Part shown: positions 1-64,000 of the stretch, piece after piece
How the letters are laid out: each line of letters opens with the position of its first letter
How positions within the stretch are numbered: the stretch's first letter is position 1
DNA from: Clostridiaceae bacterium
Lineage (GTDB): Bacteria; Bacillota; Clostridia; Clostridiales; Clostridiaceae
Assembly: GCA_040797845.1 (NCBI GenBank)
Contig: JBFNFA010000002.1
Location: forward strand, 9,809 to 73,808
Direction: 5' to 3'
DNA: 64,000 nucleotides
Program-made: the position numbers and the translations under genes
Notes under the pieces: generated by a model
The model's database searches: none
Told to the model about the DNA's origin: nothing
Seen by the model: the letters and a program-made list of their open reading frames with translations, nothing else

Positions 1-1611
1 AGCTTTTTCATAATTATCCTTTACCGTTTTCTTTGTATATTCATCCGTATCATTTGTAAGCGCCTTAACCGCTGCTTGTAAATTATAAACCCCTCTTTGA
101 ATATCTGCGGGGACAGTTATATAATAACATCCTGCATTGTTTAAGGTTAATGGGTCGTTTTTGTCTGCTTCGTAGGCAAACCTTATTTCTTTTATAGCCT
201 CTTCATTTTTGCCGTTAAGATAATATATGGTACCTAATGTCCTGTGATATTTAGGAACATCATTCTTAAGTTTTATGGTTTCATTCAATATATTTATGGC
301 TTTATCATCTTCTTTTTTTGATAGATGAATAATGGCCATATTATATTTAATCTCTGCATCTTCTGGTTTTACTATCTCAGCAAACTTAAAATATTCTAAT
401 GCCTTGTCATCGTTATCTGCATTCCAGTAATGATTAGCTATGTTAAGCATTATATTATAATTATAAGGTTCTATAAACATAGCCGTCCTAAAATAAGGTT
501 CTATCTCTGAAGTCTTACCTCTCTTCTTTAATATCTGTGGCATTAAAAAAGCATAGTTGTCTGGATAATCTTCATTCTTATATAGAGATTGTTTTGCATA
601 TTCTTCAGCCTTGTCCAAATTATCTTTATTTAAATAGAACCATGCTGCATTGTGTAAAACTCTATAATCTTCCTTATATTTATTTAATAAATCATTTATA
701 ATCTTTTCTGCTTCCTCATCCTTACCTAGGTCTTGTTGTATATTAGCTTCTATTATATACTTTTGAATCTTTCCAATGTCTTCGTCCTTAATTGAATCCA
801 TTATATTAGTGGCTTGTGCTACGGTGTCTTTGCTCATAGAGTATATTTTAGCCATCCACATTTTATAAGCTACATCCTTTGGATTTTTAGTAGAAAGATT
901 GTGTATATCTTCTAGAAGAGTATCTTTATCATTAAGTGCAATTTGCACTAATACATCATATATTTTAGACTCATCTTTATCAATATCCCAGGCCTTTCTA
1001 AGAACTGAAAATCCTTTTTCTTTATCACCAGTGAGCATTAACATTCTGCTATACTCCGCCATATCATAGGATGATTTTTCATCTACAGGATATGAGGATA
1101 AAATTTCTTTAGCCTTATCATAATTGTCATTTGCCATATAAACTGCAAACATTATTTTTATAAGCTGCTTATCATTTGGGTTGTTTTTTAAGGCCTTTTC
1201 ACCATCTTCTAATGCCTTTTTAAAATCCTTGTTCATATATTCAGTGAAAACAACGAGATTAATTACATCTTCAGAGTTTTTCTTAAGTTCTTCTATTTTT
1301 ATTTCTTCTAAATATTTTCTAGATTTTTCTAAATCTCCTGTAACTGAATAAATTTGCGCTATTTTAGCTTTCCATAGAGGAGACTGATCCTTTTCATAAA
1401 GTTTATTAAACTCTTGTATAGCTTTATCAAATTCTGCGTTATAATAATATTGTTCAGCTTTATTAGTAGCTATACTAAATTTAGCCTTTTCAGTTTTTTG
1501 ATAATATATAAACGCAGAAATTATTAAAATAGCCGACAAAATTCCCGCTAGAATTTTTTTATTATTTTTGGCTAAATCAACCCAATCTTTAGAGGTAGCA
1601 GTATTGTTCAT
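1..1611 (-). CDS. Membrane-anchored TPR protein (3' end runs off the window)
   Basis: Not in the ORF track; read by hand. GGGAGG SD, ATG at 1611, MNNTATSKDW...KILAGILSAILIISAFIYY (TM), then repeated TPR-like helices (AEQYYYNAEFDKAIQEF, YFKFAEIVKPEDAEIKYNMA); open to position 1. Confidence 0.85.
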   Translation of the reverse strand, partial: MNNTATSKDWVDLAKNNKKILAGILSAILIISAFIYYQKTEKAKFSIATNKAEQYYYNAEFDKAIQEFNKLYEKDQSPLWKAKIAQIYSVTGDLEKSRKYLEEIKIEELKKNSEDVINLVVFTEYMNKDFKKALEDGEKALKNNPNDKQLIKIMFAVYMANDNYDKAKEILSSYPVDEKSSYDMAEYSRMLMLTGDKEKGFSVLRKAWDIDKDESKIYDVLVQIALNDKDTLLEDIHNLSTKNPKDVAYKMWMAKIYSMSKDTVAQATNIMDSIKDEDIGKIQKYIIEANIQQDLGKDEEAEKIINDLLNKYKEDYRVLHNAAWFYLNKDNLDKAEEYAKQSLYKNEDYPDNYAFLMPQILKKRGKTSEIEPYFRTAMFIEPYNYNIMLNIANHYWNADNDDKALEYFKFAEIVKPEDAEIKYNMAIIHLSKKEDDKAINILNETIKLKNDVPKYHRTLGTIYYLNGKNEEAIKEIRFAYEADKNDPLTLNNAGCYYITVPADIQRGVYNLQAAVKALTNDTDEYTKKTVKDNYEKA

Positions 1612-1775
1612 ATTAATCCTCCCATTATAAACTAACATTTTTACTTACGTTTATATAGATTTTATCAAATATACTCAAAAAATGCCATAGGATTATAATG
1701 TATTTTATAGTGACAGAGATATAAAAATATCTTATTATTTTATTTAGTAGAATATTTAAATTTACAGGAGGTTTT

Positions 1776-2930
1776 ATGAGTAAAAAGAAAACTTCAAATT
1801 TAGTTGTTGCATTTTTAATATTTGGATTGCTTATTTTAACAGGAACTATTTCCTATGTAATATACTATTCTAAAAATATTACTCAAATCCAAAATACTAA
1901 AGAAAAAGATACGGAAGTTTCCGCATCGAAAAATGATGAGAAAGAAACAAAAGAAGTGCCCAAGAAAGATGTTTTCTCTGAAGTTCTATTAAGCTTTGCA
2001 GGGGATTCAACTATCGGTCATGATAGTAATTTCGCTTTTGCTAATAGTCTTCCTTACGTGCTTAATAAGAACAATAATGATTTTTCTTACTTCTTTAAAA
2101 ATGTAGCTCCAATATTTAAAGAAGATGATATCTCAATTGTAAACTTAGAAACTACCTTTACTACATCTGATACTAGAGAGTCGAAGCAATTTAACTTTAA
2201 AGCGGATCCTTCTTATGCAAAATCTCTAGCTTTAGGTCATATTGAAGGTGTAAATATTTCAAATAACCATATTTATGATTATAAACAACAGGGATTTAAC
2301 GACACTATGAAGGCTTTGAAGGATAATAATATAAACTATTTTGGTGAAAATAACGTTTGGACTACTGAAGTAAATGGAGCTAAGTTCGGATTTTTAGGAT
2401 ATATGGGCTTTAACGATTACCCTGAATTTAGAACTAAATTAGAAAAGGATATAAAAAAATTAAAGGATGAGGGTCGTATTGTTATAATTAACTTCCATTG
2501 GGGGGTGGAGAATAGCTATTACCCTGTGGGTTCTCAAGAAACCTTAGCTCGCTTTGCTATAGATGTGGGAGCTGACCTAATTGTAGGACACCATCCTCAT
2601 GTAATTCAAGGTATAGAACAATACAAGGGTAAAATTATAGCTTATAGTTTAGGTAATTTCTGCTTTGGTGGAAACTTTAATCCTAGAGATAAAGATACTT
2701 TTATACTGCAGGTTAAGTATAAATTAAAAAATGGTGTTCCTCAGTCATATGCTGTGAGAGCTATACCAACTAGTATTTCTTCCGTGGATTATATTAACGA
2801 TTATTGTCCTACTCCAATGGAAGGCGATAATAAGGCAAGACTCTTGAAGAAACTAAATAACCTCTCTAAAAATGCTGGTTTTACCGTATCAGACGAGTTT
2901 TATGAAATAAGTTATAATGGGAAAAATTGA
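1776..2930 (+). CDS. CapA/PGA_cap family metallophosphoesterase with N-terminal TM
   Basis: Motifs FAGD, NLET, SNNH, HWG, GHHPHV, YSLGNF. Confidence 0.9.
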   Translation: MSKKKTSNLVVAFLIFGLLILTGTISYVIYYSKNITQIQNTKEKDTEVSASKNDEKETKEVPKKDVFSEVLLSFAGDSTIGHDSNFAFANSLPYVLNKNNNDFSYFFKNVAPIFKEDDISIVNLETTFTTSDTRESKQFNFKADPSYAKSLALGHIEGVNISNNHIYDYKQQGFNDTMKALKDNNINYFGENNVWTTEVNGAKFGFLGYMGFNDYPEFRTKLEKDIKKLKDEGRIVIINFHWGVENSYYPVGSQETLARFAIDVGADLIVGHHPHVIQGIEQYKGKIIAYSLGNFCFGGNFNPRDKDTFILQVKYKLKNGVPQSYAVRAIPTSISSVDYINDYCPTPMEGDNKARLLKKLNNLSKNAGFTVSDEFYEISYNGKN

Positions 2931-2992
2931 TGTTATGTATTATAATATACTAATGTGAGATTGCGTGATATCCTAAATTTCAAATAAAGGGT

Positions 2993-4354
2993 GTGTTTAA
3001 AATTAATATTAAATTTTACATAAGCGTAATAGTTTCAAAAATAGTTATGAAACTTTCAAAAACCTTCTTTAAAGGGGGATCAAATTTCCCAGGAAAAGTA
3101 GCTTTAAAATTAGATGGAAGTATATTAAAAACTTTAGGTAAGGATTATAAGGTAATACTTATCACTGGAACCAATGGTAAAACAACCACCACTAGCATGA
3201 TTTATAACATGCTTAAGGATAGTTCAAGAAAAGTTATAACCAACCACACTGGTGCTAATATGCTCCCTGGCATAGTATCCTGCTTTGTAGAAAACTTTAA
3301 ATTTAATGATAATTATACAGGGGAAAAATATGCTGTAATTGAAATAGATGAGGCAAATGTAAAGTTTGTTACTGAATTCATAACTCCTGAAATAATAACT
3401 ATTACAAATTTATTCAGAGACCAATTAGATAGATATGGAGAAGTGTACACAACTCTTTTAAAGATATTAGAAGGCGTTGAAAAATCTCCTTTTTCCACTT
3501 TACTTTTAAATGGAGATGAATCTTTATTAGGAGATTTGCCAGTACCTAATGAAAGAGTGTATTATGGGCTAAATTTCCCTCTACAGGATTCTGAAAACCT
3601 AGATAATAATGCTGACTCAAAGTTTTGCAAAAAATGCAAAAATCCTTACACATATAATTTTATAACCTATAATCATTTAGGTGATTATCTGTGCGAAAGT
3701 TGTGGATATAAAAGACCACCTCTAAAATACAAGGTGGATGATATAAAAGAGCTTTCTAGAGAAGGGTCAGTAGTTACCATTGGTGAAAAAGAAATTTACA
3801 TTAATCAACCTGGTATCTACAATATATACAATGCCCTTTGTGCATATTCTATAGGTAGAGAATTAGGTTTAGATAAGGATATAATATCAGCTACTCTTAA
3901 AAATCAGAAAAGCAGTTTTGGAAGGCAAGAAGAGATTAAGATAGATGATAAAGAGGTTAAAATAATACTGGTTAAAAATCCAGCTGGCTATGATCAAGCC
4001 ATAAATACAGTGTCCTTAGATGATAGAAAGATCAATTTAGTTACAATGTTAAATGATAATTACGCTGATGGAAGGGACATATCTTGGATATGGGATGTAA
4101 AGTTTGAAAATCTTTCTTCCTTAGATGTAGAGAAAATTATGATCTCTGGGGAAAGGCTCTACGACATGGCTATAAGACTTAAAATTGCTGGATTGCCAGA
4201 AGAAGGTTTCTCTTTATGTGAAAACTACGATAATTTATTAGATGAAATTAAAGGTTGTGAAAGTAACGTAGTATATGTATTAGCTACATACACTGCCATG
4301 ATTAATTTTAGAAAATATCTTCACAGTAAAAATTATATAGATAAACTTTGGTAG
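2993..4354 (+). CDS. murT: Lipid II isoglutaminyl synthase subunit MurT (Mur ligase + DUF1727)
   Basis: ITGTNGKTTT P-loop, GANM, EIDEA, NLFRDQLDRYGE, CxxC...CxxC, LVKNPAG, DGRDISWIWD; followed by gatD. Confidence 0.93.
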   Translation: MFKINIKFYISVIVSKIVMKLSKTFFKGGSNFPGKVALKLDGSILKTLGKDYKVILITGTNGKTTTTSMIYNMLKDSSRKVITNHTGANMLPGIVSCFVENFKFNDNYTGEKYAVIEIDEANVKFVTEFITPEIITITNLFRDQLDRYGEVYTTLLKILEGVEKSPFSTLLLNGDESLLGDLPVPNERVYYGLNFPLQDSENLDNNADSKFCKKCKNPYTYNFITYNHLGDYLCESCGYKRPPLKYKVDDIKELSREGSVVTIGEKEIYINQPGIYNIYNALCAYSIGRELGLDKDIISATLKNQKSSFGRQEEIKIDDKEVKIILVKNPAGYDQAINTVSLDDRKINLVTMLNDNYADGRDISWIWDVKFENLSSLDVEKIMISGERLYDMAIRLKIAGLPEEGFSLCENYDNLLDEIKGCESNVVYVLATYTAMINFRKYLHSKNYIDKLW

Positions 4355-4370
4355 TAAGGGAGGAAAATTT

Positions 4371-5093
4371 ATGGAATTAAATATTTGTCATCTATATCCT
4401 GACCTCCTTAATGTTTACGGTGATATTGGAAACGTTCATATACTGAAATACAGAGGAGAAAAAAGAGGTATCAAAGTAAACATAATAAACTTGTCAGTTA
4501 ATGAAGAGTTTAAAGGTGATGACTACGATATAGTGTTCTTCGGTGGAGGACAGGATTATGAACAATCCATAGTTTCTAAGGACTTAATGGAGACTAAAAA
4601 AGAGGCTATAAAGGAATATATAGAAAAAGAAAAAGTAATGCTCTCAATATGTGGTGGGTATCAATTGCTTGGTAAATATTATACCACTGTAGAGGGTGAA
4701 AAATTAGATGGATTGGATATCTTACCAATATATACAGATAGCGGCAAGGGACGTTTTATAGGAAATACCGTAATAATTAATGAGGATTTTTCCGAAACTT
4801 ATGTAGGCTTTGAAAATCATTCTGGCAGAACCTACATTGGAGATTTAAAGCCTTTAGGCAGGGTAATAAGAGGTTTTGGCAACAATGGTGAGGACGGTTT
4901 TGAGGGATGCATTTATAAAAATACCTTTGGCACTTACTTCCACGGGTCTTTATTATCTAAAAACCCTGAGCTTGCTGATAGGCTATTAAAAATTGCCCTT
5001 GAGAATAAATATGGTGAAGAAGTTGAGCTATCACCTCTTGATGACACTTTAGAGATGAAGGCTAAAGACTATATAATAAATAAAAAAGATTAG
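4371..5093 (+). CDS. gatD: GatD type-3 glutamine amidotransferase (CobQ/CobB-like)
   Basis: HLYPDLLNVYGDIGN, GGGQD, ICGGYQLLG, GFENHSG, TYFHG; directly after murT. Confidence 0.93.
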   Translation: MELNICHLYPDLLNVYGDIGNVHILKYRGEKRGIKVNIINLSVNEEFKGDDYDIVFFGGGQDYEQSIVSKDLMETKKEAIKEYIEKEKVMLSICGGYQLLGKYYTTVEGEKLDGLDILPIYTDSGKGRFIGNTVIINEDFSETYVGFENHSGRTYIGDLKPLGRVIRGFGNNGEDGFEGCIYKNTFGTYFHGSLLSKNPELADRLLKIALENKYGEEVELSPLDDTLEMKAKDYIINKKD

Positions 5094-5127
5094 TGAAAAT
5101 TAAAGACTATATAGCGAATACAAAAAT

Positions 5128-5324
5128 ATTTATCCCATGACTACCATCCGTAATACTCCCATTTTCTACAAGTGGGAGATATTAAAACTCTTGAGCTTCA
5201 GCGATTTAGAGTTCTTATGCTGTGCATAACGGATGCTACGTCCCTGGATAAGTTCTTCTAAGCTTCAGTTGGAGTAAGTATTCCTTTTAAACAAACCCCA
5301 TCTGAAGCTAAGAATCACTTGATA
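5128..5324. repeat. ~200-bp interspersed double-hairpin repeat (family X, copy 1), MITE-like
   Basis: Shares long identical blocks with 53835-54035 (ATGACTACCATCCGTAATACTCCCAT, ATAACGGATGCTACGTCCCTGGATAAGTTCTTCTAA, TAAGAATCACTTGATA); no ORF. Confidence 0.85.
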
Positions 5325-5423
5325 AAGACTAAAAGCTATATAACGAATACAAAAGTGGAGGGTCAGAAGTTAGTTCTGATCCTCTAATAAGTTTAAGGTA
5401 ACATTGGAAAGGATTTTAAATAA

Positions 5424-7277
5424 ATGAAGTTAGTTGTAAATAATTCATACACACCATCTCCAGTTAGAAATTATGTTAATAAAGCTATTCTCATATTTAA
5501 TGAAAATCGTATTTTTTTTCTTACCATATTATTTTTATTAATGAAATCCATATTGTTTCTTGGTTTTATCGCTTCTTCTTCTGGAAACTACATTGCACTT
5601 TTTAAACTACCTATATATTTAGTTAATTTTATACTATATATAAGCCTTATAACTATTTTTCTATCCGTTGGATATTTATTTAAAGGTTTAGGTCAAGCTT
5701 TAGCCTTTGTAACTATAAATCTTTTACTATCTTTATTTATGATAGCAGATCTTATATATTATAGAGGATTTCAAAGTTTTATTTCTATATATAGTTTATC
5801 TCAGGGAGGAAATTTAGATAACCTTGGTGAGACGATAATTTCAATGCTAAGATCACAGGACATATTATTTATTATTGATATTATAATATTTCTAGTTATA
5901 ATTCTAAGACAAAAGACTATTTATAGACAAGCTAAGAGGAAAGTTTCTTTGTTTTTCATTTTATTGATAGCAAGTAGTTCCCTATCTTTTTACTATCACT
6001 ACCGCTATGATATACTAGAAGATGGCAAAAACAAAAGATATTTTCATATATATTGGTCTCCTCTTTATAGTATGGGGAGCATGTCCCCTATAGGATATCA
6101 TATATACGATAGTTACCTATATTTTAAAAACTCAAAACAATTAGAGTTAACAGAAAAAGATCATGAGGAAATAAAAGCCTGGTATGAAAATAAGGAAAAG
6201 AATATTGAAGATAATTCCTATAAAGGAGCTTTAAAGGGGAAAAATTTAATATTTATGCAAATAGAATCATTAGAAAGTTTCTTAATAGGAGCAAAAGTGG
6301 ATGGAGAAGAGATAACTCCTAATTTAAATAAGCTATTAAAAAATTCCCTTCACTTTTCAGAAATATATGAACAGGTTAGCGGTGGAAATAGTTCAGATGG
6401 AGATCTAATGGCTAATACTTCCATGCATCCAGTAAAGAACGGCTCTACTTTTTTCCGTTTTCCAAAGAATAAATATAATTCTTTGCCTAGGCTCATGAAA
6501 AAGCTAGGTTATTATACCTCTGCTTTTCATCCAGATGGCGGTGGATATTGGAATTGGATGCCTGCTTTGCAATCTATGGAATTTGATAAATGCACTGATG
6601 TTACAGGATTTAAATTAGATGAGAGCATTGGCCTAGGACTTAGCGATGGAAGCTACTTAAAACAGCTGAGCGAAAAAATAATTTCTCAACCTAGACCTTT
6701 TTATTCTTTCTTCGTTACCTTAACAAGTCATATGCCTTTTGATCTACCAAAAGAATACAGGCATATGAAACTACCTGCTGAAATGGATAGCAATGTATTA
6801 GGTGACTATTTCCAGAGTATACACTATACAGACAAGCACTTAGGAAAATTTATAGATTCTTTAGAAGAAAGTGATTTATTAAAAGATACTGTACTAGTTA
6901 TTTACGGTGATCACACTGGTGTTCATAAATATTATAAGGATAAACTGGAGGCTATAAATCCAAAAGAAGATTGGTGGTATAAGGACAGCTTTAAAGTCCC
7001 TCTTATAATATATTCAAAGGATTTAGAAGGAAAAAGCTTCAAAACTATCGGTGGACAAGTGGATATAATGCCAACAGTAGCTTATCTTATGGGGGTACCT
7101 GAAGAAGAATTTATCAATACTGCTATGGGAAGAAATTTACTAAAAACCCGTAGAAATTTCACAATATTAAGCAACGGCGTATATATAGGTGACTATAAAA
7201 CTGAAGAAGAAAAACGTCACGCCGTAGAAGCTCTAAATATATCAGATAAACTTATCCGAAGCGGATATTTTAAATAA
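5424..7277 (+). CDS. LTA synthase family protein (sulfatase fold)
   Basis: N-terminal TM bundle; NLIFMQIESLE, EITPNLN, GGNSSDG, TLTSHMPF, YGDH. Confidence 0.9.
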   Translation: MKLVVNNSYTPSPVRNYVNKAILIFNENRIFFLTILFLLMKSILFLGFIASSSGNYIALFKLPIYLVNFILYISLITIFLSVGYLFKGLGQALAFVTINLLLSLFMIADLIYYRGFQSFISIYSLSQGGNLDNLGETIISMLRSQDILFIIDIIIFLVIILRQKTIYRQAKRKVSLFFILLIASSSLSFYYHYRYDILEDGKNKRYFHIYWSPLYSMGSMSPIGYHIYDSYLYFKNSKQLELTEKDHEEIKAWYENKEKNIEDNSYKGALKGKNLIFMQIESLESFLIGAKVDGEEITPNLNKLLKNSLHFSEIYEQVSGGNSSDGDLMANTSMHPVKNGSTFFRFPKNKYNSLPRLMKKLGYYTSAFHPDGGGYWNWMPALQSMEFDKCTDVTGFKLDESIGLGLSDGSYLKQLSEKIISQPRPFYSFFVTLTSHMPFDLPKEYRHMKLPAEMDSNVLGDYFQSIHYTDKHLGKFIDSLEESDLLKDTVLVIYGDHTGVHKYYKDKLEAINPKEDWWYKDSFKVPLIIYSKDLEGKSFKTIGGQVDIMPTVAYLMGVPEEEFINTAMGRNLLKTRRNFTILSNGVYIGDYKTEEEKRHAVEALNISDKLIRSGYFK

Positions 7278-7281
7278 AGTG

Positions 7282-7336
7282 GGGACGGGTCGTGAAAAAT
7301 AGGCATTAATTATGCCTATTTTTCATGACCCGTCCC
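7282..7336. repeat. Inverted pair of REP-like cores forming a long hairpin between convergent genes
   Basis: GGGACGGGTCGTGAAAAATAGGCA pairs with TGCCTATTTTTCATGACCCGTCCC across a short AT loop; starts 4 nt after the LTA synthase stop. Confidence 0.85.
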
Positions 7337-7396
7337 TATTGTTTTTAACCAAATAATATAAATAATTCCTATTTATGTATGATGATTTACAACATA

Positions 7397-7425
7397 ATAC
7401 CCCGTAGATTATATCTACGAGGTAT
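7397..7425. terminator. Intrinsic terminator-like hairpin downstream of the MCP gene
   Basis: ATACCCCGTAGAT-TAT-ATCTACGAGGTAT. Confidence 0.55.
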
Positions 7426-7444
7426 GGTTTACTTTTTATATATC

Positions 7445-9151
7445 TTATATCTTAAATTTAACTACTAATTCTCTTAATTCTTCAGAAATTTTTGCTTGAT
7501 ATTCTGCAGTAGTTTTTACTTTATCCATGTTTTCTGTTGTCTGCTCTACATTGGCTAAAATCTCTCCAGTAAAGGAAGCATTGCTTTGTGCACTACTAGC
7601 TATTTCATTTATTGCTGAACTTATTTGTTCTACTGTAGCGTTTATTTCCTCAGTCATAGAAGCTAAATCTTGAGACATATTATTTAAATAATCAGCGTCA
7701 TCACTGTACTGATTTCCTATTTTTATAAAGAACTCGAATTTTTCTTTTACTTGATTTTGAATAAAATCTAATATTTGTTGACTACTTTGTGATAAATTAG
7801 TGAAAGCTTCCTGTACTCTTCCTATGGTGATATGTATTGTAGCAACAGCTTCACTTGATTGTTCAGCAAGTTTTCTTACTTCCTCAGCTACTACAGAGAA
7901 TCCCTTTCCATGCTCTCCTGCCCTAGCAGCCTCAATTGCTGCATTAAGCGCCAGTAAGTTGGTCTGTTCAGAAATATTAGCTATAGTATTTGCCATAACT
8001 TTTATTTCTTCTACCACTTTTCCTTCCTCAATTGCTTTTAGAATATCTTTTTCATTTTCAGAATACATTTTATGAGTTTCATCATAGGCACTTTGTCCAT
8101 TTTTTTCGGCTTCTACTGCCCTCTCTTTTATCTCAATGGCATAACCACTTCCATTAACTGCTCTTTTTGATAATTCTTCCACACTTGAATCAACCTGGGT
8201 CATGGAAGCAGACATTTCTTCTGTAGTTGCACTCCACTCCTGAACTCCTTTATTTATCTCAATAGTTGAAGCGTTGATATCATTCATGCTTTCTGTCAAG
8301 TCTTCAACGGTAGCAAAAAGTTCTTCACTTGATTCAGATACATAATTGGAATCTTTAATTATTTTTTTAATTAATTTTTGCATATTATCTTTTGCATTAT
8401 TTAAAGATAGGGCGGTTATTCCAAACTCATCTTTTCTTTTAATTTGAATATCAGAGGAGAAATCATATTGAGAAAGTCTCTTAGCAAAATCTTGGATTCT
8501 ATTTAAAGGTTTTATAATATCAATACTCATAAGCACAATGAATATTATAGAAATTACTCCCCCTAGAACTGTAGCAATATTTATTAAATTTCTAGCTGCT
8601 AAATATATAGTTTCATTATTTTCATATTGCTTTAATGCCTCTAAATCATTTACTTCTACAACTTTATTTACACTATTAAAAGCATCTTCTCTTAATTTTA
8701 TCATCTCCGAATTATACAAATTAAGAGCTTCTTCATATTTATTTTCTTCCATAAGTTTTACTAACTGATTCTTATAATCTACATACACTTCATATTTATT
8801 TTTAAATTCTTCATAGAGCAACTTCTCATCTTCATTCATGTGAATTTTTTCATAAATTTTTAGTTGTTCTCCAATTTCTTCTTCTATATTTTTTAGTTGT
8901 TCACTACTTTCTGCTGTATTTTTTTCTAAAATTAAATATATTATATTTGCTCTCATATCATTAAAGCTTCCTTTTATATTTTCTAAGGATTTTATACTCT
9001 TTAAATTATTAGAATACATATTTTGAGCATTTTTATTAATGATATCTGTTCCTCTAATTCCCAAAAATCCTGTTACTATGACTAAAGCCGCAATAAGAGC
9101 AAAGCTAAGCAATAATTTGATTTTTACGCTAATATTTTTCCAAAAATTCAT
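7445..9151 (-). CDS. Methyl-accepting chemotaxis protein (4HB sensor, HAMP, MCP signal)
   Basis: Two TMs, [50 protein letters not shown]. Confidence 0.95.
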
Positions 9152-9190
9152 GTATAACCATTCCTTCCTTTGTAATTGTCTAATATCTTG

Positions 9191-10018
9191 TTAAATTATC
9201 AGTTGTTTTAAATCCTCTTTATTTATGGGTTTGCTAAAGTAATATCCTTGTACTTCATCACAATTAAATTCTCTTAAAATTTGTAGTTCTTCCAAGGATT
9301 CAACTCCTTCTCCTATAACTTTTAATCCCAAAGAATGAGCCATTTCAATAATTTTTGATACAATTATTTGTTGCTTCCTATCTACTTGAATTTTATCAAT
9401 AAAATGCTTGTCTATTTTTATAATATCTATAGGTAATATATTTAAATATTTAAAAGAGGAGTATCCTGTGCCAAAATCATCTAAAGCAATTCTAATTCCC
9501 ATTTTTTTTATCTCATTTAAAAGTTTTACCGTCCAATCAATATTTTTTACAGCAGTGGTTTCTGTTATCTCTATTTTTAGTCTCTCTGCACTTAGCCCAG
9601 TTTCATTGAGTATTCCGCTGATCCATGAGACAAAATTTAAATTTTCAAATTCTCTACTAGATATATTCACTGCTAAATTTAGATCCATTGACTCAATATC
9701 CAAAAATTCATTAGCTTCATAGCAAGCTTTTTTCATAATGTAATTGCTTATTTCAAATATTAAACTTGATCTTTCAGCTAAGCCTATTATTTTGTTTGGA
9801 GGTATATTTTTAAAATTAGAATTCCCCCATCTTAACAGGGCCTCAATGCCAACTATTTTTTTGCTTTTTAGTTCTATTTGAGGTTGATAATATACTTGAA
9901 ATTCTTCTTTTATCAGCCCTATTTCTATATTTTTTATTATATTTTTTTCCCAATTCTCTTCTAAGAATTTATCTTGTTGAACTTTAGTATAATTATCCTT
10001 TTGTAAACAAATTGCCAA
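9191..10018 (-). CDS. Stand-alone EAL c-di-GMP phosphodiesterase
   Basis: YQPQ, EALLRW, AVNIS, EITE, DDFGTGYSS, KIDK, EGVE, QGYYFSKP; AGAGGTG SD before TTG. Confidence 0.92.
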   Translation of the reverse strand: MAICLQKDNYTKVQQDKFLEENWEKNIIKNIEIGLIKEEFQVYYQPQIELKSKKIVGIEALLRWGNSNFKNIPPNKIIGLAERSSLIFEISNYIMKKACYEANEFLDIESMDLNLAVNISSREFENLNFVSWISGILNETGLSAERLKIEITETTAVKNIDWTVKLLNEIKKMGIRIALDDFGTGYSSFKYLNILPIDIIKIDKHFIDKIQVDRKQQIIVSKIIEMAHSLGLKVIGEGVESLEELQILREFNCDEVQGYYFSKPINKEDLKQLII

Positions 10019-10205
10019 TTAAATGTCACCTCTTTTCATCAAACATAAATTTATACCTACTATTGGTAACTACTATATGCTATTATTTTCAATTTATTAA
10101 AATAATTGTAAATAATAAATGAGCCCGTACAAAGTAATAATTACACTTGCACCGGCTCACTTCTGGACAAAGTTTTTCATTTTTACCCCTCCATTAGCTT
10201 AACCA

Positions 10206-10547
10206 TTATATAATTTTTAGTATTATCTCCATATAGTCTTCATGAATGTTTTCATCATTAAAAGCTATGTATACTTCCTTAGATAAAATTTGAGATATTT
10301 CCTGTTCTATCTCCTCTGTTAGTATGGGAGTTAGTCCTTGTCGAAAGAATTTTACTCTTTCATAATTTTTTTCTCTTTGTAGAGCAGTTTTTTCAATCTG
10401 TGAAAGTATTCCTTTAATGTAGATATTAATATTATTCTCTTTAATATCTACTCTAGTCTTCTCTGGTCCCTTTCCTACGACCTTCTTAATTATACCAGAA
10501 ATACAACTTTCTACAATGTAATTTATCTCTTTTCTTGCAGCAAACAA
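10206..10547 (-). CDS. DUF2294 / MpsC-family small protein
   Basis: KKVVGKGPEKTRVDI..IYIKGILSQIEK pattern; AGGAGGTG SD 6 nt before TTG at 10547 (track start 10556). Confidence 0.65.
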   Translation of the reverse strand: MFAARKEINYIVESCISGIIKKVVGKGPEKTRVDIKENNINIYIKGILSQIEKTALQREKNYERVKFFRQGLTPILTEEIEQEISQILSKEVYIAFNDENIHEDYMEIILKII

Positions 10548-10877
10548 TATTATCACCTCCTTTCCATGTAATCAACGCCTCCTTTTTTCTTATATCTCTT
10601 ATATTTTTTATATTACCTATAATAATACATAAAATTATATTTTATTATTATTTATTTGAATATATAGTATTAAATTCATATATTTGGTATATATTTGGCA
10701 TATTATTTCCAATATATTAATTATATTGTATATCCCCTTAATTGTTTTTTCAATATTTCTCATATTATTGCAAATATATTCATAAAGTTACATTTGCCTA
10801 TGAAAGTGCAATAAAATAGGTCTAAATTATAATTTTTTATAACTTAGACCTAGATTAGACCTATATTTAGGTTATAC

Positions 10878-11630
10878 CTATCTTCTATTTATAACCCTCA
10901 TTTTTATCAAATTATTTCTTTCATTGGGTGTCATTTCATTTATTTTTTTAAACTTATATCCATGGGCTTTTAAATGCTTAATAGTGCTATCTAAAGATTC
11001 TACTGTGGTAGTTTTATAATAACTATCATGCATTAATATTACAGCTAAATTTAAATCTGCGCATTGGTATTTTATATTATTATTTAAAATATTAACTGCA
11101 ACTACTCCACCTTCTGCATCCCCTGAACTAACATTCCAATCTATATAGTCAATACCCTTTGCATTTAATTTATTTCTTATAGTTCTCAACACTTCCGAGT
11201 TAGATACAAGATTATCAGACCCACCTGGCAATCTTGTATAGTTAATTACATCTTCCCCTGTTATGTTTTTTATAGAACTAATACATTTGTTAAGATCATT
11301 AAAATAGCTTTCTGAATTGTTATATATAGTTCCGTAGCTATGTGAATAAGTATGAGGGAGTATGCACATTCCTTCTTTATATAATTTTTTTGCTATATGA
11401 GGATAGCTTTCTACGGAAGTTCCGATTACAAAAAAAGTTGCTTTTACATCATTATCTTTTAGTATTTTTAGTATTTCAGGAGTATTGTTTGGCGAAGGTC
11501 CATCATCAAAAGTTAAAAAAACTACTTTTTCTTTGGTAATATTATGGGCCATTACTTTATTACTACCTATAGTTGAATAGATACTCATTAAAATTAATAC
11601 ACAAATAAGGAAATATTGATTCTTTTTCAC
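10878..11630 (-). CDS. Polysaccharide deacetylase (NodB homology), secreted
   Basis: LTFDDGP, ATFFV, HTYSH, RLPGG, DWNV, ILMHD. Confidence 0.92.
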   Translation of the reverse strand: MKKNQYFLICVLILMSIYSTIGSNKVMAHNITKEKVVFLTFDDGPSPNNTPEILKILKDNDVKATFFVIGTSVESYPHIAKKLYKEGMCILPHTYSHSYGTIYNNSESYFNDLNKCISSIKNITGEDVINYTRLPGGSDNLVSNSEVLRTIRNKLNAKGIDYIDWNVSSGDAEGGVVAVNILNNNIKYQCADLNLAVILMHDSYYKTTTVESLDSTIKHLKAHGYKFKKINEMTPNERNNLIKMRVINRR

Positions 11631-11720
11631 ACTAGCACCTTCTTAAAATATAATCTACCTTTTAATAATAGATTAACCTCTATTTCCTCATTCATGCTTA
11701 GTAATTGAAGGAAATTATTA

Positions 11721-14321
11721 TTATATTCTTTCTATTATAATATTTTCTCCTTTGACATCTACTCCTATTGCATCTCCTGGGATTATATCTCCTTTAATTA
11801 TCTCCTTTGCAATTTGGGTTTCCAAAGTATTTTCAATATATCTTTTTAAAGGTCTTGCCCCATAAATAGAATCATATCCTTCTTCTGCCATAATCTTTTT
11901 AGCTTCATCCGTAACCTTTAAGCTTATATTTCTCTCCTTTAATCTATCTTCTATATTCTCCAAGAATATATCTATAATTTTTGTAATTTCACTATTGGTT
12001 AAAGGCTTAAACATTATTATATCATCAAGTCTATTTAAAAATTCTGGCTTAAATCTATTTCTAAGCTCATTCATAACTCTATTTCTAATAGGTTCTTCTA
12101 TACCTGAATTGCTTTTATTTTCAAGAAGATAGCTGCTTCCAATGTTAGATGTCATTATTATTATACAGTTTTTAAAATCCACTGTTTTTCCTTTATTATC
12201 TGTAAGTCTTCCATCATCTAATATTTGAAGGAATACATTAAATACATCTTCATGAGCTTTTTCAATTTCATCAAATAGAATTACTGAATATGGCTTTCTT
12301 CTTACCGCCTCAGTTAACTGTCCACCTTCTTCATATCCTACATATCCTGGAGGAGCACCAATAAGTCTTGATACAGAGTATTTTTCCATGTACTCAGACA
12401 TATCAATTCTAATTATACTTTCTTCGCTATCAAATAAATTTCTTGCTAAAGTTTTAGCGAGTTCTGTTTTACCTACCCCTGTTGGTCCTAAGAAAATAAA
12501 TGAACCTATTGGTCTTTTCGGATCCTTCATCCCCGCTCTAGCTCTTATTACTGCATTAGATACTGTTCTAACCGCTTCCTCCTGTCCTATTACCCTTTTA
12601 CTTAACTCATCTTCCAGTCTTAATAATTTTTGTTTTTCTCCTTCCATTAGCTTTGATACAGGTATTCCAGTCCATTTTGAAATTATCTGAGTTATTTCAT
12701 TTTCAGTAACTTCTTCTTTTAACATATTTCCTTCTTGATTTTCATTGATTATAGCTTCTTTTTCCTTTATTTCTCTTTCTATTCCAGGTATTACTCCATA
12801 TTTTAATTCAGCCACTTTATTTAAGTCATAGGTTCTTTCCGCTTTTTCTAACTCTCCTCTTACATTATCCATCTTCTCTTTTAAATTTCTTACTGAAGTA
12901 ATTTGTTCTTTTTCTTTTTCATATTTTGCTGTCATTTCTTTATCTTTTTCTTTTAAGTTGCTTAATTCTTTTTCCAATGCATTAAATCTTTCTTGTGAAC
13001 GATGGTCCTTTTCTTTAGATAGGGCTTCTTTTTCTATCTCTAGTTGAAATATTCTTCTTTTTATAATATCTAGTTCTGTTGGAAGACTATCTATTTCTGT
13101 TCTTATCATAGCTCCTGCTTCATCAATTAGGTCTATAGCTTTGTCTGGAAGAAATCTATCTGTAATATATCTTTGAGAAAGCTTTGCAGCCGCTACAATT
13201 GCTGAATCATGAATTCTTATACCATGATGAATTTCAAATCTTTCCTTTAACCCTCTAAGTATAGATATACTGTCTTCTACTGTAGGCTCCTCAACAATAA
13301 CTGGTTGAAATCTCCTCTCTAAAGCTTTGTCTTTTTCAATATACTTTCTATACTCATCAAAGGTAGTTGCACCAATACAATGTAGTTCTCCTCTAGCTAA
13401 CATTGGTTTTATAAGATTCCCAGCATCCATAGCTCCCTCTGTTTTTCCTGCTCCTACTATGGTGTGTATCTCGTCTATAAATAATATTATCTTTCCTTCA
13501 CTGCTTTGAACTTCTTTTAATACTGCCTTTAGTCTTTCTTCAAATTCCCCCCTATATTTAGCTCCTGCAATTAGCGCTCCCATATCTAGTGAGAATATAG
13601 TCTTATTCTTAAGCCCTTCTGGCACGTCTCCTTTTACTATTCTTAATGCTAATCCTTCTACTATGGCAGTTTTACCTACTCCTGCCTCTCCAATAAGTAC
13701 TGGGTTATTTTTTGTTCTTCTAGATAATATCCTAACAACCCTTCTTATTTCCTCATCTCTACCTATGATTGGATCTATTTTATGATTTTTAGCGTCCTCT
13801 GTTAAGTTTCTTCCGTATTTTACTAAAGCTTCATAGGTTCCTTCTGGATCCTGAGTATCAACTCTTTGGTTTCCTCTTACCTGAGATAAGGCGTTTAAAA
13901 AGTCATCTTTATTTATATTAAATTTCTTTAATATTCCTCCCACTATTCCATTTTTGTCAATCTCCATAATAGCAAGGGTAACATGCTCTACGCTAGTGTA
14001 TGAATCCCCAAATTTTTTAGCTATTTCTTCGCCCTTTATAAAAACTTCTTCAAATCTCCTTGTGGCATATACACCACCACTTTGAGCACCTTCACCTAAT
14101 ACCTTAGGCATCTTGTCTAATTCTATATTTATTTCTTCCCTTAGCACTTTGATGTTTACGCCCATTTTTGCAAAAATATTAGGGATAAGTCCATCATCTT
14201 CAGAGTTTAAAGCTGCAAAAAGATGAATTATATCAATCTGTTGATGATTATGTTTTATAGCAATTGATTGTGAATCATTTATAGCCTGCTGGACCTTTAA
14301 TGTTAATTTTTCAATATCCAA
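11721..14321 (-). CDS. clpB: ATP-dependent chaperone ClpB
   Basis: Clp N-domain, GEAGVGKT and GPTGVGKT Walker A, coiled-coil M domain, GARPL; GGAGGTG SD gives TTG start at 14321 (track start 14348). Confidence 0.96.
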
Positions 14322-14400
14322 AATAAGCACCTCCATTTTATATTGCATATTTTTTATTTTATATTTTTATTTTGCGACCTTTAAGTTTTAACTGGATTAA

Positions 14401-14562
14401 TCAGGGACGGGTCATGAATTTTCACTAACTATTTAATTATTATTTTGCTCATTTATTTAATTTACTCACTTATATTTTATTGATTTTTTATTAGTTTTCA
14501 TGTCAATTTTCATGACCCGTCCCTGAAATATACTTATATATTCATGACCCGTCCCTGAATAT
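14401..14562. repeat. Cluster of three REP-like copies in the clpB upstream region
   Basis: TCAGGGACGGGTCATGAA (14401-14418) and its exact reverse complement at 14509-14526 and 14541-14558. Confidence 0.9.
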
Positions 14563-14601
14563 TTTCATGTTTTAAACATCTCTATTTTTTTATATAACAT
14601 T

Positions 14602-14618
14602 GGTCAAAGAAAGTCAAA
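14602..14618. promoter_or_regulatory. CtsR operator overlapping a probable sigma-A promoter of clpB
   Basis: GGTCAAA-GAA-AGTCAAA is an exact RGTCAAA-NAN-RGTCAAA match; on the minus strand TTGACT-17-TATAAA overlaps it. Confidence 0.88.
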
Positions 14619-14633
14619 GTCTAATTTACCCTG

Positions 14634-14680
14634 AAAAAATAGAAAACCCTTGCATTTTATAGCATAGGTTTTCTATTTTT
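14634..14680 (-). terminator. Terminator after the XRE-TPR genes
   Basis: AAAAAATAGAAAACC...GGTTTTCTATTTTT inverted repeat with A/T tails. Confidence 0.6.
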
Positions 14681-14713
14681 AGAGTTTTTTATTAATTGCT
14701 TCAAATTTCTCTA

Positions 14714-15964
14714 TTATATAGTTTTACTAATATTTAATGCTAAACTAAAATATTTTATAGACTCATTTATGTTTTTCATTTTATAGTACATATGCCCCAT
14801 TTCCATGTATCTTTCATATACCTGCCTTTTTGCTCCATACTTCATTAAGGCATCTAATGATAAATTCATATACATTTCTTTTGAAGAAAGATCGCCTTTC
14901 TTGCCTAATATAAGAGCTTTTAAGTGATAAGCTTTTTCTATATATCTCATATCTTTTAAATTTATAGCATAGTTTATTGCCTCATCACTTATTTTTTCCG
15001 CTTCTTCAATTATATTGTTATCTATAAGCTCTTCTATACATTTAAGCATATATTTAACTAAAATTTCCTCTTCTTCACTTGGACAATAGGTTAAACCTTT
15101 TCTAATATATTCAACTGCTTTATCCTTTAAATTTAGAGTAAACATAGCTTGAGCATAGTTAAATACAGCGTTAGCTATATTTATCTTATTTTCACCATAT
15201 AATTCATAAGCTTTGTTCTCGTAGTGCTGAAAATCATCTTTATTATTAATTAAAGTTAAGAGTGCCATCATATGAAAGCTTTCTGCTCTCTTTAAGTCAT
15301 CATTAAAAAAAGTTATTAAATCCATAAGTCCTTTAGCTACTTCATAAGCTATGTCATATTGCTTTGCCATTATATAACAATGGCATTCGTTAAATGTTGC
15401 TCTTGTTATAAATTCATTATCCTTTCTTTTTTTAGCCTCTTCTTTCACTGTGTTGTAATACCCTGCTGCCTGCATATATTCCTCGGAACAATAAAAATAT
15501 TTCGCTATATCCATATAGTATATCAATTGATTTTCATCGGATTTTGATTTTAAACAAGTATCGTAATACTTAGACATTAAAACTTGGAGTTTCTCATATC
15601 TTTTCATTTTGATATTGTAAACAAACATCAAATGCATAATTTCAAAGGCTTCTTTATAATATCCATACTCTTCTGCGTAAGATAAATTGTATATAAGTTG
15701 TTCTTGATAGTCGTTTCTATCTAATTTTTTTAGTCTCTCTAAGTTTTTATTAATTTGACTTCTCACATCATCCTTTAAATAATCTATATCTAGATCTAAC
15801 TTCTTTGACAAAAACTTCAATATCCATTCCTCTGGCACAACCTTATCATTTTCTATACAGCTCATTTTGGATACGGAAATTTTATCTTCACATATATATT
15901 TCAGGGTATATCCTTTATATATCCTAGCTCTTCGGATCTTTTCACCAGTAGAAAGTATCTCCAT
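14714..15964 (-). CDS. XRE-HTH + TPR transcriptional regulator (RRNPP-like architecture)
   Basis: GEKIRRARIYKGYTLKYI..ISVSKMSCIEND HTH followed by helical TPR-like repeats. Confidence 0.85.
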   Translation of the reverse strand: MEILSTGEKIRRARIYKGYTLKYICEDKISVSKMSCIENDKVVPEEWILKFLSKKLDLDIDYLKDDVRSQINKNLERLKKLDRNDYQEQLIYNLSYAEEYGYYKEAFEIMHLMFVYNIKMKRYEKLQVLMSKYYDTCLKSKSDENQLIYYMDIAKYFYCSEEYMQAAGYYNTVKEEAKKRKDNEFITRATFNECHCYIMAKQYDIAYEVAKGLMDLITFFNDDLKRAESFHMMALLTLINNKDDFQHYENKAYELYGENKINIANAVFNYAQAMFTLNLKDKAVEYIRKGLTYCPSEEEEILVKYMLKCIEELIDNNIIEEAEKISDEAINYAINLKDMRYIEKAYHLKALILGKKGDLSSKEMYMNLSLDALMKYGAKRQVYERYMEMGHMYYKMKNINESIKYFSLALNISKTI

Positions 15965-15982
15965 AATTCTTCACCTATCCAT

Positions 15983-17287
15983 TTAACACTCTTTTATTAT
16001 TCCTAACTTTTTAAAGACTTCAACTCCATAATTTAAATATTGTACAGCCTCACTTTCTTTACCATAATCTATATAAAATTTTCCTATCATAATTGATATC
16101 TCTGCCGCTTCTTTTAAATAATTTATATTTTTAACAAAGTTTAAAGCCATTAGTAGGGAACTCTCAGCTTCCTTTAAGTCTCCTTGCAACATATGAACTC
16201 TATATTTTAATAAATAGTATTGTATTAATGCACTATTATCTCCATCTTTCATACTTTCTATAATCTCATCTAGGGTTGTCTTAGCATTTTTTACATCTTT
16301 TAGTTTAATGTAATTTTCACATATATTAACTAAAGTTTCAATAAGCTTTGAATCCTTTATATTTCTTCTTATTTCTTTTGCCTTATTTAAATGAATAAAC
16401 GATTCTTCTATATTATCAAATTGATAGAATAACTTTCCTAAATTATTTTCAATTTGAGCAACATAAACTTCATCATTTATTTCTTTATATAAAGCTAGCG
16501 TTTTTTTAGAATATTTTATGGCATTATCTATATCGCCCTTTTTATTATATTGTTCTGATATCATTAATAACGTACTTGCATAAGATTTTTTATCATCAAT
16601 CTGTTTGAACTTTTCCTTTGCTAGAAATGAATAATCTATGGCTTTTCCAACGTTTTCTAAAGCATATTGAACATTTGCCATGCTATAATAAATTTCTCCT
16701 AACAAAAAGTCGTTACCTATATTATTATCAGTATAAACCTTTTCAGCCTGTTGAAAATAGCTTGCTGAAGAGTGATATGCTTTTAGTTTTAAAGTTATCT
16801 TACCTAAATTTACAAAGGTATTTATTATTTCTTCATACCTATTTTCTTTTATAAAAATTACATTAGCAGATAAGAAAAATTGTTGAGCTATGGTCATTTC
16901 ACCTTTATTCATGTATATTGATGCTCTTAGATAAGAGATTCTAGCCTTTCTATAATCTAAATTATATTTTTCCGCGTAAAAAAAGGCCTGTTCAATATAT
17001 TGTTCTCCTAAGCAAAAATCCTTATTTAATATGTGTGATTCAGCTATGTTCTCATAATAGGTGCATATTTTTTCTGCTTGCGTCTCTTCAGATTCCATTA
17101 AATACTCTACTGTAGTATTTAAGGCCACAGCTAAATACTCTAGTAAATCCATACTAGGATTAGATTTACCTGATTCTACAAGACTTATTTGGCCCGGAGT
17201 AATCCTATCACCTGCTAAATCTTTTAAAGTCATATTCAGTTCTTTTCTTGTTCTTTTAATTTTTTCACCTAGTGACAATATTTCCAT
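15983..17287 (-). CDS. XRE-HTH + TPR transcriptional regulator (RRNPP-like architecture)
   Basis: GEKIKRTRKELNMTLKDLA..ITPGQISLVESGKSNPS HTH plus TPR repeats. Confidence 0.88.
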   Translation of the reverse strand: MEILSLGEKIKRTRKELNMTLKDLAGDRITPGQISLVESGKSNPSMDLLEYLAVALNTTVEYLMESEETQAEKICTYYENIAESHILNKDFCLGEQYIEQAFFYAEKYNLDYRKARISYLRASIYMNKGEMTIAQQFFLSANVIFIKENRYEEIINTFVNLGKITLKLKAYHSSASYFQQAEKVYTDNNIGNDFLLGEIYYSMANVQYALENVGKAIDYSFLAKEKFKQIDDKKSYASTLLMISEQYNKKGDIDNAIKYSKKTLALYKEINDEVYVAQIENNLGKLFYQFDNIEESFIHLNKAKEIRRNIKDSKLIETLVNICENYIKLKDVKNAKTTLDEIIESMKDGDNSALIQYYLLKYRVHMLQGDLKEAESSLLMALNFVKNINYLKEAAEISIMIGKFYIDYGKESEAVQYLNYGVEVFKKLGIIKEC

Positions 17288-17497
17288 AGTCCACTCTTCC
17301 TTTACTTGAAAATTTATATTAATTACATTTAATCTATTACAAATACTAGTATATTATAACATATTTTAACGATGTATAATTGAAATAAATGAAAATTATA
17401 AGAAAATTATATAAATACATATAACTTTCTTACTTTTTTTATTGTTATTGTCATTATAAAACAAATTTATGATTTTTATGTAAAAATAAAGAACACT

Positions 17498-17529
17498 AAA
17501 AAGGGAAGTAATTTCTTCACTTCCCTTTT
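17498..17529 (-). terminator. Terminator after the small YtxH-like ORF
   Basis: AAAAGGGAAGT...ACTTCCCTTTT. Confidence 0.6.
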
Positions 17530-17535
17530 AATACG

Positions 17536-17700
17536 TTATTTCATCCATCTCATCATTCCTGCATAAGCTTCTTCTGCACTGTTTCTTATATATCTATTAG
17601 CCCTTCTCATTTTTCTTTTTGTGTTTCTGTCCATATCGGGCATTAATAGCATTGTCGCAGCTGCTCCAAGTACCATTCCTGTTATAATTCTATTACGCAT
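17536..17700 (-). CDS. 54-aa YtxH-like small protein (absent from the ORF track)
   Basis: AGGAGAGGTG SD; MRNRIITGMVLGAAATMLLMPDMDRNTKRKMRRANRYIRNSAEEAYAGMMRWMK; hydrophobic GxxLGAA segment then basic helix; own terminator. Confidence 0.75.
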   Translation of the reverse strand: MRNRIITGMVLGAAATMLLMPDMDRNTKRKMRRANRYIRNSAEEAYAGMMRWMK

Positions 17701-17795
17701 AATCCATCACCTCTCCTATATAGAATACAATAATAGATTATGCAATTTATAATTTTTTAATCTATTAATTTGATGGAATTTATTTCATATAAAAT

Positions 17796-18254
17796 TTAAA
17801 TTTCGTTTTTTAACATTTCATCCATGGCTTCATTAGCCAGTTTATCGCATCTATTGTTATACTCATTATCAGAGTGACCTTTCACTTTAATAAACTTTAC
17901 ATGGTGATAGTCCAATAATTCTATTAACTTCTCCCATAATTCTCTATTTTTTACGGGTTCTTTTGAAGAAGTCCTCCATCCATTTTTAAGCCAAGAATCA
18001 ATCCACTTATTATTTATCGCATTTACCACATAAGCAGAATCGCTATAAAGCTGGACTTCACAAGGCTCTTTAAGCATATTTAGAGCTTCTATAACAGCCG
18101 TTAATTCCATAATATTATTTGTAGTATTTTTTACTGCCTTTTTTACCTCTCTTTTATGCTCATTGTACATAAGAACTATGCCATATGCACCGATAGTGTT
18201 CTCTTTTCCGTTACCTCTACAAGCCCCATCAGTGTATATCGTAATTTTTTTCAT
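17796..18254 (-). CDS. rnhA: Ribonuclease HI
   Basis: [42 protein letters not shown]. Confidence 0.96.
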
Positions 18255-18310
18255 TAAAACTTTTTCCTCCCTTTAGCTATCTATTTACTTAATACCCTAA
18301 AAGCATATTT

Positions 18311-19300
18311 TTATACACTTAAATTTTCTTTAACTTCTTCTTGTTCTACTTCTCTTGAATTCATTTTGCTGATATCTTTATTAAATCCCTTCACTGTACC
18401 TATTAATCTTGTTACATTATCAGTGCCCACCAAAGCAGATATATATTTAGTACCTTCTTTTATAGTTATTATTATATCTTTATCTCCTTGCCAATTCTGA
18501 AGAATAATTTCTTCTGGTATATCATTTAGTAGAGAATTCAGACCATAAAAAGCTATTGCTATATCATCTATTTTACCTATTAATGGTATAAAGTCCGGTA
18601 AAATATCAAATGGTAATGCTAAATATGAAATAGTTCCAGCAACTTTAGCCTTGGTGACAGTGCTAACTCTTTTGTCCCTTAACAATCTCCAAAGTAGTGC
18701 TACAATATCAGGTATAATCATTCCATATTCTATAATTTTCTCATACTTATCTGGAATCCTTTGTTCAACTTCGTTTCTAATTTCAGTATAGCAATCATCT
18801 TGAGGAATATAATCCTCATTTTCTTCTTTTTTTTCAAATTTTAAAGTTTCTTTATCTTGAGTGTACACTATATTCTCTATTTCTGCTTCTAGAGAACCCT
18901 CAAACAAAGTTACAGATTTTAAATCGAAATTAATATATGGCACTAGTTTTGCTATTGTATTAATATCTACTGATAAAGTTTCTTTTCCCGCTTTAACTCC
19001 ATACTCTTCAAAATCTTTTAATACCTTGTTTAACGCAAAGTTTTTAATCCCATTTATTATGCCTATCTTAGCTACCTTTACTTTTAATATGCTTACATTC
19101 AGTAAATTATCTTTTATACTTCCAATAGCTAAATTTGCTGAAAAGGGAATATTAACTACCTTTTTATAGCTTCCTTCTACAGTTATAAATTCATTTATTG
19201 ATACTTTATTAAACTCTAATCCTTCAACCTTAATAAATTCTTTTAATGCTCCTAAAATATCTTCTTCTTTTATTAAAGCTTTTACTGATGAAATTTTCAT
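18311..19300 (-). CDS. DUF1232 (YkvA) domain protein with N-terminal extension
   Basis: C-terminal YLALPFDILPDFIPLIGKIDD. Confidence 0.8.
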   Translation of the reverse strand: MKISSVKALIKEEDILGALKEFIKVEGLEFNKVSINEFITVEGSYKKVVNIPFSANLAIGSIKDNLLNVSILKVKVAKIGIINGIKNFALNKVLKDFEEYGVKAGKETLSVDINTIAKLVPYINFDLKSVTLFEGSLEAEIENIVYTQDKETLKFEKKEENEDYIPQDDCYTEIRNEVEQRIPDKYEKIIEYGMIIPDIVALLWRLLRDKRVSTVTKAKVAGTISYLALPFDILPDFIPLIGKIDDIAIAFYGLNSLLNDIPEEIILQNWQGDKDIIITIKEGTKYISALVGTDNVTRLIGTVKGFNKDISKMNSREVEQEEVKENLSV

Positions 19301-19539
19301 ATTATCCCCCCGCTTTTAAATATAAGGGGTGTTCCCCCTAGCTTTATTTACATATTATTCAATAGTATTTATATATTAAAGTATACAGCAAAAATTAATT
19401 TCTGCAATAATATACATAATTTACTATAGAAAATTTTATGATTTTCATTGGACTATTATATAAAAATATTATAATATATTGCTGAAATGAGGATTATGTC
19501 GAATTTCGCTATATATTTTTATCTAAAGGAGGTATATAG

Positions 19540-21294
19540 ATGAGCAAAATTAAGCAAAAGCATATATATATTCCTATAATTACAGCGGTTATATCCTTAA
19601 TGTTATTAGTAGGAGTAAACTTCATTTTTAAATCTACAGGTAATAAAAGTTATACAGAATTTTTAGCAGATCTATCAAATAAAAAAGTATCTACAGTATA
19701 TCTTACAAATACACCTACCATTAAAATTAAGCTAACAGATGGTAAAATATATGAAACAGATAATCCTAGAATGGATAACTTTAAGGAAACTATGTTAAAG
19801 TCAGGAGTGAAGGTTTCGGAAAACGCACCTTCAAACACTGTTAATATTGTTTTTACGTCAGCCTTTATGATTTCAATAATTTCATTGATAGTTGGATTGG
19901 TTAAATCATCAAATATAGCTTCACGAGGAATGCTATCCGTAGATTCTCTAGACACTTCTGCTACAGAAGATATACCTTTTAATTTTAATAATGTAGCTGG
20001 TAATGAAGAGGCGAAAGAAAGTGTTATGGATGTAGTAGATTTTATAAAAAACCCCGAAAAATATAGTTCCTATGGTGCAAGAATGCCTAGAGGGGTCATA
20101 TTATATGGCGAACCTGGTACTGGAAAAACTCTTTTAGCTAAAGCTGTAGCTGGTGAAGCTAATGTTCCTTTCTATGCCATGTCAGGTTCAGATTTCGTAC
20201 AAGTTTATGTAGGGGTTGGTGCTAGTAGAATAAGACAGCTATTTAAAAAGGCAAGAGGTCACGGAAAAGCTGTTATCTTTATAGATGAAATTGATGCCAT
20301 AGGTAAAAAAAGAGATAATTCAAAAAATGGTGGATCTGATGAGAGAGATCAAACTTTAAATGCCCTATTAACTGAAATGTCAGGTTTTAATGAAAAAGAA
20401 GGGATAATAATTATGGCAGCAACGAATAGATTAGACATGCTAGATGAAGCCTTATTAAGACCAGGTAGATTTGATAGACATATTGAAGTGTCACTGCCAG
20501 ACTTAAGTGCTAGAAAAAAGATTTTATCACTTCATTTAAAAAATAAACCAACAAATAATATAGATATTGAAAACTGGTCACATAAAACTGCTTATTTCTC
20601 AGGTGCTAAACTAGAGAGTCTTGTAAATGAAGCTGCTATAATTGCTTGTAAAGAAAATAGTTCCTTTATTGAAAATTCACATTTAGATAAAGCTTATTCA
20701 ATAGTTATGGCAGGATATGAGAAACAAAATAGGGATTATATAAAGGAAAAAGATAGAGAGATAACAGCTTATCATGAAGCGGGACATGCCTTGGTATCAC
20801 TTAAAGCTCTTCCTAATGAAAGAGTTGATAAAGTAACAATTATTCCAAGTACTAAAGGAGCAGGTGGGTACACTATAAGTATACCTGAAGATAGCATGTA
20901 CCAAAGCAAAGACTATTTAGAAAAAAGAATTATGGTACTGCTAGGTGGAAGAGCTGCCGAAGATTTGAAGTTTGGACAAAACTCAATAACTACTGGTGCG
21001 CATAGTGACTTAAAACAATGTACTAATATAGCCTTCCACATGGTAACACAATACGGAATGGGAGAAACTTTAGGTTTACTAAATATGCAACAGCTAATGG
21101 ATCTTAATATAAATCAAGATAAAATAATACTTGAATGCAAAAATCTTGTAGACAGGTTATATGAAGAAACAAAAGAGCTTTTAGCTAAAGAAATATCCTC
21201 TCTAGAAGAAATATCTACAAAACTTCTAGACAAAGAAACCCTACACCATGATGAATTAATGAGGATAGTTCACACATTTTCACCTCTAAACTAA
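19540..21294 (+). CDS. FtsH-family ATP-dependent zinc metalloprotease (paralogue)
   Basis: Two TMs, [26 protein letters not shown]. Confidence 0.92.
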
Positions 21295-21316
21295 TGAAAT
21301 ATACGAGGAAGTATGC

Positions 21317-21402
21317 GGGGACAGTTCACTCATTTTTAACTAAGTTCAATAAAATAAACAGAGAAAAAACAGGGGATTTGAATGAACCGTCCCCTGTTTT
21401 TT
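21317..21402. repeat. Two REP-like cores; the second sits in a bidirectional terminator-like hairpin
   Basis: GGGGACAGTTCA (21317-21328); AAAAAACAGGGGA...TGAACCGTCCCCTGTTTTTT (about 21364-21402) between convergent ftsH and rhomboid. Confidence 0.8.
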
Positions 21403-22462
21403 ACTTTTCTATGCTTCCTATAAATATAAATGATATGATTAAACCACCAATTAGCCCGCCAATGTGGCCTAAGTTATCTACATTTGCTATTGAAAATCCA
21501 ATAATTAAGTTTATAAATATAACTGACATTATATTGTTTATAAACCCTCTACCAATCCTATCTTTATACTTCAATGCCATTACAGCGCAAGCTCCAAGCA
21601 ATCCAAAAATTGAACCTGATGCTCCAATTGATATACTTGGTGAAAACATATACGAAAAAGTAGATGAAACTATACCTGACACTAGATATATGAATGCATA
21701 TTTCCATTTACCGTACACTTTCTCTACAAAGGGCCCTATTGAATACAAAGCATACATATTAAATCCTAAATGCACTATTCCCCCATGAAGAAAAGTACAT
21801 GTCAGTAATCTATAGTACTGCCCTCTATCAATTAAAGGATTGAACTTTGCACCTAAAAATACTAACACATTAACATTGCTATCTATTAAATTTCCTGATA
21901 AAAAAGCTGTTATTATATACATAAATATGTTAATTCCTATAAATATATATGTGATTGTAGCTTTTTCTAAACCTCTTTTTCTATTCACATTATTGCTGCT
22001 ATTATTTGCTTTAACATTTATATAATATGATATTAGATTAATGAGCTCTTCATTATCTCTTGTATAATAAAATATTCTATCTGCATTTTCATTTAATATA
22101 ACACAAGATTTATCTATATTATAAGAATTATATGTTGAACTATACTGAGAAGATTCATTATTAATCTGGTTAATATAGTTTTCAACCCATTGATAATCGT
22201 CGGTAAAGAATATTTTAGTCATAGTTACATTACTAATATTTAAATTATCCTGTAAATCCCTTATGATCCATTGATCATTTTTATTATCATAGTATTCATA
22301 ACATAATAAAATAACTTTATGATTATATTCATCTATTTCTTTTACTAATATCCATTTACTCATAATTCCTGAGTAATCTATATTTAGTTCTTGTATAGAG
22401 TAGCCTAGATTTTTTACACATCCCTCTAATACAAGATTTATAAATTTATCTCTATCCTTCAT
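21401..22462 (-). CDS. Rhomboid intramembrane serine protease
   Basis: YRLLTCTFLHGG..HL.FN, GASG, NLGHIGGLIGG. Confidence 0.92.
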   Translation of the reverse strand: MKDRDKFINLVLEGCVKNLGYSIQELNIDYSGIMSKWILVKEIDEYNHKVILLCYEYYDNKNDQWIIRDLQDNLNISNVTMTKIFFTDDYQWVENYINQINNESSQYSSTYNSYNIDKSCVILNENADRIFYYTRDNEELINLISYYINVKANNSSNNVNRKRGLEKATITYIFIGINIFMYIITAFLSGNLIDSNVNVLVFLGAKFNPLIDRGQYYRLLTCTFLHGGIVHLGFNMYALYSIGPFVEKVYGKWKYAFIYLVSGIVSSTFSYMFSPSISIGASGSIFGLLGACAVMALKYKDRIGRGFINNIMSVIFINLIIGFSIANVDNLGHIGGLIGGLIISFIFIGSIEK

Positions 22463-22573
22463 TTCTATTAATCTCCCTTTTCAAACAGTAGTGTTGATAA
22501 AACTAATATATACTATTATATATTAATTTTATCAACATTACCTTTATAAACTGAAAATTTATTTTAGTTGAAT

Positions 22574-22589
22574 TTCATGACCCGTCCCC
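22574..22589. repeat. Single REP-like copy
   Basis: TTCATGACCCGTCCCC followed by AACTTC, the same flank as the copy at 33389-33410. Confidence 0.8.
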
Positions 22590-22609
22590 AACTTCCATCT
22601 ATATATTTT

Positions 22610-22658
22610 AAAGAGCTGTCAACTTGCTTATATAATTAATAGTCGACAGCTCTCTTTT
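22610..22658 (-). terminator. Terminator after the HD-GYP gene
   Basis: AGAGCTGTC...GACAGCTCT with A/T tails. Confidence 0.55.
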
Positions 22659-22667
22659 ATTCTTATT

Positions 22668-23726
22668 TCAAACTAAAGATAAAATTACAACACTTGGATT
22701 TAATATTAAGTCTATTTCATAAAATGGTATTGGTGATTTTGTTTTACTATCATATAATACCCTTACCACTGGTCTATCTGGGAAACCTTTATTTTGCCTT
22801 ACTACATACCCTTCTTCACCAGTTGAAAGGCTTACACAGCTACCTAATGGATAAATTGCAAAGGTTTCTTTAAAGTTCATTACAAGTTTTTCATCAAATA
22901 TTGCACCAGAACCTGCTAGAATTAACTCATAAGCATCATTAGGACTAAATTTTTTTCTATAACATCTATCATTACTTATTGCATCAAATACGTCACAAAT
23001 ACATACTACTTTAGCAAATTTAGAAATATTATTGTTTACTAGTCCATAAGGATATCCTCTACCATCAACTCTCTCATGATGCTGCTCAACAATATCAATT
23101 ATATCACCAGATATTGAATAGTTTTTTCTTAATATTTCCCCGCCATAAATCGTGTGTTTTTTTATTTCATTAAATTCTTCTTCGCTTAACTTATCCTCTT
23201 TATTTAAAATGGTTATAGGCACCTTAGTTTTACCTACATCATGAAGAACAGCTCCAATTCCTAAGTCTTTTATCTCTTTTTCTTTAAATCCAGCTGAAAG
23301 TCCCAGAAAAGAAGACATTATGCACGTATCCAAAGAATGAATATATGTATAATTATCATAAGTTTTGATATCATATATACTTTTGTTTACATCTCCCATT
23401 TCAATTATGTATTGCACAAGGTCCTCTACAACGTTTAAAGTCTGGCGTAATTCTTTGCCATTACAACTATGAATATTTTTAATTATTTGAGACATGCTTT
23501 GCATTGTAAATTGTTTTAATTCTACTAGTTGCTCATCTTCAAGGACTACATCTTCAAGTCTTTTATCTTCAATATAAACATAATATACGCCTATTTCTTT
23601 TAGTTTCTTTATATAGCTATTTGAAAGCTTAACTCCTGCTTTCAAGAGTATTTTCCCATCACTAGTTAAGATACTTTTTCCCAGTACCTCATTATTCTTT
23701 ACACGATTAATAAACTCAAGTCTCAT
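22668..23726 (-). CDS. HD-GYP domain phosphodiesterase
   Basis: YTYIHS, LHDVGK, HHERVDGRGYPYG; AAGGAG SD supports start at 23726. Confidence 0.92.
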   Translation of the reverse strand: MRLEFINRVKNNEVLGKSILTSDGKILLKAGVKLSNSYIKKLKEIGVYYVYIEDKRLEDVVLEDEQLVELKQFTMQSMSQIIKNIHSCNGKELRQTLNVVEDLVQYIIEMGDVNKSIYDIKTYDNYTYIHSLDTCIMSSFLGLSAGFKEKEIKDLGIGAVLHDVGKTKVPITILNKEDKLSEEEFNEIKKHTIYGGEILRKNYSISGDIIDIVEQHHERVDGRGYPYGLVNNNISKFAKVVCICDVFDAISNDRCYRKKFSPNDAYELILAGSGAIFDEKLVMNFKETFAIYPLGSCVSLSTGEEGYVVRQNKGFPDRPVVRVLYDSKTKSPIPFYEIDLILNPSVVILSLV

Positions 23727-23894
23727 GATTATTCTCCTTAAAAATAACATTTACATAAAAACAAGCATACTAATACTGGTTTAGTCATCTAACTATGATA
23801 ATAACATAGTGCATTCATGAAATAAATACAAAATTAGAATAATTTTGTCAAAAATATTGTTCAATTGGCAAAATAATTATAGGTAATACACACA

Positions 23895-24287
23895 TTATAA
23901 ATATTCATCTTTTTTCAACTTAATTTCTTCAAAAACTCTATTAATTTCATTTTTAATCAAATAGCAAATTTCGCTTAATTTATTTTCCAATTCTTCGATA
24001 TCTTCTATATAGTCAAACTTAATTAACCATGTTGGGTTATATTCATCATCTATATATTCTATATAATAGCCCTTATCCTTAAATATTTCCTCATTAAAAC
24101 AATCATAAATAGCAGTATATTCCCATTCCTCAACATCATCCTTTGTATCGAAGTATAAATTTATATTTTCTCCATCGTAGAAAAATTGAGTTATATATTC
24201 TGCTCCTTCATCAACCTTATAACTACCTAACTCTTTTACAAAAATGTTATTTTCTTTTTCCATTAAAATAAGTGATGAAAATTCCAT
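23895..24287 (-). CDS. Acidic hypothetical protein (Clostridial type)
   Basis: 130-aa ORF with GGGAGG SD; no motif securely recognised. Confidence 0.7.
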   Translation of the reverse strand: MEFSSLILMEKENNIFVKELGSYKVDEGAEYITQFFYDGENINLYFDTKDDVEEWEYTAIYDCFNEEIFKDKGYYIEYIDDEYNPTWLIKFDYIEDIEELENKLSEICYLIKNEINRVFEEIKLKKDEYL

Positions 24288-24453
24288 TTAAACTCCTCCC
24301 TTCTATAAATAATTTACTTTTTACCATTTTTTGTATATAATGTAATTGTATATTTATAATAAATATTATATATGTAATTAAACACAATTTATTTATCGTA
24401 GTAAATAGAAATTTATTAAATACTTGCAAATATTTTATCACGAGGTGACTTCA

Positions 24454-24807
24454 ATGAAAATAAAGAAAATGAAGAAAATCAAGAATAAACACAAGTATAA
24501 TTTAATTATATTTATAGTAATTTTACTGATTTTAGCTTTCATAAGAATAAGAATTATACGAATAAACAGCAGAGAAATAACTTATTCGGTAGAGAGATAT
24601 GTAACAAGTGGCATATTTAATCGTAATAAACTGAATCATGTGAACAACTTTCACATAACATTTTCTGATGGAAAAATTGCTGTTGTACAAGTTATTGGAC
24701 CACAAAAAAAGTCTCCTTACAAAAAGATAAAATATGATGTTCTAGTTGAGAAAAACTCAAAAGGAATTTGGAAAGTAAAAAAACTATACCAAATTCCTGA
24801 AAGTTAA
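24454..24807 (+). CDS. Hypothetical membrane-anchored protein
   Basis: GAGGTG SD before ATG 24454; basic N-terminus plus one TM. Confidence 0.65.
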   Translation: MKIKKMKKIKNKHKYNLIIFIVILLILAFIRIRIIRINSREITYSVERYVTSGIFNRNKLNHVNNFHITFSDGKIAVVQVIGPQKKSPYKKIKYDVLVEKNSKGIWKVKKLYQIPES

Positions 24808-24810
24808 TAG

Positions 24811-25230
24811 TTATTCTTTAACTAGGCAATCTTTGCAGACTCCTTTGAACTTTACATTAACCTCTTGTTCAGCTAGGGTAAATCCTGTTTTATTTTTAAT
24901 AATTTGTTCTAATTGTTGAATTGGGCAATCAATTTCAACTTCTTTATGACAAATAGTACATTCTAACAGATGGGTATGTTTATTATGATTTATTATATAA
25001 TTATATTTACCATCTCCAATATCAAATTTATCCACAATACCTTTGTTGTTCAACAATTCTAGATTTCTATAAACCGTAGATAAATCAATATTACATCCAT
25101 TATTCTTACACTTATCATGAATGTACTCAGCTGTTACCCCAACACTGCAATCTTTTAATACTTCAACTATTTTTATTCTTCCTTTTGTTATCTTAATATT
25201 ATTTAATCTTAGAAACTTATCTATGCTCAT
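24811..25230 (-). CDS. Fur-family transcriptional regulator
   Basis: KITKGR, LSTVYRNL, HTHLLECTIC, GVCKDC. Metal specificity cannot be assigned. Confidence 0.9.
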   Translation of the reverse strand: MSIDKFLRLNNIKITKGRIKIVEVLKDCSVGVTAEYIHDKCKNNGCNIDLSTVYRNLELLNNKGIVDKFDIGDGKYNYIINHNKHTHLLECTICHKEVEIDCPIQQLEQIIKNKTGFTLAEQEVNVKFKGVCKDCLVKE

Positions 25231-25292
25231 ATTATCACCTTATACTTATAATAAATTATTATATCATAAATATACTATATTAATCCTAATTT

Positions 25293-25844
25293 TTAAAAAA
25301 ACATCATTCTAATACCAAATAAAACCAAAATTATTCCTCCAATATAGTCCGCATACTTGCCAATCAATTCAATTCTCCTTAAATATTTAGTTATAAAAAA
25401 TGCCAATATTGTATTTACTAAAGTAATTAGGCCAATAATCAAAGTGCTGTTTAGCATTGTAATCTTATTACTAATATTATTTAATGCGGTAAATCCAACA
25501 ACTAAAGCGTCAATACTTACAGAAATCCCAAGAACTACCCACATCCCTGGTTTTACAAGGGTACACTCATCTTTATTATCCATTCCTTCTTTTATCATAA
25601 GAACACCCACTATGGATATTACAATTCCACCAATTATTTGTGGCATTGATACAATGTATTTATTGAAAAGAAAACCTGCATATGCTCCTATAAAAGAAAA
25701 GAAAAACTGAAAAAAACTAAAAGATAAAGAGCATAATATTTTGTATCTAATATTTACATTTTTATTTAAGCCAACACACAAGGCCACGCCAAAAGCATCT
25801 AATGATAGAGCTAATCCAATTAAAAATATTGAATAAAAAGTCAT
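25293..25844 (-). CDS. mntP: Manganese efflux pump MntP family
   Basis: LALSLDAFGVAL and GISVSIDALVVG duplicated motifs, six TMs. Confidence 0.82.
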   Translation of the reverse strand: MTFYSIFLIGLALSLDAFGVALCVGLNKNVNIRYKILCSLSFSFFQFFFSFIGAYAGFLFNKYIVSMPQIIGGIVISIVGVLMIKEGMDNKDECTLVKPGMWVVLGISVSIDALVVGFTALNNISNKITMLNSTLIIGLITLVNTILAFFITKYLRRIELIGKYADYIGGIILVLFGIRMMFF

Positions 25845-25865
25845 GACAAACCTCCATATGTAAGT

Positions 25866-27186
25866 TAGGGACGGTTCACACCAATTCCCTATTTTTTATC
25901 CTTTATATTTTACCACTTTTAATATATTGTTTAAATATATTCATTATGTCTATAATTATTAATGTCAATTTAAAATAAAATATACTTTAAATAAATAGAA
26001 AGGATGAAATAATTTGCCTAGAATTCCTAGAGTAAAGGTAGATAATGGAATATACCATGTTATAATGCGTGGACCTAAGGAAATAAATCTATTTAGAACT
26101 AAAAATGATAAGGATAAATTCCTTACTATATTAAGAAAATATAAAAATATATTCTTATTCGACGTACTTGCTTACTGTTTAATGGATACTCATATTCATC
26201 TATTGATTGATCCTAAAAATGCCGATATTAGTATGTTTATGAAATCAATTAATCAAAGTTATGCTCAATATTACAATAGAATATATGATAGATGTGGTCA
26301 TGTATTCATCGACAGATTTAAAAGTTTTGTAGCTTTAAAAGAAGAACAGATAGTTTCAATGTCAGCATATATACATAATAACCCTAAAGACATAAAAGGG
26401 TACAATAAGAGTGTTGAAAACTATGGCTATTCTAGCTTTGGAATATATATTGGCAAAACTAAGGATGAACACCAAATTATTAACTGCAGATTTTTATTAA
26501 ATTATTATTGTAAAGACCCAATTCAAGCTGCACAGCAATATTACTCCTATGTTAAAAATAGATGTACCGATAGAGATCAGTATATTCAAGATATCCTTGT
26601 AAATTTAAATGATAAGCTAAATTTAAAGTACAATTTATCTAACGATATCTCTTGTTATTATAGTGGAATAAAACCTCTGATTAAAGATATAACACCTGAA
26701 GAAGTTCTCAATTTCTTTTTTAAAGAATGCAACTTAGACAATACTCTCTTTAATATTAAATACAATAGAAAAATATCTAACTATAGAGCAATTATTGTTT
26801 TAGTACTGAGATCTTTTTGCAACTATACCTTTCAACAAATTTCTAATATAATAAATAATTTCACCCATTCATCTTTATCGCGGTTATGTACTAAGGGATA
26901 TTTCCTCATATCAAATGACAAATATTATAAAAATATAATAGATACCTTCTTAGAAAAATATTCTATTAATTATGATTATAAATATAGTTAATTTTTAAGA
27001 TTATGTTGTCAAAATATATACAAATAAATCATTATTGTACAACCTATAAAAATCTATAAAAACTATAAATATAAAATAAAGTTAAACTATTGGAGCATAA
27101 TAAAAAACAACTCATAAATTAAACTTGATTAGTCTAATTTATAAGCTGTCATTTATTAACTTTTTATAATTTATGAACCGTCCCTA
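25866..27186 (+). mobile_element. RAYT-REP module: HUH Y1 transposase gene bounded by a perfect 13-bp inverted repeat
   Basis: TAGGGACGGTTCA (25866-25878) and TGAACCGTCCCTA (27174-27186) flank the Y1 transposase gene. Confidence 0.75.
26014..26991 (+). CDS. REP-associated tyrosine transposase (RAYT, Y1_Tnp/HUH) with C-terminal helical DnaA_C-like domain
   Basis: MPRIPR, YHVIMRG, AYCLMDTHIHLL (HUH), YAQYYN, GHVF.DRFKS, YIHNNP (catalytic Tyr), YSS; extra ~120-aa C-terminal region. Confidence 0.9.
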   Translation: MPRIPRVKVDNGIYHVIMRGPKEINLFRTKNDKDKFLTILRKYKNIFLFDVLAYCLMDTHIHLLIDPKNADISMFMKSINQSYAQYYNRIYDRCGHVFIDRFKSFVALKEEQIVSMSAYIHNNPKDIKGYNKSVENYGYSSFGIYIGKTKDEHQIINCRFLLNYYCKDPIQAAQQYYSYVKNRCTDRDQYIQDILVNLNDKLNLKYNLSNDISCYYSGIKPLIKDITPEEVLNFFFKECNLDNTLFNIKYNRKISNYRAIIVLVLRSFCNYTFQQISNIINNFTHSSLSRLCTKGYFLISNDKYYKNIIDTFLEKYSINYDYKYS

Positions 27187-27190
27187 ATTC

Positions 27191-28033
27191 TTAATTAGCA
27201 GTAAACGTTACTTTACAAGCTGATAACTCAAATTCTTCCTCTTGTAACAAATCCTTTTTGAATACTAAACTTAGAACTCTTGCCTTATTTCCATTAACTT
27301 CAAAATCTTCTAACTCAAAGGATCCTGAGAGAATTGTTTTTCCCTCTGCAGTCGATATAGTTACTGGAAGTTTTTCTAATTTTACAGACTTATTAACTCC
27401 ATTTCTAACTATTAAAGTCATCAATAAATCATCATTTTGATATTGTGTTATAGTAAATACTGAAACACTAACTTGATTACGTTCTAATTTAGGCAAAGTT
27501 TTTATAAACTCTCTAAAAGTATTCGCTTCCTTCTCATCTAATCCTTCTGGAAGTTCTTCCAATTCAACATTTACATAGCTTACAGCTTTAATATTATCAT
27601 CAAAAACAATTTTCCAATCGTCTTGTGAGATTTCATCTACAGATACATTTTTCTTATCAAAATATATCTTCCAAGGTCTAGCTGAATAAGAAGGTATATC
27701 TCCCATTGCATTTAAATCAAAGATTTGATATGCCAATTGCTCTCCCTTAGAATTAACTATACAAAGAGGAACTTTATCTAAGTTTATTGCCTTTTTTAGA
27801 CCATTTACTATGTATATTTTTGCTTCAAATTTATCTCCATCATCAAAAATGTATACACCTGATACATTAACCTGTCCATCTTCTATTTGAGGTATTACTT
27901 CATTCATTTCATCTTCAAGATAATTTTTTTGAACATCAGATATCTTATCAAGAGTATCTTGATTTAATGAAAGCTGGATTTTTAATGGATCCATCTTGTT
28001 CATTTTTTGTGACCCGTCCCCATTATTACTCAT
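27191..28033 (-). CDS. SLAP-domain protein (S-layer assembly type, two repeats)
   Basis: Two similar halves (NGLKKAINLDKVPL..LA...FDL / NGVNKSVKLEKLPV..IL...FEL), YSARPW; GGAGG SD at ATG 28033. Confidence 0.75.
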   Translation of the reverse strand: MSNNGDGSQKMNKMDPLKIQLSLNQDTLDKISDVQKNYLEDEMNEVIPQIEDGQVNVSGVYIFDDGDKFEAKIYIVNGLKKAINLDKVPLCIVNSKGEQLAYQIFDLNAMGDIPSYSARPWKIYFDKKNVSVDEISQDDWKIVFDDNIKAVSYVNVELEELPEGLDEKEANTFREFIKTLPKLERNQVSVSVFTITQYQNDDLLMTLIVRNGVNKSVKLEKLPVTISTAEGKTILSGSFELEDFEVNGNKARVLSLVFKKDLLQEEEFELSACKVTFTAN

Positions 28034-28076
28034 TATTTGTCCTCCAATTCTATTACTACTATTCTATCTACATTCA

Positions 28077-29138
28077 CTAGTCTATACTAATTATTTCTAA
28101 ATCTTCTTCAGACGCTTCTTCTGCTATCTTATTTAATCTTGTTTCAACATTTTGTGATAACACACCAGTTTGTCCTATTAAAACTATATTTGAGCTCTTA
28201 TTTATATTGTTTTTTATAAACATTTCATATGAAAGCATATCTTCTTGAGCAGCTATGTTTCCACTTAAAACTAAAGGAGAACCGTCCTTAGCTGCTGCTG
28301 CTGAAGCTACTAATGCATCTGCAAAGTTCTTAACTCTATCATTACCGCCAGATGCTACATAAACCTTATCAAAAGAAATATCCTTTTTAAAATATTCTAG
28401 AACGCTTAAATTAGTTTTAAATCTATCCTTACCTTGAGCTATTCTATTACCATTAACTGAATTTATTATTGAATCTGGTAATATTCCGCTTCCACCAACG
28501 GCCATTACCTGTAATTTGTTATCATCAATTACTTTTTTAACTGCCGGATTTAATTTCTTTGAGTCAGATATTAATACTGGTACTCCTAATTTTGCTGCAA
28601 TTGACGCAACACTTAGAGCATCTGAATATCCATCTTGTCCATTAACTAATATAGCTTTATTAGCTCCAGTTAACTTTATTAATTCAGCTGCTACAACCGC
28701 ATTAGTATCGAATCTATTACCACCAGCTTTATGATGACGAACTACATTAAGATTATTTGATTTTAATGTAGAAAATATTGAGGCGCTAACAACTCCTTCG
28801 CCACCAACTATGTAAACATTTTTAGCTCCTATCTTTTTAATCGTCTCTAAAACACCATTAGGTAATTTATCTTTCTTAGTTAACAATATAGGCGCATTTA
28901 ATTGTTTTGCAAGTGGAGTAGCGCTAACAGCATCTGCATATCCTTCTCCATTTACTAAAACTACATTCTCACTGCTGCTAAACATGCTTTCAGCAACGCT
29001 TATTGCCGTTGTAAATCTATCTTGTCCACCAATTCTATTTACTGAAGCCGCAAATACACTAGTGGAGTTTAATACAGTTGATAAAATTAGCCCCATTGCA
29101 GCAATCTTTGCCATTTTGCCATATTTCTTTTGTATCAT
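28077..29138 (-). CDS. Cell-wall-binding repeat 2 (CWB2) protein
   Basis: Signal peptide; RIGGQDRFTTA, YADAVSA, PILLT, three repeats; AGGAGG SD puts the start at 29138. Confidence 0.9.
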   Translation of the reverse strand: MIQKKYGKMAKIAAMGLILSTVLNSTSVFAASVNRIGGQDRFTTAISVAESMFSSSENVVLVNGEGYADAVSATPLAKQLNAPILLTKKDKLPNGVLETIKKIGAKNVYIVGGEGVVSASIFSTLKSNNLNVVRHHKAGGNRFDTNAVVAAELIKLTGANKAILVNGQDGYSDALSVASIAAKLGVPVLISDSKKLNPAVKKVIDDNKLQVMAVGGSGILPDSIINSVNGNRIAQGKDRFKTNLSVLEYFKKDISFDKVYVASGGNDRVKNFADALVASAAAAKDGSPLVLSGNIAAQEDMLSYEMFIKNNINKSSNIVLIGQTGVLSQNVETRLNKIAEEASEEDLEIISID

Positions 29139-29269
29139 AATTCTCCTCCTAACATCAATTTTCATATTATCCATTATATTATAACATAGGAATTTATATA
29201 GACAAAGTTTCATAATAGAATATATTAATAGTTAATTAATGAATATGAGTAATATTTTTACACTTTTTA

Positions 29270-29998
29270 TTAGTATGAAGTAATATTTAGCGGTACATCG
29301 TAAGAATTATTTGATATATTTAATGTTGTTCTGCCTATTATTCTAGCTCCATCAATGCCATAAAAATATATCTGAACACTTGTCTTATCATTAATTACAT
29401 TTAATGATGGTTCACCTATATCAAATAAATGGTCATTTCCTTCTACCTTATACTTTCTTATATCATTTCTAGTAGTAGCTGTTATATTTATCGCCTTAAA
29501 AATATCCAATACTGGTGATACTTCTACCCTTGCCATAGCTGTATTCTCGCTTTGAATAGAAAATCTCATAATATTGTCTTTAGTTAAAAACTTTCCATCT
29601 TTTCCTTGAGCACCTTTTCTAACAGTTATTTGATATGTCTGTCCTTTTTTATAGCCACCTTTTGGCGGAATTATTTTTACAGACATATTATCATTTTGCT
29701 CAATACCTACTGGAACAGAACTACCTAAAATATTGTTATTAACTTCGTTTACTTGAATTCTATCTTTTACAGAATAAAATTCTACCGATGAATTAAATTT
29801 AATAGTCCAAACTTTATTCGTATCTGTTGTAGCTTTATTAAGCACCTCTTTTACTGTCTCTTCGTTGTTCGCTGCATAAACTACTCCTGATTTTTTATTT
29901 ATTAATCCATTAGGTAAATTAATCTGAACCGTCCCTAATATTAATACGAATAAAAATAAGACAAGTTTTTTATATTTCATATTTTTTTTCAAATTCAT
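29270..29998 (-). CDS. Secreted Ig-like domain protein (SbsA/Big_5-like)
   Basis: Signal peptide; NKVWTIKFNSSV, IIPPKGGYKKGQTYQITV. Confidence 0.75.
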   Translation of the reverse strand: MNLKKNMKYKKLVLFLFVLILGTVQINLPNGLINKKSGVVYAANNEETVKEVLNKATTDTNKVWTIKFNSSVEFYSVKDRIQVNEVNNNILGSSVPVGIEQNDNMSVKIIPPKGGYKKGQTYQITVRKGAQGKDGKFLTKDNIMRFSIQSENTAMARVEVSPVLDIFKAINITATTRNDIRKYKVEGNDHLFDIGEPSLNVINDKTSVQIYFYGIDGARIIGRTTLNISNNSYDVPLNITSY

Positions 29999-30021
29999 GC
30001 TTCCCTCTCCTTTCTATGTAT

Positions 30022-30141
30022 AATTAACAGAAGGAAAGTTCGCGAACTGTCCCTGACTTTTCTAAACTTTCCTCTGTTAATTCTTCAATTAATTATCACA
30101 AATTCATGAACCGTCCCTAAATTTACATGAACCGTCCCTGA
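30022..30141. repeat. REP-like cluster with an enclosing 18-19-bp hairpin
   Basis: Cores at 30044-30056, 30103-30118, 30126-30141; arms 30022-30040 and 30065-30082 enclose the first core. Confidence 0.85.
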
Positions 30142-30251
30142 ATTTATGAACTCACTAAGCTTTGAACTTTGCAACAATAATTATAACATTCATTTAAAAA
30201 TATGAATACTATATTTGTTTAATAAATAATAATGATGTTTGTACATATTTA

Positions 30252-33176
30252 TTAACGATAATTTACATAGCCAGCTTTAAATGCTTTACCATTATAAGTG
30301 TTAACAACATATACAATGTCTCCACTAGTTAAATTTTGACCTTTAATTCTAGGATTATCTTTATCTATAGTTGTCCATCCATCTGATACGCTTGCTCCTA
30401 ATACTGGCAGTCTTTCTTCTGGTATCTCATCGCTTCCAACTCCGCCTTTTACAACTTTATATTTGTACTCATATTCTGGACTTATAAACGGATTTAATCC
30501 TTCTGCTATTACAGTTAAATCATTTGGATCTCCTATAACATCCAATCCTTCTAATGGTAATGCTATACCTTGTGGTATTTCTATACCATTAGAATCTTTA
30601 CTTTCTGCAAGTTGAGTACTTCTAGTAATATATAATCTTCCATCGCTACTATTTGCTAAACTTTGAGCAGAAAGGTCTATAGTTGCCTCGCATTTTATGT
30701 CAGCCCATATATCAGAATCATATACCGGCGTACCTATTCCATATCCTATTCTTTCATATCTTTGATTATTATCTTTGATATAAACATTTACCATATCTCC
30801 AGCCTTTAAAGTAGTATTTGGCATGATCTTAACCTTACTATTTACTGTGTAGCCGTCTTGCATTATACCATATTTAATTATTTTAATTAAGCTCTTGTCT
30901 ATACCATCAGGTACTCCAACTAAATCATCTTCAGGTTTTATCGTGCATACTGTTGGTGCACTTTCTATCATATTTTGAGAAGTTCTAGTTACATATACAG
31001 CTGTTGCATCATCTGGCAATGTCTTATCTTTTCTAAGTATTATTGTAACATTTAATTTATCATCAATTGACGGGAATACAACTTCTTGTCCAAGTAGCTG
31101 AGTCATATTCTTATCTCTATATACCTTTATAACATCTCCTATTTGTAAGTTAGCTTGTATAGGTGTACGTGTTCCGTCTTTTTCTATATTTACAAATATC
31201 TTATCCTCCGCTAAGCCAGCATTATTTACAACCCTTACAGATTCTGAAGGAATAGACTCACTTGCCATAGATAACACCAATGTAACTTTTGCACCATATC
31301 CAACAATAACACCAGTGTAGCTAGCTGCCCCACCTTTACCATTATTTTTAGGATTTAAATCCCAGTTAACCAAAAGTTCTCTTACACTGTTATCACTCAT
31401 TACAGCTGTAACTTTATCTGGTAAATATTCTTCTAAGTTATTTATATCCGCTCCTATTGCATCCTTCTTTGGAGTAGCAACCTTATCATAAGATATTATT
31501 TTTAAATCTCTCTTAGGTTTTACTAAAGGAGTAGATGAATATGTATATATGGCTCTTCCATAAGGATCTCTATTTGGAGAAATCTGTGGCTCATTAGCAA
31601 TTGACATATTATTTCCTTTAGTGTAATAAATTTTATCATCCACTATGTTTATAAAGTTAGCATAGTCATTTGAATATTTTTCTCCAGTAACTTTTAAATA
31701 ATTCGTTAATGGTGCTCTATATATTTTATTTCCATCTGAAGCATCTGTATAATAGATGTAGTTGTTACTACTACTGCTTGCTTCCGACACATTCATAGTT
31801 GTTATAATAGCGTTTTTACCAGTAGTACCGTTAGTTACTGAAATATCAGCTACATTAGATCCACTTTTATTCATAGCCTTTAACTGTCCAGAATCTGTTA
31901 TGTAATAAATTTTATCATTTCTTTCTGAAAGTGTTATAAACTTTGCTCTATCGCTAGAGATTTTACTTCTATAAGTTCCATCTGTATGAACTGAATATAT
32001 AGAATTTCCTTCGCTCTTATTTACAAAGTAAATTATATCCCCACTTATAGTTAAATATTCAGCCTCGTCATTTGTTATATTAATACCTGTTGATTTATTG
32101 GCATTTTTGCTAACCTTTTTAATATTTCCAACGCCTCTTCCTGAGTGATAAGTATAATAAATATACTCTCCTGAAACTGTTAAATAAGAAGCCTGGTCTG
32201 TACTTACTATTCTTCTTCCTGTACCATCTTTTTTAATCTTATAAATTTTTTGGCCATCTGAGTAGTTAACGTAATAAATATAATCTCCAACAACATTTAT
32301 AAATTTAGCATTATCTTCACAGATTTTTTCGCTAATAACATCATTAGTCTTGTAAATTCCGCCTCCGTCTGCTGAATGACTATAGTATTTCCAACCCCCA
32401 TCTTGAGCTATTAATCCGTTATTATTTAGATTTCCTAATCCATTTCCATTTTTTCCATTATATGCATTTTCCGGATTAGAATTTTCTAAATTGAAAAATT
32501 GTACTGTTGTAATTCCCTCTTTTAATTCAACAATTTCTGTAGTTGCTATAGGTGACTTATCCGAAGTTAATATTTGAATTTTTATCTTTGGATCTGTAGT
32601 CAATAAGTTAATTGTATAATCGTCTTCTTGTCCCTGCGGAATCTTACCTATTTTTTTAACTAAATCACTATTGTTCTTATTTATAACTTTAAAATACTCT
32701 CCCTTTAAACTGCTTGGAGATAAATCCATCTTATCCTTATCTGGTATAGTTATACTCATCAGCATTAAACCACTATTTCCAAGTTTGGTCACCTTACTGC
32801 TTATCTCTAGCTTTACTGTCAGATTACTATCTGCCAAATAATCTCCATTTGATTGTTTTTTATATGGTACTTGTTTTCCGTTTGATACATAATGAGTTAT
32901 AATATCCTCACTTACATATCCTGAATCTCCTGGCTTTAAGTCACCGCCTTTAAACAGTGAAGTTATTGTCCCTGAACTATCTTTTACATAATAAAGATCC
33001 TTATAGGATGAATTGTTTAAAATATCATTAAATTGTTTCGCATTATTAGTTATATATTCTACGCTATATGATTTATTTCCAATAACTATAGCACCATAAG
33101 GTAGTGCTGCTGAAACAGAAGATGACAACATTGTAGCTAAAACTATGGAAGCCACAAAAACCTTTGTTTTTTTCAT
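30252..33176 (-). CDS. Large secreted DUF5050 beta-propeller protein with Big_4-like domain
   Basis: Repeats DNAKFINVVGDYIYYVNYSDGQKIYKIKKDGT; LPDKVTAVMSDNSVRELLVNW; start MKKTK at 33176. Confidence 0.85.
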   Translation of the reverse strand: MKKTKVFVASIVLATMLSSSVSAALPYGAIVIGNKSYSVEYITNNAKQFNDILNNSSYKDLYYVKDSSGTITSLFKGGDLKPGDSGYVSEDIITHYVSNGKQVPYKKQSNGDYLADSNLTVKLEISSKVTKLGNSGLMLMSITIPDKDKMDLSPSSLKGEYFKVINKNNSDLVKKIGKIPQGQEDDYTINLLTTDPKIKIQILTSDKSPIATTEIVELKEGITTVQFFNLENSNPENAYNGKNGNGLGNLNNNGLIAQDGGWKYYSHSADGGGIYKTNDVISEKICEDNAKFINVVGDYIYYVNYSDGQKIYKIKKDGTGRRIVSTDQASYLTVSGEYIYYTYHSGRGVGNIKKVSKNANKSTGINITNDEAEYLTISGDIIYFVNKSEGNSIYSVHTDGTYRSKISSDRAKFITLSERNDKIYYITDSGQLKAMNKSGSNVADISVTNGTTGKNAIITTMNVSEASSSSNNYIYYTDASDGNKIYRAPLTNYLKVTGEKYSNDYANFINIVDDKIYYTKGNNMSIANEPQISPNRDPYGRAIYTYSSTPLVKPKRDLKIISYDKVATPKKDAIGADINNLEEYLPDKVTAVMSDNSVRELLVNWDLNPKNNGKGGAASYTGVIVGYGAKVTLVLSMASESIPSESVRVVNNAGLAEDKIFVNIEKDGTRTPIQANLQIGDVIKVYRDKNMTQLLGQEVVFPSIDDKLNVTIILRKDKTLPDDATAVYVTRTSQNMIESAPTVCTIKPEDDLVGVPDGIDKSLIKIIKYGIMQDGYTVNSKVKIMPNTTLKAGDMVNVYIKDNNQRYERIGYGIGTPVYDSDIWADIKCEATIDLSAQSLANSSDGRLYITRSTQLAESKDSNGIEIPQGIALPLEGLDVIGDPNDLTVIAEGLNPFISPEYEYKYKVVKGGVGSDEIPEERLPVLGASVSDGWTTIDKDNPRIKGQNLTSGDIVYVVNTYNGKAFKAGYVNYR

Positions 33177-33300
33177 TTGAATCCACCTTTCCAAATATTC
33201 ATATTTATATATTTTAAAATTGAAATTTATGAATTGCCCTAATTTCCACTAATCTTTCTTAATTTTAATTCCTTATTAATACCCAAATTTTCACGAAATC

Positions 33301-33404
33301 TTCACGAACTGTCCCTGATTTCTCCCTAATCTTTTTAAACTTTTTTAAAAGACGGTTCATGATTCTTACCACAGACTTTTTATCAATTTTCATGAACCGT
33401 CCCC
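33301..33404. repeat. REP-like cluster between surface-protein genes
   Basis: TTCACGAACTGTCCCTGA (33301-33318), GACGGTTCATGA (33351-33362), TTCATGAACCGTCCCC (33389-33404). Confidence 0.85.
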
Positions 33405-33433
33405 AACTTCAACTTACTTATATTGCATAATTT

Positions 33434-35293
33434 TTAGTTTGATACTACTTCAAGTACTAATAACACCGGCTTGCCATAATGTTTAACTCTACCCTTAATA
33501 TAGTAAGTTTGTGGTGTTCCCATATCAATGAAAGGATTGTCCCAAGTGACATCAACCCAAATGCTTCTATCATCTGATGTAGTTGCTAATATTTGATTTG
33601 GCAGATAATAATACTCTCCCTGTACTTTTCTTACACGTATTTCTGGAATATCCTTAATTTTCGGAAGAACTATTAATGTCATATAAGCCTTGTATGGAGA
33701 ATCTTTCACCGTACCCACAAGTTTTACTATACCTGTTTTACTTGTATCAATACTTCTAGTGTTCCAAGTTACTGGCATGTTTTTATTAGTAACTTTATCA
33801 AGCACAGTTTTAGGAAGTTTGTAAGGTTCACCTTGGACTATTTCCATTGTTGTATCATCAAATATATTTGAAGGATATCCTCCACCAGTATCTGTTATCT
33901 GTAAAGTTAATTTAACTTTCTTATTGTATCTATCTACAGTACCGTTAAACACATATAAACCTGGAGAATTTTTCTGCTGTGTTCCATAATCCCAAACTAC
34001 TGGAAGTTCGGCAGAAGTACCATCGCTCATTGTTGCTAGTACTTTCTCTGGTAACACAAAATCATATCTACTATAGGAAGTTTTGTAAACATCCGGTATC
34101 TTTACGGGTATTGGATTTACAACTAAATTTAATGCTATTCTTCTATAATATCCCTCTATATCACCATAAAAAGTAAATAATCCTGGCTTAGAAGTATTAA
34201 CTTTTTTAAGGTTCCAATTAACCTCTACTTCCACCTTCGACCCATCTGACGCCTTAGCGATAAGAGACTTAGGAGGAGTATAATTATCATTTTGATATAT
34301 AGTATCATACACATCTGATACATATGAAACTGCCTTAGGTAAATACTTAGCAGCACTCTCTAGGTCATAACCTATAATCGAAGGACCTCCAAGTATAGTT
34401 AAATTATTTACTACTTCAGAGGATAAAAATTTGGTAGTAGAGCTAGGTAATGGACTGTCTCCTAATAAAATAAATCCATTATCTAAAGCTGCTAATGTAG
34501 ATCCAGCCAAAGCATCAGCATAGGATCTACCTGAAGCTAAAAATAAGTTGTCCATATTCATTTCATTTCTAAAGTAATTTATAATATCAATGTTTCTTTG
34601 ATATTTGTCTCCACTACCAATTCTCTTAGCATTAGGTATGCTATTAAAAACCTTCCTGCTTATAATGTCTTCTCCACCAATTACATATATTTGTTCTGCT
34701 TTCTTGTTGGAATTAATGTAACTCATTACTTTACTGTCTACACTATCTTTCCCCACCATTAAAATTGGCATTTCCTTTATAGCTGCTATAGGTGCCATAG
34801 ATACAGCATCTTCAAAATAGCCTCCATTTACGATAGCAATTTGCTTTGGCTTACCAAGCTTTTTAGCTACTTCTAGTGAAGTTTCGTATCTATCCTTTCC
34901 ACCAATTCTAGTAGTTTTAATTCCCATGGCTTTTAAACCATCTTCTACATTCTGAGAAATAACTCCTTTTTGTCCTACTAAAAATACATTTTTAACTCCC
35001 AATCTTTTAAGTTCTACTGATGTATACATATTTAAAGAATTTTTGTTTGTTAAAAGTATAGGAGCATTATACTTTTTAGCTAGTGGAGCAGCAGATACCG
35101 CATCTGGAAAATTCTCTCCAGAAACAACTACGGCATAATTGCTTTTACCTTTCCATCCGGTATTACAAACTTTTGCAGCAGTCTCATACCTATCATCTCC
35201 ATAAATACGAGTAGTTTTTGGAGCAGCTAACACCTTACTACTAATGAGACATAATATTAAGGTCGCTATTACTATAAATCTTCTCTTTGTCAT
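33434..35293 (-). CDS. CWB2 protein with C-terminal Big_4 Ig-like repeats
   Basis: RIYGDDRYETA, FPDAVSAAP, three CWB2 repeats; LPEKVLATMSDG..LPVVW repeats. Confidence 0.9.
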   Translation of the reverse strand: MTKRRFIVIATLILCLISSKVLAAPKTTRIYGDDRYETAAKVCNTGWKGKSNYAVVVSGENFPDAVSAAPLAKKYNAPILLTNKNSLNMYTSVELKRLGVKNVFLVGQKGVISQNVEDGLKAMGIKTTRIGGKDRYETSLEVAKKLGKPKQIAIVNGGYFEDAVSMAPIAAIKEMPILMVGKDSVDSKVMSYINSNKKAEQIYVIGGEDIISRKVFNSIPNAKRIGSGDKYQRNIDIINYFRNEMNMDNLFLASGRSYADALAGSTLAALDNGFILLGDSPLPSSTTKFLSSEVVNNLTILGGPSIIGYDLESAAKYLPKAVSYVSDVYDTIYQNDNYTPPKSLIAKASDGSKVEVEVNWNLKKVNTSKPGLFTFYGDIEGYYRRIALNLVVNPIPVKIPDVYKTSYSRYDFVLPEKVLATMSDGTSAELPVVWDYGTQQKNSPGLYVFNGTVDRYNKKVKLTLQITDTGGGYPSNIFDDTTMEIVQGEPYKLPKTVLDKVTNKNMPVTWNTRSIDTSKTGIVKLVGTVKDSPYKAYMTLIVLPKIKDIPEIRVRKVQGEYYYLPNQILATTSDDRSIWVDVTWDNPFIDMGTPQTYYIKGRVKHYGKPVLLVLEVVSN

Positions 35294-35865
35294 TAAACAT
35301 CACCTTTTGATTATTTTATATTACATTAATTATCGTTTAATAATTTAAAAAATTAATAAATTATTGCTCTTTTTTTGAAATTATAACCTTTTATTCTACA
35401 TTTATAAACCTATTTTAACCTAAATTACCATGTAAGTAAAATTAATCTACAAATTATCTTAATTTTTTATTGATATTATGTTATATTAATTATATAATTT
35501 AAATTATAATAATATTAAATTTTTTTTAATACTTTTATTTAGACATTATTTTTTTACAATATATAACAAGAGGTGATATTTTGTGCAACAATTAAGCCCC
35601 ATTGAAGCAAGAAAGAAACATATAAAAAAATTAACTTGGACATTATCAATTCTTGCAGTAATCTTCGTAGTAGGTATAACAATGTTAATATCTTATATTT
35701 AAAAGAATCCACAGAAGGGTTCTTTTTATTTATTTGTTTATTTATGTAGATCAATGGGAATCCAAATCTCTAATTATTTAATATTAAAAGGGTTTTATGG
35801 AATTTCATAGAATAATTTATTCTAGATATACATTTAGAAAGAATACTTTAGAGAGGATGAATTAT

Positions 35866-36729
35866 ATGAGAGTAAAAAAAGCAGTAATACCTGCAGCAGG
35901 CTTAGGAACCAGATTTTTACCTGCTACTAAAGCGCAACCAAAGGAAATGCTTCCTATCGTTGATAAACCAACAATACAGTACATAATTGAAGAAGCTGTA
36001 GCTTCAGGCATTGAGGAAATCCTTATAATCACAGGAAGAAATAAACGCGCTATTGAAGACCATTTTGATAAATCCGTGGAGTTAGAAAAAGAATTAGAAG
36101 ATCATAATAAAGAAGAATTATTGTCCATGGTTAAAGATATATCTAATATGGTTAATATATATTACATAAGACAAAAGGAGCCAAGAGGTTTAGGCCATGC
36201 TATAAGTTGTGCTAAAACCTTCGTTGGTGATGAGCCCTTTGCAGTTATGCTAGGTGATGACATAGTAGACAGTACCACTCCTTGCTTAAAGCAACTAATC
36301 GATTGTTATGACGAATATAAAACTACAATACTTGGAGTGCAAGAAGTTCCTCAAGAAGACGTTTCTAAATACGGAATAGTCAAAGGATTACATATAGAAG
36401 ATAGAGTTCACAAAGTTAAGGATTTAGTTGAAAAGCCAAATATGGAAGAAGCTCCATCCAGCATTGCTATACTTGGGAGATACATAATAACTCCAAAAAT
36501 ATTTAATATATTAGAAAATACAAAACCAGGTAAAAACGGGGAAATCCAACTTACAGATGCTCTTAAAACTTTAATAAAAGACGAAGCTATGTATGCATAT
36601 ATATTTGAAGGCAAAAGATATGATGTAGGAGATAAATTAGGTTTTTTACAAGCTACTGTAGAATTCGCTTTAAAAAGAGAAGATTTAAGAGATGGCTTTA
36701 TGAATTATTTAACTCAAGTCATTAAATAA
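35866..36729 (+). CDS. galU: UTP--glucose-1-phosphate uridylyltransferase
   Basis: KAVIPAAGLGTRFLPATKAQPKEML, GLGHA, LGDD, VEKP, GEIQLTD; start at 35866. Confidence 0.96.
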   Translation: MRVKKAVIPAAGLGTRFLPATKAQPKEMLPIVDKPTIQYIIEEAVASGIEEILIITGRNKRAIEDHFDKSVELEKELEDHNKEELLSMVKDISNMVNIYYIRQKEPRGLGHAISCAKTFVGDEPFAVMLGDDIVDSTTPCLKQLIDCYDEYKTTILGVQEVPQEDVSKYGIVKGLHIEDRVHKVKDLVEKPNMEEAPSSIAILGRYIITPKIFNILENTKPGKNGEIQLTDALKTLIKDEAMYAYIFEGKRYDVGDKLGFLQATVEFALKREDLRDGFMNYLTQVIK

Positions 36730-36733
36730 AAAT

Positions 36734-36776
36734 AGAGCATACATAAATTTAATTTATACAAATCTATGTATGCTCT
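36734..36776. terminator. Hairpin between convergent galU and vanZ
   Basis: AGAGCATACATA...TATGTATGCTCT. Confidence 0.6.
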
Positions 36777-36789
36777 CAATATATATTCG

Positions 36790-37266
36790 TTAACTTATTT
36801 CCTCTTCCTTTAGTCTTATATAATACAATAACAAAGAGAACAACGCTCCACTAGTGTCTATTAACACATCAGTAAATTTCCCACTCCTACCCGGTACAAA
36901 GGTTTGATGATATTCATCACTACAAGCATATAAAAATGAAATACCTAAGGCCAGTTTAAAACTTTTTCTTAATTCATAGTCCTGCTTTAAGGCATTTATC
37001 AGCAATAAATTCAATATAAAATACTCAGTAAAGTGCCCTAGCTTTCTCACTATGAAACTGGTGAATTCTCCAAAAATACTATTCATATTTATACCTATTG
37101 AAGTTAATACTTCAATTACAAATCCACTTTTACCATCAGATATATCTGCAGGGTCTGAGGAAAATTTATAGATTACTATCATCCAAGCAATCACTAAAAA
37201 ATATTTTAAAATTTTTTTATAACTTATTTTATTCATTCTATACTCCAATAAATCATCTAATATCAT
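36790..37266 (-). CDS. VanZ-like membrane protein
   Basis: RKLGHFTEY, YACSDEYHQTFVPGRSG, DVLIDTSG. Confidence 0.9.
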   Translation of the reverse strand: MILDDLLEYRMNKISYKKILKYFLVIAWMIVIYKFSSDPADISDGKSGFVIEVLTSIGINMNSIFGEFTSFIVRKLGHFTEYFILNLLLINALKQDYELRKSFKLALGISFLYACSDEYHQTFVPGRSGKFTDVLIDTSGALFSLLLYYIRLKEEEIS

Positions 37267-37414
37267 ATAAACAAATCCAACTCTTTTAATTATATCATAT
37301 GCAACGTAAAATTCACTTAGTTTAACATATTAATATCATAAATAAAAAAATAGAGTATTTTTTAAATATACTCTATGATCTATAATCTATAAATTATGAT
37401 TTATACCCTATACT

Positions 37415-38356
37415 TTATTCTCTATCATTATTTTCTTTATAATTATCTGTACAAATTCTGTTTCTTCCACTTTTCTTAGCCATATAAAGAGCTTTGTCTG
37501 CACAGTTTATCATATCATCTAAAGACATACTATAATCTTCTTCTATTGAGCATATTCCAAAACTAGCAGTAACCTTTATTTTAATATCTTTATAAATAAA
37601 CTCACTGTTTTCTAACTCTTTTTTTATTTTACTGCATATGGTAAGGGCATCCCTTTCCTCTGAATTTTTTAGTACTAATATAAATTCATCCCCACCATAT
37701 CTTCCAACCCAATAGGCCCTTTCCCCTATAGATTCTTTAACTAAATTTCCAAACTTCTTTAATATATGGTCTCCTACAATATGACCGTAATTATCATTTA
37801 TACTTTTAAAATAATCTATATCAATCATAACTATACACACAGGAAAGTTCTTAAAAGAATTATTATTTGCTATAATAGCCAGCTGTTCCATAATATATCT
37901 TCTATTAAAAGCACCTGTTAGTGAATCTTTTATAGCAGACTGATTTAACTTAAAAATTAGATTGCCTATATTGTGCATAAACTTTTTATCTGAATGGGTA
38001 TCAATGCCTTTATCCGTAACATCTTTTATTAATTCCACTATATGTGTGGCATTGCCTATATTTACTGGTGAAGCGGTTACAATAAATATTTTTCCACCTC
38101 TTTCTTCAATCTTCACAAAAGTATCATTCTCAAACATAGCTCTAAGAGAAATGCAATTACTACAACTTTCACCCTTCTCCCAAAATTTATAGCAGGAATG
38201 GTTTAGCAAGTTCATATTATCTTCTTTAGAATTTACATTAATAACCTTCTTTTTTATTGGATCAATTACTCTTATAGCATCGTAAAAATTTTTAAATACC
38301 GAGAGTCTATCTTCAATTTCAGTTAATATATCCATATATCCACATCCATTTCCCAC
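37415..38356 (-). CDS. Diguanylate cyclase (PAS-like N-terminus + GGDEF)
   Basis: DSLTGAFNR, DIDYFKSINDNYGH, RYGGDEF, ADKALY.AK.SGRN. Confidence 0.92.
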   Translation of the reverse strand: MGNGCGYMDILTEIEDRLSVFKNFYDAIRVIDPIKKKVINVNSKEDNMNLLNHSCYKFWEKGESCSNCISLRAMFENDTFVKIEERGGKIFIVTASPVNIGNATHIVELIKDVTDKGIDTHSDKKFMHNIGNLIFKLNQSAIKDSLTGAFNRRYIMEQLAIIANNNSFKNFPVCIVMIDIDYFKSINDNYGHIVGDHILKKFGNLVKESIGERAYWVGRYGGDEFILVLKNSEERDALTICSKIKKELENSEFIYKDIKIKVTASFGICSIEEDYSMSLDDMINCADKALYMAKKSGRNRICTDNYKENNDRE

Positions 38357-38543
38357 ATTATAAAATATAACTATATTTCATATGTATTATATAAATATTT
38401 AACAATCTTTACAATTAATATATTAAATCTTTTATAAGTCTCACTTTCATCTTCAGCGAAATGACATCAACTAATTATATTTAAAATATCCATATATAAA
38501 TATAATTGTAGTTTACTTTTATTATATCCATTTTTAAAACAAT

Positions 38544-38586
38544 AAAAAAAGATGGATATAAACTCTCTTTACCATCCATCCTTTTT
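38544..38586 (-). terminator. Terminator after the radical SAM gene
   Basis: AAAAAAAGATGGAT...ATCCATCCTTTTT. Confidence 0.5.
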
Positions 38587-38620
38587 AATTTTATGCTATT
38601 TTTTTAACTAATTATATTGA

Positions 38621-40000
38621 TTAACCCTTTGACATTTCATAGTTGCCCGTTGAATTAAACTCTTCCTTCCAAGCTTTCTCTGCATAAGGTTTAAATTCTT
38701 CAGCTAGTTTATCTAAATTTTTCTTAAACTCCTCATCATGTATCATCATCTCTGCCCCTTTGTCTGTAGGCTTAGCACCAGTCTTTTTCACTAAATCTCT
38801 TATGGTTTCTGGATTATCAATCATCATACAAGGCAGCAATAAATTATCGTTATACGGTTGCATTTTTCTTAGCTCCTTAAAGAAAGGACCTTTAAATACA
38901 TCTAATAAAGGCTTGCCTTTTACATTGTCTGTAGCGAAGTGTGAAAATATACACGGTTCTACATCTCCATGAGAATTTATGTGACAATAATATTTTCCTG
39001 CAATGCATCCTCCAACATAAGGCGCATCATTAAAAAAATCTATAGCAAAATAAGATTTAGTCGTCCTAATTTTTCTTACCCTTTCTCCTAGCATTAGCCT
39101 TTGTTCTGGAGTTAACATAAGATTGAAATCTGGCTTATCTCCAACAGGCATGAATATAAAATACCAACTCATCTTCGCACCCTTTTTTATTAGCATATCT
39201 ATAAACTCATCTGAAGTTACTGTGTCTACATTATGTCTACCAGTGGCTGAAGATACTCCAAATAAAACTCCTCTTTCTCTTAAAAGATCCATTCCATGCA
39301 TTACTTTTTTAAATACGCCTTTTCCTCTTCTCTCATCGGTTTCTTCTTCAAATCCTTCTAGTGAAAACATAGGTAGAACGTTTCCTAGATCCCTTATTTT
39401 ATCTGCTAATTTTTCGTCAAATAAAGTTCCATTAGTGAAAGGAGTAAATATTACATCATTGTATTTCTCATATATATCCAGCATATATTCATTGAAGAAT
39501 GGCTCTCCTCCAAGTATAACAAAGTAATATATTCCAATGTCTCTAGCTTCCTTAACTATCCTATCTACTTCTTCATAAGGTATATCGTCCTCTTTACTAT
39601 AACTTGCTGCATAACATCCAGTGCACCTAAGGTTGCATCTCATTGAAGGGCTTAATAATATAACAAAAGGAGTTTTTATATCCTCTTCCTCTAGTAATTT
39701 AGACCTCTTAGGCATTCCGTACCAAACAGCATTGGCAAAAAAATTTGTAAATAGTTTTTTTAGGCAATTCTTATCTGTAGTTTTTAATATGTTCTGTACA
39801 TATTCATTCACTGAAGGCATTTCTTTATAGTACTTTTCCACATTATAAACTCTCTTTAAGTTCTCCTCATCCTTTACGGCCCTTTTAATAATGTCAAACA
39901 CCTTGTCAACATTTTTCTCCGGGTCTTTGCTGAGCAATTCTGCACCTTTTTTTACGAGCACATCCTTTGCTGCTTTTTCCATGGATTCCATAACTCTCAT
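38621..40000 (-). CDS. Radical SAM protein with SPASM/twitch-like C-terminus
   Basis: CNLRCTGC, GGEPF, FTNGT, GGCIAG..HINSHGDVEPC. Confidence 0.9.
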   Translation of the reverse strand: MRVMESMEKAAKDVLVKKGAELLSKDPEKNVDKVFDIIKRAVKDEENLKRVYNVEKYYKEMPSVNEYVQNILKTTDKNCLKKLFTNFFANAVWYGMPKRSKLLEEEDIKTPFVILLSPSMRCNLRCTGCYAASYSKEDDIPYEEVDRIVKEARDIGIYYFVILGGEPFFNEYMLDIYEKYNDVIFTPFTNGTLFDEKLADKIRDLGNVLPMFSLEGFEEETDERRGKGVFKKVMHGMDLLRERGVLFGVSSATGRHNVDTVTSDEFIDMLIKKGAKMSWYFIFMPVGDKPDFNLMLTPEQRLMLGERVRKIRTTKSYFAIDFFNDAPYVGGCIAGKYYCHINSHGDVEPCIFSHFATDNVKGKPLLDVFKGPFFKELRKMQPYNDNLLLPCMMIDNPETIRDLVKKTGAKPTDKGAEMMIHDEEFKKNLDKLAEEFKPYAEKAWKEEFNSTGNYEMSKG

Positions 40001-40375
40001 TTATGATTCCCCCCGACATAAAAATGATTTTTAATTGCCCTTCCAATAAGAACTGACTAATCGTCTAGTATTATTATATTCCTGTCATTTCCAAAAGCAA
40101 CATATTCCATATACAATTCACAAACTATTCATAATATATACATATTTTTTCAACCGTATATTTTAACTTTAATTTAATAAAACATATACCTCTCATAATC
40201 CATATACTGTCTGCCTGCAAAACAGATAATAAGTTTTATAATTTTATGCAAAATTAAACTTATATTTATAAAATGCAGGTTTTACTTTATAAATCCTATG
40301 TGATATATTTAAAATAATTTACTTTACATATATATAATGGTAACTATAACATTTCCAATTTTAGGAGGGACATCA

Positions 40376-41629
40376 ATGATTGACTTTTTTGAATTTCTAT
40401 TTAACTTGTCATTAGTACAAGTAATATTTATGAACATAGGTATAATATTTATAAATATTTTACTATCATTGTTTATAAGATCAGCTACAAAGAAAAAATA
40501 TAAGAAAACTAATTCAGTGGAAGAAACTCTGTATTTTCAACAAATGTTAAGTAAATACCTTCAGTTTATTTCCATTCTTATAACAGCTTTTCTTTTAACT
40601 TTATCTATAATGCCCCATTTAGAATGGATGAGTAATTTAAAGCTATTAGGAGCATTGATTTTTGTATATTTTAATTTGTTTATAATATTGATTTTAAACT
40701 CACTTATACTACATGATTTAAATAAATCCTTAAGAAAAACTACTTCAACGAAATGGGAAGATATCAAACTCCTTTTAAGAGTTTTAATATTCTCCGTAAT
40801 ACCTATGATAATAATGTTAGTTATAATAGATACTCAGCCCTTTAAAAACTTAGGCGGCGCTAAGATGCAAAAATATATAAAAATACTAACACCAATGATA
40901 ATCTACATTTTATTATCATTTATAATGCCTCTTTTCACTAAATACATGTTAAAAGGAAAACCTTTTGAAGAAGGGGAACTAAAAGATGACTTTACAGCCT
41001 TCGTAAAAAAATCTGGTGTTAAAAAATTTAAATTATATCTATGGGCTACAAAAGATAACAAACATGCCAATGCTTTAGTTTCTGGACTTTTAACCAAAGA
41101 AATATTTATGTCAGACTATCTTTTAGAAAATTTCTCAACAGAAGAAGCAAAAGGTATTTTAGCCCATGAAATAGGCCACATAAAAAAATATCATTTATGG
41201 ATAAGAACAGCTCTTATTTTAGGTTTATTTATTTTAGGTCCTGTATTAGGAAATTTAATGGAGCTTTTTGAAGATAATTTTTATGAAATACCATTTTGGC
41301 TTGGTCTACTTATAATAGCAGTAGTTATGATTGGATATTTAGTATTCTTAAAATACTTCATAAGCAGAACTCAAGAAAGACAAGCAGATGCCTTTGCTTT
41401 AGAAATGGGAGTTGAACCAATTGTATATGCCAGTGCTCTTTATAAGCTTGCAAAACTCAACAATTCCGTAATGAAATTTAATAAATTAGATGAAAAACTG
41501 CAAACCCACCCATCTATAGCTAGAAGGATAAAATATATATTAGAAAAAAACAATTTAAATATAGATGAAGTTATGGATAAGATTATATATGACTTTGAAA
41601 ATCCAATATCTAAAGATGTTAATTGTTAG
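40376..41629 (+). CDS. M48 family zinc metalloprotease (Ste24/HtpX-like)
   Basis: Multiple TMs, NALVSG, HEIGH, ERQAD, THPS; AGGAGG SD before ATG 40376. Confidence 0.9.
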   Translation: MIDFFEFLFNLSLVQVIFMNIGIIFINILLSLFIRSATKKKYKKTNSVEETLYFQQMLSKYLQFISILITAFLLTLSIMPHLEWMSNLKLLGALIFVYFNLFIILILNSLILHDLNKSLRKTTSTKWEDIKLLLRVLIFSVIPMIIMLVIIDTQPFKNLGGAKMQKYIKILTPMIIYILLSFIMPLFTKYMLKGKPFEEGELKDDFTAFVKKSGVKKFKLYLWATKDNKHANALVSGLLTKEIFMSDYLLENFSTEEAKGILAHEIGHIKKYHLWIRTALILGLFILGPVLGNLMELFEDNFYEIPFWLGLLIIAVVMIGYLVFLKYFISRTQERQADAFALEMGVEPIVYASALYKLAKLNNSVMKFNKLDEKLQTHPSIARRIKYILEKNNLNIDEVMDKIIYDFENPISKDVNC

Positions 41630-41680
41630 TCACCATATCAATTAAATAGCATCTATACACAACTTAAATAAAGTTAAACT

Positions 41681-41728
41681 AAAAGCGCAGAGCATAAAAA
41701 GTGTCATACCTCTTTATGCTCTGCTTTT
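41681..41728. terminator. Bidirectional terminator between M48 and pgm
   Basis: AAAAGCGCAGAGCATAAA...TTTATGCTCTGCTTTT. Confidence 0.65.
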
Positions 41729-41812
41729 GTGCTTTTATAAACATCCTTTGTAAATAGACTTTAATTTATATAGATTTTACCTTTTACTAACATTTTGCTA
41801 AATATTTATGGT

Positions 41813-43540
41813 CTATTTATTCACATAATTAACAACCCAATTACATAATGAACTTAATCTATTATTAGAATCCTTAAAGGAATCCCCCTTAACCCCAAAA
41901 TAGAATTTTATCTTAGGTTCTGTTCCTGAAGGACGTATTGCTATCCAAGATTCATCTTCCAAAGTAAAGTATAGTACATCAGATTCAGGAAGGTGGATTT
42001 TATCCTTAGTGCCATTTAACATATTTATGATTTCCCCAGTTTTATAATCTCTAAACTCTACTACTTTTTTTCCATTAAAGCTATTAGGAGTATTCTCTCT
42101 AAAGTCTTTTAATATGCTATTTATTTTTTCTAAACCTTCTTTTCCTTTTAAAGTTAAAGAATATAGGCTTTCTTCATAATAACCGTATTTTTCATAGAGA
42201 TTTACCAATGCTTCATATAAAGTTAATCCATTTGACTTGTAGTATGCAGCCATTTCTCCAATCATCATACAAGCATTTACTGCATCCTTATCCCTTACAT
42301 AACCTCCTTTTAAAGAACCATAGCTTTCTTCAAATCCAAAAATATACTTATAGCTATTATCTTTCTCAAACTGAAGAATCATCTCTCCAATATATTTAAA
42401 TCCAGTCAATACATCAATAACTTTAACACCATAATTGTCCCCTATAACATTTGCCATAGGTGATGTAACTATAGTCTTAATAATAGCAGCATTTTCAGGT
42501 AGAATTCCTTTCTTTTCACTTGATAATAAAATGTACTCTGTAAGGAGACATCCTATTTGGTTTCCATTTAAGATTATATATTCTCCTTCATTGTTTTTTA
42601 CCACTACCCCAACTCTATCAGAATCAGGGTCCGTCCCCATAATTATGTCGGCATTTTCTTTCTTGGCTAATTCTATGGCTAATTCAAAAACTTCTTTTTC
42701 TTCAGGATTAGGATATTTTACTGTAGGGAAATTGGGGTCTGGAAGCTCTTGTTCTTTAACCACTAAAACATTTTTAAATCCTATTTCAGTTAGTACCCTC
42801 CTTACAGGAATATTTCCTGTTCCATGAATAGGGGTGTAAACAATTTTAAAGTCATCCCCCACTTTTTCTATTGCCTCTTTATTAATAACCTCTTCCTTTA
42901 ACCTATTAATATAGAGATCATCCATTTCTTCTCCTAAGATTTCAATTAAACCTAAACTCTTTCCCTCTTCAAAGTTTGCTATTTTAATATCCTCAAAATT
43001 ATCAATTTCCTTCACTTCTTTTATAATTTTATTTGCATGGGATACTATTTGTCCACCATCTTCCCAATAAACCTTATATCCATTATACTCAGGCGGATTA
43101 TGACTAGCTGTGATTACAACCCCTGCAATACATTTTCTTTCTCGTACGGCAAAAGATAGCTCTGGAGTAGGGCGCAAGGATTTAAATAAATACACCTTAA
43201 TTCCATTACCAGCTATAACCTTAGCTGACTCCTCTGCAAATTTCCTAGATTTAAACCTAGAGTCGTAAGCAATAGCAACACCCTTATCCTTTCCTTCTTT
43301 CCCATAATTTAATATATAATTGCATAGTCCTTGAGTAGCACGACGAACAGTATATATATTTATTCTATTAGTACCAGCTCCAATAATTCCCCTAAGTCCT
43401 CCAGTGCCAAATTCTAAATCTTTGTAAAATCTATCTTCTATTTCTTTTTCATCCCCTGAAATATTTTTCAACTCTTCTCTAGTTTCATCGTCAAAATAGT
43501 TGTTGTTTAACCATTGAAAATATTTATCTTTATAAATCAC
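41813..43540 (-). CDS. pgm: Phosphoglucomutase/phosphomannomutase
   Basis: FGTGGLRG, TASHNP, DPDSDR, FEESYG, RPSGTEPKIKFY. Confidence 0.93.
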   Translation of the reverse strand: MIYKDKYFQWLNNNYFDDETREELKNISGDEKEIEDRFYKDLEFGTGGLRGIIGAGTNRINIYTVRRATQGLCNYILNYGKEGKDKGVAIAYDSRFKSRKFAEESAKVIAGNGIKVYLFKSLRPTPELSFAVRERKCIAGVVITASHNPPEYNGYKVYWEDGGQIVSHANKIIKEVKEIDNFEDIKIANFEEGKSLGLIEILGEEMDDLYINRLKEEVINKEAIEKVGDDFKIVYTPIHGTGNIPVRRVLTEIGFKNVLVVKEQELPDPNFPTVKYPNPEEKEVFELAIELAKKENADIIMGTDPDSDRVGVVVKNNEGEYIILNGNQIGCLLTEYILLSSEKKGILPENAAIIKTIVTSPMANVIGDNYGVKVIDVLTGFKYIGEMILQFEKDNSYKYIFGFEESYGSLKGGYVRDKDAVNACMMIGEMAAYYKSNGLTLYEALVNLYEKYGYYEESLYSLTLKGKEGLEKINSILKDFRENTPNSFNGKKVVEFRDYKTGEIINMLNGTKDKIHLPESDVLYFTLEDESWIAIRPSGTEPKIKFYFGVKGDSFKDSNNRLSSLCNWVVNYVNK

Positions 43541-43788
43541 TACAATCCCTCCAAAGAATTTAATTTCACATTGTGTATATTTCTATGTAAATTATTCCAT
43601 AATTATAAATATAAATCAATATTGTCACTTTACAATAATATATACTTATAATCATTAAATGGTTATATTTTGTCTCTATAAACTTCCTATAAAATAAAAA
43701 TTTTACTATTAATACCAATGTTTTCTTACTTTTTGTTGACAAAAACTAGATTTAACGCTATTATTTCCATATACGTCTATGAAAGGGG

Positions 43789-44808
43789 ATGAAGGTTATA
43801 ATTAACTCTAAAAAACCTTTGATGCAAAATAAAATAAAAACATATGCACCAGAATTTATTATGGTTGCAATAAGCTTTATTTTAGTCATCTTTCTATATT
43901 CAACAGGAAAAAACATTACAGTAGTTATAGATGGTGAAGAAAAAAAATTTACTACTTATCAAAGTACTTTTGATGAAGCTTTAAAAAATGCAAATATAGA
44001 AATACATAAGAAGGATAAAATAGATAAGGATTTAAACTCAAAGATAGCTAAAAATGATAAGATAAACATAAAAAGAGCAGTAAACCTTAAAGTTATTGTA
44101 GATAACAAAGAACTAGATGTAAAATCTGCTGAGGATAACATAGGTTCAATGTTAAATGCAGAGAAGATAGCTTTAAAATCTGAGGATAAGGTTTTACCTG
44201 GAGTGGAATCAGAATTATCCGAAGGAATGAAGGTAGAAGTAGTAAGAGTTGAGACTAAAGTAGTTACATCATCAGCTCCTATTAATTTTAAAACTACCGT
44301 TAAAAAGGATAATAATTTATTAAAATCTAAAACTAAAGTTTTACAGCCAGGAGAAAATGGAGAAAAACAAATTACTACAAATATAGTTTATGAAAATGGT
44401 AAAGAAGTATCAAGAAAGGTTGTTAAAGAAGTTGTTACTAAAAAGCCTAAGGATAAAGTTGTAGCACAAGGTACTTTATCACCTATGTATGCTTCTAGAG
44501 GAAATGGCTCACAAGGGAACTCCTTTAGAGTAAAGGCTACTGCCTATTGGGCAGTTCATGGGGTAGGAACTACTTATACTGCATCTGGTAGAAAAGCAGT
44601 AAGGAACCCCGATGGATATAGTACCATAGCCGTAGATCCAAGGGTTATTCCTTTAGGAACAAAACTCTATGTTGAAGGTTATGGCCATGCTATAGCAGCA
44701 GATACAGGTACCGCAGTAAAAGGAAATTTTATAGATGTTTTCTTTGATACATATAAAGAGGCTTGTGACTGGGGATTAAAATACGTAAATGTACATATAG
44801 TTCAATAA
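43789..44808 (+). CDS. DUF348 + G5 + 3D domain cell-wall protein (YabE-like)
   Basis: Ubiquitin-like repeats, G5 (GENGEK), 3D (IAVDPRVIPLGT, AADTG, IDVF). Confidence 0.9.
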   Translation: MKVIINSKKPLMQNKIKTYAPEFIMVAISFILVIFLYSTGKNITVVIDGEEKKFTTYQSTFDEALKNANIEIHKKDKIDKDLNSKIAKNDKINIKRAVNLKVIVDNKELDVKSAEDNIGSMLNAEKIALKSEDKVLPGVESELSEGMKVEVVRVETKVVTSSAPINFKTTVKKDNNLLKSKTKVLQPGENGEKQITTNIVYENGKEVSRKVVKEVVTKKPKDKVVAQGTLSPMYASRGNGSQGNSFRVKATAYWAVHGVGTTYTASGRKAVRNPDGYSTIAVDPRVIPLGTKLYVEGYGHAIAADTGTAVKGNFIDVFFDTYKEACDWGLKYVNVHIVQ

Positions 44809-44810
44809 TA

Positions 44811-44849
44811 AAATAAACATCTGGTTTTTCATATTCCAGATGTTTATTT
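44811..44849. terminator. Bidirectional terminator
   Basis: AAATAAACATCTGG...CCAGATGTTTATTT between convergent stops. Confidence 0.7.
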
Positions 44850-44852
44850 CAT

Positions 44853-45782
44853 TTAATTTACATTGTCTCTTATATAATTTAGCATTAATTTATAGAAGTC
44901 AGCTTTAAAATGTATTCCATCTGGTTCATAAAGATTTTTATTACTATCGTTTATTAAAGATCCTATATTAAGAAAATTTATATTCTCCTCTTTTGCCATA
45001 TCTATAAGCATGCTATTATATTCATTTATCTTCTTATTATTAACACCTGTTTTGCTACTCTCAGCCTTTGGTAAAACCGGTAATATGGATTGTACATATA
45101 TATTGGAATTTGGAAACTTTGCTTTTAAGCTACGAACTAATTCTCTGTATTGATCTATAAACCACTGATTTGATATAGCCCCTAAATCATTAAGTCCATA
45201 TAAAAGATAAATATTTCTTGGATTTTCTGATTCAATTTTATTTAGTTCATTTTTTATAGCATTAATATGACTTCCTTTTTTTGCATAAACATTCTCCTCT
45301 TGTACAAATTCATAATATGATATCCCTTCTGTAACAGAGTCTCCCATGAACACATCTTCTTTAAAAAACTCCTTATAATTAGTAGAATTGTTTGACCTAG
45401 TTGTGTCAGTTTTAGCTGGTGTTTTAGTATTATTATTTTTACTTGAATCATTAACTGCTTTATTAGTTGTGTTATCTTTAGCATTTTCAACTTCGTTATT
45501 TTTACTATCTTTTGATTCATCTGCTTTTGCTTTATCAACTTCTGTTTCATTATCCTTGTCCTTATTGTCACTTTCCTTGTTACTATTTTCTTTTGAACTA
45601 TTGCTTTCAGACTTTTCATGGCTAGCATAAACTAAAGATGTTTTCTTGTTATTACCCTTATTAAAAGCCCCTATTCCCATGCCTACACCTATTATAAATA
45701 CTGCCAATAATCCAACGGTTCTTTTAATTATTTTATTCCTTCTTTTGTTTCTCCTCTTAATTCTTTTTTCCCTTATTTTCAT
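44853..45782 (-). CDS. Membrane-anchored SGNH/GDSL hydrolase with low-complexity linker
   Basis: GDSV, G.NDL, DGIH; K/N/D/S-rich spacer after TM. Confidence 0.85.
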   Translation of the reverse strand: MKIREKRIKRRNKRRNKIIKRTVGLLAVFIIGVGMGIGAFNKGNNKKTSLVYASHEKSESNSSKENSNKESDNKDKDNETEVDKAKADESKDSKNNEVENAKDNTTNKAVNDSSKNNNTKTPAKTDTTRSNNSTNYKEFFKEDVFMGDSVTEGISYYEFVQEENVYAKKGSHINAIKNELNKIESENPRNIYLLYGLNDLGAISNQWFIDQYRELVRSLKAKFPNSNIYVQSILPVLPKAESSKTGVNNKKINEYNSMLIDMAKEENINFLNIGSLINDSNKNLYEPDGIHFKADFYKLMLNYIRDNVN

Positions 45783-46077
45783 ATTAGCTCATCTCCATTG
45801 CCTAAATCTAATCTTTGTCTTTAGCTATATTATAATATTTTCTAATTCTAAATTAATTACATGGATATTACATATAATTTACAAAACTATTACAATTCGA
45901 CATAAAAATTCCCTTCAAAATAGATTTTAGACACATTTTGTTACTTCTATCTTAAAGGGAATACACTTCGATTTATATTATTTTTTATCCTGTTTTCGCA
46001 TTTTCATAAATTTTATATCTTATTGCTTTTATCAGCTTTCGCATTATTTTTTAGCTTCCTAATTAATCAAATATGAA

Positions 46078-46593
46078 TTAATTTAACTTTTTTCTATAAA
46101 AAGAAATATAAAATAAAAAGGTACCAAAAATACTTCCTGTAAAGTCAAGTAAAACATCTCCTACTGCAGAAGTTCTACCTGGAACAAAGCTTTGATAAAA
46201 TTCATCTAATACTGCAGTAAATAAACAGAAAAATATTATGTAAATAAAAGCTCTTTTTCCTTTAATTTTAAATTGATAAAAAGCGTTGCTTATTAATATA
46301 GCTAATATACAGTACTCAAAAGCGTGAGCTCCTCTTCTAACTAAGTAATTTTGAAACGCTTGTCCTCCCTTAGCTTTGTTAGATGCTAAATAAACCTTAT
46401 TATTAAGTTGCGATTTATTACTTTTGTCTTTTTGTATAATTTTTTTTGCATTTCTATAAACAGTTTTTATCATATTTAATGTGTTGTTACTTCGATAATT
46501 TGATTTTACACCATTATTAGAGGAATTATAAAATATAAATCCTATCCATAATACGCACAATGCTACCGCTAAAAATTTTTTCAAATTAATCAC
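46078..46593 (-). CDS. VanZ-like membrane protein
   Basis: RRGAHAFEY, AVLDEFYQSFVPGRTS, DVLLD. Confidence 0.88.
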   Translation of the reverse strand: MINLKKFLAVALCVLWIGFIFYNSSNNGVKSNYRSNNTLNMIKTVYRNAKKIIQKDKSNKSQLNNKVYLASNKAKGGQAFQNYLVRRGAHAFEYCILAILISNAFYQFKIKGKRAFIYIIFFCLFTAVLDEFYQSFVPGRTSAVGDVLLDFTGSIFGTFLFYISFYRKKLN

Positions 46594-46779
46594 CTTTTAT
46601 AATTCAATATATTAAATTATGACATAGCTACCTTATTCTATCAACAATAAATGCAATTCTTAATAATAAGTTAATATTTTTTACTTTGTCTAGAATATAC
46701 TTGTCTTCTATTGATTTTATAGCAAGTTAAATACTTTAGAATATTATATAGTAAGAAAAATACTTTGGAGGTATTTTAA

Positions 46780-47715
46780 GTGAGCTTATCTATTGATACT
46801 CCTATTTATATAAATAAAAATTTAATAGTAGATTTACATTCCATATTAATAAATGGATTTATAGAAAGTAGAGCGGTAAGATTCTTAGAGGATAGAGCTA
46901 CCTTATTAAAACTACAAAAAGGATGCAAAACTAGTGAGGGTAGTGGAAAGAAAAAATCTAAAAATAATAACAAAGAAAAGAATGTATCGAAAGATTCATC
47001 CTTAAACTGTTCCGAAGATTTTTCAGCAATTCTTGATACTAGAAATGCCACTAAGAATGAAGTAAGCATCAAACAAATATTTACTACATTTCAAATATTT
47101 TTTGATTTAAGAAATATTATGTTAGAAAAAGGCGTGCTAAAATCCATAGGAAATAATAGCATAATGAACTATGACACTTCCCCTGGGGAATTTATAGAAT
47201 TTGAAGGACATATTTCTCCCACTTCTCCCTTATCTCAAATAAATACTATGATAGATATCTTCGAATGCTATGACTGCAAAAATTTAGATAAATTATTAAA
47301 AAGCAACGATTCAGAAGAACCTTTAAACAATTATTCTGTTATGTTAAAACAAATGAAAAACTTATCTGCATGTTTAAATAGAAATAATACAGTAAATATG
47401 ATAATGGATTGCAATTCCTTTACTTCTGTATTAAATGTAAATGTTAATAATTTTTCAGATAAAAATGCCTATATGTATGATACTGTTCATTGTCCCTGCA
47501 AGGTTCTATGCAAAGTAATTAAAGTTGTAAATGAAGATAATCATATAGATCTATTATGTAAAACTTGCATGAGTGATTACTATACAGAGCTTTTTAATCA
47601 AGCACAGCCATATTTAGATTTATTAGCTAAAAATAATATTATATTGCCCAAAGAGTTTACTAGTAAAATACAAGGACCTGCCATTCAAGTTATCCCACTT
47701 GCCATGTATGTATAG
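46780..47715 (+). CDS. Hypothetical protein (resembles DUF6414-type proteins)
   Basis: GGAGG SD, GTG start; PIYIN..DL, GEFIEFEG, IQVIPLAMY. Family call from memory only. Confidence 0.6.
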   Translation: MSLSIDTPIYINKNLIVDLHSILINGFIESRAVRFLEDRATLLKLQKGCKTSEGSGKKKSKNNNKEKNVSKDSSLNCSEDFSAILDTRNATKNEVSIKQIFTTFQIFFDLRNIMLEKGVLKSIGNNSIMNYDTSPGEFIEFEGHISPTSPLSQINTMIDIFECYDCKNLDKLLKSNDSEEPLNNYSVMLKQMKNLSACLNRNNTVNMIMDCNSFTSVLNVNVNNFSDKNAYMYDTVHCPCKVLCKVIKVVNEDNHIDLLCKTCMSDYYTELFNQAQPYLDLLAKNNIILPKEFTSKIQGPAIQVIPLAMYV

Positions 47716-47734
47716 TAGTAAACACTTATTTATT

Positions 47735-48150
47735 GTACGCAACTTAAAAATGCTACGTAATGTGCCCTATGCATTTGAGCGAAATCTAGAAATTCTTAAT
47801 TTATTTTAGAGATTTTTATAAAATAAATTTTAGAAATTCTTATTGTAGCGAACTAGCATAAGAAGCATTATATAGCATTTTTTGTTTGTTGTAATACAAA
47901 ATTGTTTTCACATTTATAAGTTTTTACAAAGATAAATAGGTATCCAAAATGGGAACTGAGATACATAATGACGTCACTTCACAAAAGGCGTTCCTCCCAT
48001 TATATACCTCAGTTCCTTTATGTTTTACAGATATATTTTCACAGTTGTAAATTTCTACAGAGATAGTTTGTTGTATTAAATAGAGAGCTAAGCACATAGT
48101 GAAGTTGCTCCAGAAAAAAGTCACTTTTTCACTACATACTTAGCTCTTTT
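47735..48150 (-). repeat. Hairpin-array repeat (family H), locus 1: modules B, A1, A2
   Basis: B arms 47746-47762/47866-47882; A1 about 47952-48016; A2 arms 48084-48103/48128-48147; homologous to 51005-51374 and 58490-59919. Confidence 0.88.
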
Positions 48151-48246
48151 GTTTTTTATATCCATATTTTATTTATGCATTTACTACTATTTTAATGTTC
48201 ACACCTAATAAATGCTATTACAAGAATACTTAAGAATATTAAGATT

Positions 48247-50766
48247 TTACTTATGAAGAAGGTTTATTAAAACTCTATATGCACCAGGCACTAAATTAGG
48301 AACTTGACGATACCAAGCAAGAGATGAGTAGGTGTAAGTTCCCTTTCCATATTCAGTTGTAAGCAATGTGCTGGTAAATTCACTTTCTCCAGGATCACCA
48401 GTGGAGATAAGCTCTACATATTTACTGTCCCATTTAGATGGATTATAAGCAGCTCTATCCTGAATCCAATTCTCCCAATCCTTTTCCGTTATTTTATTAG
48501 GGGAATTGAAAAATTTGTGCTCAGGCTTTAACATTGTAACCTTTGAGTTTTCATCTGTTACACGCCAATTCATAACAGGTGTTCCTATGGTCAATGGATA
48601 TGGGGCTAACTCTGGATTCCAATTGTCTTCGGCTTTATTATATTGTATTACTAAATTTCCACCATTTTTAACATATTCTAAAAGTCTATTGTTGCTCTTT
48701 ACAAGGTCAGGTCGTGCAAGATAGGCTCTAATTGCTACCACAATAGTATCAAACCTAGATAGGTTGCCTGCTTCTAAATCTTCTTTAGTTAGATTTGTTA
48801 CATTCAAACCAACACGACGAAGGAACTCGTCAGTCTCATCAAAACCACTAGATATATATCCTACCTTTAAATTTTTATCGAATTTAACATCAAAGGCTTG
48901 AACCTTTACTTGGGATGGTTGAACAAAATAGGTACGGCCTATGTGTGGATACTCAATAACTTGAATTGATTCCTCACTTACTACGGAACCTCTTAGTGCC
49001 TTAGCTTTAATTTCATGTGTTCCGTCTTCTACTTTAGCAGGAGGTTTTACAGTAAAATCTGCAGATTGAATTTCACCTTTTTTACTAAATTCAACTACTG
49101 TGGACTTAGGTTCTACTGACCAACCCTTGGGTACGTCAAGATATACTGTAGCTTTATTAGAGGAGGAAGTATAATTAGTTAAAGTCACAGTAACAGGAAT
49201 AGGTTTCTCTGGTTCCAGTGTATTTAATATAGCTGCTGATGGATTAAGAGATACTGAGAACTCTGGCAATACTGCAAAAAGCTCTTTAGAACTAACATTT
49301 AAAACAGCTTTTGAACCAAAACTTTCATATTCTACAGTAGCTTTCATAATATTTTCTTCATAAGGATGAAAAGTTTTTGCATTATTAGGTATGGTTACAT
49401 CAAATTCAAATATAGCTGTTTCACCATTTTTTAAAGTATTTTTTATAGGAGACTTTCCATTAACCTTCCAGCCAGCTGGTAAATTTAGCTTTGTCCCTAA
49501 ATTTTTAATATCTAAGTTTCCACCGTTGTACACCTTCACAGTAGTCTTTATAGTCTGCCCTCTAGTTACTTCTGAAGTTTCTGGGATAACTCTTATCACT
49601 ACAGAATTACTAACGCTACTAGCATTATAAAGTTGATCAATTTTCTTATTTAATCGGTGTAAAATATCTACTTTTAATTCTTTATTTAAAGAGGACTCAT
49701 TAACTTTTTTTATTGCAGATTCTACATCTACTATCATCTTGTGTACATTTTTATTAACCTCTTCAAAGTTAGGGAAGGATTTTTCTATATCTTCAGCATC
49801 TCTTTGAAGTTTCAAAATATGATCTACTACACCTTTAGAATTCTTATCTTTTTTTATTTCTTCTGCTAAATCTTTAAATGTAAATGCTATGCCATCAAAA
49901 AAATTTTCCTTTCCTTTTACTTCAGGCTTTAATAATGTGTAATAGCGATAAGATGGACCTTCTTCATAATCCCTTCCCATGCCCTGACACTTATGCATGT
50001 ATCGTGATTCCTCTCCTAATTGAACATAGGATGAAGCATAAACTTTATCATAAGTTCCAACAGGTACAGCTGTAGTGTGTTTATCCTTGCTTCCAGGTTC
50101 ATATAATTTCTTTGCCTTCCAAGGCATTAAACCTACTTTTAGATGTTCCGGGTATTTGGTAGGATCTTGTGCCAACTCATAAGCTTTCTTAGTCAAAATA
50201 TTTATAGCCTGGTGGTGTCCATGAGTACTTTTTACATTTTCAAATGCAGGGAAAATTACATCTGGACGGTGTGTTCTTATGCTCCTTACAAGACGCTCTA
50301 AAACCACATCTTCTCCCCATTTTTTTAAAGTTTCCTCCCAACTTTTAGAGAAACCAAAATCCTTCAAGGGTTCATCAATATCTTTACGAAGAATCTCTAA
50401 ATCTACATCTAATATTTTAGCCGCCTCTTCATACTCTCTAGTTCTTAACACACTTAAGGCATCCTCTAGTTCTGAACCAATCTCATTTTGTCCCCCTTGT
50501 CCTCGAGTTACACTTACTATAGAGGTGTCCACCCCTAAACCAAGAGAAGTATAAGCTAAAAGAGCACTGTGTTCATCATCAGGATGAGCACAAACATTCA
50601 TAACACTTGTTACCGTAGTTAAAGGTTTTATAGCCTTCCAAAGTTCTACAACCCCACGTTCTGCTCTAACCTGCTCCGCTCCAACTTTGTTGGGAACAAC
50701 AATTGATCCCATAATAAAAATTAGTGTAATTATAGAAGCTAAACGTTTAGTAAAAGATTTTGACAT
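48247..50766 (-). CDS. Secreted PIG-L/LmbE family deacetylase with NEW3 and C-terminal GATase-like domains
   Basis: AHPDDE, TRGQGGQN, RTRE, HGHHQA, HKCQGMG; NLPAGWKV; YVKNGGNLVIQY. Confidence 0.88.
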   Translation of the reverse strand: MSKSFTKRLASIITLIFIMGSIVVPNKVGAEQVRAERGVVELWKAIKPLTTVTSVMNVCAHPDDEHSALLAYTSLGLGVDTSIVSVTRGQGGQNEIGSELEDALSVLRTREYEEAAKILDVDLEILRKDIDEPLKDFGFSKSWEETLKKWGEDVVLERLVRSIRTHRPDVIFPAFENVKSTHGHHQAINILTKKAYELAQDPTKYPEHLKVGLMPWKAKKLYEPGSKDKHTTAVPVGTYDKVYASSYVQLGEESRYMHKCQGMGRDYEEGPSYRYYTLLKPEVKGKENFFDGIAFTFKDLAEEIKKDKNSKGVVDHILKLQRDAEDIEKSFPNFEEVNKNVHKMIVDVESAIKKVNESSLNKELKVDILHRLNKKIDQLYNASSVSNSVVIRVIPETSEVTRGQTIKTTVKVYNGGNLDIKNLGTKLNLPAGWKVNGKSPIKNTLKNGETAIFEFDVTIPNNAKTFHPYEENIMKATVEYESFGSKAVLNVSSKELFAVLPEFSVSLNPSAAILNTLEPEKPIPVTVTLTNYTSSSNKATVYLDVPKGWSVEPKSTVVEFSKKGEIQSADFTVKPPAKVEDGTHEIKAKALRGSVVSEESIQVIEYPHIGRTYFVQPSQVKVQAFDVKFDKNLKVGYISSGFDETDEFLRRVGLNVTNLTKEDLEAGNLSRFDTIVVAIRAYLARPDLVKSNNRLLEYVKNGGNLVIQYNKAEDNWNPELAPYPLTIGTPVMNWRVTDENSKVTMLKPEHKFFNSPNKITEKDWENWIQDRAAYNPSKWDSKYVELISTGDPGESEFTSTLLTTEYGKGTYTYSSLAWYRQVPNLVPGAYRVLINLLHK

Positions 50767-51004
50767 AACATACCCTCCTTTTTTTAAATATAATAAATAT
50801 AATTAGTTAATACGATTAACTAATTCTTTATTATTACTTTATATTATTCCACAGATTCCAAATGATTCCTTCATATAACAGAATTTTCAAAAAACTTTTT
50901 TTTAACAATCTCTGCGATTTTATATTGCATAATTCTTATATATCAGTTGATATTTGTAGAACCTTTAGATTGTTTTTTCAAATATGAGTTCCCACAAAAT
51001 TAAC

Positions 51005-51374
51005 TAGGTATCAAAAGGGAACTAAGTACATAATGACGTCACGTCACAAAAGGCGATCCTCCCATTATATACTTAGTTCCTTTATGTTCCACAGATGCAT
51101 TTTCAAATTTATATTGTGCCGAATTGATTTCTAAAATATAAATTTCTACAAAGATAATTTAGTTTTACAAATGAAGAGCTAAATACATAGGTGAAGCGCT
51201 CCAGAAAAAGTCACTATTTCACTACATACTTAGCTCTTTTGTTTTTAGAAATATATTTTTAAATTTATATTATGACAGTTTAATTTGCTAAATATTAATT
51301 TTTATAATTTCATTGGGTAAAACTTAAAAATGCTACGTAATGTGACCTATGCATTTAAGCAAGATCTAGAAATT
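51005..51374 (-). repeat. Hairpin-array repeat (family H), locus 2: A1, A2, C, first half of B
   Basis: A1 51018-51080; A2 51175-51237; C from 51261; B left half 51321-51374, ending at the DUF4358 stop codon. Confidence 0.88.
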
Positions 51375-51843
51375 ATTTAAAATATCCATCGAAAATACTT
51401 TCTATTTTTTCACTATCCTCTGAAATAATAAATAATATATATCTACCGTTGTTCTTTAATGTATAGTTTTTTGCATTTTCATATTGATCTGGCAGATACG
51501 TTTCAAAGGTTTTTTGTACATCACCTGCACGCTTCTTTATTCCTTCAACTACTTCATCAACGTTTTTTTCATCTTTTACTTTAATTATCGCTAATTCATC
51601 TGCTTTTACATTCATTAATGGGATTTGAACAACAAACTCTTCTATAATATCAGGGTTAACGTAGTATTTTTCTTTTACTTCTTCCTCTTTTAGCTCTACC
51701 ATAGGTGAACTTTCTACCTCATCTTTAATTTTTTCCGCTATTTCTCTAACTGACACATTTACTTCTTTCGTAGTTTTGCCACATCCAAATAGTGAAAGTA
51801 AACTTACAATTAAAAGTAAGAATATAAGTACTTTTTTATTCAC
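51373..51843 (-). CDS. DUF4358 family lipoprotein
   Basis: GGAGGAG SD, GTG at 51843, lipobox LFGC, ADELAIIKVKD, FETYLPDQY. Confidence 0.8.
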   Translation of the reverse strand: MNKKVLIFLLLIVSLLSLFGCGKTTKEVNVSVREIAEKIKDEVESSPMVELKEEEVKEKYYVNPDIIEEFVVQIPLMNVKADELAIIKVKDEKNVDEVVEGIKKRAGDVQKTFETYLPDQYENAKNYTLKNNGRYILFIISEDSEKIESIFDGYFK

Positions 51844-52080
51844 GCTATCTCCTCCTCTTGTAATTAAATATTTAGCTTGTCTCAATATTTAATACGCAAA
51901 GGAAATATAAATAGATATATGATTAGAAATTATTTTTGTACCAATTTCATCCTATAATTATCATCCCAAATGCTCCTATTAAAGTGTGTAAAAGTCATTT
52001 ATATCATAGTAATTACTATGAATTCTAAAACTTTAAATAAAAATTATAAATGCAAATTATAAATACAAATTATAAAATAA

Positions 52081-52115
52081 AAAACTAAGCTACCCATATT
52101 GGATAGCTTAGTTTT
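52081..52115 (-). terminator. Terminator after the MATE gene
   Basis: AAAACTAAGCTA-CCCATATTGGA-TAGCTTAGTTTT. Confidence 0.65.
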
Positions 52116-52198
52116 AATTATTAAGATTCTTATCTTATTAACTATTCTCCATTCACTAGATTTATATTTAAATAGTAGAATGTAAAATTCTATGAAAA

Positions 52199-53593
52199 TT
52201 AGACTGTTGCAGCTTTTTTAGGCTGCTCTAAAGTCTCTTCCTGCAGCATCTCCTTTTTTAAGCTCTTGTTTAACCAAATGGACATTATAAGAGTTTCTAT
52301 AAATGCCAATCCATCCGCTGCCGTTTGACAGAATATTACTCCATTTAACCCCATAAACTTTGGTAAAATATACATCAATGGGATATAAAATATTCCCTGT
52401 CTAGATATAGATAATATAAAAGCTCCCACTGCTTTACCTAAGGCTTGGAATAATACTGCATAGGTATTTATATATCCGAAAAGTGGAAATAATAAACTTG
52501 CTGATCTAAAGGCCTTTATTCCTATATCTATAACCTCTCTATCTCTTGTAAATATGAGCATACACTGCTCTCCAAAAGCTATAAATATAATAGATACAAA
52601 TATGGCAGCAATTGTGCTCCATTTAATAGATATTTTTATAGCTTCTTTTAATCTAGTAAAGTTTTTAGCTCCATAATTATATCCTGCAACAGGTTGGAAT
52701 CCTTGTCCGATTCCAAATACTATATAAAATCCTATAGACATAACTCTAAATACTATACCCATGGCAGCCACTGCTGCATCTCCGTAAGGTTTTGCTCCTA
52801 AATTCATAAATCCTAGAGCAAAGCTTGCCAATACTTGAGTTACAAAAATAGGAATACCTATCTTAAGTATTTCAAAAAACATATTAAAAGTTGGTTTTAA
52901 AAGCTTAATGCTTAATTTTATATAGCTTTTCTTAGAATAATAATATCTTAAAAGAAAAATGAAGGATACTAACTGGGATATAACCGTAGCAACTGCGGCA
53001 CCTTTTATACCCATATTAAATGTAAACATAAATATAGGATCTAGTATTATGTTTATAATACCTCCTATACAAGTAGATATCATACTATATTTTGAATTTC
53101 CTTCTGCTCTAATAGTATTGCTCATTATTGCTGTTCCAATAGTAAAAACTGATCCCAATACTATTGAATATCCATATTCTCTTGCATAGGGCATTATGGT
53201 TTCTGTTGCTCCATACATCAATAAAAAATTATCTAAAAATATTGTAGCGATTACAGTAAAAATTAAACTAAATATACATCCAATTATTATAATAGATGTT
53301 AGAGTCTTATCAGCTTCCTCTTTTTTCTTTTCTCCCAACAATCTTGATAGATAAGAAGCACCTCCTGCACCAAACATAACCCCTATAGCTCCAATAAACA
53401 TAAACAGTGGATATACTATAGATACGGCAGCAATAGCACTAGTATTGTTTAACATACCAACAAACATAGTATCAACTATGTTATAAATAGCATTAATTAA
53501 CATAGCTATTATTGCAGGTACTGATAACTTTAAAAGCACCTTGGATATACTCTCTTTCTCCATCATTTCTGCTGTAGATATTGTGTTTTTCAT
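52199..53593 (-). CDS. MATE family efflux transporter
   Basis: LSVPAII, YNIVDTMFVG, RLLGEK, IRAEGN, NIILDPIF, GIKGAAVAT, QPVAGYNYGA. Confidence 0.93.
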   Translation of the reverse strand: MKNTISTAEMMEKESISKVLLKLSVPAIIAMLINAIYNIVDTMFVGMLNNTSAIAAVSIVYPLFMFIGAIGVMFGAGGASYLSRLLGEKKKEEADKTLTSIIIIGCIFSLIFTVIATIFLDNFLLMYGATETIMPYAREYGYSIVLGSVFTIGTAIMSNTIRAEGNSKYSMISTCIGGIINIILDPIFMFTFNMGIKGAAVATVISQLVSFIFLLRYYYSKKSYIKLSIKLLKPTFNMFFEILKIGIPIFVTQVLASFALGFMNLGAKPYGDAAVAAMGIVFRVMSIGFYIVFGIGQGFQPVAGYNYGAKNFTRLKEAIKISIKWSTIAAIFVSIIFIAFGEQCMLIFTRDREVIDIGIKAFRSASLLFPLFGYINTYAVLFQALGKAVGAFILSISRQGIFYIPLMYILPKFMGLNGVIFCQTAADGLAFIETLIMSIWLNKSLKKEMLQEETLEQPKKAATV

Positions 53594-53797
53594 ATTCTTT
53601 TTTGCCTAATGAAAGCCTAGAAAAGCTTAGACATGCCTCCCTTCATAATTTAAATCTTAATTTTTTAATTTTATTATTATAGCGCTAGGCTTTGATTTTA
53701 TTTTTATAGGTCTTGAAATTAAGAACCACTTGCTAATATACCACGTTATTTTGTTCTTGACAAATACAATTTTAATACCCCTAAAAATTAATATATA

Positions 53798-53825
53798 AAG
53801 GCAAAGAGACTCCCTCTTTGCCCTT
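53798..53825 (-). terminator. Terminator-like hairpin downstream of the ABC operon
   Basis: AAGGCAAAGAG-ACTCC-CTCTTTGCCCTT. Confidence 0.55.
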
Positions 53826-53834
53826 ATACGTTAA

Positions 53835-54035
53835 ATTTATCCGATGACTACCATCCGTAATACTCCCATCGCACTCTGTGAAAGCGATTCACATAAAATC
53901 AAAGATTTTAGTTCTCTGCTTTTCTACAAGTGAAATATAACGGATGCTACGTCCCTGGATAAGTTCTTCTAATCTTCAGCTGGAGTAAGTATTCCTTTTA
54001 AGAAAACTCCATCTAAACCTAAGAATCACTTGATA
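53835..54035. repeat. ~200-bp interspersed double-hairpin repeat (family X, copy 2) with a 51-bp nested insert
   Basis: Homologous to 5128-5324; extra block 53870-53920. Confidence 0.85.
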
Positions 54036-54037
54036 TT

Positions 54038-55003
54038 CTATTTTACAATTAAATCTTCAATATTAATCTCTTTTTCTTGTAGTCCATTCTTTAACATAAA
54101 CTCTTGTGTTCTTTTAAGTTCTTCTATGTCTTTATCACTTATATTGCTATCAAAATCATACCAAGAATACATCTCTTTTGTTTCTTCAGGTGTTAATCCA
54201 ACTTCCTTAGCTGTTATCTCCATAGCTTCATCAAGATTATTATTTATATAGTCAATAGTATCTTTATGAACTTTTTTAAATCTATTAACTACTTCTTTGT
54301 TTTCCTCTAAAAACTTTTCACTTACAGCAGTTACTATAGTACCTTCTACTATTCCTTTTCCATTAGCTACAACTTTTCCTCCTGCCTTTATAGCATTTAA
54401 AGCCGCTGGTCCAGCTAAAAGTGCTACATCTACACTTCCATTATTAAGTGCAGCCAAAGCTTCTGGTATTCCCATATTTATAAATTCTATATCATCCTGT
54501 TTTAGTCCATCCTTTTCTAAGGTTCCAAGTAAAAGTTGATGAAGTACTGTTCCTTTAGGTCCCGCTACCTTTTTTCCTAAAAGATCCTTTGAGCTTTTTA
54601 TATCATCATTCTTTGTTATTATCATGAAAGCTTTAGGCGCTCTACTATATACATTAATTATTTTTAAATCTACTCCATTGGATGCAGCTAAAATAGCAGA
54701 AGTTCCTCCAAGAGCATGTACAAATTGTATTTCTCCAGCAGCAAGAGCTTGAGTTTGTTGAGGTCCTGAGGTTATTTCATGCCACTTTACCTCTATTTTG
54801 TCCTTTTCAAATTCTTTCTCAAAGCTTTCTTTGTTCTTTTCAATTATTGATGGTACATTTAAAGGTGCCTTTACATAAGTTATGTTTATTGGTTTATTAT
54901 TCTCCCCTTTAGCTTTCTTTTCTGTACTAGCACACCCAGCTAATACACTTCCCCCTATAGCAACTGTTAGTAATAATGACAATATCTTTTTTCCTTTTAT
55001 CAT
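54038..55003 (-). CDS. ABC substrate-binding lipoprotein, SsuA/NMT1-like
   Basis: Lipobox LAGC, SGPQQTQALAAG, GKKVAGPKGTVLHQLL. Confidence 0.88.
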   Translation of the reverse strand: MIKGKKILSLLLTVAIGGSVLAGCASTEKKAKGENNKPINITYVKAPLNVPSIIEKNKESFEKEFEKDKIEVKWHEITSGPQQTQALAAGEIQFVHALGGTSAILAASNGVDLKIINVYSRAPKAFMIITKNDDIKSSKDLLGKKVAGPKGTVLHQLLLGTLEKDGLKQDDIEFINMGIPEALAALNNGSVDVALLAGPAALNAIKAGGKVVANGKGIVEGTIVTAVSEKFLEENKEVVNRFKKVHKDTIDYINNNLDEAMEITAKEVGLTPEETKEMYSWYDFDSNISDKDIEELKRTQEFMLKNGLQEKEINIEDLIVK

Positions 55004-55031
55004 GTGTATCCCTCCAATTTATTTATACTAA

Positions 55032-55756
55032 TTAATATTCATCTTTAGAAAGGGTTTTTAAAATGTCTTCCTTAATATATATAAGATTATTTAAAGCTAA
55101 ATTTCTTGGGTAACTTTCCTCTATTCTATAATCTTTTATTACCTTTCCTTTATCCAAAATTATAATTCTATGCCCTAGTAAAATTGCCTCATCTACATTA
55201 TGAGTTACAAAAACTATTCCCTTTTTAGTTTCTTCATATAAATTTATAATTTCTCCTTGAAGATTAGATCTTGTGAAGTAATCCAATGCTGCAAAAGGCT
55301 CGTCCATTAACATTATATCTGGCTCATAAGCAAGGGCACGAGCTATGGAGACTCTGTGAGCCATCCCCCTGAAAGCTGGCTAGGATAAGCTTCTGAAAAC
55401 TTCTCTAACTTCATAAGCTTCAAAAGTTTATCTTCTATTTCCCTATTCCCTTTCTTTAAATAGAAAGTTATATTTTCTCTTACTGTAAGCCAAGGCATAA
55501 GTCTGCTCTCTTGAAATACCATTCCTATTTTAGGTTTAACTTCAACCTTATTCCTATAAAATGATATATTCCCTAAAGTAGCATCTTCTAATTTTGCTAA
55601 TAATCTTAATAGAGTTGTTTTTCCACATCCACTTTTGCCAAGTATTATAGTTATCATATTGCTTTCAATATTTAAATTTATACCCTCTAAAACTCTATAA
55701 CTTTTCCCATTTACTATGTAATCTTTACTTAAATCATTTATGCTATATCCTCTCAT
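55032..55756 (-). pseudogene. SsuB-like ABC ATPase split by a single-base frameshift
   Basis: 55343-55756 has GKSGCGKTT and ends LSGG; 55032-55364 continues MAHRVSIARAL..MDEPF..VTH. Junction is a G5 run (C5 at 55365-55369) where six bases restore the frame. Confidence 0.85.
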
Positions 55757-56510
55757 TATCGTCTACCCCTATGTCCCACACATTAATCCTTTTTACTAAA
55801 ATGGAAAATAAATAATCCATTAAACTTCCTAAAATCCCTATACATAAAATACCCACAATTACTACATCTGACCTTGAAAGCTGCTGTCCATCTAAAATAA
55901 GATATCCTAATCCCGATGAAGCCGCTACCATTTCTGCCCCTATTATAGCTCTCCAACTATAGCCTATACCAAGCCTCATTCCAACTAATATGTTAGGGAG
56001 TGCAGAAGGAACTACTATTTTAAAAAATATATCTTTTTTAGGAAGATCAAAAATTTTTCCTACTTCAATTAATTTTTTATCGCAACTTTCTACGCCTTTT
56101 ATGGTATTTAAGAACACTGGAAAAAAGGAGGCTAATATTATAATTATTATTTTAGACTTTTCCCCAATACCGAACCATAATATAAGCATTGGAACTAAAG
56201 CTAAAGGTGGAGTGTGTCTTATAAACTCTAATGCTGGTTTAAAGTAAATATATATTTTCTTATTTACTCCAAATAAAATTCCAATGGGAATTGCTAAAAG
56301 TAGAGTTATAAAAAATCCTATTAAAACTCTTATTAAGCTATATCCTATATGTTTAAATAAAACTCCTGAAGCCATAAGACTGGCCGCACTTTGAACTACG
56401 GATTGTGGTGAAGGAAGTATATAAGAAGTCCAATAGTTATTTATGCTACCTATATACCATAGAAAAACTATGGCTATAATAAGTATATATCCTTTTAACT
56501 TATACCCCAT
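55743..56510 (-). CDS. ABC permease, SsuC-like
   Basis: ILPSPQSV, IRHTPPLAL, EAA-like loop, AEMVAASSGLGY. Confidence 0.9.
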   Translation of the reverse strand: MGYKLKGYILIIAIVFLWYIGSINNYWTSYILPSPQSVVQSAASLMASGVLFKHIGYSLIRVLIGFFITLLLAIPIGILFGVNKKIYIYFKPALEFIRHTPPLALVPMLILWFGIGEKSKIIIIILASFFPVFLNTIKGVESCDKKLIEVGKIFDLPKKDIFFKIVVPSALPNILVGMRLGIGYSWRAIIGAEMVAASSGLGYLILDGQQLSRSDVVIVGILCIGILGSLMDYLFSILVKRINVWDIGVDDNERI

Positions 56511-57147
56511 CTCCCCTATTACATCCTCCTTTACACAACAGCATCTCTATAAGATTAACTTTTTCCTTTGTTTTCTCTATATTTTTTACCTCTTTTAATA
56601 TTTCTTCTTCTCCGCTTACCTCTGAAATATCTAGGTTTAAATCTCTAAAGAAACCAAGTGGGATAGGCGATTCACTACATCTATCTTCCTTTTTTATATG
56701 TAATCTTTCACATATATCATTCCAGGTTTCAAAAACAATCCTCGTCTTTCCTTCTTTTTCAAATATATGATTTCCCATGTCCTTTAGACAATTACAAGGA
56801 GTAGTTATAAAAAGTCTATTATCTTCGTCATTCTTTATGTATAAATCATATAAAGATCTAGCAGTATGAATTAATATTGGCTCTATTTTAGGTATGTGAA
56901 ATTTACTATGATTTATTTTATTTTCTATGTATTCAATAGCTGCAGGACATCTTGTGTCCAATATTATTTTATCTTCTTTTTCACTACATAAGGTTTTAAA
57001 TTTATTTTTCACCACATCTATTTGACTAGGAGGCTCTACCACTTCATAATCTTTTCTTTTTAGCTCTTGTAATAAATTTTCAAATTTAATCCCATACATA
57101 TTCTTAACAACTGGGTTTATCCAAATATAATTCATGATTAATTTCAT
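56500..57147 (-). CDS. Stand-alone [FeFe]-hydrogenase H-domain-like (Nar1-like) Fe-S protein
   Basis: DTRCPAA, ITTPCNCLK and EMLLCKGGCNRGDG match degenerate H-cluster motifs L1, L2 and L3. Confidence 0.72.
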   Translation of the reverse strand: MKLIMNYIWINPVVKNMYGIKFENLLQELKRKDYEVVEPPSQIDVVKNKFKTLCSEKEDKIILDTRCPAAIEYIENKINHSKFHIPKIEPILIHTARSLYDLYIKNDEDNRLFITTPCNCLKDMGNHIFEKEGKTRIVFETWNDICERLHIKKEDRCSESPIPLGFFRDLNLDISEVSGEEEILKEVKNIEKTKEKVNLIEMLLCKGGCNRGDGV

Positions 57148-57201
57148 CCTTTAAATCTTTTATTTTATATAATATAGCAAACAGTTTTATAATGCTAATT
57201 A

Positions 57202-57216
57202 TGATAATGATTATCA
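57202..57216. promoter_or_regulatory. Fur box upstream of the Fe-S protein/ABC operon
   Basis: TGATAATGATTATCA is an exact Firmicute 7-1-7 consensus TGATAATnATTATCA; 17/19 to the classical box (57203-57221); 55 nt upstream of the start. Confidence 0.85.
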
Positions 57217-57484
57217 ATATCATCATCTGTTACATTTTATCAATTCTATAAAAGTAAGTCAATATATGAATACTACATCATTTCCTCTATTTCATATTTT
57301 ATTACTATATTCCTCTTTTTTCCCTATAATCTATTAAATTTTGCTAGTTTTTTATACAAATATAACTTGATAATATAATTTTTAAGAAATTATTAAGAAT
57401 TTGGACAAATTCCTTTAATAAAATCTCTATAAATCTTTGGTATAATTAATAAATATATGAAACTAATACGAGGTAAGTGATGCT

Positions 57485-58399
57485 ATGAGAAAACTAAAAA
57501 GATTATTTAGAACAATATTTTTTATGATATTTATAGTGGCTATGTTTAAAGTCCTACATAATTTTAATTTTAAAAAAGATGTGCTTCCTGCGTCTGCTAT
57601 GAAAATCTATATTAAAGCTTCCGATGAAGTAAGCGAAAACAAACTTCAAGTAAATTGGAAATATGTAGCCGCATTGGATTCCTTGCGTATAAATAATGAC
57701 TTTTCAAAGGCAAATATAGAGGATGCAAAAAAAATAGCTGATGAATTTTTAGAGGTAAATACTTCAGAAAATAAATTTAAGAATTCTAAATATAAATTAT
57801 TGAGTTTTGATGAAGTTATAAACAAATTTTCCTATACCGATAAAGAGAAGGAGAAAATTTATAAATTTTTAGATCAATTAAATGATAAATATTTAGTTCA
57901 AGTAGATGAGAGTAAAAAAGTCTTCATAGAGGAATTAACTCCTACAGCTATAGACATATATAAAAATTATGATATTCTTCCCTCTGTAGCAATTGGACAA
58001 GCTATTATAGAATCTAATTGGGGTAATTCTACCCTTTCTTCTGAACATAATAATTTATTTGGCATAAAGTCTACTAAGTCATGGAAAGGCAAAACTGTAG
58101 ATATGAAGACTTCTGAAAACTATGATGATACCATAGTTGCTACATTTAGAGCCTATGATTCTCAAAAAGATTCCTTAGCTGATTATGCACAATTCCTTAA
58201 AAATAATCAAAGATATAAAGAAAATGGAGTTTTCAATGCCGTTGATTACATAAATCAAGCTAAAGCAATTGATAAAGCTGGATATAGCACAAAAAAGGAT
58301 GAGGATGGGAAAAATATGTATGCAGATCTTCTCATACAAATTATAAAGGAATATAATTTACAGCTTATCGATAGTAAGGTTCAACAAGAATCTTTTTAA
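57485..58399 (+). CDS. GH73 glucosaminidase-domain peptidoglycan hydrolase
   Basis: PSVAIGQAIIESNWG, NNLFGIK, FRAY, AGYST, YADLL; N-terminal TM. Confidence 0.9.
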   Translation: MRKLKRLFRTIFFMIFIVAMFKVLHNFNFKKDVLPASAMKIYIKASDEVSENKLQVNWKYVAALDSLRINNDFSKANIEDAKKIADEFLEVNTSENKFKNSKYKLLSFDEVINKFSYTDKEKEKIYKFLDQLNDKYLVQVDESKKVFIEELTPTAIDIYKNYDILPSVAIGQAIIESNWGNSTLSSEHNNLFGIKSTKSWKGKTVDMKTSENYDDTIVATFRAYDSQKDSLADYAQFLKNNQRYKENGVFNAVDYINQAKAIDKAGYSTKKDEDGKNMYADLLIQIIKEYNLQLIDSKVQQESF

Positions 58400-58489
58400 G
58401 TACATATTTATTGTTCAAAATTAAAGAACTAACCATATAAACATATTTATAAAATGGTTTTTATATTGTTAAGCCTCTACAAAGATACT

Positions 58490-58746
58490 TCAGTATTCAA
58501 AAGGGGAACTAAGTACATAATGACGTCGTTTCAAAAAGGCACTCCTCCCATTATATACTTAGTTCCTTTATATTTTAAAAATGTATTTTCAAATATAAAT
58601 TTCTACAAGAACAATTTAGTTTTACAAATATAGAGCTAAATATGTAGTGAAGCCGCTCCAATAAAAAGTCGCTTTTTCACTACATACTTAGCTCTTTTGT
58701 ATTTTACAAATATATTTTCAGAATTAGGTTATGACAGATTAGTTTT
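58490..58746 (-). repeat. Hairpin-array repeat (family H), locus 3 left part: A1, A2, C
   Basis: A1 58505-58566; A2 arms 58632-58651/58676-58695; C ends with TTATGACAGATTAGTTT at 58729-58745. Confidence 0.88.
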
Positions 58747-58813
58747 CAACTTGTAATTTTTACAAAAAATATTTGAGTATTCAAAACGAGGATTGAAGCA
58801 CATAACAATTCTC

Positions 58814-59032
58814 TTAAAGGTACTTTTTCAATTCATCTAAGCTATCAATATCAAATATATCCGTAGCTATAACATCAATAGTCTCTTCATCTAAAGCCTT
58901 TATCCTTTGTTTATATTCCTCGGGAATAGATTTAAATTTTTTTATAAGTTGTTTTATAAGAATTTCTGCCTTGCCTTCTTTCATTCCTTCTTTTACTCCG
59001 TCTTCCCTCAACATCTTTCCTATTTCAGTCAT
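58814..59032 (-). CDS. Predicted in-frame internal 72-aa protein (RpnS-like)
   Basis: AAGGAG (59042-59047) lies 9 nt before the ATG at 59032: MTEIGKMLREDG...DELKKYL. Confidence 0.6.
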   Translation of the reverse strand: MTEIGKMLREDGVKEGMKEGKAEILIKQLIKKFKSIPEEYKQRIKALDEETIDVIATDIFDIDSLDELKKYL

Positions 59033-59680
59033 GGACACCAACTCCTTAAATTTTATTTTTGATAATTCATCTCCAAACTTATCAAATAAAGCATATAATA
59101 AGCTTAAACATTGCAATTTTTCATTGCCCTCAGGCATTTTACCTGCTAATTCTATACTGTCTAAGGTTCTTTTGCTTCTACTTTCTTTTCCTCTCATCAA
59201 AGGTATAAAACTTAGTGCTACTATATCTTCACCATTTAAAGTTTCTTCTCTTTCTATCTTATTCTTTAAATACTCCAACTTTTCATCTCCATCTAAGTTT
59301 TTCATATAAAAAGCTTCTATTTCATATTTTATAGTTCCTGCATCTATATAGGTTTCAACATCCTCTATATCCGCTGAATAAATTACTATGGTTCTTATTT
59401 TTCTCTTTTCCTTATAAAAAAGTGATGCATCATAATATAAGAATCTCTTAATATCTTCTTTTTTATCCGTAGTTTGAAATTCAAAATGTAGATAGTTTCC
59501 ATCTTCTGTGTAAAAAAGATAGTCAGTATAGTTAGTTTTAATGTCTATGTTCTTTATTTCAGTTTCTGCCGGAGCTACTATTTTAGTGTCTATACCAAAA
59601 AATTTCACCGCATTATCTTTAAAGAATTCCATAGCCTTTTTTAAAACTGCATCTTCTACTTTATTATAATCCATACTCAT
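58814..59680 (-). CDS. Rpn/YhgA-like PD-(D/E)XK nuclease with C-terminal DUF4351
   Basis: TDYLF...LHFEFQ catalytic-type motif, RFLYY, GVKEGMKEGKAEILIKQLIKKF tail. SD spacing may favour the second Met (59674). Confidence 0.82.
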   Translation of the reverse strand: MSMDYNKVEDAVLKKAMEFFKDNAVKFFGIDTKIVAPAETEIKNIDIKTNYTDYLFYTEDGNYLHFEFQTTDKKEDIKRFLYYDASLFYKEKRKIRTIVIYSADIEDVETYIDAGTIKYEIEAFYMKNLDGDEKLEYLKNKIEREETLNGEDIVALSFIPLMRGKESRSKRTLDSIELAGKMPEGNEKLQCLSLLYALFDKFGDELSKIKFKELVSMTEIGKMLREDGVKEGMKEGKAEILIKQLIKKFKSIPEEYKQRIKALDEETIDVIATDIFDIDSLDELKKYL

Positions 59681-59748
59681 CCTCTCTTTCTACTGGTAAT
59701 TAAATATTAGGTATATACCATATTATTTCCAATAGGAAAAGATTTATG

Positions 59749-59762
59749 CGAATGTATGTTCG
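59749..59762. promoter_or_regulatory. LexA (SOS/Cheo) box upstream of the rpn gene
   Basis: CGAATGTATGTTCG matches CGAACRNRYGTTYG at 13/14; about 70 nt upstream of the start. Confidence 0.7.
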
Positions 59763-59919
59763 AAATTTATATTATGACGGATTAGTTTATCAAATATTAG
59801 TTCTTATAATTTATTGTATAAAACTTAAAACTGCTATGTAATGTACTCTATGCAATTGATTAAAATCTAGAAATTCTTATTACAACAAGACAGCATAAGA
59901 GGCATTATGTAACATTTTT
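59763..59919 (-). repeat. Hairpin-array repeat (family H), locus 3 right part: C, B
   Basis: 59763-59878 aligns with 51261-51374; full B hairpin 59821-59919 aligns with 47741-47882. Confidence 0.85.
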
Positions 59920-60090
59920 ATTTTTTGTACTCCTAAGTTGCTTTCTTAAATGTAGATTTTTGCGAATAATAATTATTATTTAATAAATATTTCAAAATCA
60001 TATAGCATAAGCGAAAATTTTGTAGTATAATTTTGTAACAAGTAGAATATGGTGGAATTATATTTGAAAATGACGAGGGAGGATTATTAC

Positions 60091-61782
60091 ATGAAGGATA
60101 TAAATAAGGGTAATATGAAAATTAAAACAAAATTATTTTTAGTGTTAACTTTAGTAACTGCACTTATTTTATCAATGATTGCTACTAATTTTTATACACT
60201 ATCAAAATTAAATGGAGATGCTACTGCTATAAACTTATCGGGCAGTGAAAGAATGAGAAGCTATAAGTTAGCTTATAGCACTAACTCATACATATACGAA
60301 ATAGATTCTACAAAAAAATCTCAACTAAAAGAAGATATATTAAAGGAGATAAATACCTTTGATAAAATATTAATTGGCTTAGAAAAGGGAGATAGTGAAT
60401 TAAATCTAATACCGATAAAGGATGAGTACAGCATTGAAAAACTAAACTCTATCAATAGTGAATGGAGTAAAATGAAAGAAACATATAATTCGATTATCAA
60501 TACAGAAGATATAAATTCACAAAAAAATAATTCTCAATACATAAGTGAAAATGTTAATGATATTGTAGGAGAAATTAATGAATTAGTTAATAATCTTGAT
60601 GATATTTCAGCTAAAAAAGTAACTTTCTCTAAAAACATTAGTATTGTATTTTTCTTAATTGCAGTGGGTATTTTACTATTTATCTTTACATTCATAATAA
60701 ATACTATAATAACGCCAATTGAGAATATAAAAAACAATATGAAAGATATAGCCTCTGGAGAGGGGGACCTAACAAAAAGAATACTTATAAAAAGCAATGA
60801 TGAAATAGGAGAATTGGCCTTAGGGTTTAATTCCTTTGTGGAAAATATTCATAATATAGTGTCTAACGTGGTTATAACTACAAAAAATACAAAGGAAACT
60901 TCAGAGCAAATATCAGCTATAGCTATTCAAAACATGGAAGCTACTGAAACCATCTCATTATCTGCACAAAGTGTTTCCATTGGAAGTAATACGCAAACTA
61001 ATGAGATTGAAAATTTGTTTTCTAAAGTAGAAGAGGTAACAAATGAAATTAAAGAAATAAATACTATAATCAAAAATGTATCAGGTAACTCAAAACAATC
61101 AGAGCAGGAAGCTCTAAATGGAAATAATAAAATTGAAGAGACAAAAGAGCAGCTAGATTTAGTAAGAGAAACTATAAATGAAATGGATGGAAAGATGACA
61201 TTATTGGATACTAACTCAAGGGAGATAAGTAAAATAATTGAGTTAATAACTAACATCTCGAGTCAAACTAATTTACTTGCCCTCAATGCTTCTATAGAGG
61301 CAGCAAGAGCTGGTGAGCTTGGTAAAGGATTTGCTGTAGTAGCTGAAGAAGTAAGAAAACTTGCTGATGAAACAGAGGATGCGGCAAGACAAATAGTACC
61401 TTTTATTAAGGAAGTTCAAGGAAATGTCTATTCTATAAAAAACAACATGGGGGAAGTTACAAAAGAATTAGATAAAGAATTCGCCGTATTAAATGAAACC
61501 ATAAATACTCTACATATTATACTAGAGGGAAGCAAAAACACTGTTTTAGGAATAGATAATGCGAAAGGTATAATGATGAATTTAGATAATAACCTTGAAA
61601 ATATAAAAGAAATCTTTATAGATATAATGAATATAACAAGGGAAAATTCAGCAAATATGCAAAACGTAGCTGCAGCCGCAGAAGAGCAATCTGCATCTTC
61701 AGAGGAAATGTCTTCTTCTATAGACAATTTATTTTCTATGATCTTAGATTTACATAATAAAGTATCTGGTTTTAGGGTGTAA
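60091..61782 (+). CDS. Methyl-accepting chemotaxis protein with PilJ/NarX-like sensor domain
   Basis: [18 protein letters not shown] after TM1; HAMP (SNDEIGEL); [34 protein letters not shown]; GGGAGG SD before ATG 60091. Confidence 0.92.
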
Positions 61783-61811
61783 AAAGAGCTGAGCATTATA
61801 TGCTCAGCTCT
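61783..61811. terminator. Bidirectional terminator
   Basis: AAGAGCTGAGCAT-TAT-ATGCTCAGCTCTT. Confidence 0.75.
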
Positions 61812-61873
61812 TAGTTTTTAAGCTTTTAGATTTTAATTTAATTATCTTTCAAAGCATTATATTTCTTAAGTAT

Positions 61874-62290
61874 TTAAGCAGATTCTACATTTTTATCTTT
61901 ACGTTTATAAAATATTCCTCCTACTGCCGCAAATGCAATCAAAACTCCACCGATTTTAATCCATTTAGAACCTTTATGGTGGTGACTTACTTCTTCTCCT
62001 ACTTTCCACTTAACTTTATGTCCCATCCCATCATCTGCAACAATGTAGACTACACCGGAATCTTTATCGTATTTAAACTGTCCATTTTCATCTAGTTTTC
62101 CTCTTTTAATTTCTTTGTCATTAGCATCGTATAATATTATTTCAGTCTTCTCTGAAAAGCTTCCATCATCATAATGAACCTTTATAATTCCATCTTCTAC
62201 TGACTCTATAGCTAACTTATGGGCATAAACAGGTGTAGTGAATAATAGTAACATAATACTTACAAGAAAAAACATTTTTAAATTCTTCAT
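61874..62290 (-). CDS. Secreted, C-terminally anchored accessory protein of the Co/Ni ECF operon (CbiL/NikL-like)
   Basis: Signal peptide ending A-H, DGMGH, HHH, C-terminal TM; follows cbiQO-like genes. Confidence 0.6.
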   Translation of the reverse strand: MKNLKMFFLVSIMLLLFTTPVYAHKLAIESVEDGIIKVHYDDGSFSEKTEIILYDANDKEIKRGKLDENGQFKYDKDSGVVYIVADDGMGHKVKWKVGEEVSHHHKGSKWIKIGGVLIAFAAVGGIFYKRKDKNVESA

Positions 62291-62339
62291 AATTTAAAAT
62301 TCCTCCTAATTTCTTATGATATAGCACATGCTATACCAA

Positions 62340-63149
62340 TTAATTTTCTTTTTTAAAAAGTTTTGTTAATAGTTCTTTTGCTTTATTTATGTTTTTAGGT
62401 CTCATAGAAGTATTAGAAAAAATTTCGTATAAATTAGGAGTTTTCAATTTTGCTTCCTCCATTAAAACTTCATTCTCTAATATATCTATAGATCCTTGAG
62501 CCAAAACTTTACCCTCTTTTAAAATAATGCATTCATCTGCCCAACTATAGACAATATCTACATCATGGGTAGTAATAATCAGGGTCCGTCCCTTACTATT
62601 TAGCTTTTCTAGAATGTATATAAATTGCTGTAATGAATATGGATCTAGCCCCGAAAAGGGTTCATCAAATATCATAATCTCTGGTTCCATAGCTAAAACT
62701 CCTGCTATAGCAACTTTCTTTTTTTGTCCAAGACTTAGGTTATAGGGTTGACGATGCTTTAAATCTTGAATACCTATTAAGCTTAATGAATTATCAACAG
62801 CTTTTTCTACTTCCTCTTCTTTGTAACCTAAGTTTCTAGGTCCAAAAGCTACATCTTCATATACAGTAGTAGAAAATAATTGATCATCTGGATTATCAAA
62901 CACAATCCCCACAATTTTTCTAATATCATATAGACTTTCTTTGCAAACAGAAATGCCTTTAATTTTAACAGAACCCTTCTGCGGCAGAATCAACCCATTA
63001 AAATGTTGTAATAAAGTAGACTTGCCACTACCATTAGCCCCTAATATAGCTATCTTCCTTTGCTGCTTTATATCTATTGATATATCTTGCAATGCAATAG
63101 TTTCATGGGTGTAAGCATAACTTAAATTTTTGATTTCTACTATCTCCAT
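62340..63149 (-). CDS. cbiO: ECF transporter ATPase (CbiO/NikO-like)
   Basis: GANGSGKST, DNPDDQLF, LSLGQKKKVAIAG, FDEP, TTHD; ATG overlaps the upstream TAA. Confidence 0.85.
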   Translation of the reverse strand: MEIVEIKNLSYAYTHETIALQDISIDIKQQRKIAILGANGSGKSTLLQHFNGLILPQKGSVKIKGISVCKESLYDIRKIVGIVFDNPDDQLFSTTVYEDVAFGPRNLGYKEEEVEKAVDNSLSLIGIQDLKHRQPYNLSLGQKKKVAIAGVLAMEPEIMIFDEPFSGLDPYSLQQFIYILEKLNSKGRTLIITTHDVDIVYSWADECIILKEGKVLAQGSIDILENEVLMEEAKLKTPNLYEIFSNTSMRPKNINKAKELLTKLFKKEN

Positions 63150-63904
63150 TAGAACCACCACTTTTCAATAATATGTAGTAAAATTACGCTGCTTATAAAA
63201 AAAATAGATTTTAATATATCAATTATTGTAATTCTCTTTGGTTTTGATGTAGGCATCTTTCCATTAAATCCTCGTGAAGCCATAGCTCTATATACCTTTT
63301 CTGAAGTATCAATAGATTTCACCAACATTCCTCCCATGATTTCCCCATGAATCTTAAAGGAGTTTTTATGAAATCTCGGTTGAAATAATCTTGATTTTAA
63401 AGACTTATAAAATTGGCTAAGTCTTTCACTGAGTATGAACACATAACGCCAAGATAAAAAAATGATTGTAATAAAAGAGCTAGGCAATTTCATATGAGCC
63501 AAACCATTTAATAGCACTGGTACAGGTTGACTAAAAAACATAATAAACATAATAAATAAAGCATTTAAGCTCTTAAAAATCAATAATAAAGCTAGGGTCC
63601 TTCTCTCCTGAGTTGGTGGAATTCCTCCACCTATCATTATAGGTAAGGACATTAAAAGTAAAAAAGGTAGAAAACATACTACTCTTATGGCAATTTGCTT
63701 AATAGAAACTCCCATGGACAGTACAATTGCTGTTAAAATAGCAAAAGATAATATTAACAATAAAGGTGTTTTTAGAAAAACTAAGCTAAAAACCATTATT
63801 ATACATGAAATAGTCTTTGTTCTTGATTCCCAATGATGAATCCAAGAATCTTTTGCTGTAGTTGGTATAGCGTTTTTTATTGATGGTATAGACTTTAATG
63901 CCAT
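63149..63904 (-). CDS. cbiQ: ECF transporter T component (CbiQ/NikQ-like)
   Basis: TM protein with SWRYVF, AMASRGF. Confidence 0.85.
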   Translation of the reverse strand: MALKSIPSIKNAIPTTAKDSWIHHWESRTKTISCIIMVFSLVFLKTPLLLILSFAILTAIVLSMGVSIKQIAIRVVCFLPFLLLMSLPIMIGGGIPPTQERRTLALLLIFKSLNALFIMFIMFFSQPVPVLLNGLAHMKLPSSFITIIFLSWRYVFILSERLSQFYKSLKSRLFQPRFHKNSFKIHGEIMGGMLVKSIDTSEKVYRAMASRGFNGKMPTSKPKRITIIDILKSIFFISSVILLHIIEKWWF

Positions 63905-63917
63905 AAGAGAACTCCTT

Positions 63918-64000
63918 TTATAAATTTAAATTTTCTACATAGTTTTCTAAAACCTTAGGCCTTACGCGATATATAAAACTTATGGTAATTGCCGTAATAA
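63918..64000 (-). CDS. C-terminal fragment of a probable CbiM/NikM S component
   Basis: Reads ..ITAITISFIYRVRPKVLENYVENLNL* just upstream of cbiQ; only 26 aa are visible. Confidence 0.5.
   Translation of the reverse strand, partial: ITAITISFIYRVRPKVLENYVENLNL

Follow-up and report, generated by a model that had tools for sequence, protein, structure and literature searches.

TIRtrons and TIRYTs were named by Di Nocera, De Gregorio & Rocco (2013, BMC Genomics 14:522, PMC3733652), who describe TIRYT genes flanked by terminal inverted repeats (TIRs) sharing GGGGWSAS, with copies occurring single, dimeric or grouped. Quentin et al. (2018, PMC6006769) describe TnpA_Y1 subclass 2.1, with a Bac_DnaA_C/HTH tail; their survey reported no repeats near genes of subclass 2.1. 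We equate TIRtron/TIRYT with this subclass. The literature on either, as far as it was accessible, yielded no biochemistry or experimental study. For REP/REPIN-RAYT systems our references are Nunvar 2010, Bertels & Rainey 2011, Ton-Hoang 2012 (structure 4ER8) and Corneloup 2021 (PMC8266576).

The window, the whole 64,000-nt stretch of Clostridiaceae DNA that was analysed, holds 17 strong copies of GAMCYGTCCC and two decayed relics, all between 7.3 and 33.4 kb. An earlier note on this DNA had listed 18 positions; the word is present at every one, although the copy at 33351 is a two-mismatch relic. That note had seen no copies after about 33.5 kb, and we found none past 33.4 kb, where the last one lies. 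At up to one mismatch, GACCCGTCCC gave 14 matches against 0.15 expected, and 0 of 100 shuffles reached 14; a 32-column weight matrix scored the 17 copies at 27–39.5 bits. The motif count was extended genome-wide, as the earlier note had advised. No further copy occurs in the whole 4.06-Mb, 33-contig assembly, and because the next best site scores merely 15.8 bits, the family is confined to ∼26 kb. A genome-wide REP was rejected on this count (17 copies, all in 26 kb of a 4.06-Mb assembly).

All copies are within ∼20 kb of a Y1 gene at 26014–26991, the RAYT gene to which the note had alluded. Read on the other strand, GAMCYGTCCC is GGGACRGKTC, and the tip of this gene's inverted repeats is GGGACRGTTC: positions 25865–25878 and 27174–27187 form a 14-nt perfect inverted repeat that contains the word and brackets the gene, giving a TIRtron unit of 1.3 kb (25865–27187). 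The 10-letter GC-rich word is the inverted-repeat tip of a TIRtron gene in a Clostridium, not a hairpin loop. The features are as follows.

7282–7336, both strands: gene-less end-pair, cores 7282–7291 (−) and 7327–7336 (+), between convergent ltaS-like and MCP genes
14404–14555, both strands: three copies in the clpB leader, 14404–14413 (−), 14514–14523 (+) and 14546–14555 (+)
21262–21271, − strand: decayed copy AGGATAGTTC with 2 mismatches at the ftsH 3' end, encoding the C-terminal tail of FtsH
21318–21393, both strands: end-pair, 21318–21327 (−) and 21384–21393 (+), between convergent ftsH and rhomboid genes
22579–22588, + strand: solo copy between rhomboid and HD-GYP genes
25865–25878, − strand: left TIR of the TIRtron (TTAGGGACGGTTCA; core 25868–25877), 136 nt upstream of the gene
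26014–26991, + strand: single-copy TIRYT gene, RAYT-like HUH/Y1 nuclease with C-terminal DnaA-domain-IV-like HTH, 325 aa (Pfam PF01797, E 2e-13)
27174–27187, + strand: right TIR (TGAACCGTCCCTAA; core 27175–27184), 183 nt past the stop codon
28011–28020, + strand: solo copy at the 5' end of the DUF7076 gene (codons 5–8 if the ATG at 28033 is used)
29926–29935, + strand: solo copy in the signal-peptide coding part of a 242-aa gene, encoding G-T-V-Q
30044–30138, + strand: three same-strand copies (30044, 30108, 30129)
33306–33403, both strands: copies 33306–33315 (+) and 33394–33403 (+), with a decayed inverted partner at 33349–33358 (−)

The gene is of the TIRYT/TIRtron kind, TnpA_Y1 subclass 2.1 of Quentin et al. 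(2018). Its protein scores 47.9 bits against the NCBIfam RAYT equivalog NF047646, short of the cut-off of 80. All 20 homologues compared, down to 30% identity, keep the HUH residues H60 and H62 (H60-x-H62) and the motif Y119-I-H-x-N. The best Foldseek match of an AF2 model (pLDDT 82) was 4er8_A (TnpA_REP; TMt 0.72, E 6e-6), and the C-terminus matched DnaA domain IV (1j1v_A; TMt 0.79, rmsd 2.0). PF08299 hits this tail weakly (E 0.002) and is precomputed on several homologues; a sequence search of the Protein Data Bank with the protein gave no match. A second Y1 paralogue in the same genome (C15:42037–42948) is 35% identical; the 7 kb around it hold no copy of the word, just AT-rich chance inverted repeats.

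The earlier note had read the word as a loop-recognised REP: small hairpins in which the RAYT reads a conserved 11-nt loop, with arms that vary between copies yet stay complementary. The arms it quoted, ATATTCA/TGAATAT (14538–14562) and TTTCA/TGAAA just before them (14509–14531), are real, forming stems of 7 and 5 bp, and the mean closing stem is 1.6 bp at the copies versus 0.4 at random window positions. Yet these tandem neighbours (14514/14546) are the sole two such cases, the only stems of ≥5 bp: counting perfect pairing with the 11-nt core as loop, the closing stems of the 17 copies are 0, 1, 3, 5, 7, 1, 0, 0, 0, 3, 2, 0, 0, 1, 2, 3 and 0 bp, so that 7 of 17 lack a closing pair. When 3' flanks were dealt among copies, the kind of comparison by which the earlier note would have its reading refuted, real arms were essentially no better: 6.5% of trials reached the observed stem total (P 0.065), with P 0.056 on pairs and 0.58 on how many stems reach ≥4 bp. 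By this dealing, what arm complementarity there is comes from a semi-conserved TTCA...TGAA consensus, not covariation. Single copies folded no better than shuffles (z −1.0, −1.2), and in inverted pairs the core sits in the stem wherever the DNA folds. A further 31 loci supplied 62 end sequences, none with arms, and family-wide conservation is limited to the 10-nt core, the flanks differing between genera. Having tested the arms against both dealt flanks and random positions, we rejected the hairpin-loop model, to which we give next to no credence. The REP-class reading survives in part: the word is the cognate repeat of the window's RAYT-like gene and therefore REP-like in a broad sense, but its core is not a loop between variable self-complementary arms.

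The family set comprised 80 homologue loci totalling 1.35 Mb, drawn from Clostridium, Caloramator, Fonticella, Haloimpatiens and others, and gave 343 matches to the word against 2 for the reversed word. The arrangement GGGACRG...CYGTCCC brackets 48 of 76 homologous genes (control, 0). The family tip is GGGACRGTT[C/A], 9–10 nt, kept across proteins down to ∼35% identity. The note had also suggested plotting density against distance from the RAYT gene; across Clostridiaceae density falls with distance, from 10–12 per 10 kb in the first kb to 2–6 at 1–5 kb and 0.3–3 at 5–10 kb. In the whole genome of C. bovifaecis, 20 of 22 matches lie ≤21 kb from its two full-length Y1 genes; the Haloimpatiens genome has 159 matches, with a Y1 gene in each cluster among those listed. 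Copies are confined to about ±20–30 kb of each gene, with gene-specific variants: in the genome that holds the C. liquoris locus (G012; locus L022), one gene's cluster was 11/11 CCG and the other's 9/9 CTG (chance 1 in 167,960). A point against a gene that seeds copies around itself is that some genomes have the gene and few copies or none (C. rectalis has 1, the C15 paralogue none).

The locus order MntP / Y1 / DUF7076 is shared by at least nine species, and the word accompanies the gene into unrelated neighbourhoods. The latter bears on whether the copies are host transcription-factor operators, or attC/Xer-type recombination sites, that lie near a Y1 gene by chance. Operators or attC sites would suit the intergenic placement and orthologous conservation, and two XRE-TPR regulators and a Fur-family gene are in the region. 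However, neighbours are unrelated among the 48 of 76 loci where inverted words bracket the Y1 gene, and the word occurs also between convergent gene ends and within coding sequence. The ORFs of ≥110 aa at 5–36 kb (ten of them Pfam-scanned) included no integrase or Xer-type gene, and no Rfam family matched 5–36 kb of the window. With no recombinase among these ORFs and a word that follows the Y1 gene, integron attC, Xer/dif modules and a host transcription-factor regulon were rejected; we find chance proximity scarcely believable. The earlier note had taken fixation at orthologous positions as the mark of a transcription-factor site. Orthologous occupancy is partly true, but since the word goes with the Y1 gene through unrelated surroundings, it is no host regulon.

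Turnover was followed in close relatives. Among three species at 89–94% nt identity, tandem copy number differs; between the window and Clostridium mobile every occupied site is orthologous, tandem copy number alone changes, and no genuine new-site insertion was seen at such time depth. The pair at 7282–7336, a hairpin with a 25-bp stem (DNA fold −28.9 kcal/mol, z −13.2), is present in both congeners, its loop flipped in C. mobile. In the clpB leader, an 18-bp stem pairs 14401–14418 with 14509–14526, and the copy at 14546–14555 is inside a 32-nt tandem unit that neither congener has; the ∼200-nt insert is wholly missing in a Y1-less congener, G002. C. mobile has an intact GGGGACAGTTC at the site of the 21262–21271 relic, and the word encodes the FtsH tail G-T-V-H in six species. 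The site at 21318–21393 is also occupied in C. mobile, G001, G002, C. liquoris and C. lundense; ftsH-end copies stay at one site in species whose FtsH is 68–79% identical. Congeners have a variable-length insert directly 3' of the 22579–22588 core, while the 28011–28020 site is common to five species, decayed by 1 mismatch in G002. C. mobile lacks the 21-nt tandem unit that makes up the 30129 copy. At 33306–33403, where a 12-bp stem forms between 33351 and 33394, copy number is 4 in C. mobile and 3 in G001. The end-pairs 7282/7327, 14404/14514 and 21318/21384 have inverted repeats, with no direct repeat visible at their borders, and no empty site was found for the pairs.

Three species share nearly all sites as orthologues, and far more distant ones share some, with no new-site insertion between the window and C. 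mobile; this is what a fossil cluster would leave: an old local burst, now inert relics, its gene no longer acting and its pattern owed to inheritance. Several observations speak for a gene still at work. Catalytic residues do not vary among homologues, even at 30% identity. Where intergenic flanks have diverged the 10-nt cores have stayed intact, yet they are mostly decayed in G002, a single lineage in which the gene is lost, two decayed ends remain ∼160 bp apart and 3 of 9 orthologous cores are still intact. A genome-specific 5' flank suggests concerted change. Tandem units are gained and lost, with an indel hot spot exactly at the tip: 12 of 28 intergenic indels among close species touch the 13 nt just outside it, which make up 4.2% of intergenic bases (P 5e-10). 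We consider a fossil cluster unlikely.

Long site retention could equally reflect selection on the sites. The host would then keep a domesticated Y1-HTH protein, with sites selected in place for a local function (convergent-gene hairpins, the clpB leader, local DNA organisation) and no selfish spread. Within the host genus there is one Y1 orthologue per genome, besides the 35%-identical paralogue elsewhere; the gene keeps its MntP / Y1 / DUF7076 locus in those nine or more species, evolving faster than its neighbours (between species Y1 is 40–56% identical versus 68–79% for FtsH); and copies are kept at orthologous sites, even inside coding ends. In other Clostridiaceae, though, the gene is multi-copy, with many copies interrupted by stops, like a selfish element (matches: G033 15, G035 21, G036 33), and the word moves with it to unrelated neighbourhoods. 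An intrinsic terminator role is not supported either: a simple consensus scan did not call the hairpin dimers, and the 7.3-kb pair has separate terminators beside it. Finally, G002 lost the gene with no visible replacement. We judge domestication decidedly improbable.

Orientation is also uneven. Relative to GC skew, one strand carries 69 of the unpaired copies and the other 33, a bias confounded with gene orientation, and tips point away from the gene up to ∼3 kb, a tendency inseparable from strand bias in the window.

Judged from assembled contigs, the word is very probably the TIR tip of a TIRtron whose ends are seeded locally by the TIRYT nuclease. The remaining 15 copies would be derivatives of TIRtron ends and fall into three classes: single ends, ends in short tandem runs, and gene-less end-pairs that can make long hairpins (MITE/REPIN-like). 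Their seeding would have reached intergenic DNA and gene edges up to ∼20 kb away from the gene. The nuclease may recognise the 9–10-nt tip and cut just outside, beyond GTCCC; it would copy or re-join end-containing single strands into nearby DNA, preferring spots beside existing copies and inserting mostly with GGGACRGTTC on the G-rich (lagging-template) strand, the HTH domain presumably having some part in this. Confinement around the gene suggests cis-limited action of a single-strand DNA nuclease. If the enzyme does act mainly in cis, each gene would build and refresh a private neighbourhood cluster and no genome-wide REP population would arise.

A stronger version, which we put forward only tentatively and think may well be wrong, is that an HUH/Y1 nuclease acting essentially only in cis seeds, duplicates and homogenises its 10-nt word within ∼20–30 kb for very long periods, host gene ends included (the FtsH tail, a signal peptide, a 5' coding end), and that the word decays after gene loss. 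Repeats would then spread and be maintained over a limited distance, unlike genome-wide REP/REPIN populations, and their range would be a natural readout of single-strand transposase reach from its site of synthesis. The Clostridiaceae family offers a recognition word (GGGACRGTT[C/A]) that is very short and sharply defined; a close relative in culture, C. mobile MSJ-11, which has the same locus at 94% identity; and natural experiments in the gene-specific variant clusters, the gene-less congener with decaying words and the tandem-unit polymorphisms at the tip; the mechanism is therefore directly testable. Annotators should be aware that such words may encode protein termini or sit in stress-gene leaders such as that of clpB.

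How does the locus compare with known systems? A MITE has terminal inverted repeats plus a target-site duplication; the end-pairs here have inverted repeats, and no direct repeat is visible at their borders. With the 'peel and paste' elements of IS200/IS605 (IS608, ISDra2) the locus shares the HUH/Y1 fold, the lack of target duplication at end-pairs, an orientation bias relative to the replication strand and, as arrays and nesting would indicate, insertion beside a short sequence related to its own end. Unlike those elements, its gene ends have no subterminal hairpins and no conserved structure adjoins them, no tnpB is among the window ORFs, the gene is single-copy apart from a paralogue without ends, and it is the ends that multiply, not the whole element.

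With REP/REPIN-RAYT systems it has in common a Y1 gene present once, passed on vertically and bordered by its own repeat in inverted orientation, together with inverted doublets able to fold into hairpins and long persistence in a lineage; the nearest solved fold of the window protein, 4er8, is of this group. However, a REP is a 20–40-nt imperfect palindrome with a 5' GTAG-type guide, whereas the unit here is non-palindromic, without GTAG or a CGTC-tagged hairpin; there are 17 copies in 26 kb rather than hundreds genome-wide; and the protein is below the NCBIfam RAYT cut-off and has an extra HTH domain.

In TIRtrons, as here, the protein is of the RAYT-like HUH/Y1 type but exceeds RAYTs in length and ends in a Bac_DnaA_C/HTH-like domain; terminal inverted repeats, not REP hairpins, bracket the gene; and end copies occur as singles, dimers and groups. 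Against the TIRtron tip GGGGWSAS, GGGGACAG (the 21318 copy and the C. mobile ftsH copy) fits at 8/8 positions and the gene's own ends, AGGGACGG, at 6/8, the family tip being GGGACRGTT. Differences are that Clostridiaceae were not found among the species named in the consulted passages of PMC3733652, the main text of which lacks 'Clostridium'; that the conserved part here is merely 9–10 nt; and that confinement and gene-specific variants are reported in neither PMC3733652 nor PMC6006769, in the portions of each drawn on here. Locus and word are a further example of the described TIRtron kind, and the confinement around the gene is their point of interest.

A GC-rich word, GAMCYGTCCC (in the source genome extended to ttTCATGAMCCGTCCCyrA), recurs here. 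Matches to GACCCGTCCC at ≤1 mismatch numbered 14, against 0.15 expected, a count reached by no shuffle, and a weight matrix made from the copies scored 17 sites at 27–39.5 bits. The repeated core claimed in the earlier note is thus real, and as an observation statistically overwhelming.

Strong copies of the word by weight matrix (start, strand)
7282, minus
7327, plus
14404, minus
14514, plus
14546, plus
21318, minus
21384, plus
22579, plus
25868, minus
27175, plus
28011, plus
29926, plus
30044, plus
30108, plus
30129, plus
33306, plus
33394, plus

All of these lie in one 26-kb stretch of the 4.06-Mb assembly. The next best site anywhere scored only 15.8 bits with the same matrix, which bears out the observation of no copies after 33.5 kb. 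The word is also present at 33351, listed before as a copy, as a two-mismatch relic rather than a strong copy; the ftsH 3′ end holds a further relic.

The structural interpretation in the earlier note, a conserved 11-nt loop between variable self-complementary arms, is wrong. With the core taken as loop, closing pairs were absent in 7 of 17 copies, and stems of at least 5 bp closed only the two neighbouring copies cited in its favor. When 3′ flanks were dealt among copies, the observed total stem length was reached in 6.5% of trials and the number of stems of at least 4 bp in 58%; the stem excess over random positions arises because the TTCA...TGAA consensus is semi-conserved. Solo copies folded no better than shuffles. 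Inverted pairs folded strongly with the core within the stem: 7276–7342 (−28.9 kcal/mol, z −13), 14404/14514 and 33351/33394. A hairpin loop with covarying arms is rejected, and a loop-recognized REP is effectively excluded.

Between the arms of the hairpin dimer at 7.3 kb lies an asymmetric loop (7305–7315, CATTAATTATG), which in C. mobile (L013, ~7394–7404) appears as its exact reverse complement, CATAATTAATG; the asymmetry of the arms themselves is unchanged. The likely cause is inversion of the loop by recombination between the arms.

The word is instead a TIRtron end; elements of this kind are known, though biochemically unstudied. A perfect 14-nt inverted repeat, TTAGGGACGGTTCA (25865–25878 and 27174–27187), brackets the ORF at 26014–26991, which encodes a Y1_Tnp protein scoring under the NCBIfam RAYT cut-off. 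Its HUH motif and tyrosine motif (Y-I-H-x-N-P) are invariant among homologues, its predicted fold is closest to REP-associated transposase 4er8, and its C-terminal domain matches DnaA domain IV (1j1v). The same genome has a second Y1 paralogue (G000:C15:42037–42948; L017 3038–3949; 307 aa, 35% identical), around which neither word copy nor GC-rich inverted repeat was found.

The source genome is a Clostridium near C. mobile MSJ-11. Across 80 homologue loci from Clostridiaceae (1.35 Mb) the word occurred 343 times, its reversed control twice. GGGACRG upstream and CYGTCCC downstream bracketed 48 of 76 genes (control, 0); the family tip is GGGACRGTT[C/A], with no conservation outside the core across family loci. 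Word density dropped with distance from the Y1 gene: 10–12 per 10 kb up to 1 kb away, 2–6 at 1–5 kb and 0.3–3 at 5–10 kb. Whole genomes were similar: C. bovifaecis has two full-length Y1 genes, and 20 of its 22 matches lay ≤21 kb from them; in C. simiarum 23 of 34 were on the contig of the Y1 gene, −31 to +12 kb from it; and a Haloimpatiens genome had 159, with a Y1 gene inside each cluster among those listed. Neighborhood confinement is therefore a family property. The genome holding the C. liquoris locus (G012) has two variant-pure clusters (11/11 CCG and 9/9 CTG), each with the variant found at the ends of its own Y1 gene; clusters stem from the local gene. Host operators and recombination sites of foreign origin are effectively excluded as readings of the word.

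In a distant relative (L018/L019; G037:C3:95–132 kb) the word forms nested arrays (e.g., - - - - - + + +) spaced 50–75 nt, with a GCTTGTCC-like half-word ~25 nt upstream in each unit; these look like dimers inserted into dimers. Among loci L021–L100, copies 0–3 kb to either side of Y1 genes tended to face outward, and outward tips numbered 45 vs 33 at 1–5 kb upstream and 44 vs 20 at 1–5 kb downstream. This hints at outward, one-ended copying, confounded in the window with strand bias: unpaired copies place GAACYGTCCC on the C-rich strand 69:33 family-wide, and the nine within the window all sit on the plus strand, where GC skew is negative.

In at least nine species the Y1 gene lies between mntP and a DUF7076 gene (protein identity 50–80% for neighbors vs 40–56% for Y1). 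All species of this comparison have a copy at the ftsH/rhomboid site, and in six a word copy encodes the FtsH C-terminal tail (G-T-V-H...). Some copies are as old as the gene's locus. A repeat copy supplies the last ten ftsH codons (21262–21294; L014 1301–1330); in species lacking this read-through, FtsH ends in …EDLNL*, with a repeat pair directly after the stop.

Among three close species (89–94% nucleotide identity) every site was common to all, but tandem copy number varied at four clusters. Twelve of 28 intergenic indels ≥4 bp touched the 13 nt immediately beyond GTCCC, zones making up 4.2% of intergenic bases (P = 5e-10). A fossil cluster seems unlikely, and a domesticated system of binder and sites slightly more so. 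We favor a nuclease that would recognize the tip and nick just outside it; end-bearing strands would then be copied or re-joined locally, by preference next to existing copies, and cis-preference would give private clusters.

A syntenic congener, G002, lacks the Y1 gene. Its mntP–DUF7076 interval (L101/L102; G002:C3:25730–25945) retains ~216 bp with two decayed ends, GGGACGGTTTGC and GAACCGTTTC, ~160 bp apart, a clean loss. Orthologous cores are intact at 3 of 9 sites, and the sites compared have neither tandem runs nor the clpB-leader insert. The pattern in this single lineage is a better fit to maintenance that depends on the gene than to selection of the sites by the host. A CtsR-type operator (GGTCAAAGAAAGTCAAAG, 14602–14619) precedes the clpB start codon by ~255 nt, with three word copies between; in G002 the same operator is only ~70 nt from the aligned leader end, which reads as a putative empty site. 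Beside clpB, 14714–17287 holds two adjacent XRE-HTH + TPR regulator genes of Rgg/Rap/PlcR-like architecture.

Three features make this repeat a good experimental entry point: its confinement near the gene, its gene-specific variants and the hot spot of indels next to the tip. Quentin et al. 2018 (PMC6006769) equate TIRYT with TnpA_Y1 subclass 2.1, which has Bac_DnaA_C/HTH tails, and report no repeats found near subclass 2.1 genes. In the TIRtron/TIRYT elements named by Di Nocera et al. 2013 (PMC3733652), the TIRs have GGGGWSAS in common and are found singly, as dimers or in groups; the gene bracketed by TIRs described there is the arrangement of the 26014–26991 locus.

Follow-up and report, generated by a model that had tools for sequence, protein, structure and literature searches.

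The locus studied here lies in the window, a 64,000-nt stretch of a Clostridiaceae contig, and raises the question of what kind of element a Y1/HUH transposase gene forms with the inverted repeat on either side of it, and how the motif at its ends came to recur in the surrounding DNA. The best explanation as a whole, which we consider likely, is a single-copy TIRYT element at 25865-27187 that would process copies of its own end motif. The parts of the element are as follows (positions in the window).

25865-25878, + strand: left terminal inverted repeat TTAGGGACGGTTCA, with the core GGGACGGTTCA at 25868-25878; perfect complement of 27174-27187
26014-26991, + strand: Y1/HUH nuclease gene with a DnaA domain-IV-like fusion (ORF, profile and structure evidence)
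26038-26382, + strand: Y1_Tnp catalytic domain, residues 9-123 (Pfam, homologue conservation, Foldseek)
26191-26199, + strand: HUH motif, H60-I61-H62
26368-26370, + strand: catalytic Tyr119
26596-26652, + strand: low-confidence linker, residues 195-213 (AlphaFold pLDDT below 50)
26686-26973, + strand: helical C-terminal domain like DnaA domain IV, approximately residues 225-320 (family profile, Foldseek)
27174-27187, - strand: right terminal inverted repeat, TGAACCGTCCCTAA on the + strand; pairs with the left repeat

The ORF opens with a TTG start and encodes 325 amino acids (ORF listing). Residues 9-123 match Pfam Y1_Tnp (E 2e-13), and H60, H62 and Tyr119 are invariant among the 35 homologues compared, in agreement with an earlier note on this DNA that described a Y1/HUH transposase with its HUH motif and tyrosine intact. 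The protein scores 47.9 bits with the NCBIfam model REP_Tyr_transpos, below the equivalog cut-off of 80, and 13.5 bits with transpos_IS200, below the cut-off of 55. The top structural match of its AlphaFold model (pLDDT 84.8) in Foldseek is the E. coli TnpA-REP structure 4er8_A (TM 0.73), and the IS608 and ISDra2 TnpA structures are matched as well. We conclude that the protein is RAYT-like and not IS200-like.

An ordinary IS200/IS605 copy would fit the Pfam domain name ("Transposase IS200 like") and the structural matches to the TnpA proteins of IS608 and ISDra2, with which the protein shares its catalytic fold and presumably its ssDNA chemistry. We nevertheless regard this origin as extremely improbable, given the low IS200 score. 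The element ends in terminal inverted repeats instead of differing subterminal hairpins with guide sequences, as the earlier note had seen in the lack of IS200-type hairpins. The same note reported no tnpB, and we likewise found no tnpB-like ORF beside the Y1 gene, which is adjoined by MntP and a DUF7076-like gene. Furthermore, the source genome holds one copy per motif variant, and the protein extends 130 amino acids beyond the Y1 core at its C-terminus, adding a DNA-binding domain.

This C-terminal extension had been described as an extra helical domain that could read the motif. Bac_DnaA_C matches the single sequence weakly (E 0.009, under the Pfam cut-off). A family profile compared with DnaA structures in the PDB matches 2hcb and 1l8q (E 3e-4) and 1j1v (E 8e-4), with profile positions 212-306 pairing with DnaA residues 219-314 (E 3e-4), and the AlphaFold model superposes on 1j1v_A over 92 columns with a TM of 0.79 and an rmsd of 2.0 Å (Foldseek). 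On the family profile and the predicted structure, the C-terminus is a DnaA domain-IV fold. The extra domain is real and of a DNA-binding type, consistent with a putative role in binding the motif.

The flanking inverted repeat is perfect, as previously noted, but measures 14 bp and not 13 bp; its two arms are separated from the ORF by 135 nt on the upstream side and 182 nt on the downstream side. Read from the sequence, the repeat unit itself is not self-complementary. The core GGGACGGKTCA contains no GTAG, and the sole internal palindrome is TCATGA. Multicopy relatives define where the element stops: their copies are homologous precisely up to the outer G of GGGAC and no further. In one genome with about 33 family matches (G036), a unit of ~1.23 kb is present in many copies that are ~90% identical and bounded exactly by GGGACATATAAGT...ACTTATATGTCCC. 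Because these 1.23-kb copies end exactly there, the GGGAC motif marks the element ends. In view of these multicopy relatives, the description of the enzyme as domesticated is not supported. At the corresponding site of the sister species G002, a global alignment was uninformative and local alignments resolved the structure: the ORF has been lost through an internal deletion of ~1.09 kb and both degenerate ends are kept.

Further copies of the core surround the gene.

7282-7336, both strands: inverted core doublet (7282-7292 +, 7326-7336 -) forming a 55-nt hairpin between convergent genes; kept in G003 and G001
14404-14555, both strands: three cores upstream of clpB (14404-14414 +, 14513-14523 -, 14545-14555 -)
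21318-21393, both strands: inverted doublet in the gap between ftsH and a rhomboid gene (21318-21328 +, 21383-21393 -)
22578-22588, - strand: solo core in the gap between the rhomboid and HD genes
28010-28020, - strand: core in ORF 27191-28033, at the 5' end of its coding sequence, encoding GDGS
29925-29935, - strand: core in ORF 29270-29998, in the part coding for the N-terminus
30043-30138, - strand: three direct cores (30043-30053, 30107-30117, 30128-30138)
33305-33403, - strand: two direct cores in the gap between the DUF5050 and CWB2 genes (33305-33315, 33393-33403)

With one mismatch allowed, the core GGGACGGKTCA occurs 15 times in the window compared with 0.13 expected from shuffles, and none of 100 shuffles reaches 15. 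Throughout the 4.06-Mb draft genome, 17 of the 18 cores fall at 7282-33403, about 26 kb around the gene, as do all strict cores (13/13); we refer to such a local group as a swarm. The earlier claims that inverted motif copies flank the gene and that the motif has multiplied in intergenic DNA are both borne out. An origin of the inverted repeat and local cores by chance or base composition, for which the shortness of the motif alone would speak, has a negligible probability in view of the shuffle counts and of the recurrence of the pattern for homologues in no fewer than six further genomes.

REPs are self-palindromic sequences with a GTAG head, found in hundreds of copies genome-wide. A classic RAYT-REP system, in which a domesticated single-copy RAYT spreads a palindromic REP family over the genome, would account for the RAYT-like fold, the higher score for the RAYT than for the IS200 model and the inverted motif copies beside the gene. 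Indeed, the HUH/Tyr fold and the flanking inverted repeat copies are shared with E. coli TnpA-REP/REPtron and Pseudomonas RAYT-REPIN, and the intergenic inverted doublets are able to form hairpins, like REPINs. However, the units here are not self-palindromic and lack a GTAG head or GTAG/CGTC-tagged stem, and with 17 of the 18 copies in the genome clustered in 26 kb around the gene, they do not constitute a dispersed, genome-wide REP family. The RAYT score falls short of its cut-off, TnpA-REP is without the DnaA-like domain carried by the protein here, that domain points to a subclass without reported REPs, and the family is multicopy in some genomes. We therefore judge a classic RAYT-REP system quite improbable. 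The RAYT-REP proposal of the earlier note stands as far as a RAYT-like enzyme flanked by a multiplied motif is concerned, but the repeats are of the terminal-inverted-repeat type, contain no GTAG REP and stay local.

What the locus does resemble is the TIRYT or "TIRtron", a RAYT-like tyrosine transposase gene set between terminal inverted repeats and not REPs (Di Nocera, De Gregorio & Rocco 2013, PMC3733652): here, too, a RAYT-like Y1 gene with HUH and catalytic Tyr is flanked by terminal inverted repeats. The majority type of TIRYT repeats shares the motif GGGGWSAS, and repeat families of moderate abundance, made up of singles, dimers and groups, are described for some species (PMC3733652). 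Copies here read GGGGACAG or AGGGACGG: the flanking copies, AGGGACGG, agree with GGGGWSAS at 6 of 8 positions, and other copies, from the swarm and from paralogues, read GGGGACAG and agree at 8 of 8. The domain architecture is also known. Subclass 2.1.2 of TnpA-Y1 combines the Y1 core with a C-terminal Bac_DnaA_C/HTH region, and no REP-like sequences were found near subclass 2.1 genes (Quentin et al. 2018, PMC6006769). Group 1 RAYTs occur in Clostridia, with low-abundance flanking 16-mers at ~12 per replicon (Bertels et al. 2017, PMC5581495). Because its DnaA-like domain is present, the protein can be assigned by architecture to subclass 2.1.2, and it is probably a Group 1 RAYT, with which it shares the Y1 core and Bac_DnaA_C-type domain. 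With the TIRYT/2.1.2 architecture and GGGGWSAS-type ends already published, the "different core" put forward earlier as a novelty is not new in kind.

The class is already known, and what sets the present repeats apart is that they stay local instead of being genome-wide. The searched text of PMC3733652 lists no Clostridia and holds no analysis of copy locations; relative to TIRYTs as described there, at least 90% of the copies here are found no more than tens of kilobases from the gene, paralogues sharing a genome differ in motif variant and have separate swarms, and some copies are located in coding sequence. Unlike subclass 2.1 as reported by Quentin et al., each gene here is surrounded by a clear repeat family. 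In Thauera, more than a third of the REPs lie near the rayt gene, a single case noted by Nunvar et al. (2010, PMC2817692), whereas the near-gene share here is ~90-100% and the pattern is recurrent.

This recurrence is seen first within the source genome, where paralogue 2 (C15:42037-42948) has its own variant, GGGACAGTYAT = GGGACAGT[TC]AT, and its own swarm, with 22 of 29 copies on the 63-kb contig C15 and 3 of 29 on C19. A paralogue in the sister species G002 has a third variant, GGGACRGTTAA, with 15 of 18 copies in C1:794-849 kb. Homologues that are 35-57% identical likewise sit inside swarms in at least five other genomes: 11 of 12 copies are near the gene in G012, two swarms accompany the two gene copies in G019, 57 of 63 copies fall in C3:95-133 kb around the gene in G037, and G035 and G023 have swarms around the gene as in G037. 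Except for a GalU-like gene in G037, we found no genes common to the window and the swarms of G019, G023, G035 and G037. The idea that core abundance follows gene presence holds loosely: genomes without any family member contain 0-2 core copies, but swarms outlast gene loss and decay. They persist where paralogue 2 is interrupted by a stop (G003), where the gene is degraded (G001) and where it is absent (G002), so copies need no enzyme to persist. The doublet at 21318-21393, for instance, is still present in G002, which is without the Y1 gene.

Comparisons between species reveal how copies change. Copy number shifts by whole motif-bearing units: the core at 14545-14555 is part of a 32-nt unit missing from G003 and G001, and the cores at 30107 and 30128 are 21 nt apart, with a 21-nt unit missing from G003. 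Over the 12 nt that adjoin the GGGAC end on its outer side, indel openings are enriched 4.5-6x (G000 versus G001: 9 indels in 157 nt against 44 in 4583 nt, p = 6e-5), and no enrichment was found on the inner side of the motif. Motif positions are largely conserved in three species, indicating that turnover is slow. Purifying selection on the motif was considered and rejected, as motif columns change no more slowly than the remaining intergenic DNA (substitutions 7.9% versus 6.0%, and 11.9% versus 12.9%). About half of the paralogue-2 copies are inside ORFs. Genes with in-ORF copies include those for RNR, SbcC, an FdrA-like protein and a dipeptidase, among others. Copies within conserved genes are unaccompanied by length change, both in argH and in two cases in the window: the G002 orthologue of the core at 28010-28020 reads GAGACGGTTCG with the same length, and the length at 29925-29935 is identical across four species. 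Simple insertion is therefore no explanation for the in-gene copies.

These observations bear on another explanation, namely a domesticated sequence-specific DNA-binding protein whose sites arose in place by selected point mutation and have a local function in the chromosome or in regulation, and not in mobility, like parS/ParB or DnaA-box clusters. The DnaA domain-IV-like C-terminus, the conserved site positions in three species, the unchanged length of conserved coding sequences that contain sites, and the separate site variant and cluster of each paralogue are all compatible with such a role. We nonetheless find it unlikely. The catalytic HUH and Tyr do not vary within the family, relatives form mobile units that are present in many copies and end at the motif, and sequence conservation is not raised at the sites. 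Swarms persist once their gene has decayed or been lost, and in different genomes they occupy unrelated gene neighbourhoods. The duplicated units and the hot spot for indels at one motif edge argue for DNA processing.

We thus return to the TIRYT element with motif processing. The element comprises the gene for a predicted RAYT-like HUH/Tyr ssDNA nuclease joined by a flexible linker to a DnaA domain-IV-like helix-turn-helix, set between 14-bp repeats with GGGAC outermost. The C-terminal domain may recognize GGGACGGKTCA(TGAA), with GGGACGGTTCATGAA as a candidate substrate, and the Y1 domain would nick and rejoin DNA at the outer GGGAC boundary, presumably through single-strand intermediates. 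Over evolutionary time the end motif would be multiplied, yielding single copies, tandem repeats whose units measure 21, 32 or 44 nt, and also inverted doublets, the last potentially forming 43-76-nt hairpins comparable to REPINs. Because copies are confined to tens of kilobases around the gene, and multiplication would take place almost only there, we infer that the enzyme may act in cis or on ssDNA at the same replication fork. A lagging-strand-template bias is known for IS608; similarly, 13 of the 17 swarm cores lie on the G-rich strand, which is the template of the lagging strand.

A stronger form of this mechanism is possible, though we hold it doubtful: Y1-DnaA_C enzymes might write their own motif into the surrounding 20-100 kb by a route other than classical cut- or copy-and-paste transposition, so that every paralogue would come to occupy a territory of its own, marked by a distinct motif variant. 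After nicking at proto-sites close to the gene, templated repair or strand switching would follow. Similar sequences could in this manner be turned into perfect motifs, even in genes and with length unchanged, and motif units of 21-44 nt could be added in tandem.

REP and REPIN families are thought to be made by RAYT-type enzymes, and to our knowledge the origin of new copies has never been shown. In several clostridial families, each DnaA-fused gene studied here is ringed over tens of kilobases by copies of its end motif, in a swarm particular to that paralogue, which makes for a compact system in which to ask how RAYT-type enzymes make repeat copies. It offers three natural specificity variants 2-3 bases apart, a mapped processing edge at GGGAC and natural gene-loss derivatives, and it bears on the reason for short-range action and on the sequence read by the DnaA-like domain. 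In genome annotation, recurrent GC-rich 11-mers near such genes in clostridial intergenic DNA, leaders and N-terminal coding regions are to be regarded as element-derived.

The swarm region itself consists of ordinary chromosomal genes (clpB, ftsH, fur, mntP, rnhA and others) with synteny conserved across four species, and a genomic island was rejected on this basis. A fork-trap or centromere-like reading of the position was likewise discarded: GC skew is single-signed along the 577-kb contig, with no switch near the swarm. Rfam at the gathering threshold gave no match in window positions 5000-36000, and promoter and terminator counts around the gene were not above those in shuffles. The assembled contigs of runs X2 and X3 contained no relevant excision or empty-site junctions, and both strains keep the gene; in the related strain of run X2, an 11-nt insertion lies just outside the right repeat, behind position 27190.

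The Y1/HUH gene encodes a protein of 325 aa from a TTG start with an AGGA ribosome-binding site ahead of it, and it is enclosed by an inverted repeat:

26014-26991, + strand: Y1/HUH gene
25865-25878: left terminal inverted repeat, TTAGGGACGGTTCA, 14 nt, 135 nt ahead of the ORF
27174-27187: right terminal inverted repeat, complement of TTAGGGACGGTTCA, 182 nt past the ORF

The earlier note described this repeat as perfect and 13 nt long; a repeat finder confirms that it is perfect but makes it one base longer. The Y1 gene stands between MntP, for manganese efflux, and a DUF7076-like gene; as claimed, there is no tnpB. In a related strain from a public sludge metagenome (X2), an 11-nt insertion, TTACATAATTT, lies directly outside the right terminal repeat, behind 27190.

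The N-terminus MPRIPRVK agrees with the consensus MPRxARxK in the alignment of homologues. Pfam places Y1_Tnp at residues 9-123 (E 2e-13), and the HUH histidines H60 and H62 (within MDTHIHLLI) and Tyr119 (within SAYIHNNP) are invariant among 35 aligned homologues, bearing out the intact catalytic residues read earlier from the sequence. The NCBIfam RAYT model scores 47.9 bits (cut-off 80) and the IS200 model 13.5 bits (cut-off 55). An AlphaFold model made with 35 sequences (mean pLDDT 84.8) has two domains and a linker of low confidence (residues 195-213). Its top Foldseek match is E. coli TnpA-REP with bound REP hairpin (4er8_A; TM 0.73, rmsd 2.8 Å), followed by the TnpA of IS608 and ISDra2 (TM 0.54-0.65). 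The C-terminal domain fits onto DnaA domain IV in complex with a DnaA box (1j1v_A; TM 0.79, rmsd 2.0 Å, 92 columns in Foldseek). Bac_DnaA_C is weak in a single-sequence Pfam search (E 0.009); the family profile matches DnaA chains of the PDB over the whole domain (E 3e-4 to 8e-4). Because profile and superposition agree, the extra helical C-terminal domain noted earlier is real and DnaA-like.

Copies of the repeat core, GGGACGGKTCA, are strongly concentrated around the gene. With at most one mismatch it occurs 15 times in the window (29% G+C), against 0.13 expected from shuffles. Across the assembly (4.06 Mb, 33 contigs, no N), all 13 copies of the strict form GGGACGG[GT]TCA are inside the window, and 17 of the 18 copies of the loose form GGGAC[AG]G[GT]TC[AG] lie within 7282-33403, the other being on contig C17. 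By our own arithmetic, if copies were placed uniformly, finding 17 of 18 in 0.64% of the genome would have P < 1e-30. Extended, the consensus reads GGGACGGKTCATGAAWWT. Some copies stand alone, while others are in tandem (21 or 32 nt spacing) or arranged as inverted doublets forming 55-120-nt palindromes; 15 of the 17 local copies are intergenic and two are in the first codons of ORFs. Thirteen of the 17 are on the G-rich (-) strand, which is the lagging-strand template and also encodes most genes of the area. The genes of this swarm of copies are ordinary chromosomal ones: an LTA-synthase-like sulfatase, MCP, an EAL protein, clpB, two HTH-TPR regulators, RNase H, ftsH, a rhomboid protease, an HD protein, fur, mntP and CWB2 surface proteins. 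An origin or terminus location was ruled out, since the GC skew of the + strand is negative over the entire 577-kb contig with no switch. The spacer upstream of clpB (~365 nt) holds three cores (14404-14555), and pairing is possible between its + copy and each of its two - copies; the same spacer has a single - copy in the sister species G003 and G001 and none in G002, a third sister species.

Such swarms recur with other members of the gene family. A second family gene of the same genome (paralogue 2, C15:42037-42948, 35% identity) has two copies of another variant, GGGACAGTTAT, ahead of it. The exact variant has 21 copies, 16 of them on the 63-kb contig C15, and GGGACAGT[TC]AT has 29 in this genome (22 on C15, three on C19). 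The single family gene of G002 (C1:798396-799304) lies between copies of a third variant, GGGACRGTTAA, with 15 of 18 copies within C1:794-849 kb. Paralogue-specific motif variants were not found in the literature searched. G012, whose homologue is 57% identical, has 11 of its 12 cores around the gene (C68:13.3-31.1 kb), and G037, from a different family, has 57 of 63 in C3:95-133 kb, the stretch that surrounds its gene (118324-119223). G035 and G023 repeat the pattern on several contigs. G019 has two swarms, C2:452-561 kb and C2:906-934 kb, with one family gene in each:

C2:486468-487334: family gene of one swarm
C2:932608-933501: family gene of the other swarm

These swarms lie among genes unrelated to those of the window, the one exception being a GalU-like gene in G037, and confinement therefore belongs to the gene-motif pair and not to one chromosomal region. 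Core abundance follows gene presence in part: the cores in each of eight genomes without a family match number 0-2, which does not exceed the reversed-pattern control, but swarms persist after gene loss. The GalU-like nucleotidyl transferase (35797-36729) adjoins the swarm of the window and shares 81% protein identity with L029:19564-19998, at the edge of the G037 swarm; its presence at both may reflect high conservation or shared context. In the arrays of G019 (loci L053-L056) and G037 (L028-L029), a second conserved box, GGACAAGC, stands ~20-30 nt downstream of each core.

The motif also marks the ends of an element. G036 has ~33 family matches, and the fetched copies have ~1.23 kb in common at ~90% identity, with GGGACATATAAGT as the exact left limit of the homology and ACTTATATGTCCC as its exact right limit; beside these ends, further copies of the end motif often stand in tandem. 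In G036 the repeat-gene-repeat unit moves, or once moved, as a whole. In G002, synteny from clpB to CWB2 is retained and the MntP-DUF7076 spacer is 217 bp (L022:15730-15946, orthologous to window 25845-27190). It consists of a degenerate left end, GGGACGGTTTG, ~90 nt of 5' leader, and ~140 nt of 3' non-coding sequence that includes a degenerate right end, CGAACCGTTTC. The ORF was removed through an internal deletion of ~1.09 kb, and the remnant resembles a non-autonomous (MITE-like) derivative of natural origin.

Orthologues of the gene are 89% identical in G003 and 84% in G001, and both species keep 16-17 cores in the same intergenic places. Differences between species consist of whole motif-bearing units (21, 32 or 44 nt) gained or lost and of short indels beside the motif. 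Indel openings were counted in the 12 nt outside the GGGAC end (outer, 157 nt), on the inner (TCA) side (178 nt) and in a background of 4583 nt.

Indel openings around the motif between the genome of the window (G000) and two sister species
G000 vs G003: outer 4/157 nt; background 26/4583 nt; p 0.017; inner 1/178 nt
G000 vs G001: outer 9/157 nt; background 44/4583 nt; p 6e-5; inner 3/178 nt

In G019, the flank beyond the GGGAC end often carries 6-12-nt tandem duplications, and the upper stems of doublets differ yet are self-complementary. The indel excess, the 11-nt insertion of the sludge strain and the G019 duplications and stems point to DNA processing at the outer motif edge, in the same place where element homology stops in G036. 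The literature searched did not yield this polarity of the indel hot spot.

The C-terminal Bac_DnaA_C/HTH domain defines subclass 2.1.2 of TnpA-Y1 (Quentin et al. 2018, PMC6006769), and most of subclass 2.1 corresponds to TIRYTs, genes flanked by terminal inverted repeats with a common GGGGWSAS (Quentin et al. 2018, PMC6006769; Di Nocera et al. 2013, PMC3733652). Together with its inverted repeat, the gene is a clostridial representative of this described class. The RAYT-REP system proposed in the earlier note thus holds as to a RAYT-like Y1 gene with a flanking repeat, but the element is of TIRYT type and not a classic RAYT-REP, and its copies are local, not dispersed. Whereas no REP-like sequences were reported near subclass 2.1.2 genes (Quentin et al. 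2018, PMC6006769), a local swarm surrounds the gene here. Some species have moderately abundant TIRYT repeat families, with members standing singly, in dimers or in groups (Di Nocera et al. 2013, PMC3733652). Group 1 RAYT hosts include Clostridia, with flanking 16-mers at ~12 per replicon (Bertels et al. 2017, PMC5581495). In one Thauera genome more than one third of REPs are near the rayt gene, and preferential formation of new REPs near that gene has been proposed (Nunvar et al. 2010, PMC2817692). Near-total, recurrent local confinement was not found in the literature searched. We consider it likely that this is a TIRYT-type element with local repeats whose proposed mechanism combines three elements: the DnaA-like domain would recognise the motif, the Y1 domain would nick and rejoin DNA at the GGGAC edge, and the motif would be multiplied over a short range, either in cis or at the fork of replication.

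Among the rivals, the strongest is a domesticated DNA-binding protein whose sites evolved in place; we consider it improbable. No lower substitution rate was found in the motif than in other intergenic DNA. G002, without an orthologue at this locus, has 4-6 local cores, variant or degenerate, versus 16-17 in the sister species. The paralogue-2 swarm outlasts its gene: in G003 the gene has one stop codon and 27 of 34 copies lie in C1:1127650-1188427, in G001 it is degraded with 20 copies on C25, and in G002 it was not found, with 15 copies on C6. Together these observations disfavour strong selection or enzyme dependence, and the retained swarms beside decayed genes indicate that swarms are older than the split of the four species and, once the gene is lost, erode only slowly.

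Motif copies within genes, which were not found in the literature searched, bear on both the TIRYT-type reading and its rival. On C15, of which ORFs occupy 82%, 11 of 24 paralogue-2 copies fall within long ORFs, and intergenic DNA is thus enriched all the same. The genes concerned (C15:19.7-62.5 kb) include argH, RNR, SbcC, a FdrA-like gene and a dipeptidase. The argH copy, which encodes E-GQLL, is shared by all four species of the genus, and the region has the same codon number as in six other genera without the motif. The coding copies of the window at 28010 and 29925 differ from G002 by substitutions only. Because gene length is unchanged, simple insertion is inadequate; such copies may come from conversion of similar proto-sites or from selection for sites. 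In the M19 dipeptidase (C15:33145-34095) the motif encodes GDSH, where most homologues have G[DE][NST]x at equal length. In G001 and another relative (P0120, P0123), in-frame tandem expansions (SGDSHIS-GDNHVNN, GDSYMTL-GDSHATD) are present, and the unit-addition process appears to act also inside this coding sequence.

Follow-up and report, generated by a model that had tools for sequence, protein, structure and literature searches.

The six hairpins in the 64,000-nt stretch of Clostridiaceae DNA analysed here (the window) are copies of a genus-restricted, high-copy repeat rather than a rare new RNA gene, and their stem is kept by purifying selection. They belong to a described kind of sequence, the interspersed structured repeats, but not to a described family. 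A covariance model of the family (R1) places all six on the minus strand, as three A1 and three A2 modules at three loci. Locus 1 contains an A1 module (47940-48029; 83.2 bits) of a long-stem sub-type with an extra G-C pair and an A2 module (48071-48160; 96.3 bits). Locus 2 contains an A1 module (51005-51093; 78.9 bits) and an A2 module with a single bulged base (51162-51250; 77.9 bits), and locus 3 an A1 module (58492-58579; 85.7 bits) and the highest-scoring match of the window, an A2 module (58619-58708; 103.1 bits). At the orthologous locus of C. mobile (L046), a hairpin orthologous to the locus 3 A2 module was found and a counterpart of the A1 module was not. A degenerate third unit at locus 3 (58732-58840, minus strand), consisting of a leader and a decayed hairpin, overlaps the stop of an rpn-like ORF; it corresponds to direct-repeat families D2 (58732-58797) and D9 (58816-58836) and scores under the threshold of the model.

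Folded as minus-strand RNA, the six window stems run uninterrupted for 19-26 bp apart from the one bulge, with 1-6 G-U pairs each, and the minus strand gives the more stable fold in five of the six hairpins. The minus and plus strands reach -30.3 and -24.9 kcal/mol for the locus 1 A1 module (three G-U pairs), -31.2 and -25.0 kcal/mol for the locus 1 A2 module (four G-U pairs), -29.4 and -16.6 kcal/mol for the locus 2 A2 module, and -37.5 and -30.9 kcal/mol for the locus 3 A2 module. Folding bears out the sequence-only reading that every A1/A2 stem mismatch is a G-U pair on the minus strand, the locus 2 A2 bulge excepted. Also real is the compensatory variation between CTGAGG/CCTCAG and CTAAG/CTTAG, including its one added pair; it recurs genome-wide as an A1 sub-type. 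GGAGGA or GGAG is present in the loops, as had been noted, C-UUUU is at least 90% conserved, and a conserved ORF is indeed absent, with stops in at least 86% of copies in every frame.

The R1 model returns 134 same-strand matches, in about 87 intergenic blocks, from the 4.06-Mb genome to which the window belongs, a metagenome-assembled genome (MAG) from a subsurface metagenome; blastn delineates 141 hairpin units. The copies are spread across 24 contigs at about 100 loci, and the three loci first counted fall far short of a family with approximately 135 hairpins per genome, six of them in the window. Of 120 genomes from the taxonomic family, four contain R1 matches, and these four belong to a single genus out of 59; the carriers are C. 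mobile MSJ-11, two MAGs, and one distant congener with three copies only. The viral contigs, plasmids and phages searched yielded no match. An Rfam search of the whole window gave no match at gathering thresholds, in keeping with the initial failure to recognise a known riboswitch or sRNA, and at E<=10 only noise appeared, such as mir-610 (27 bits, threshold 90), RAGATH-6 (24 bits, threshold 170) and fstAT (18 bits, threshold 72).

Each hairpin module is approximately 90-130 nt long and consists of an A-rich leader, a 19-20-bp AU-rich stem, a semi-conserved loop of about 28 nt, and a U-rich tail. The loop carries the C-UUUU run, which can pair with GGAG, between two AGCG(N)C motifs, and some of its positions are at least 90% conserved. 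The 10 nt past the stem contain on average 6.6 T on the family-plus and 5.7 on the family-minus strand, against approximately 3.5 expected from composition. The consensus stems of A1 and A2 differ by three AU<->GC double changes. The two types alternate in tandem arrays that repeat every 135 nt or so (42 alternating-type neighbouring pairs versus 2 same-type pairs), so that the A1/A2 pair is a common arrangement, though not an obligatory unit: 48 of the 87 hairpin-bearing blocks have a single hairpin only.

The hairpin modules combine freely with other repeat modules to form mosaic blocks. Hairpins of one block share orientation, and composite blocks have same-strand hairpins at both ends. A spacer module, D4, made up of the trailer and leader between units (51243-51302, 58702-58761 and 59745-59804), is present in 38 copies genome-wide, each adjoining a hairpin, and often links the hairpin to D5-D10, a separate and unrelated small MITE with 35-41 copies (consensus built from 27). 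At locus 1 the D5-D10 element (47738-47894) has terminal inverted repeats AAAAATGCTAYRTAATG and is bounded by TTTATTGTA / TTTGTTGTA; the orthologous locus in a sister MAG (L049) is without exactly this stretch and keeps one TTTATTGTA. D5-D10 thus shows the terminal inverted repeats and target duplication of a MITE in a single filled/empty pair. The D5 half of the element is present at locus 2 (51308-51378, blastn map), and a short form composed of D5 and D10 at locus 3 (59809-59924) directly adjoins the hairpin at the C. mobile locus L046.

Selection on the stem is evident in several comparisons of its pairing and rate of change. Among aligned family copies, 95.5% of 1579 stem cells pair, versus only 18-57% in control stems slid along the alignment. 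Fourteen of the 20 stem pairs have changed on both sides (111 cells), a level reached by none of 500 shuffles, although these statistics overstate significance because the paralogous copies counted in the test are not independent of one another. Across 22 orthologous pairs, the substitution level is 4.9% for stems, 7.7% for loops and 10.7% for flanks, stems evolving two to three times slower than flanks, and in the distant congener a perfect stem is kept at a syntenic site via a compensatory transversion. Two of the orthologous substitutions made after speciation are double compensatory changes. The earlier proposal of a selected stem therefore holds.

The constraint is also strand-specific, as had been proposed for the minus strand. 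The family-minus strand gives the more stable fold in 114 of 129 copies (p=5e-18), and mismatches on that strand are G-U rather than A-C by 178 to 21, many of the G-U counts sitting in few shared polymorphic columns (one pair, for instance, is U-G in 54 of 79). Changes between orthologues show the same preference, with 24-25 WC<->GU versus 6 WC<->AC changes where the neutral expectation is about 1.27:1 (binomial p=0.006). Since the tolerated mismatches are G-U on one fixed strand, the selected form appears to be a folded single strand, RNA or ssDNA. That part of the original proposal is a fair inference; its other part, a discrete two-hairpin element of about 250 nt, gives way to the single module described above.

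Between sister species, orthologous loci differ in the number, order and content of their units, and clean target duplications are not seen. In C. mobile the locus 2 orthologue has A1 and A2 in reversed order and the locus 3 orthologue has one hairpin. At orthologous loci L072, L039 and L065 the edges of the indels are fuzzy or replaced, and a duplication is absent. A chimeric A1/A2 hairpin was found. Many copies are fixed at orthologous sites between species, and some are shared with the distant congener as well, so that current mobility is probably slight.

With genes called by our own longest-ORF caller, the blocks are seen to favor gene 3' ends and convergent pairs. Convergent genes flank 33 of 83 blocks, versus 12% of intergenic regions genome-wide (3.3-fold, p=2e-10), and divergent genes only 5 of 83. 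Where the flanking genes are in tandem, a block lies a median of 66 nt from the stop codon before it and 176 nt from the start codon after it, the stop being the nearer in 37 of 45 cases. The G-U strand does not follow the transcription of the neighboring genes (a 23 versus 22 split in tandem contexts), and per-hairpin G-U and A-C counts do not differ between gene contexts. In 44 of 101 blocks the constrained strand coincides with the leading strand as inferred, showing no GC-skew or replication bias.

The explanation we favor, to which we give about an even chance of being right, is that the hairpins are a terminator-like or 3'-end-protecting interspersed repeat of the SPRITE/BOX/REP kind. 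The selected single strand would then be RNA. Neighboring genes would be transcribed into the module, which would form a 3'-end stem-loop and could act either as a long-stem intrinsic terminator usable both ways or as a barrier to 3' exonucleases. The family may have spread and been reshuffled mostly by recombination among copies, with gain and loss of units and chimeric A1/A2 hairpins; such recombination would make the arrays hot spots where accessory genes, for example rpn-like genes, come and go. The long stem and following U-rich tract expected of a SPRITE-type repeat are present, with 19-20 bp and T-rich 10-nt stretches on both strands. A simple consensus terminator scan makes no call at the hairpins, because the loop of about 28 nt (longer than 8 nt) and the GC-poor stem are atypical. 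Three considerations count against the terminator-like or protective reading. If read-through RNA were the selected molecule, the G-U strand would be tied to the neighboring genes, and it is not; a terminator that acted only bidirectionally would favor neither strand; and the conserved loop motifs exceed what a pure terminator needs.

A close likeness is to SPRITE, an 18-bp-stem, U-tailed repeat enriched near gene 3' ends (PMC3049150). In each, a U-rich tract follows a long duplex, of 18 bp in SPRITE and 19-20 bp in this family; the stems exceed those of ordinary Firmicute terminators in length, and both repeats are strongly enriched at gene 3' ends and limited to one species group. The present family differs in its long, semi-conserved loop, in having U-rich tails on both strands, in the way its units alternate in tandem and join other modules in mosaics, and in a marked one-strand G-U excess, no mention of which came up in a term search of the SPRITE paper's text (PMC3049150). 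The two were compared by description, and a sequence relationship is neither known nor, given the different genus, expected; since the family occurs only in its own Clostridium genus, it is an analogue of SPRITE rather than a member. BOX elements, which are also modular (PMC3049150), resemble it in forming mosaics whose tandem internal modules vary in number (boxA-boxB(n)-boxC in S. pneumoniae), in their predicted stable RNA folds and intergenic location, and in unit numbers that vary between strains or species. The terminal modules of BOX pair mutually as terminal inverted repeats, whereas here each module forms a hairpin by itself and all modules are directly oriented; BOX and the present family are unrelated in sequence.

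REP/BIME sequences of Enterobacteria and Pseudomonas are known to act at the RNA level, in stabilising mRNA 3' ends and in attenuation. Like the present family, they are high-copy extragenic palindromes found after genes in mosaic combinations, and both form imperfect hairpins read on one strand. REPs are 20-40 nt, GC-rich, usually paired in inverted orientation and associated with a RAYT gene that they flank, in contrast to the AT-rich, 70-90-nt hairpins with long loops and direct orientation within blocks described here. Membership in a REP/REPIN-RAYT system was accordingly rejected: short GC-rich inverted doublets are not seen, and neither of the genome's two Y1 (PF01797) genes (C2:35846-36190 and C15:42580-42915) lies next to a block. 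MITEs such as Correia, RUP and bcr1 are comparable as small, non-coding, co-transcribable intergenic repeats with long hairpins that RNases may recognise. MITEs have end-located terminal inverted repeats, target-site duplications and related IS; the hairpin units show orthologous indels without clean empty sites or duplications and were rejected as MITEs, only the companion D5-D10 module behaving like one. An integron attC/cassette array was also rejected, as the copies are scattered and the consensus, read directly, has no GTTRRRY or RYYYAAC core.

A second possibility, which we consider unlikely though worth weighing, is that the hairpins are ssDNA recognition structures for a trans-acting recombinase, transposase or nuclease. 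The family would then be a non-autonomous mobile or recombination element, akin to REPINs, to IS200/IS605 palindrome-associated elements or to the cognate sites of Rpn-like nucleases. G-T wobble on the recognised strand would account for the strand asymmetry, and the independence of the constrained strand from transcriptional context is what an element property predicts. The same-strand hairpins at both ends of composite blocks recall IS200/IS605 ends, and the hairpin units lack target duplications. However, IS200/IS605-type mobility gives a strong orientation bias, and the even leading-strand distribution, together with the finding that neither of the two Y1 transposase genes adjoins any block, led us to reject an element of that type. 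The fixation of many copies across species speaks against mobility, and if the copies were dead remnants of a mobile element, their stems would not be expected to go on evolving in place under a pairing constraint.

It is rather improbable that each module, or the D10-D5-D4-hairpin composite, is an independently transcribed sRNA gene on the G-U strand, a multicopy family binding protein or mRNAs via the GGAG, CUUUU and AGCG loop motifs. Strand-specific constraint regardless of neighbors, the highly conserved loop positions and the lower divergence of loops than of flanks are consistent with such genes, as is a -35/-10-like ATTACA-17-TATAAT on the minus strand at the D10 end, pointing at the hairpins. 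The -10-like hexamer lies within the MITE inverted repeat, however, and is variable (TATAAT, TGTAAT, TGCAAT, CATAAT), and solo hairpins, the commonest form, have no common conserved upstream promoter. Stop-codon-proximal and convergent placement is typical of co-transcribed 3' elements rather than sRNA genes, and about 135 copies at 75-90% identity would be unusual for a trans-acting sRNA.

It is highly unlikely that the palindromes are selfish or neutral and play neither an RNA nor an ssDNA role, their arms being conserved as dsDNA protein-binding repeats or by gene conversion and their G-U excess being inherited from a founder copy. The concentration of G-U in few shared columns fits inheritance, and chimeric copies point to frequent recombination or conversion, but dsDNA recognition predicts equal G-U and A-C, post-speciation changes still favor G-U and include the two double compensatory changes, and the stem rate is less than half the flank rate. 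A discrete riboswitch- or ncRNA-gene-like RNA of two hairpins at three loci is barely credible, for although neighboring types alternate and all three window loci are ordered A1-A2, there are far too many copies and single-hairpin blocks, A2-A1 is nearly as common genome-wide (18 versus 24), and the C. mobile loci do not preserve the pair.

Recognition of the hairpins could take one specific form. Locus 3 harbors an Rpn-like gene of 288 aa with a DUF4351 C-terminus (58814-59680, minus strand; Pfam DUF4351 9.2e-12), of which the genome has one full copy. The gene sits within the array, on a segment of approximately 986 bp (58766-59750) that is missing from the C. mobile locus, and the cassette is bracketed by two locus 3 D4 copies forming a 58-nt duplication. 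At all five independent Rpn-like/DUF4351 loci in the three hairpin-rich genomes, a hairpin lies within about 30-110 nt of the gene 3' end. Only 13 of 3824 genes have a block on either side, and both full-length rpn-like genes of this genome are among them. These placements speak for the ssDNA reading; the association was spotted post hoc, however, and the sister MAG G001 has many hairpins yet no PF04754 gene, both of which weigh against that reading. It is a long shot that the hairpins are cognate nucleic-acid sites of Rpn/YhgA-type PD-(D/E)XK proteins (Transposase_31 and DUF4351-tailed relatives), with the nuclease reshuffling arrays and capturing accessory genes and, as part of the same claim, rpn cassettes entering and leaving the genome at hairpins. 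If true, this would provide the first defined target repeat for a family long annotated as 'putative transposase', and that target would be read as a strand-specific folded structure.

Repeat finding and direct reading place the hairpins of family H at three intergenic loci of the window (~47.73–48.16, 50.95–51.38, and 58.44–59.92 kb), which have in common the hairpin modules A1 and A2, a spacer module, D4, and two further blocks, D5 and D10. The covariance model R1, built from 39 genomic copies with a 20-pair stem set by hand, has exactly six matches in the window, every one of them on the minus strand: A1 (47940–48029) and A2 (48071–48160) at locus 1, A1 (51005–51093) and A2 (51162–51250) at locus 2, and A1 (58492–58579) and A2 (58619–58708) at locus 3. 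Folded as minus-strand RNA, each forms an unbroken stem with 1–6 G-U pairs, the sole irregularity being one bulge in A2 of locus 2; this bears out the sequence-only reading, in which every other mismatch was a G-U pair on that strand. The minus-strand fold is the more stable in five of the six. The compensatory CTGAGG/CCTCAG variant and the added base pair reported earlier are real, and an Rfam search of the window returned zero matches at gathering and permissive thresholds alike, in keeping with the sequence-only reading, which recognized no known riboswitch or sRNA. The absence of a conserved ORF also holds: each frame is open in at most 14% of copies, which rules out a conserved small ORF. 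The original observation is therefore correct in its particulars.

The family extends far beyond these loci. Blastn with the A1–A2 stretch of locus 3 gives 57 matches across its own 4.06-Mb assembly, and a module-by-module map of that genome contains 141 hairpin units together with 38 D4, 41 D5, and 35 D10 copies, grouped into 101 blocks over 24 contigs. Modules inside a block are always co-oriented, in orders such as A-D4-D5-D10-A. One hairpin is present in 48 blocks, two in 27, and three to five in 12, with a tandem period of ~135 nt, and neighboring hairpins form 42 alternating A1/A2 pairs versus two of the same type. The proposal of a discrete structured RNA consequently stands only in part: the hairpin is selected and strand-specific, but, with 134 same-strand R1 hairpins genome-wide, it belongs as a module to an interspersed mosaic repeat specific to the genus and cannot be called a rare ncRNA gene. 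An integron-like reading is ruled out by the scatter of the copies and the absence of core sites. Several blocks fall at contig ends. Repeat modules lie ~150–200 nt or less from the ends at C8:100, C12:94, C17:98, and C7:210500 of this genome (G000), with further such ends at C22:38758, C26:15062, and C30:8252, and family H is probably a cause of assembly breaks here. A TAGAT-type short-repeat module (…AATAGATTTTTAGATAATAGAT…) follows several hairpins and is common to the flanks of solo A2 units (C2:133290, C2:201350, C3:264630, C8:1100, C11:16500, C11:29070, and C16:13110); it also occurs on both non-syntenic hairpins of a distant congener (L083).

Family H is confined to one genus. DNA searches found it in all three congeners, and 37 other relatives all gave negative results; the R1 search of the taxonomic family was positive in four of 120 genomes, all from one of 59 genera. 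Carriers identified by name are Clostridium mobile MSJ-11 and a MAG of an uncultured Clostridium. Searches of viral contigs, plasmids, and phages gave zero matches, and a look-up of sequencing runs turned up no RNA run, the source metagenome being the only full holder of the sequence. An 11-kb contig of an "uncultured Bacteroidetes" MAG (L061, CAIPJS010000032.1) has one exact match to a 23-nt hairpin-arm pattern and is probably a mis-binned Clostridium contig. The literature search found no paper describing the family and no account of repeats in C. mobile.

The stem structure is under selection, as had been proposed. In a model-fitted alignment of 79 hairpins from the window and two sister genomes, standard pairs occupy 95.5% of the 1579 stem cells, and both sides have changed at 14 of the 20 stem pairs (111 cells). 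None of the 500 shuffles reached any of the five measures, a result that overstates independence because the 79 copies are paralogues; sliding the partner by 1–3 columns lowers pairing to 18–57%. Two further lines of evidence are independent of the paralogue problem. Orthologous hairpins of this genome and its sisters form 22 pairs with flanks ~90–95% identical; in them, stems have 4.9% substitutions, loops 7.7%, and flanks 10.7%. In a distant congener, whose flanking genes are ~76–78% identical, a hairpin at the syntenic site retains a perfect stem and carries a compensatory transversion.

Selection also acts with respect to strand. The family-minus strand (the minus strand of the window) gives the more stable fold in 114 of 129 copies, with a mean margin of 5–6 kcal/mol, and the fixed 20-pair register holds 1330 Watson-Crick, 178 G-U, 21 A-C, and 51 other pairs, in keeping with the strand-specific G-U pairing first seen in the window. 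Between orthologues there are 24–25 Watson-Crick/G-U toggles, six Watson-Crick/A-C changes, and two double compensatory changes; against a neutral expectation of ~1.27:1, with reversion of existing G-U pairs allowed for, the excess is significant (binomial p = 0.006). A mutational strand bias is ruled out, because the same transitions yield G-U and A-C, and orientation is unrelated to GC skew. If the stem is defined more loosely and without regard to strand, as the longest run of purine-pyrimidine complementarity, the G-U:A-C ratio is only 1.3–2.3, an artefact that arises because the run enters the A-rich/U-rich flanks and takes in the constant loop-edge A.C of every A2. In tandem contexts the G-U strand is sense to its neighbors 23 times and antisense 22 times, and per-hairpin G-U and A-C counts do not differ between contexts; read-through transcription from neighboring genes therefore does not set the constrained strand. 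This leaves three possibilities: transcription of the element on its own, a folded strand made of DNA, or an additional function of the minus-strand RNA.

The D5-D10 element (47738–47894 at locus 1, bounded by TTTATTGTA/TTTGTTGTA; 51308–51378 at locus 2; 59809–59924 at locus 3) is a separate small MITE that accompanies the hairpins. Its length is ~150–230 nt, an 82-nt insert being optional, and it carries 17-nt terminal inverted repeats (AAAAATGCTAYRTAATG); each genome has ~35–41 copies, nearly always adjoining hairpins and co-oriented with them. The sister MAG preserves an exact empty site for the locus 1 element, with a single TTTATTGTA (L049). A conserved promoter in D10 is unsupported, the candidate hexamer being variable and inside the inverted repeat.

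Orthologous sites share many of the blocks as fixed copies (L037, L047, L048, and L063, for instance), and others differ between sister species. Where the relative has one hairpin, this genome has three plus D5-D10 (L065); where it has two, this genome has one (L072); D5-D10 in the relative corresponds to five hairpins here (L038); and at locus 2 (L062) the two hairpin types are in reverse order in the relative, A1 then A2 here. No clean filled/empty sites for hairpin units were found among the orthologous loci, boundaries being fuzzy or the sequence replaced, and no target duplication was found at unit indels. At L065, where this genome reads A2-[D4-A1-D4-D5-D10]-A2, C. mobile carries a chimeric hairpin (L065:5050–5135): the ends of its stem are of A2 type and its inner stem and loop of A1 type, evidence that copies have undergone recombination with one another. 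The chimera, together with indels lacking clean ends or target duplication, points to unit changes by such recombination rather than by cut-and-paste. Junctions of variable gene content seem to coincide with repeat blocks. A 6.7-kb gene island (C1:354534–361273) without counterpart in the sister MAG (L067) has A1-D4 on one side and a partial A2 on the other.

Simple longest-ORF gene calls (3824 genes, 87% coding) place the blocks almost entirely in intergenic DNA. Convergent genes flank 33 of 83 hairpin blocks, compared with 12% of intergenic regions of at least 100 nt genome-wide (p = 2e-10), and divergent genes flank five of 83, compared with 21%. In tandem contexts the block is nearer the stop than the start in 37 of 45 cases (median distances: 66 nt to the upstream stop, 176 nt to the next start), and the 10 nt past the stem contain on average 6.6 and 5.7 T residues on the two strands. 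This placement and the T-rich tails are the signature of a 3′-end or terminator-like element usable from both directions, and we predict with moderate confidence that family H acts as a terminator-like or 3′-end-protecting stem-loop. Precedents exist in SPRITE, which has an 18-bp stem, a U-rich tail, and 3′-end enrichment, all paralleled in family H, and in REP and BOX, whose published role as 3′ stabilizers or attenuators matches its placement (PMC3049150). Family H is new and belongs to a known kind of repeat.

Conservation of the loop goes beyond the needs of a terminator: across A1 and A2, C-UUUU and one AG show at least 90% invariance, two AGCG(N)C motifs lie one on each side of the U run, and the CUUU can pair with GGAG, which lies on its 5′ side in A1 and on its 3′ side in A2. 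A recognition site in single-stranded DNA is an unlikely alternative. An autonomous multicopy sRNA would accord with self-transcription and a strand choice indifferent to context; we consider it more doubtful still, the blocks lying so often between convergent genes. A functionless palindrome is very improbable for a stem under selection.

Beyond the terminator-like placement, certain neighbors recur. Locus 3 encloses a 288-aa ORF with a DUF4351 tail, within a ~986-bp segment (58766–59750) that has a 58-nt D4 duplication at its borders and no counterpart at the orthologous locus of C. mobile (L046); with a single full copy and one fragment in the genome, this gene is ruled out as the family transposase. 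The genome's only Transposase_31 (YhgA/Rpn) gene (C2:139434–140471; 345 aa, PF04754) sits between two hairpin blocks, and only 13 of 3824 genes have blocks on both sides. Over three hairpin-rich genomes there are five independent Rpn-like loci (PF04754 or DUF4351-tailed), and at all five a hairpin lies within ~30–110 nt of the 3′ end of the gene, in either orientation; sites with an adjoining hairpin are window 58766–59750, C2:139434–140471, C11:29192–29320, and loci L084–L089. The congener poor in hairpins has DUF4351 only as fragments, and no hairpin accompanies them. Because the adjacency was noticed post hoc and one hairpin-rich genome lacks a PF04754 gene, we treat it as a lead, not a mechanism. 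The 839-aa PIG-L/NEW3 gene (48247–50766) is also among the 13 block-flanked genes; the gene and the arrays on both sides have the same position in C. mobile (L062) and the MAG (L049), and a recent capture is thereby ruled out. The genome also encodes two Y1 (HUH) transposases, from open frames of 327 and 307 aa (window 26038–26382, that is C2:35846–36190, and C15:42580–42915); neither gene adjoins a family H block, so adjacency lends no support to a RAYT/Y1 partner.

A documented repeat family thus replaces the reading of a structured RNA at three loci. Family H accounts for ~100 intergenic blocks per genome in the C. mobile group and explains the repeat-bracketed look of the PIG-L/NEW3 and rpn-like genes. 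Two features are worth following. One is that hairpins so consistently adjoin Rpn-like genes, an inexpensive lead to the targets of these nucleases; the other is the indifference of the constrained strand to neighboring transcription, a real puzzle. Because its copies and orthologous pairs suffice to show both compensatory change and a one-strand excess of G-U pairs arising after speciation, the family is an unusually clean case for asking whether selection on interspersed repeats acts on the folded single strand.

Follow-up and report, generated by a model that had tools for sequence, protein, structure and literature searches.

Three hairpin clusters of a Clostridiaceae contig as probable lineage-specific mosaic intergenic repeats

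The window, as we call the whole 64,000-nucleotide stretch of Clostridiaceae DNA analysed here, contains three clusters of hairpin modules, among them three A1 units, three A2 units, two B fold-backs and the left half of another B (Table 1). The modules follow one another as B-A1-A2 in cluster 1, A1-A2-C-B(half) in cluster 2 and A1-A2-C-[rpn]-C-B in cluster 3, where the rpn-like gene is a passenger inside the cluster. All eight hairpins and the half hairpin of the original prediction, which had been made from the sequence alone, are present at the positions and in the permuted order that it gave, and the minus-strand arm sequences that it quoted, with the motif TA(T/C)RTARTG, are found in every copy. 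On the minus strand all six A hairpins fold better than shuffled sequence (z -5.1 to -8.9), and the folding energies of the minus and the other strand are -30.3 versus -22.9 kcal/mol for A1 and -31.2 versus -22.0 kcal/mol for A2 in cluster 1, -28.1 versus -15.6 kcal/mol for A2 in cluster 2, and -34.5 versus -27.2 kcal/mol for A2 in cluster 3. The B element of cluster 1, a 145-bp, internally deleted copy of a palindromic element of ~195 bp, also folds better than shuffled sequence (z -5 to -7); the shortened B of cluster 3 (59823-59922) folds weakly and does not exceed it in this way (z -1 to -2). In cluster 2, the left half of B abuts the stop of a DUF4358 gene.

Table 1. Modules and gene of the three clusters, in window coordinates
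Feature	Position	Strand	Evidence or content
B element, cluster 1	47746..47890	.	nhmmer 116.8 bits; fold -37.7 kcal/mol, z -5.2
A1 unit, cluster 1	47906..48025 (hairpin 47951-48017)	-	nhmmer 89 bits
A2 unit, cluster 1	48037..48155 (hairpin 48082-48149)	-	nhmmer 94.6 bits
A1 unit, cluster 2	50974..51088 (hairpin 51015-51083)	-	nhmmer 78 bits; fold z -5.1 to -7.1
A2 unit, cluster 2	51129..51245 (hairpin 51173-51239)	-	nhmmer 83.4 bits
C module, cluster 2	51246..51304	.	nhmmer 30.5 bits and spacing analysis
B left half, cluster 2	51322..51377	.	nhmmer 30-37 bits and direct sequence reading
A1 unit, cluster 3	58460..58574 (hairpin 58502-58569)	-	nhmmer, fold and orthologous-site comparison
A2 unit, cluster 3	58586..58703 (hairpin 58632-58695)	-	nhmmer 95 bits
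C module left of rpn cassette	58704..58763	.	holds direct repeat TTATGACAGATTAGTTT (58729-58745)
X, degenerate A unit (leader and 5' arm)	58744..58830	.	nhmmer 17.5 bits, E 5e-7 on local stretch
Gene of Rpn-like DUF4351 protein, 288 aa	58814..59680	-	Pfam DUF4351 match
C module right of rpn cassette	59748..59806	.	LexA-like box CGAATGTATGTTCG (59749-59762); second direct repeat TTATGACGGATTAGTTT (59772-59788)
B element, cluster 3, shortened, 97 bp	59826..59922	.	nhmmer and ortholog comparison

An A unit measures 120-130 nt and consists of a leader, a 19-20-bp stem with a loop of 22-27 nt, and a tail. A1 and A2 are diverged subtypes of this one unit; their homology, which had been proposed from the arms, spans the whole 120-130 nt and is borne out more strongly than claimed, the HMM of each subtype detecting the other. 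The C module is an extended tail or junction of the A unit, the presence of which gives a long register of ~157 nt. B is a separate palindromic fold-back of ~195 bp, unrelated to A and prone to internal deletion, as in the copies of the window; at full length it folds with -58.8 kcal/mol and has the ends AAAAATGCTATGTAATG / CATTATATAGCATTTTT. Of the arm motif thought to be common to A1, A2 and B, the A1/A2 part stands and the A/B part does not: in local alignments, with 32-mers drawn at random from the intergenic DNA of this genome (30% G+C) as background, the resemblance of A arms to B arms is not significant (p = 0.03-0.10). The arm 9-mer occurs 22 times in the window versus 9.3 expected, with seven of the 22 falling outside the modules. 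Nor does the motif lie next to the loop in B, where the arms of the ~195-bp fold-back run on beyond it. Within A2, divergence from the consensus is 9% in the loop, 7-12% in the arms and 21-26% in the flanks; the loops are as conserved as the stems and are therefore not variable, as they had been described.

The same modules recur throughout the 4.06-Mb genome, which holds ~139 copies of A and 46 of B (~185 together) grouped in 94 intergenic clusters, mostly after gene ends, and the idea of a private local array is thereby set aside. Nearly all A units are intergenic (137/139). Convergent gaps account for 12.5% of intergenic length and contain 42% of them; divergent gaps account for 19% and contain 5%. 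Within 150 bp, an A unit follows the stop in 2.4% of genes and precedes the start in 0.5%. The elements settle past gene ends, and promoter-side gaps are avoided. Neighbouring A pairs are without exception co-oriented, head to tail (46/46), are heterotypic (A1/A2) in 39 of 46 cases, and show a bimodal spacing of ~129 and ~157 nt. The order of modules is free genome-wide (A1-A2, A2-A1, A2-B, B-A1-A2 and others). A and B lie together much more often than chance would give: of the 44 clusters that contain B, 36 contain A as well. Modules also occur alone, 50 clusters being A-only and eight B-only, and orthologous sites differ in their modules. Both outcomes that would count against the original prediction on its own terms, arm similarity without significance and modules that occur independently, are largely what was observed.

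Conservation of the A stem is strong, with 96.8% of stem cells paired and compensatory changes at 15 of 18 pairs, values that none of 500 shuffles reached; within A2 there are 13 distinct compensatory types, each low-count. The pairing is asymmetric, 96.8% of cells pairing on one strand versus 87.9% on the other, with G·U numbering 192 versus 29, and in 101 of 117 hairpins the folding energy is lower on the better-pairing strand. This strand bias points to a single-stranded form, either ssDNA or RNA, as the form that matters for A. Since much of the G·U bias is confined to a few polymorphic columns, it may be an inheritance from founder copies rather than the outcome of copy-by-copy selection. 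Let us suppose that the A units are structured RNAs, that is, small RNAs or 3'-UTR modules of the window's minus strand, kept for an RNA function such as transcript stabilisation, termination or base-pairing via the C/U-rich or GGAGG-containing loop, with their spread being secondary. The G·U pairing on one strand and the greater stability of that strand, a loop conserved as much as the stem, and a location past gene ends would all be consistent with such a role. However, where the neighbouring genes are in tandem, the strand that folds well runs in the direction of the genes in 36 units and antisense to them in 33, and therefore has no consistent relation to read-through transcription. Further, no convincing promoter was found, promoter-like matches not exceeding shuffled expectation, Rfam gave no match, and 139 copies whose presence differs between species are more in keeping with a mobile element than with a gene family, so that we consider the structured-RNA explanation unlikely. 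Two of the clusters gave no canonical terminator in a simple terminator scan, the loops being longer than the scan allows.

The taxonomic range of the repeats is narrow. A and B are restricted, among the 41 and 31 relatives searched, to four genomes of a small Clostridium genus (C. mobile and relatives), and when a collection of 185,579 species, each represented by a single genome, was screened with an exact 29-nt A2 pattern, the sole matches were Clostridium mobile MSJ-11 and one uncultured Clostridium MAG. A and B are two repeat families with no match in Rfam (whole window at gathering thresholds; cluster 1 gives chance-level matches only, E 0.3-0.4) or in phage and plasmid collections. Within this range, the number and kind of modules vary between sister species at orthologous sites. 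The B of cluster 1 is present in G003 and missing at the orthologous site of G001, and the one occupied/empty pair, cluster 1 of the window against G001, shows an imperfect 9-bp flanking repeat, TTTRTTGTA (TTTATTGTA / TTTGTTGTA). The A1 of cluster 3 is missing in both G001 and G003, cluster 2 is without counterpart in G001, the cluster 3 B is full length in G001, and at another site common to G001 the A2 there has the opposite orientation; in G002 the repeats are fewer and more diverged. For A units we saw no clean target-site duplications, and one occupied/empty comparison resembles replacement of the whole spacer.

The imperfect hairpins and their strand-biased fold, which recall the bottom-strand logic of integron attC sites, invite the thought that the hairpins are attC-like boundaries and the genes between the clusters mobile cassettes captured by a site-specific recombinase. 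The rpn cassette in particular, missing at the orthologous site in G003, is flanked by 17-bp direct repeats that are single at the empty site. However, the intervening genes (PIG-L/NEW3, DUF4358, MatE, ABC importer, glucosaminidase) are ordinary, stand in both orientations, and keep the same order in G001 and G003 even as the modules differ; elsewhere, most clusters adjoin no special gene, and throughout the genome the units form co-oriented tandems at gene 3' ends. Both attC sites and the present repeats are imperfect palindromes in which the folded single strand, not the sequence, would be what counts, but A and B have conserved loops and sequences, lie in tandem without intervening genes all over the genome, and have no cassettes, and no integrase was seen next to the clusters. 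We give the suggestion that these are attC-style cassette sites almost no chance of being right.

We propose instead that the window holds three clusters of lineage-specific, non-coding mosaic intergenic repeats of the REP/BIME, BOX or MITE kind, and not a dedicated recognition array; this we regard as the probable explanation. A and B would spread, or would once have spread, as non-autonomous elements of DNA that an enzyme moves in trans, the recognised form perhaps being a single strand, the window's minus strand, folded into a hairpin, on which pairing would be maintained through G·U/G·T pairs and compensatory changes. Recombination between the common leader and tail sequences might let the arrays grow and shrink. 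Once settled, the hairpins probably serve as two-way transcription stops or RNA-end stabilisers, which would explain their tolerance at gene ends. Because A and B are co-located and share the same narrow taxonomic range, it is plausible that one machinery serves both. As to the enzyme, the assembly contains no multi-copy transposase and no autonomous B-ended element, in that no paired B-type ends lie >300 bp apart. The two Y1_Tnp (HUH) genes of the genome carry inverted repeats that bear no relation to A or B. The gene in the window (26038-26382) stands between TTAGGGACGGTTCA and TGAACCGTCCCTAA, and the one at C15:42580-42915 has no A or B cluster nearby; none of the three GIY-YIG genes adjoins A or B.

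The repeats belong to a well-known class of intergenic DNA, mobile or structural, of which A and B are a lineage-specific case. Like the REP/BIME sequences of Enterobacteria and Pseudomonas, which are mobilised by RAYT Y1 transposases, they form hundreds of intergenic palindromes after gene ends, with two alternating subtypes in arrays with fixed linkers. For REP/BIME, recognition of the single-stranded hairpin is the accepted mechanism, and these sequences are also known to contribute, secondarily, to termination and mRNA stability. Unlike REPs, which are GC-rich hairpins of 20-40 nt with a GTAG head, A stems are AT-rich and 19-20 bp long with a large conserved loop; A units are all in direct orientation (46/46 neighbours) whereas the REPs of BIMEs alternate, and neither Y1 gene here is flanked by A or B. 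The BOX elements of Streptococcus pneumoniae (boxA-boxB(n)-boxC) and RUP or Correia-type MITEs are likewise modular, non-coding repeats with stable hairpins near gene ends, restricted to Firmicute or other lineages, although they bear no sequence relationship to A or B, module order is fixed in BOX and free here, and the assembly has no matching insertion sequence. B in particular looks like a MITE (described in general terms in PMC3184786), being a small non-coding element in many copies (46) and a long fold-back that ends in terminal inverted repeats and has given rise to deleted forms. For annotation of this genome and its relatives, what appeared to be a special locus is replaced by a repeat family with defined boundaries, subtypes, registers and a preferred strand; to it can be traced many of the hairpins between genes, several breaks between contigs and much of the difference in spacers among sister species. 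To the study of repeats the family adds an AT-rich Firmicute case in which the arrays are strictly co-oriented, alternate between two subtypes, have quantised spacing and fold on one strand, and the A arrays are useful material for asking how such arrays arise without a linked RAYT or insertion sequence.

Lastly, we need to consider the rpn-like gene, the product of which had been the candidate for the one protein reading the array. It is the single intact copy in the genome. Pfam recognises only a C-terminal DUF4351 in the protein; the N-terminal ~230 aa have no Pfam match even at E 10 and no NCBIfam match, and no Rpn/YhgA-like (Transposase_31, TIGR01784) profile of either collection matches over the PD-(D/E)XK core. 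Some homologues (58-77% identity) are named TIGR01784 family by JGI, and a motif of the protein, D..HFEFQ, looks like the family's D...ExQ. The LexA-like box by the gene is conserved, with comparable palindromes upstream of homologues in other lineages. The hairpins might then be recognition or cleavage sites of this putatively SOS-controlled PD-(D/E)XK protein, moved or processed by it. The nearest precedent for one protein reading many sites is Ssn, a GIY-YIG single-strand nuclease encoded by one gene and acting on hundreds of dispersed NTS/SRM repeats around genes in Neisseria (Chenal et al. 2025, PMC11893778); our candidate is no GIY-YIG enzyme but a PD-(D/E)XK-like DUF4351 protein. In the repeat-rich genomes, every rpn-type locus (the rpn of G000/G001, the G003 orthologue at a different locus, the G003 paralogue and a C-terminal remnant in G000) lies within ~5-110 bp of an A unit, against a background of 2.4% of genes, the degenerate unit X extending into the last codons of the window's gene to reach its stop codon, and G002, with its fewer and more diverged repeats, has rpn pseudogenes only. 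On the other hand, the repeat clusters are regionally dense, and the true local background is therefore several-fold above 2.4%; the adjoining A units are inconsistently oriented relative to rpn, two each way; the repeats are absent outside the genus; and no A, B or C lies near the rpn homologues (55-85% identity) of 30 other genomes in the family and of four metagenomic contigs. E. coli RpnA cuts in vitro without sequence specificity and prefers double strands (PMC5350276), and the N-terminal domain here lacks a match to the Rpn models of Pfam or NCBIfam. The notion of a single reader keeps the co-location and common range of A and B; a link of the neighbouring Rpn to the repeats is unlikely, and we think it quite improbable that the hairpins are its sites. 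In a bolder version, which we would hold to be a long shot, the protein would have the A units, and maybe B as well, as its natural substrates, and its cutting or recombination after DNA damage, at a folded single strand or cruciform of this DNA, would drive both the head-to-tail arrays and the movement of its own cassette between clusters. If true, this would provide the first defined target, and a real mobile-element role, for the Rpn/TIGR01784 'putative transposase' family. That rpn-type genes repeatedly lie close to A units is a testable lead on the natural targets of this protein family.

The inventory of modules and their order proposed in the original prediction was borne out by reading positions 47600-60100 of the window, and a repeat finder recovered all the cluster modules as families. 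All six A hairpins fold far better than shuffled sequences on the minus strand (z of -5.1 to -8.9; -2.0 to -7.4 on the plus strand), and the B of cluster 1 likewise folds much better than its shuffles; no such advantage is seen for the shortened B of cluster 3 (z about -1 to -2). No Rfam family reached threshold anywhere in the window, and a permissive Rfam scan of cluster 1 gave chance-level matches only.

Positions and module order of the three hairpin clusters in the window
Cluster	Position	Modules in order
1	47746-48155	B, A1, A2
2	50974-51377	A1, A2, C, left half of B
3	58460-59922	A1, A2, C, minus-strand gene (58814-59680), C again, B

The clusters had been taken for a local array, which they are not: BLAST and iterated nhmmer searches of the genome (4.06 Mb in 33 contigs, 30% G+C), in which the window spans C2:9809-73808, found every module many times. 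After removal of overlapping matches on the two strands, we counted ~139 A-type units (44 A1 and 95 A2, the subtype being assigned by loop signature) and 46 B elements, grouped together in 94 clusters. Because profiles built from A1 and from A2 recover one another's copies, and flank-extended alignments reveal a single unit, A1 and A2 are subtypes of one element of 120-130 nt, in which the hairpin is preceded by a ~55-nt leader and followed by a ~30-nt tail, the tail overlapping the leader of the next unit; the C module is the long form of this tail. When complete, B forms a long, imperfect palindrome of ~195 bp, and one such copy has a folding energy of -58.8 kcal/mol. The ends lie 180-199 bp apart in 16 copies; the remainder are shorter deletion derivatives. 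The window has two B copies, both deletion forms (145 and 97 bp); a sister genome retains a full-length orthologue of the shorter one, whose deletion therefore occurred in place. B elements are often found at contig ends of this assembly (C8:55-158, C17:55-156, C12:128291-128385, and on C22, C26 and C30), severed near the centre of the palindrome, so that the long fold-back seems to break short-read assemblies.

The proposal of one arm motif shared by A1, A2 and B stands only in part. Every A and B arm in the window contains TA(T/C)RTARTG. The whole 64 kb has 22 occurrences (9.3 expected), seven of them outside the modules, near the chance level. The homology of A1 and A2 is solid. The likeness of A to B, on the other hand, is not significant, local alignments of B ends to the A arm consensuses being equalled by 3-10% of random intergenic 32-mers; the resemblance is not established by sequence, and what links A to B is their co-location and common taxonomic range. 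We note that a 242-bp stretch 3' of a MatE gene (window 51953-52194), present in Clostridium mobile MSJ-11 (G003) and absent from an uncultured Clostridium MAG of the same genus (G001), contains a terminator-like hairpin (AAAACTAAGCTA...TAGCTTAGTTTT) with AACTAAG in its stem, as in the A arms, a likeness that may be due to chance.

The loops, supposed to be variable, are not: that of A2 differs from its consensus by 9%, the two arms by 7% and 12%, and the flanks by 21-26%. For the stem, RNAalifold on 102 aligned A hairpins gave 18 pairs with two-sided changes in 15 of them. Paired stem cells amounted to 96.8% versus 86.3% in column shuffles and compensatory cells to 215 versus 55; none of 500 shuffles reached any pairing measure, and sliding the partners abolished the signal. 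Part of this covariation signal is inheritance, each of the two subtypes having paired arms of its own; within A2 alone, however, there are 13 distinct compensatory pair types, each in one to three copies. The pairing also differs between the strands. On the window's minus-type strand 96.8% of the stem cells pair, versus 87.9% on the complement, with 192 versus 29 G·U pairs in the aligned 18-pair core; this strand folds more stably in 101 of 117 hairpins (mean about -30 versus -24.5 kcal/mol) and is still favoured when DNA parameters are used (100 versus 11). The strand bias is seen only in the aligned core, a cruder wobble count including the outer AG/CT extensions having given none (232 versus 195), and much of it lies in four polymorphic columns, so founder effects contribute.

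With genes approximated by long ORFs (n = 3,729, covering 86.5% of the genome), 137 of the 139 A units are intergenic. Convergent gaps, which make up 10% of gaps and 12.5% of intergenic length, hold 42% of them, and divergent gaps, with 19% of intergenic length, only 5%; an A unit lies within 150 bp after the stop in 2.4% of genes and before the start in 0.5%. In tandem gene contexts, the orientation of A units relative to the flanking genes is unbiased. Module order within clusters is free (A1-A2, A2-A1, A2-B, B-A1-A2, A2-B-A1-A2 and others). The arrangement is still highly regular: neighbouring A pairs are invariably co-oriented (46 of 46) and mostly heterotypic (39 of 46, where ~44% is expected from subtype frequencies), and their centre-to-centre spacing is bimodal, ~127-131 and 155-160 nt, the 28-nt difference being the C segment. 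The association of B with A is strong, A being present in 36 of the 44 clusters that contain B; 50 clusters are A-only and 8 B-only.

Among 41 relatives, the four genomes of the genus were the only ones in which A was found, three having many copies and the fourth few. The distribution of B among 31 relatives matched that of A, and the A-sparse genome had fewer B copies, at a greater divergence (77-85% identity); match counts in both searches are lower bounds. The exact 29-nt A2 pattern, searched for in 185,579 species with one genome per species, matched only C. mobile MSJ-11 and the uncultured Clostridium MAG, and no match to the repeats appeared in phage and plasmid collections. In the syntenic regions of these two genomes, 88-95% identical in aligned blocks, the genes are conserved while the modules vary, and there is no cassette structure, which argues against the suggested likeness to attC-type cassette sites. 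Cluster 1 in G001 is without B, its flanks bearing an imperfect 9-bp repeat, and in G003 its B has one additional A unit inside; cluster 2 is absent from G001, the A1 of cluster 3 from both genomes, and the segment of cluster 3 carrying its gene, rpn, from G003. At many of ~40 further shared sites compared, cluster length differs. One of the shared sites resembles a whole-spacer replacement and another has its A2 in the opposite orientation, so that no target duplication could be defined for A units. The repeat family is, or recently was, dynamic.

We conclude that the A and B modules are lineage-specific mosaic intergenic repeats. The REP/BIME, BOX and MITE families are closest in kind, but the present repeats do not show the full set of defining features of any of them: no RAYT (the Y1 transposase that mobilises REP/BIME) is linked, no autonomous partner was found and there is no cassette structure. 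The likeliest mechanism would be hairpin-dependent mobilisation in trans on one strand, with array recombination as the next step; secondarily, the repeats would probably serve as two-way transcription stops. We considered and rejected a RAYT link: of the two Y1 transposase genes in the genome, the RAYT-like one 21 kb upstream in the window (25866-27186) is accompanied by an inverted repeat of its own, TTAGGGACGGTTCA / TGAACCGTCCCTAA, unrelated to the A and B arms, and the other has no A or B nearby. Neither an autonomous B element nor a multi-copy transposase was found in this assembly. A different element of ~195 bp (window 53839-54035) is inserted cleanly between MatE and NMT1-like genes; G001 and G003 lack it at the corresponding site, and we saw neither a target duplication nor terminal inverted repeats. 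A 2.8-kb query containing it gave at least 58 matches in this genome, at least 58 in G001 and at least 67 in G003, mostly to the element, whose 5' and 3' halves matched separately in some cases, and few to the flanking genes; the element resembles an IS200/IS605-derived non-autonomous kind.

In the 288-aa rpn product the only profile match is to DUF4351, at the C-terminus; Pfam, NCBIfam and PADLOC have none for residues 1-230, and homologues of the protein are named DUF4351 proteins (NCBI) or, for some, TIGR01784 family (JGI), which makes 'Rpn-like' a reasonable, tentative label. The hairpins had been imagined as read by one protein, and it is unlikely that the rpn-encoded putative nuclease acts on them. 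Such action would fit the neighbourhoods of the genes: the G003 orthologue (88% by BLASTP, 91% by genome search) is at a different locus (L025), where an A2 again lies ~85 bp away; only 5 bp separate an A2 from a G003 paralogue, and likewise from a 43-aa remnant that our genome has besides its one intact copy; and a degenerate A unit extends into the rpn stop codon. The genome with rpn pseudogenes only has the fewest repeats, and Ssn/NTS offers a real precedent of one nuclease with hundreds of dispersed sites (PMC11893778). However, the adjacency rests on three or four loci, the A units beside rpn-type genes face either direction, and, the clusters being regionally dense, the background for rpn-A proximity is above the genome-wide 2.4%. 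None of the three GIY-YIG (Ssn-like) genes of this genome is beside A or B. Homologues of rpn occur in 31 of the 60 family genomes scored, this one and the congeneric G002 included, and the repeats were found only within the genus; twelve rpn loci (L013-L019 and L021-L023 of ten other genera, L026 and L029 of G002) have no A, B or C and no recurring hairpin, and four metagenomic homologues of 79-85% identity have no A, B or C within 3 kb. DNA cleavage by RpnA of E. coli shows little or no sequence specificity (PMC5350276). We also rejected an origin of the A unit in the rpn promoter region, where positions 59681-59747 look A-leader-like by eye (p = 0.84 against 1,500 random intergenic 67-mers).

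Upstream of the rpn promoter is a LexA-type box, CGAATGTATGTTCG (window 59749-59762), and comparable palindromes precede homologues in G001, G003 and three metagenomic lineages, as well as at locus L015 in another genus (CGAACACTAGTTCG); given this recurrence, the Rpn-like family is probably SOS-regulated. The rpn cassette spans ~1.04 kb between 17-nt direct repeats, TTATGAC(A/G)GATTAGTTT (window 58729-58745 and 59772-59788), a sequence that is single at the C. mobile empty site. In a genome of another genus (G044; for example, locus L020), there are ~15 rpn-like matches, of which many lie where very short contigs end (C128, C16, C113, C134 and C67), and one 984-bp contig is essentially the gene alone; the Rpn-like gene there acts like a multi-copy repeat at which the assembly breaks.
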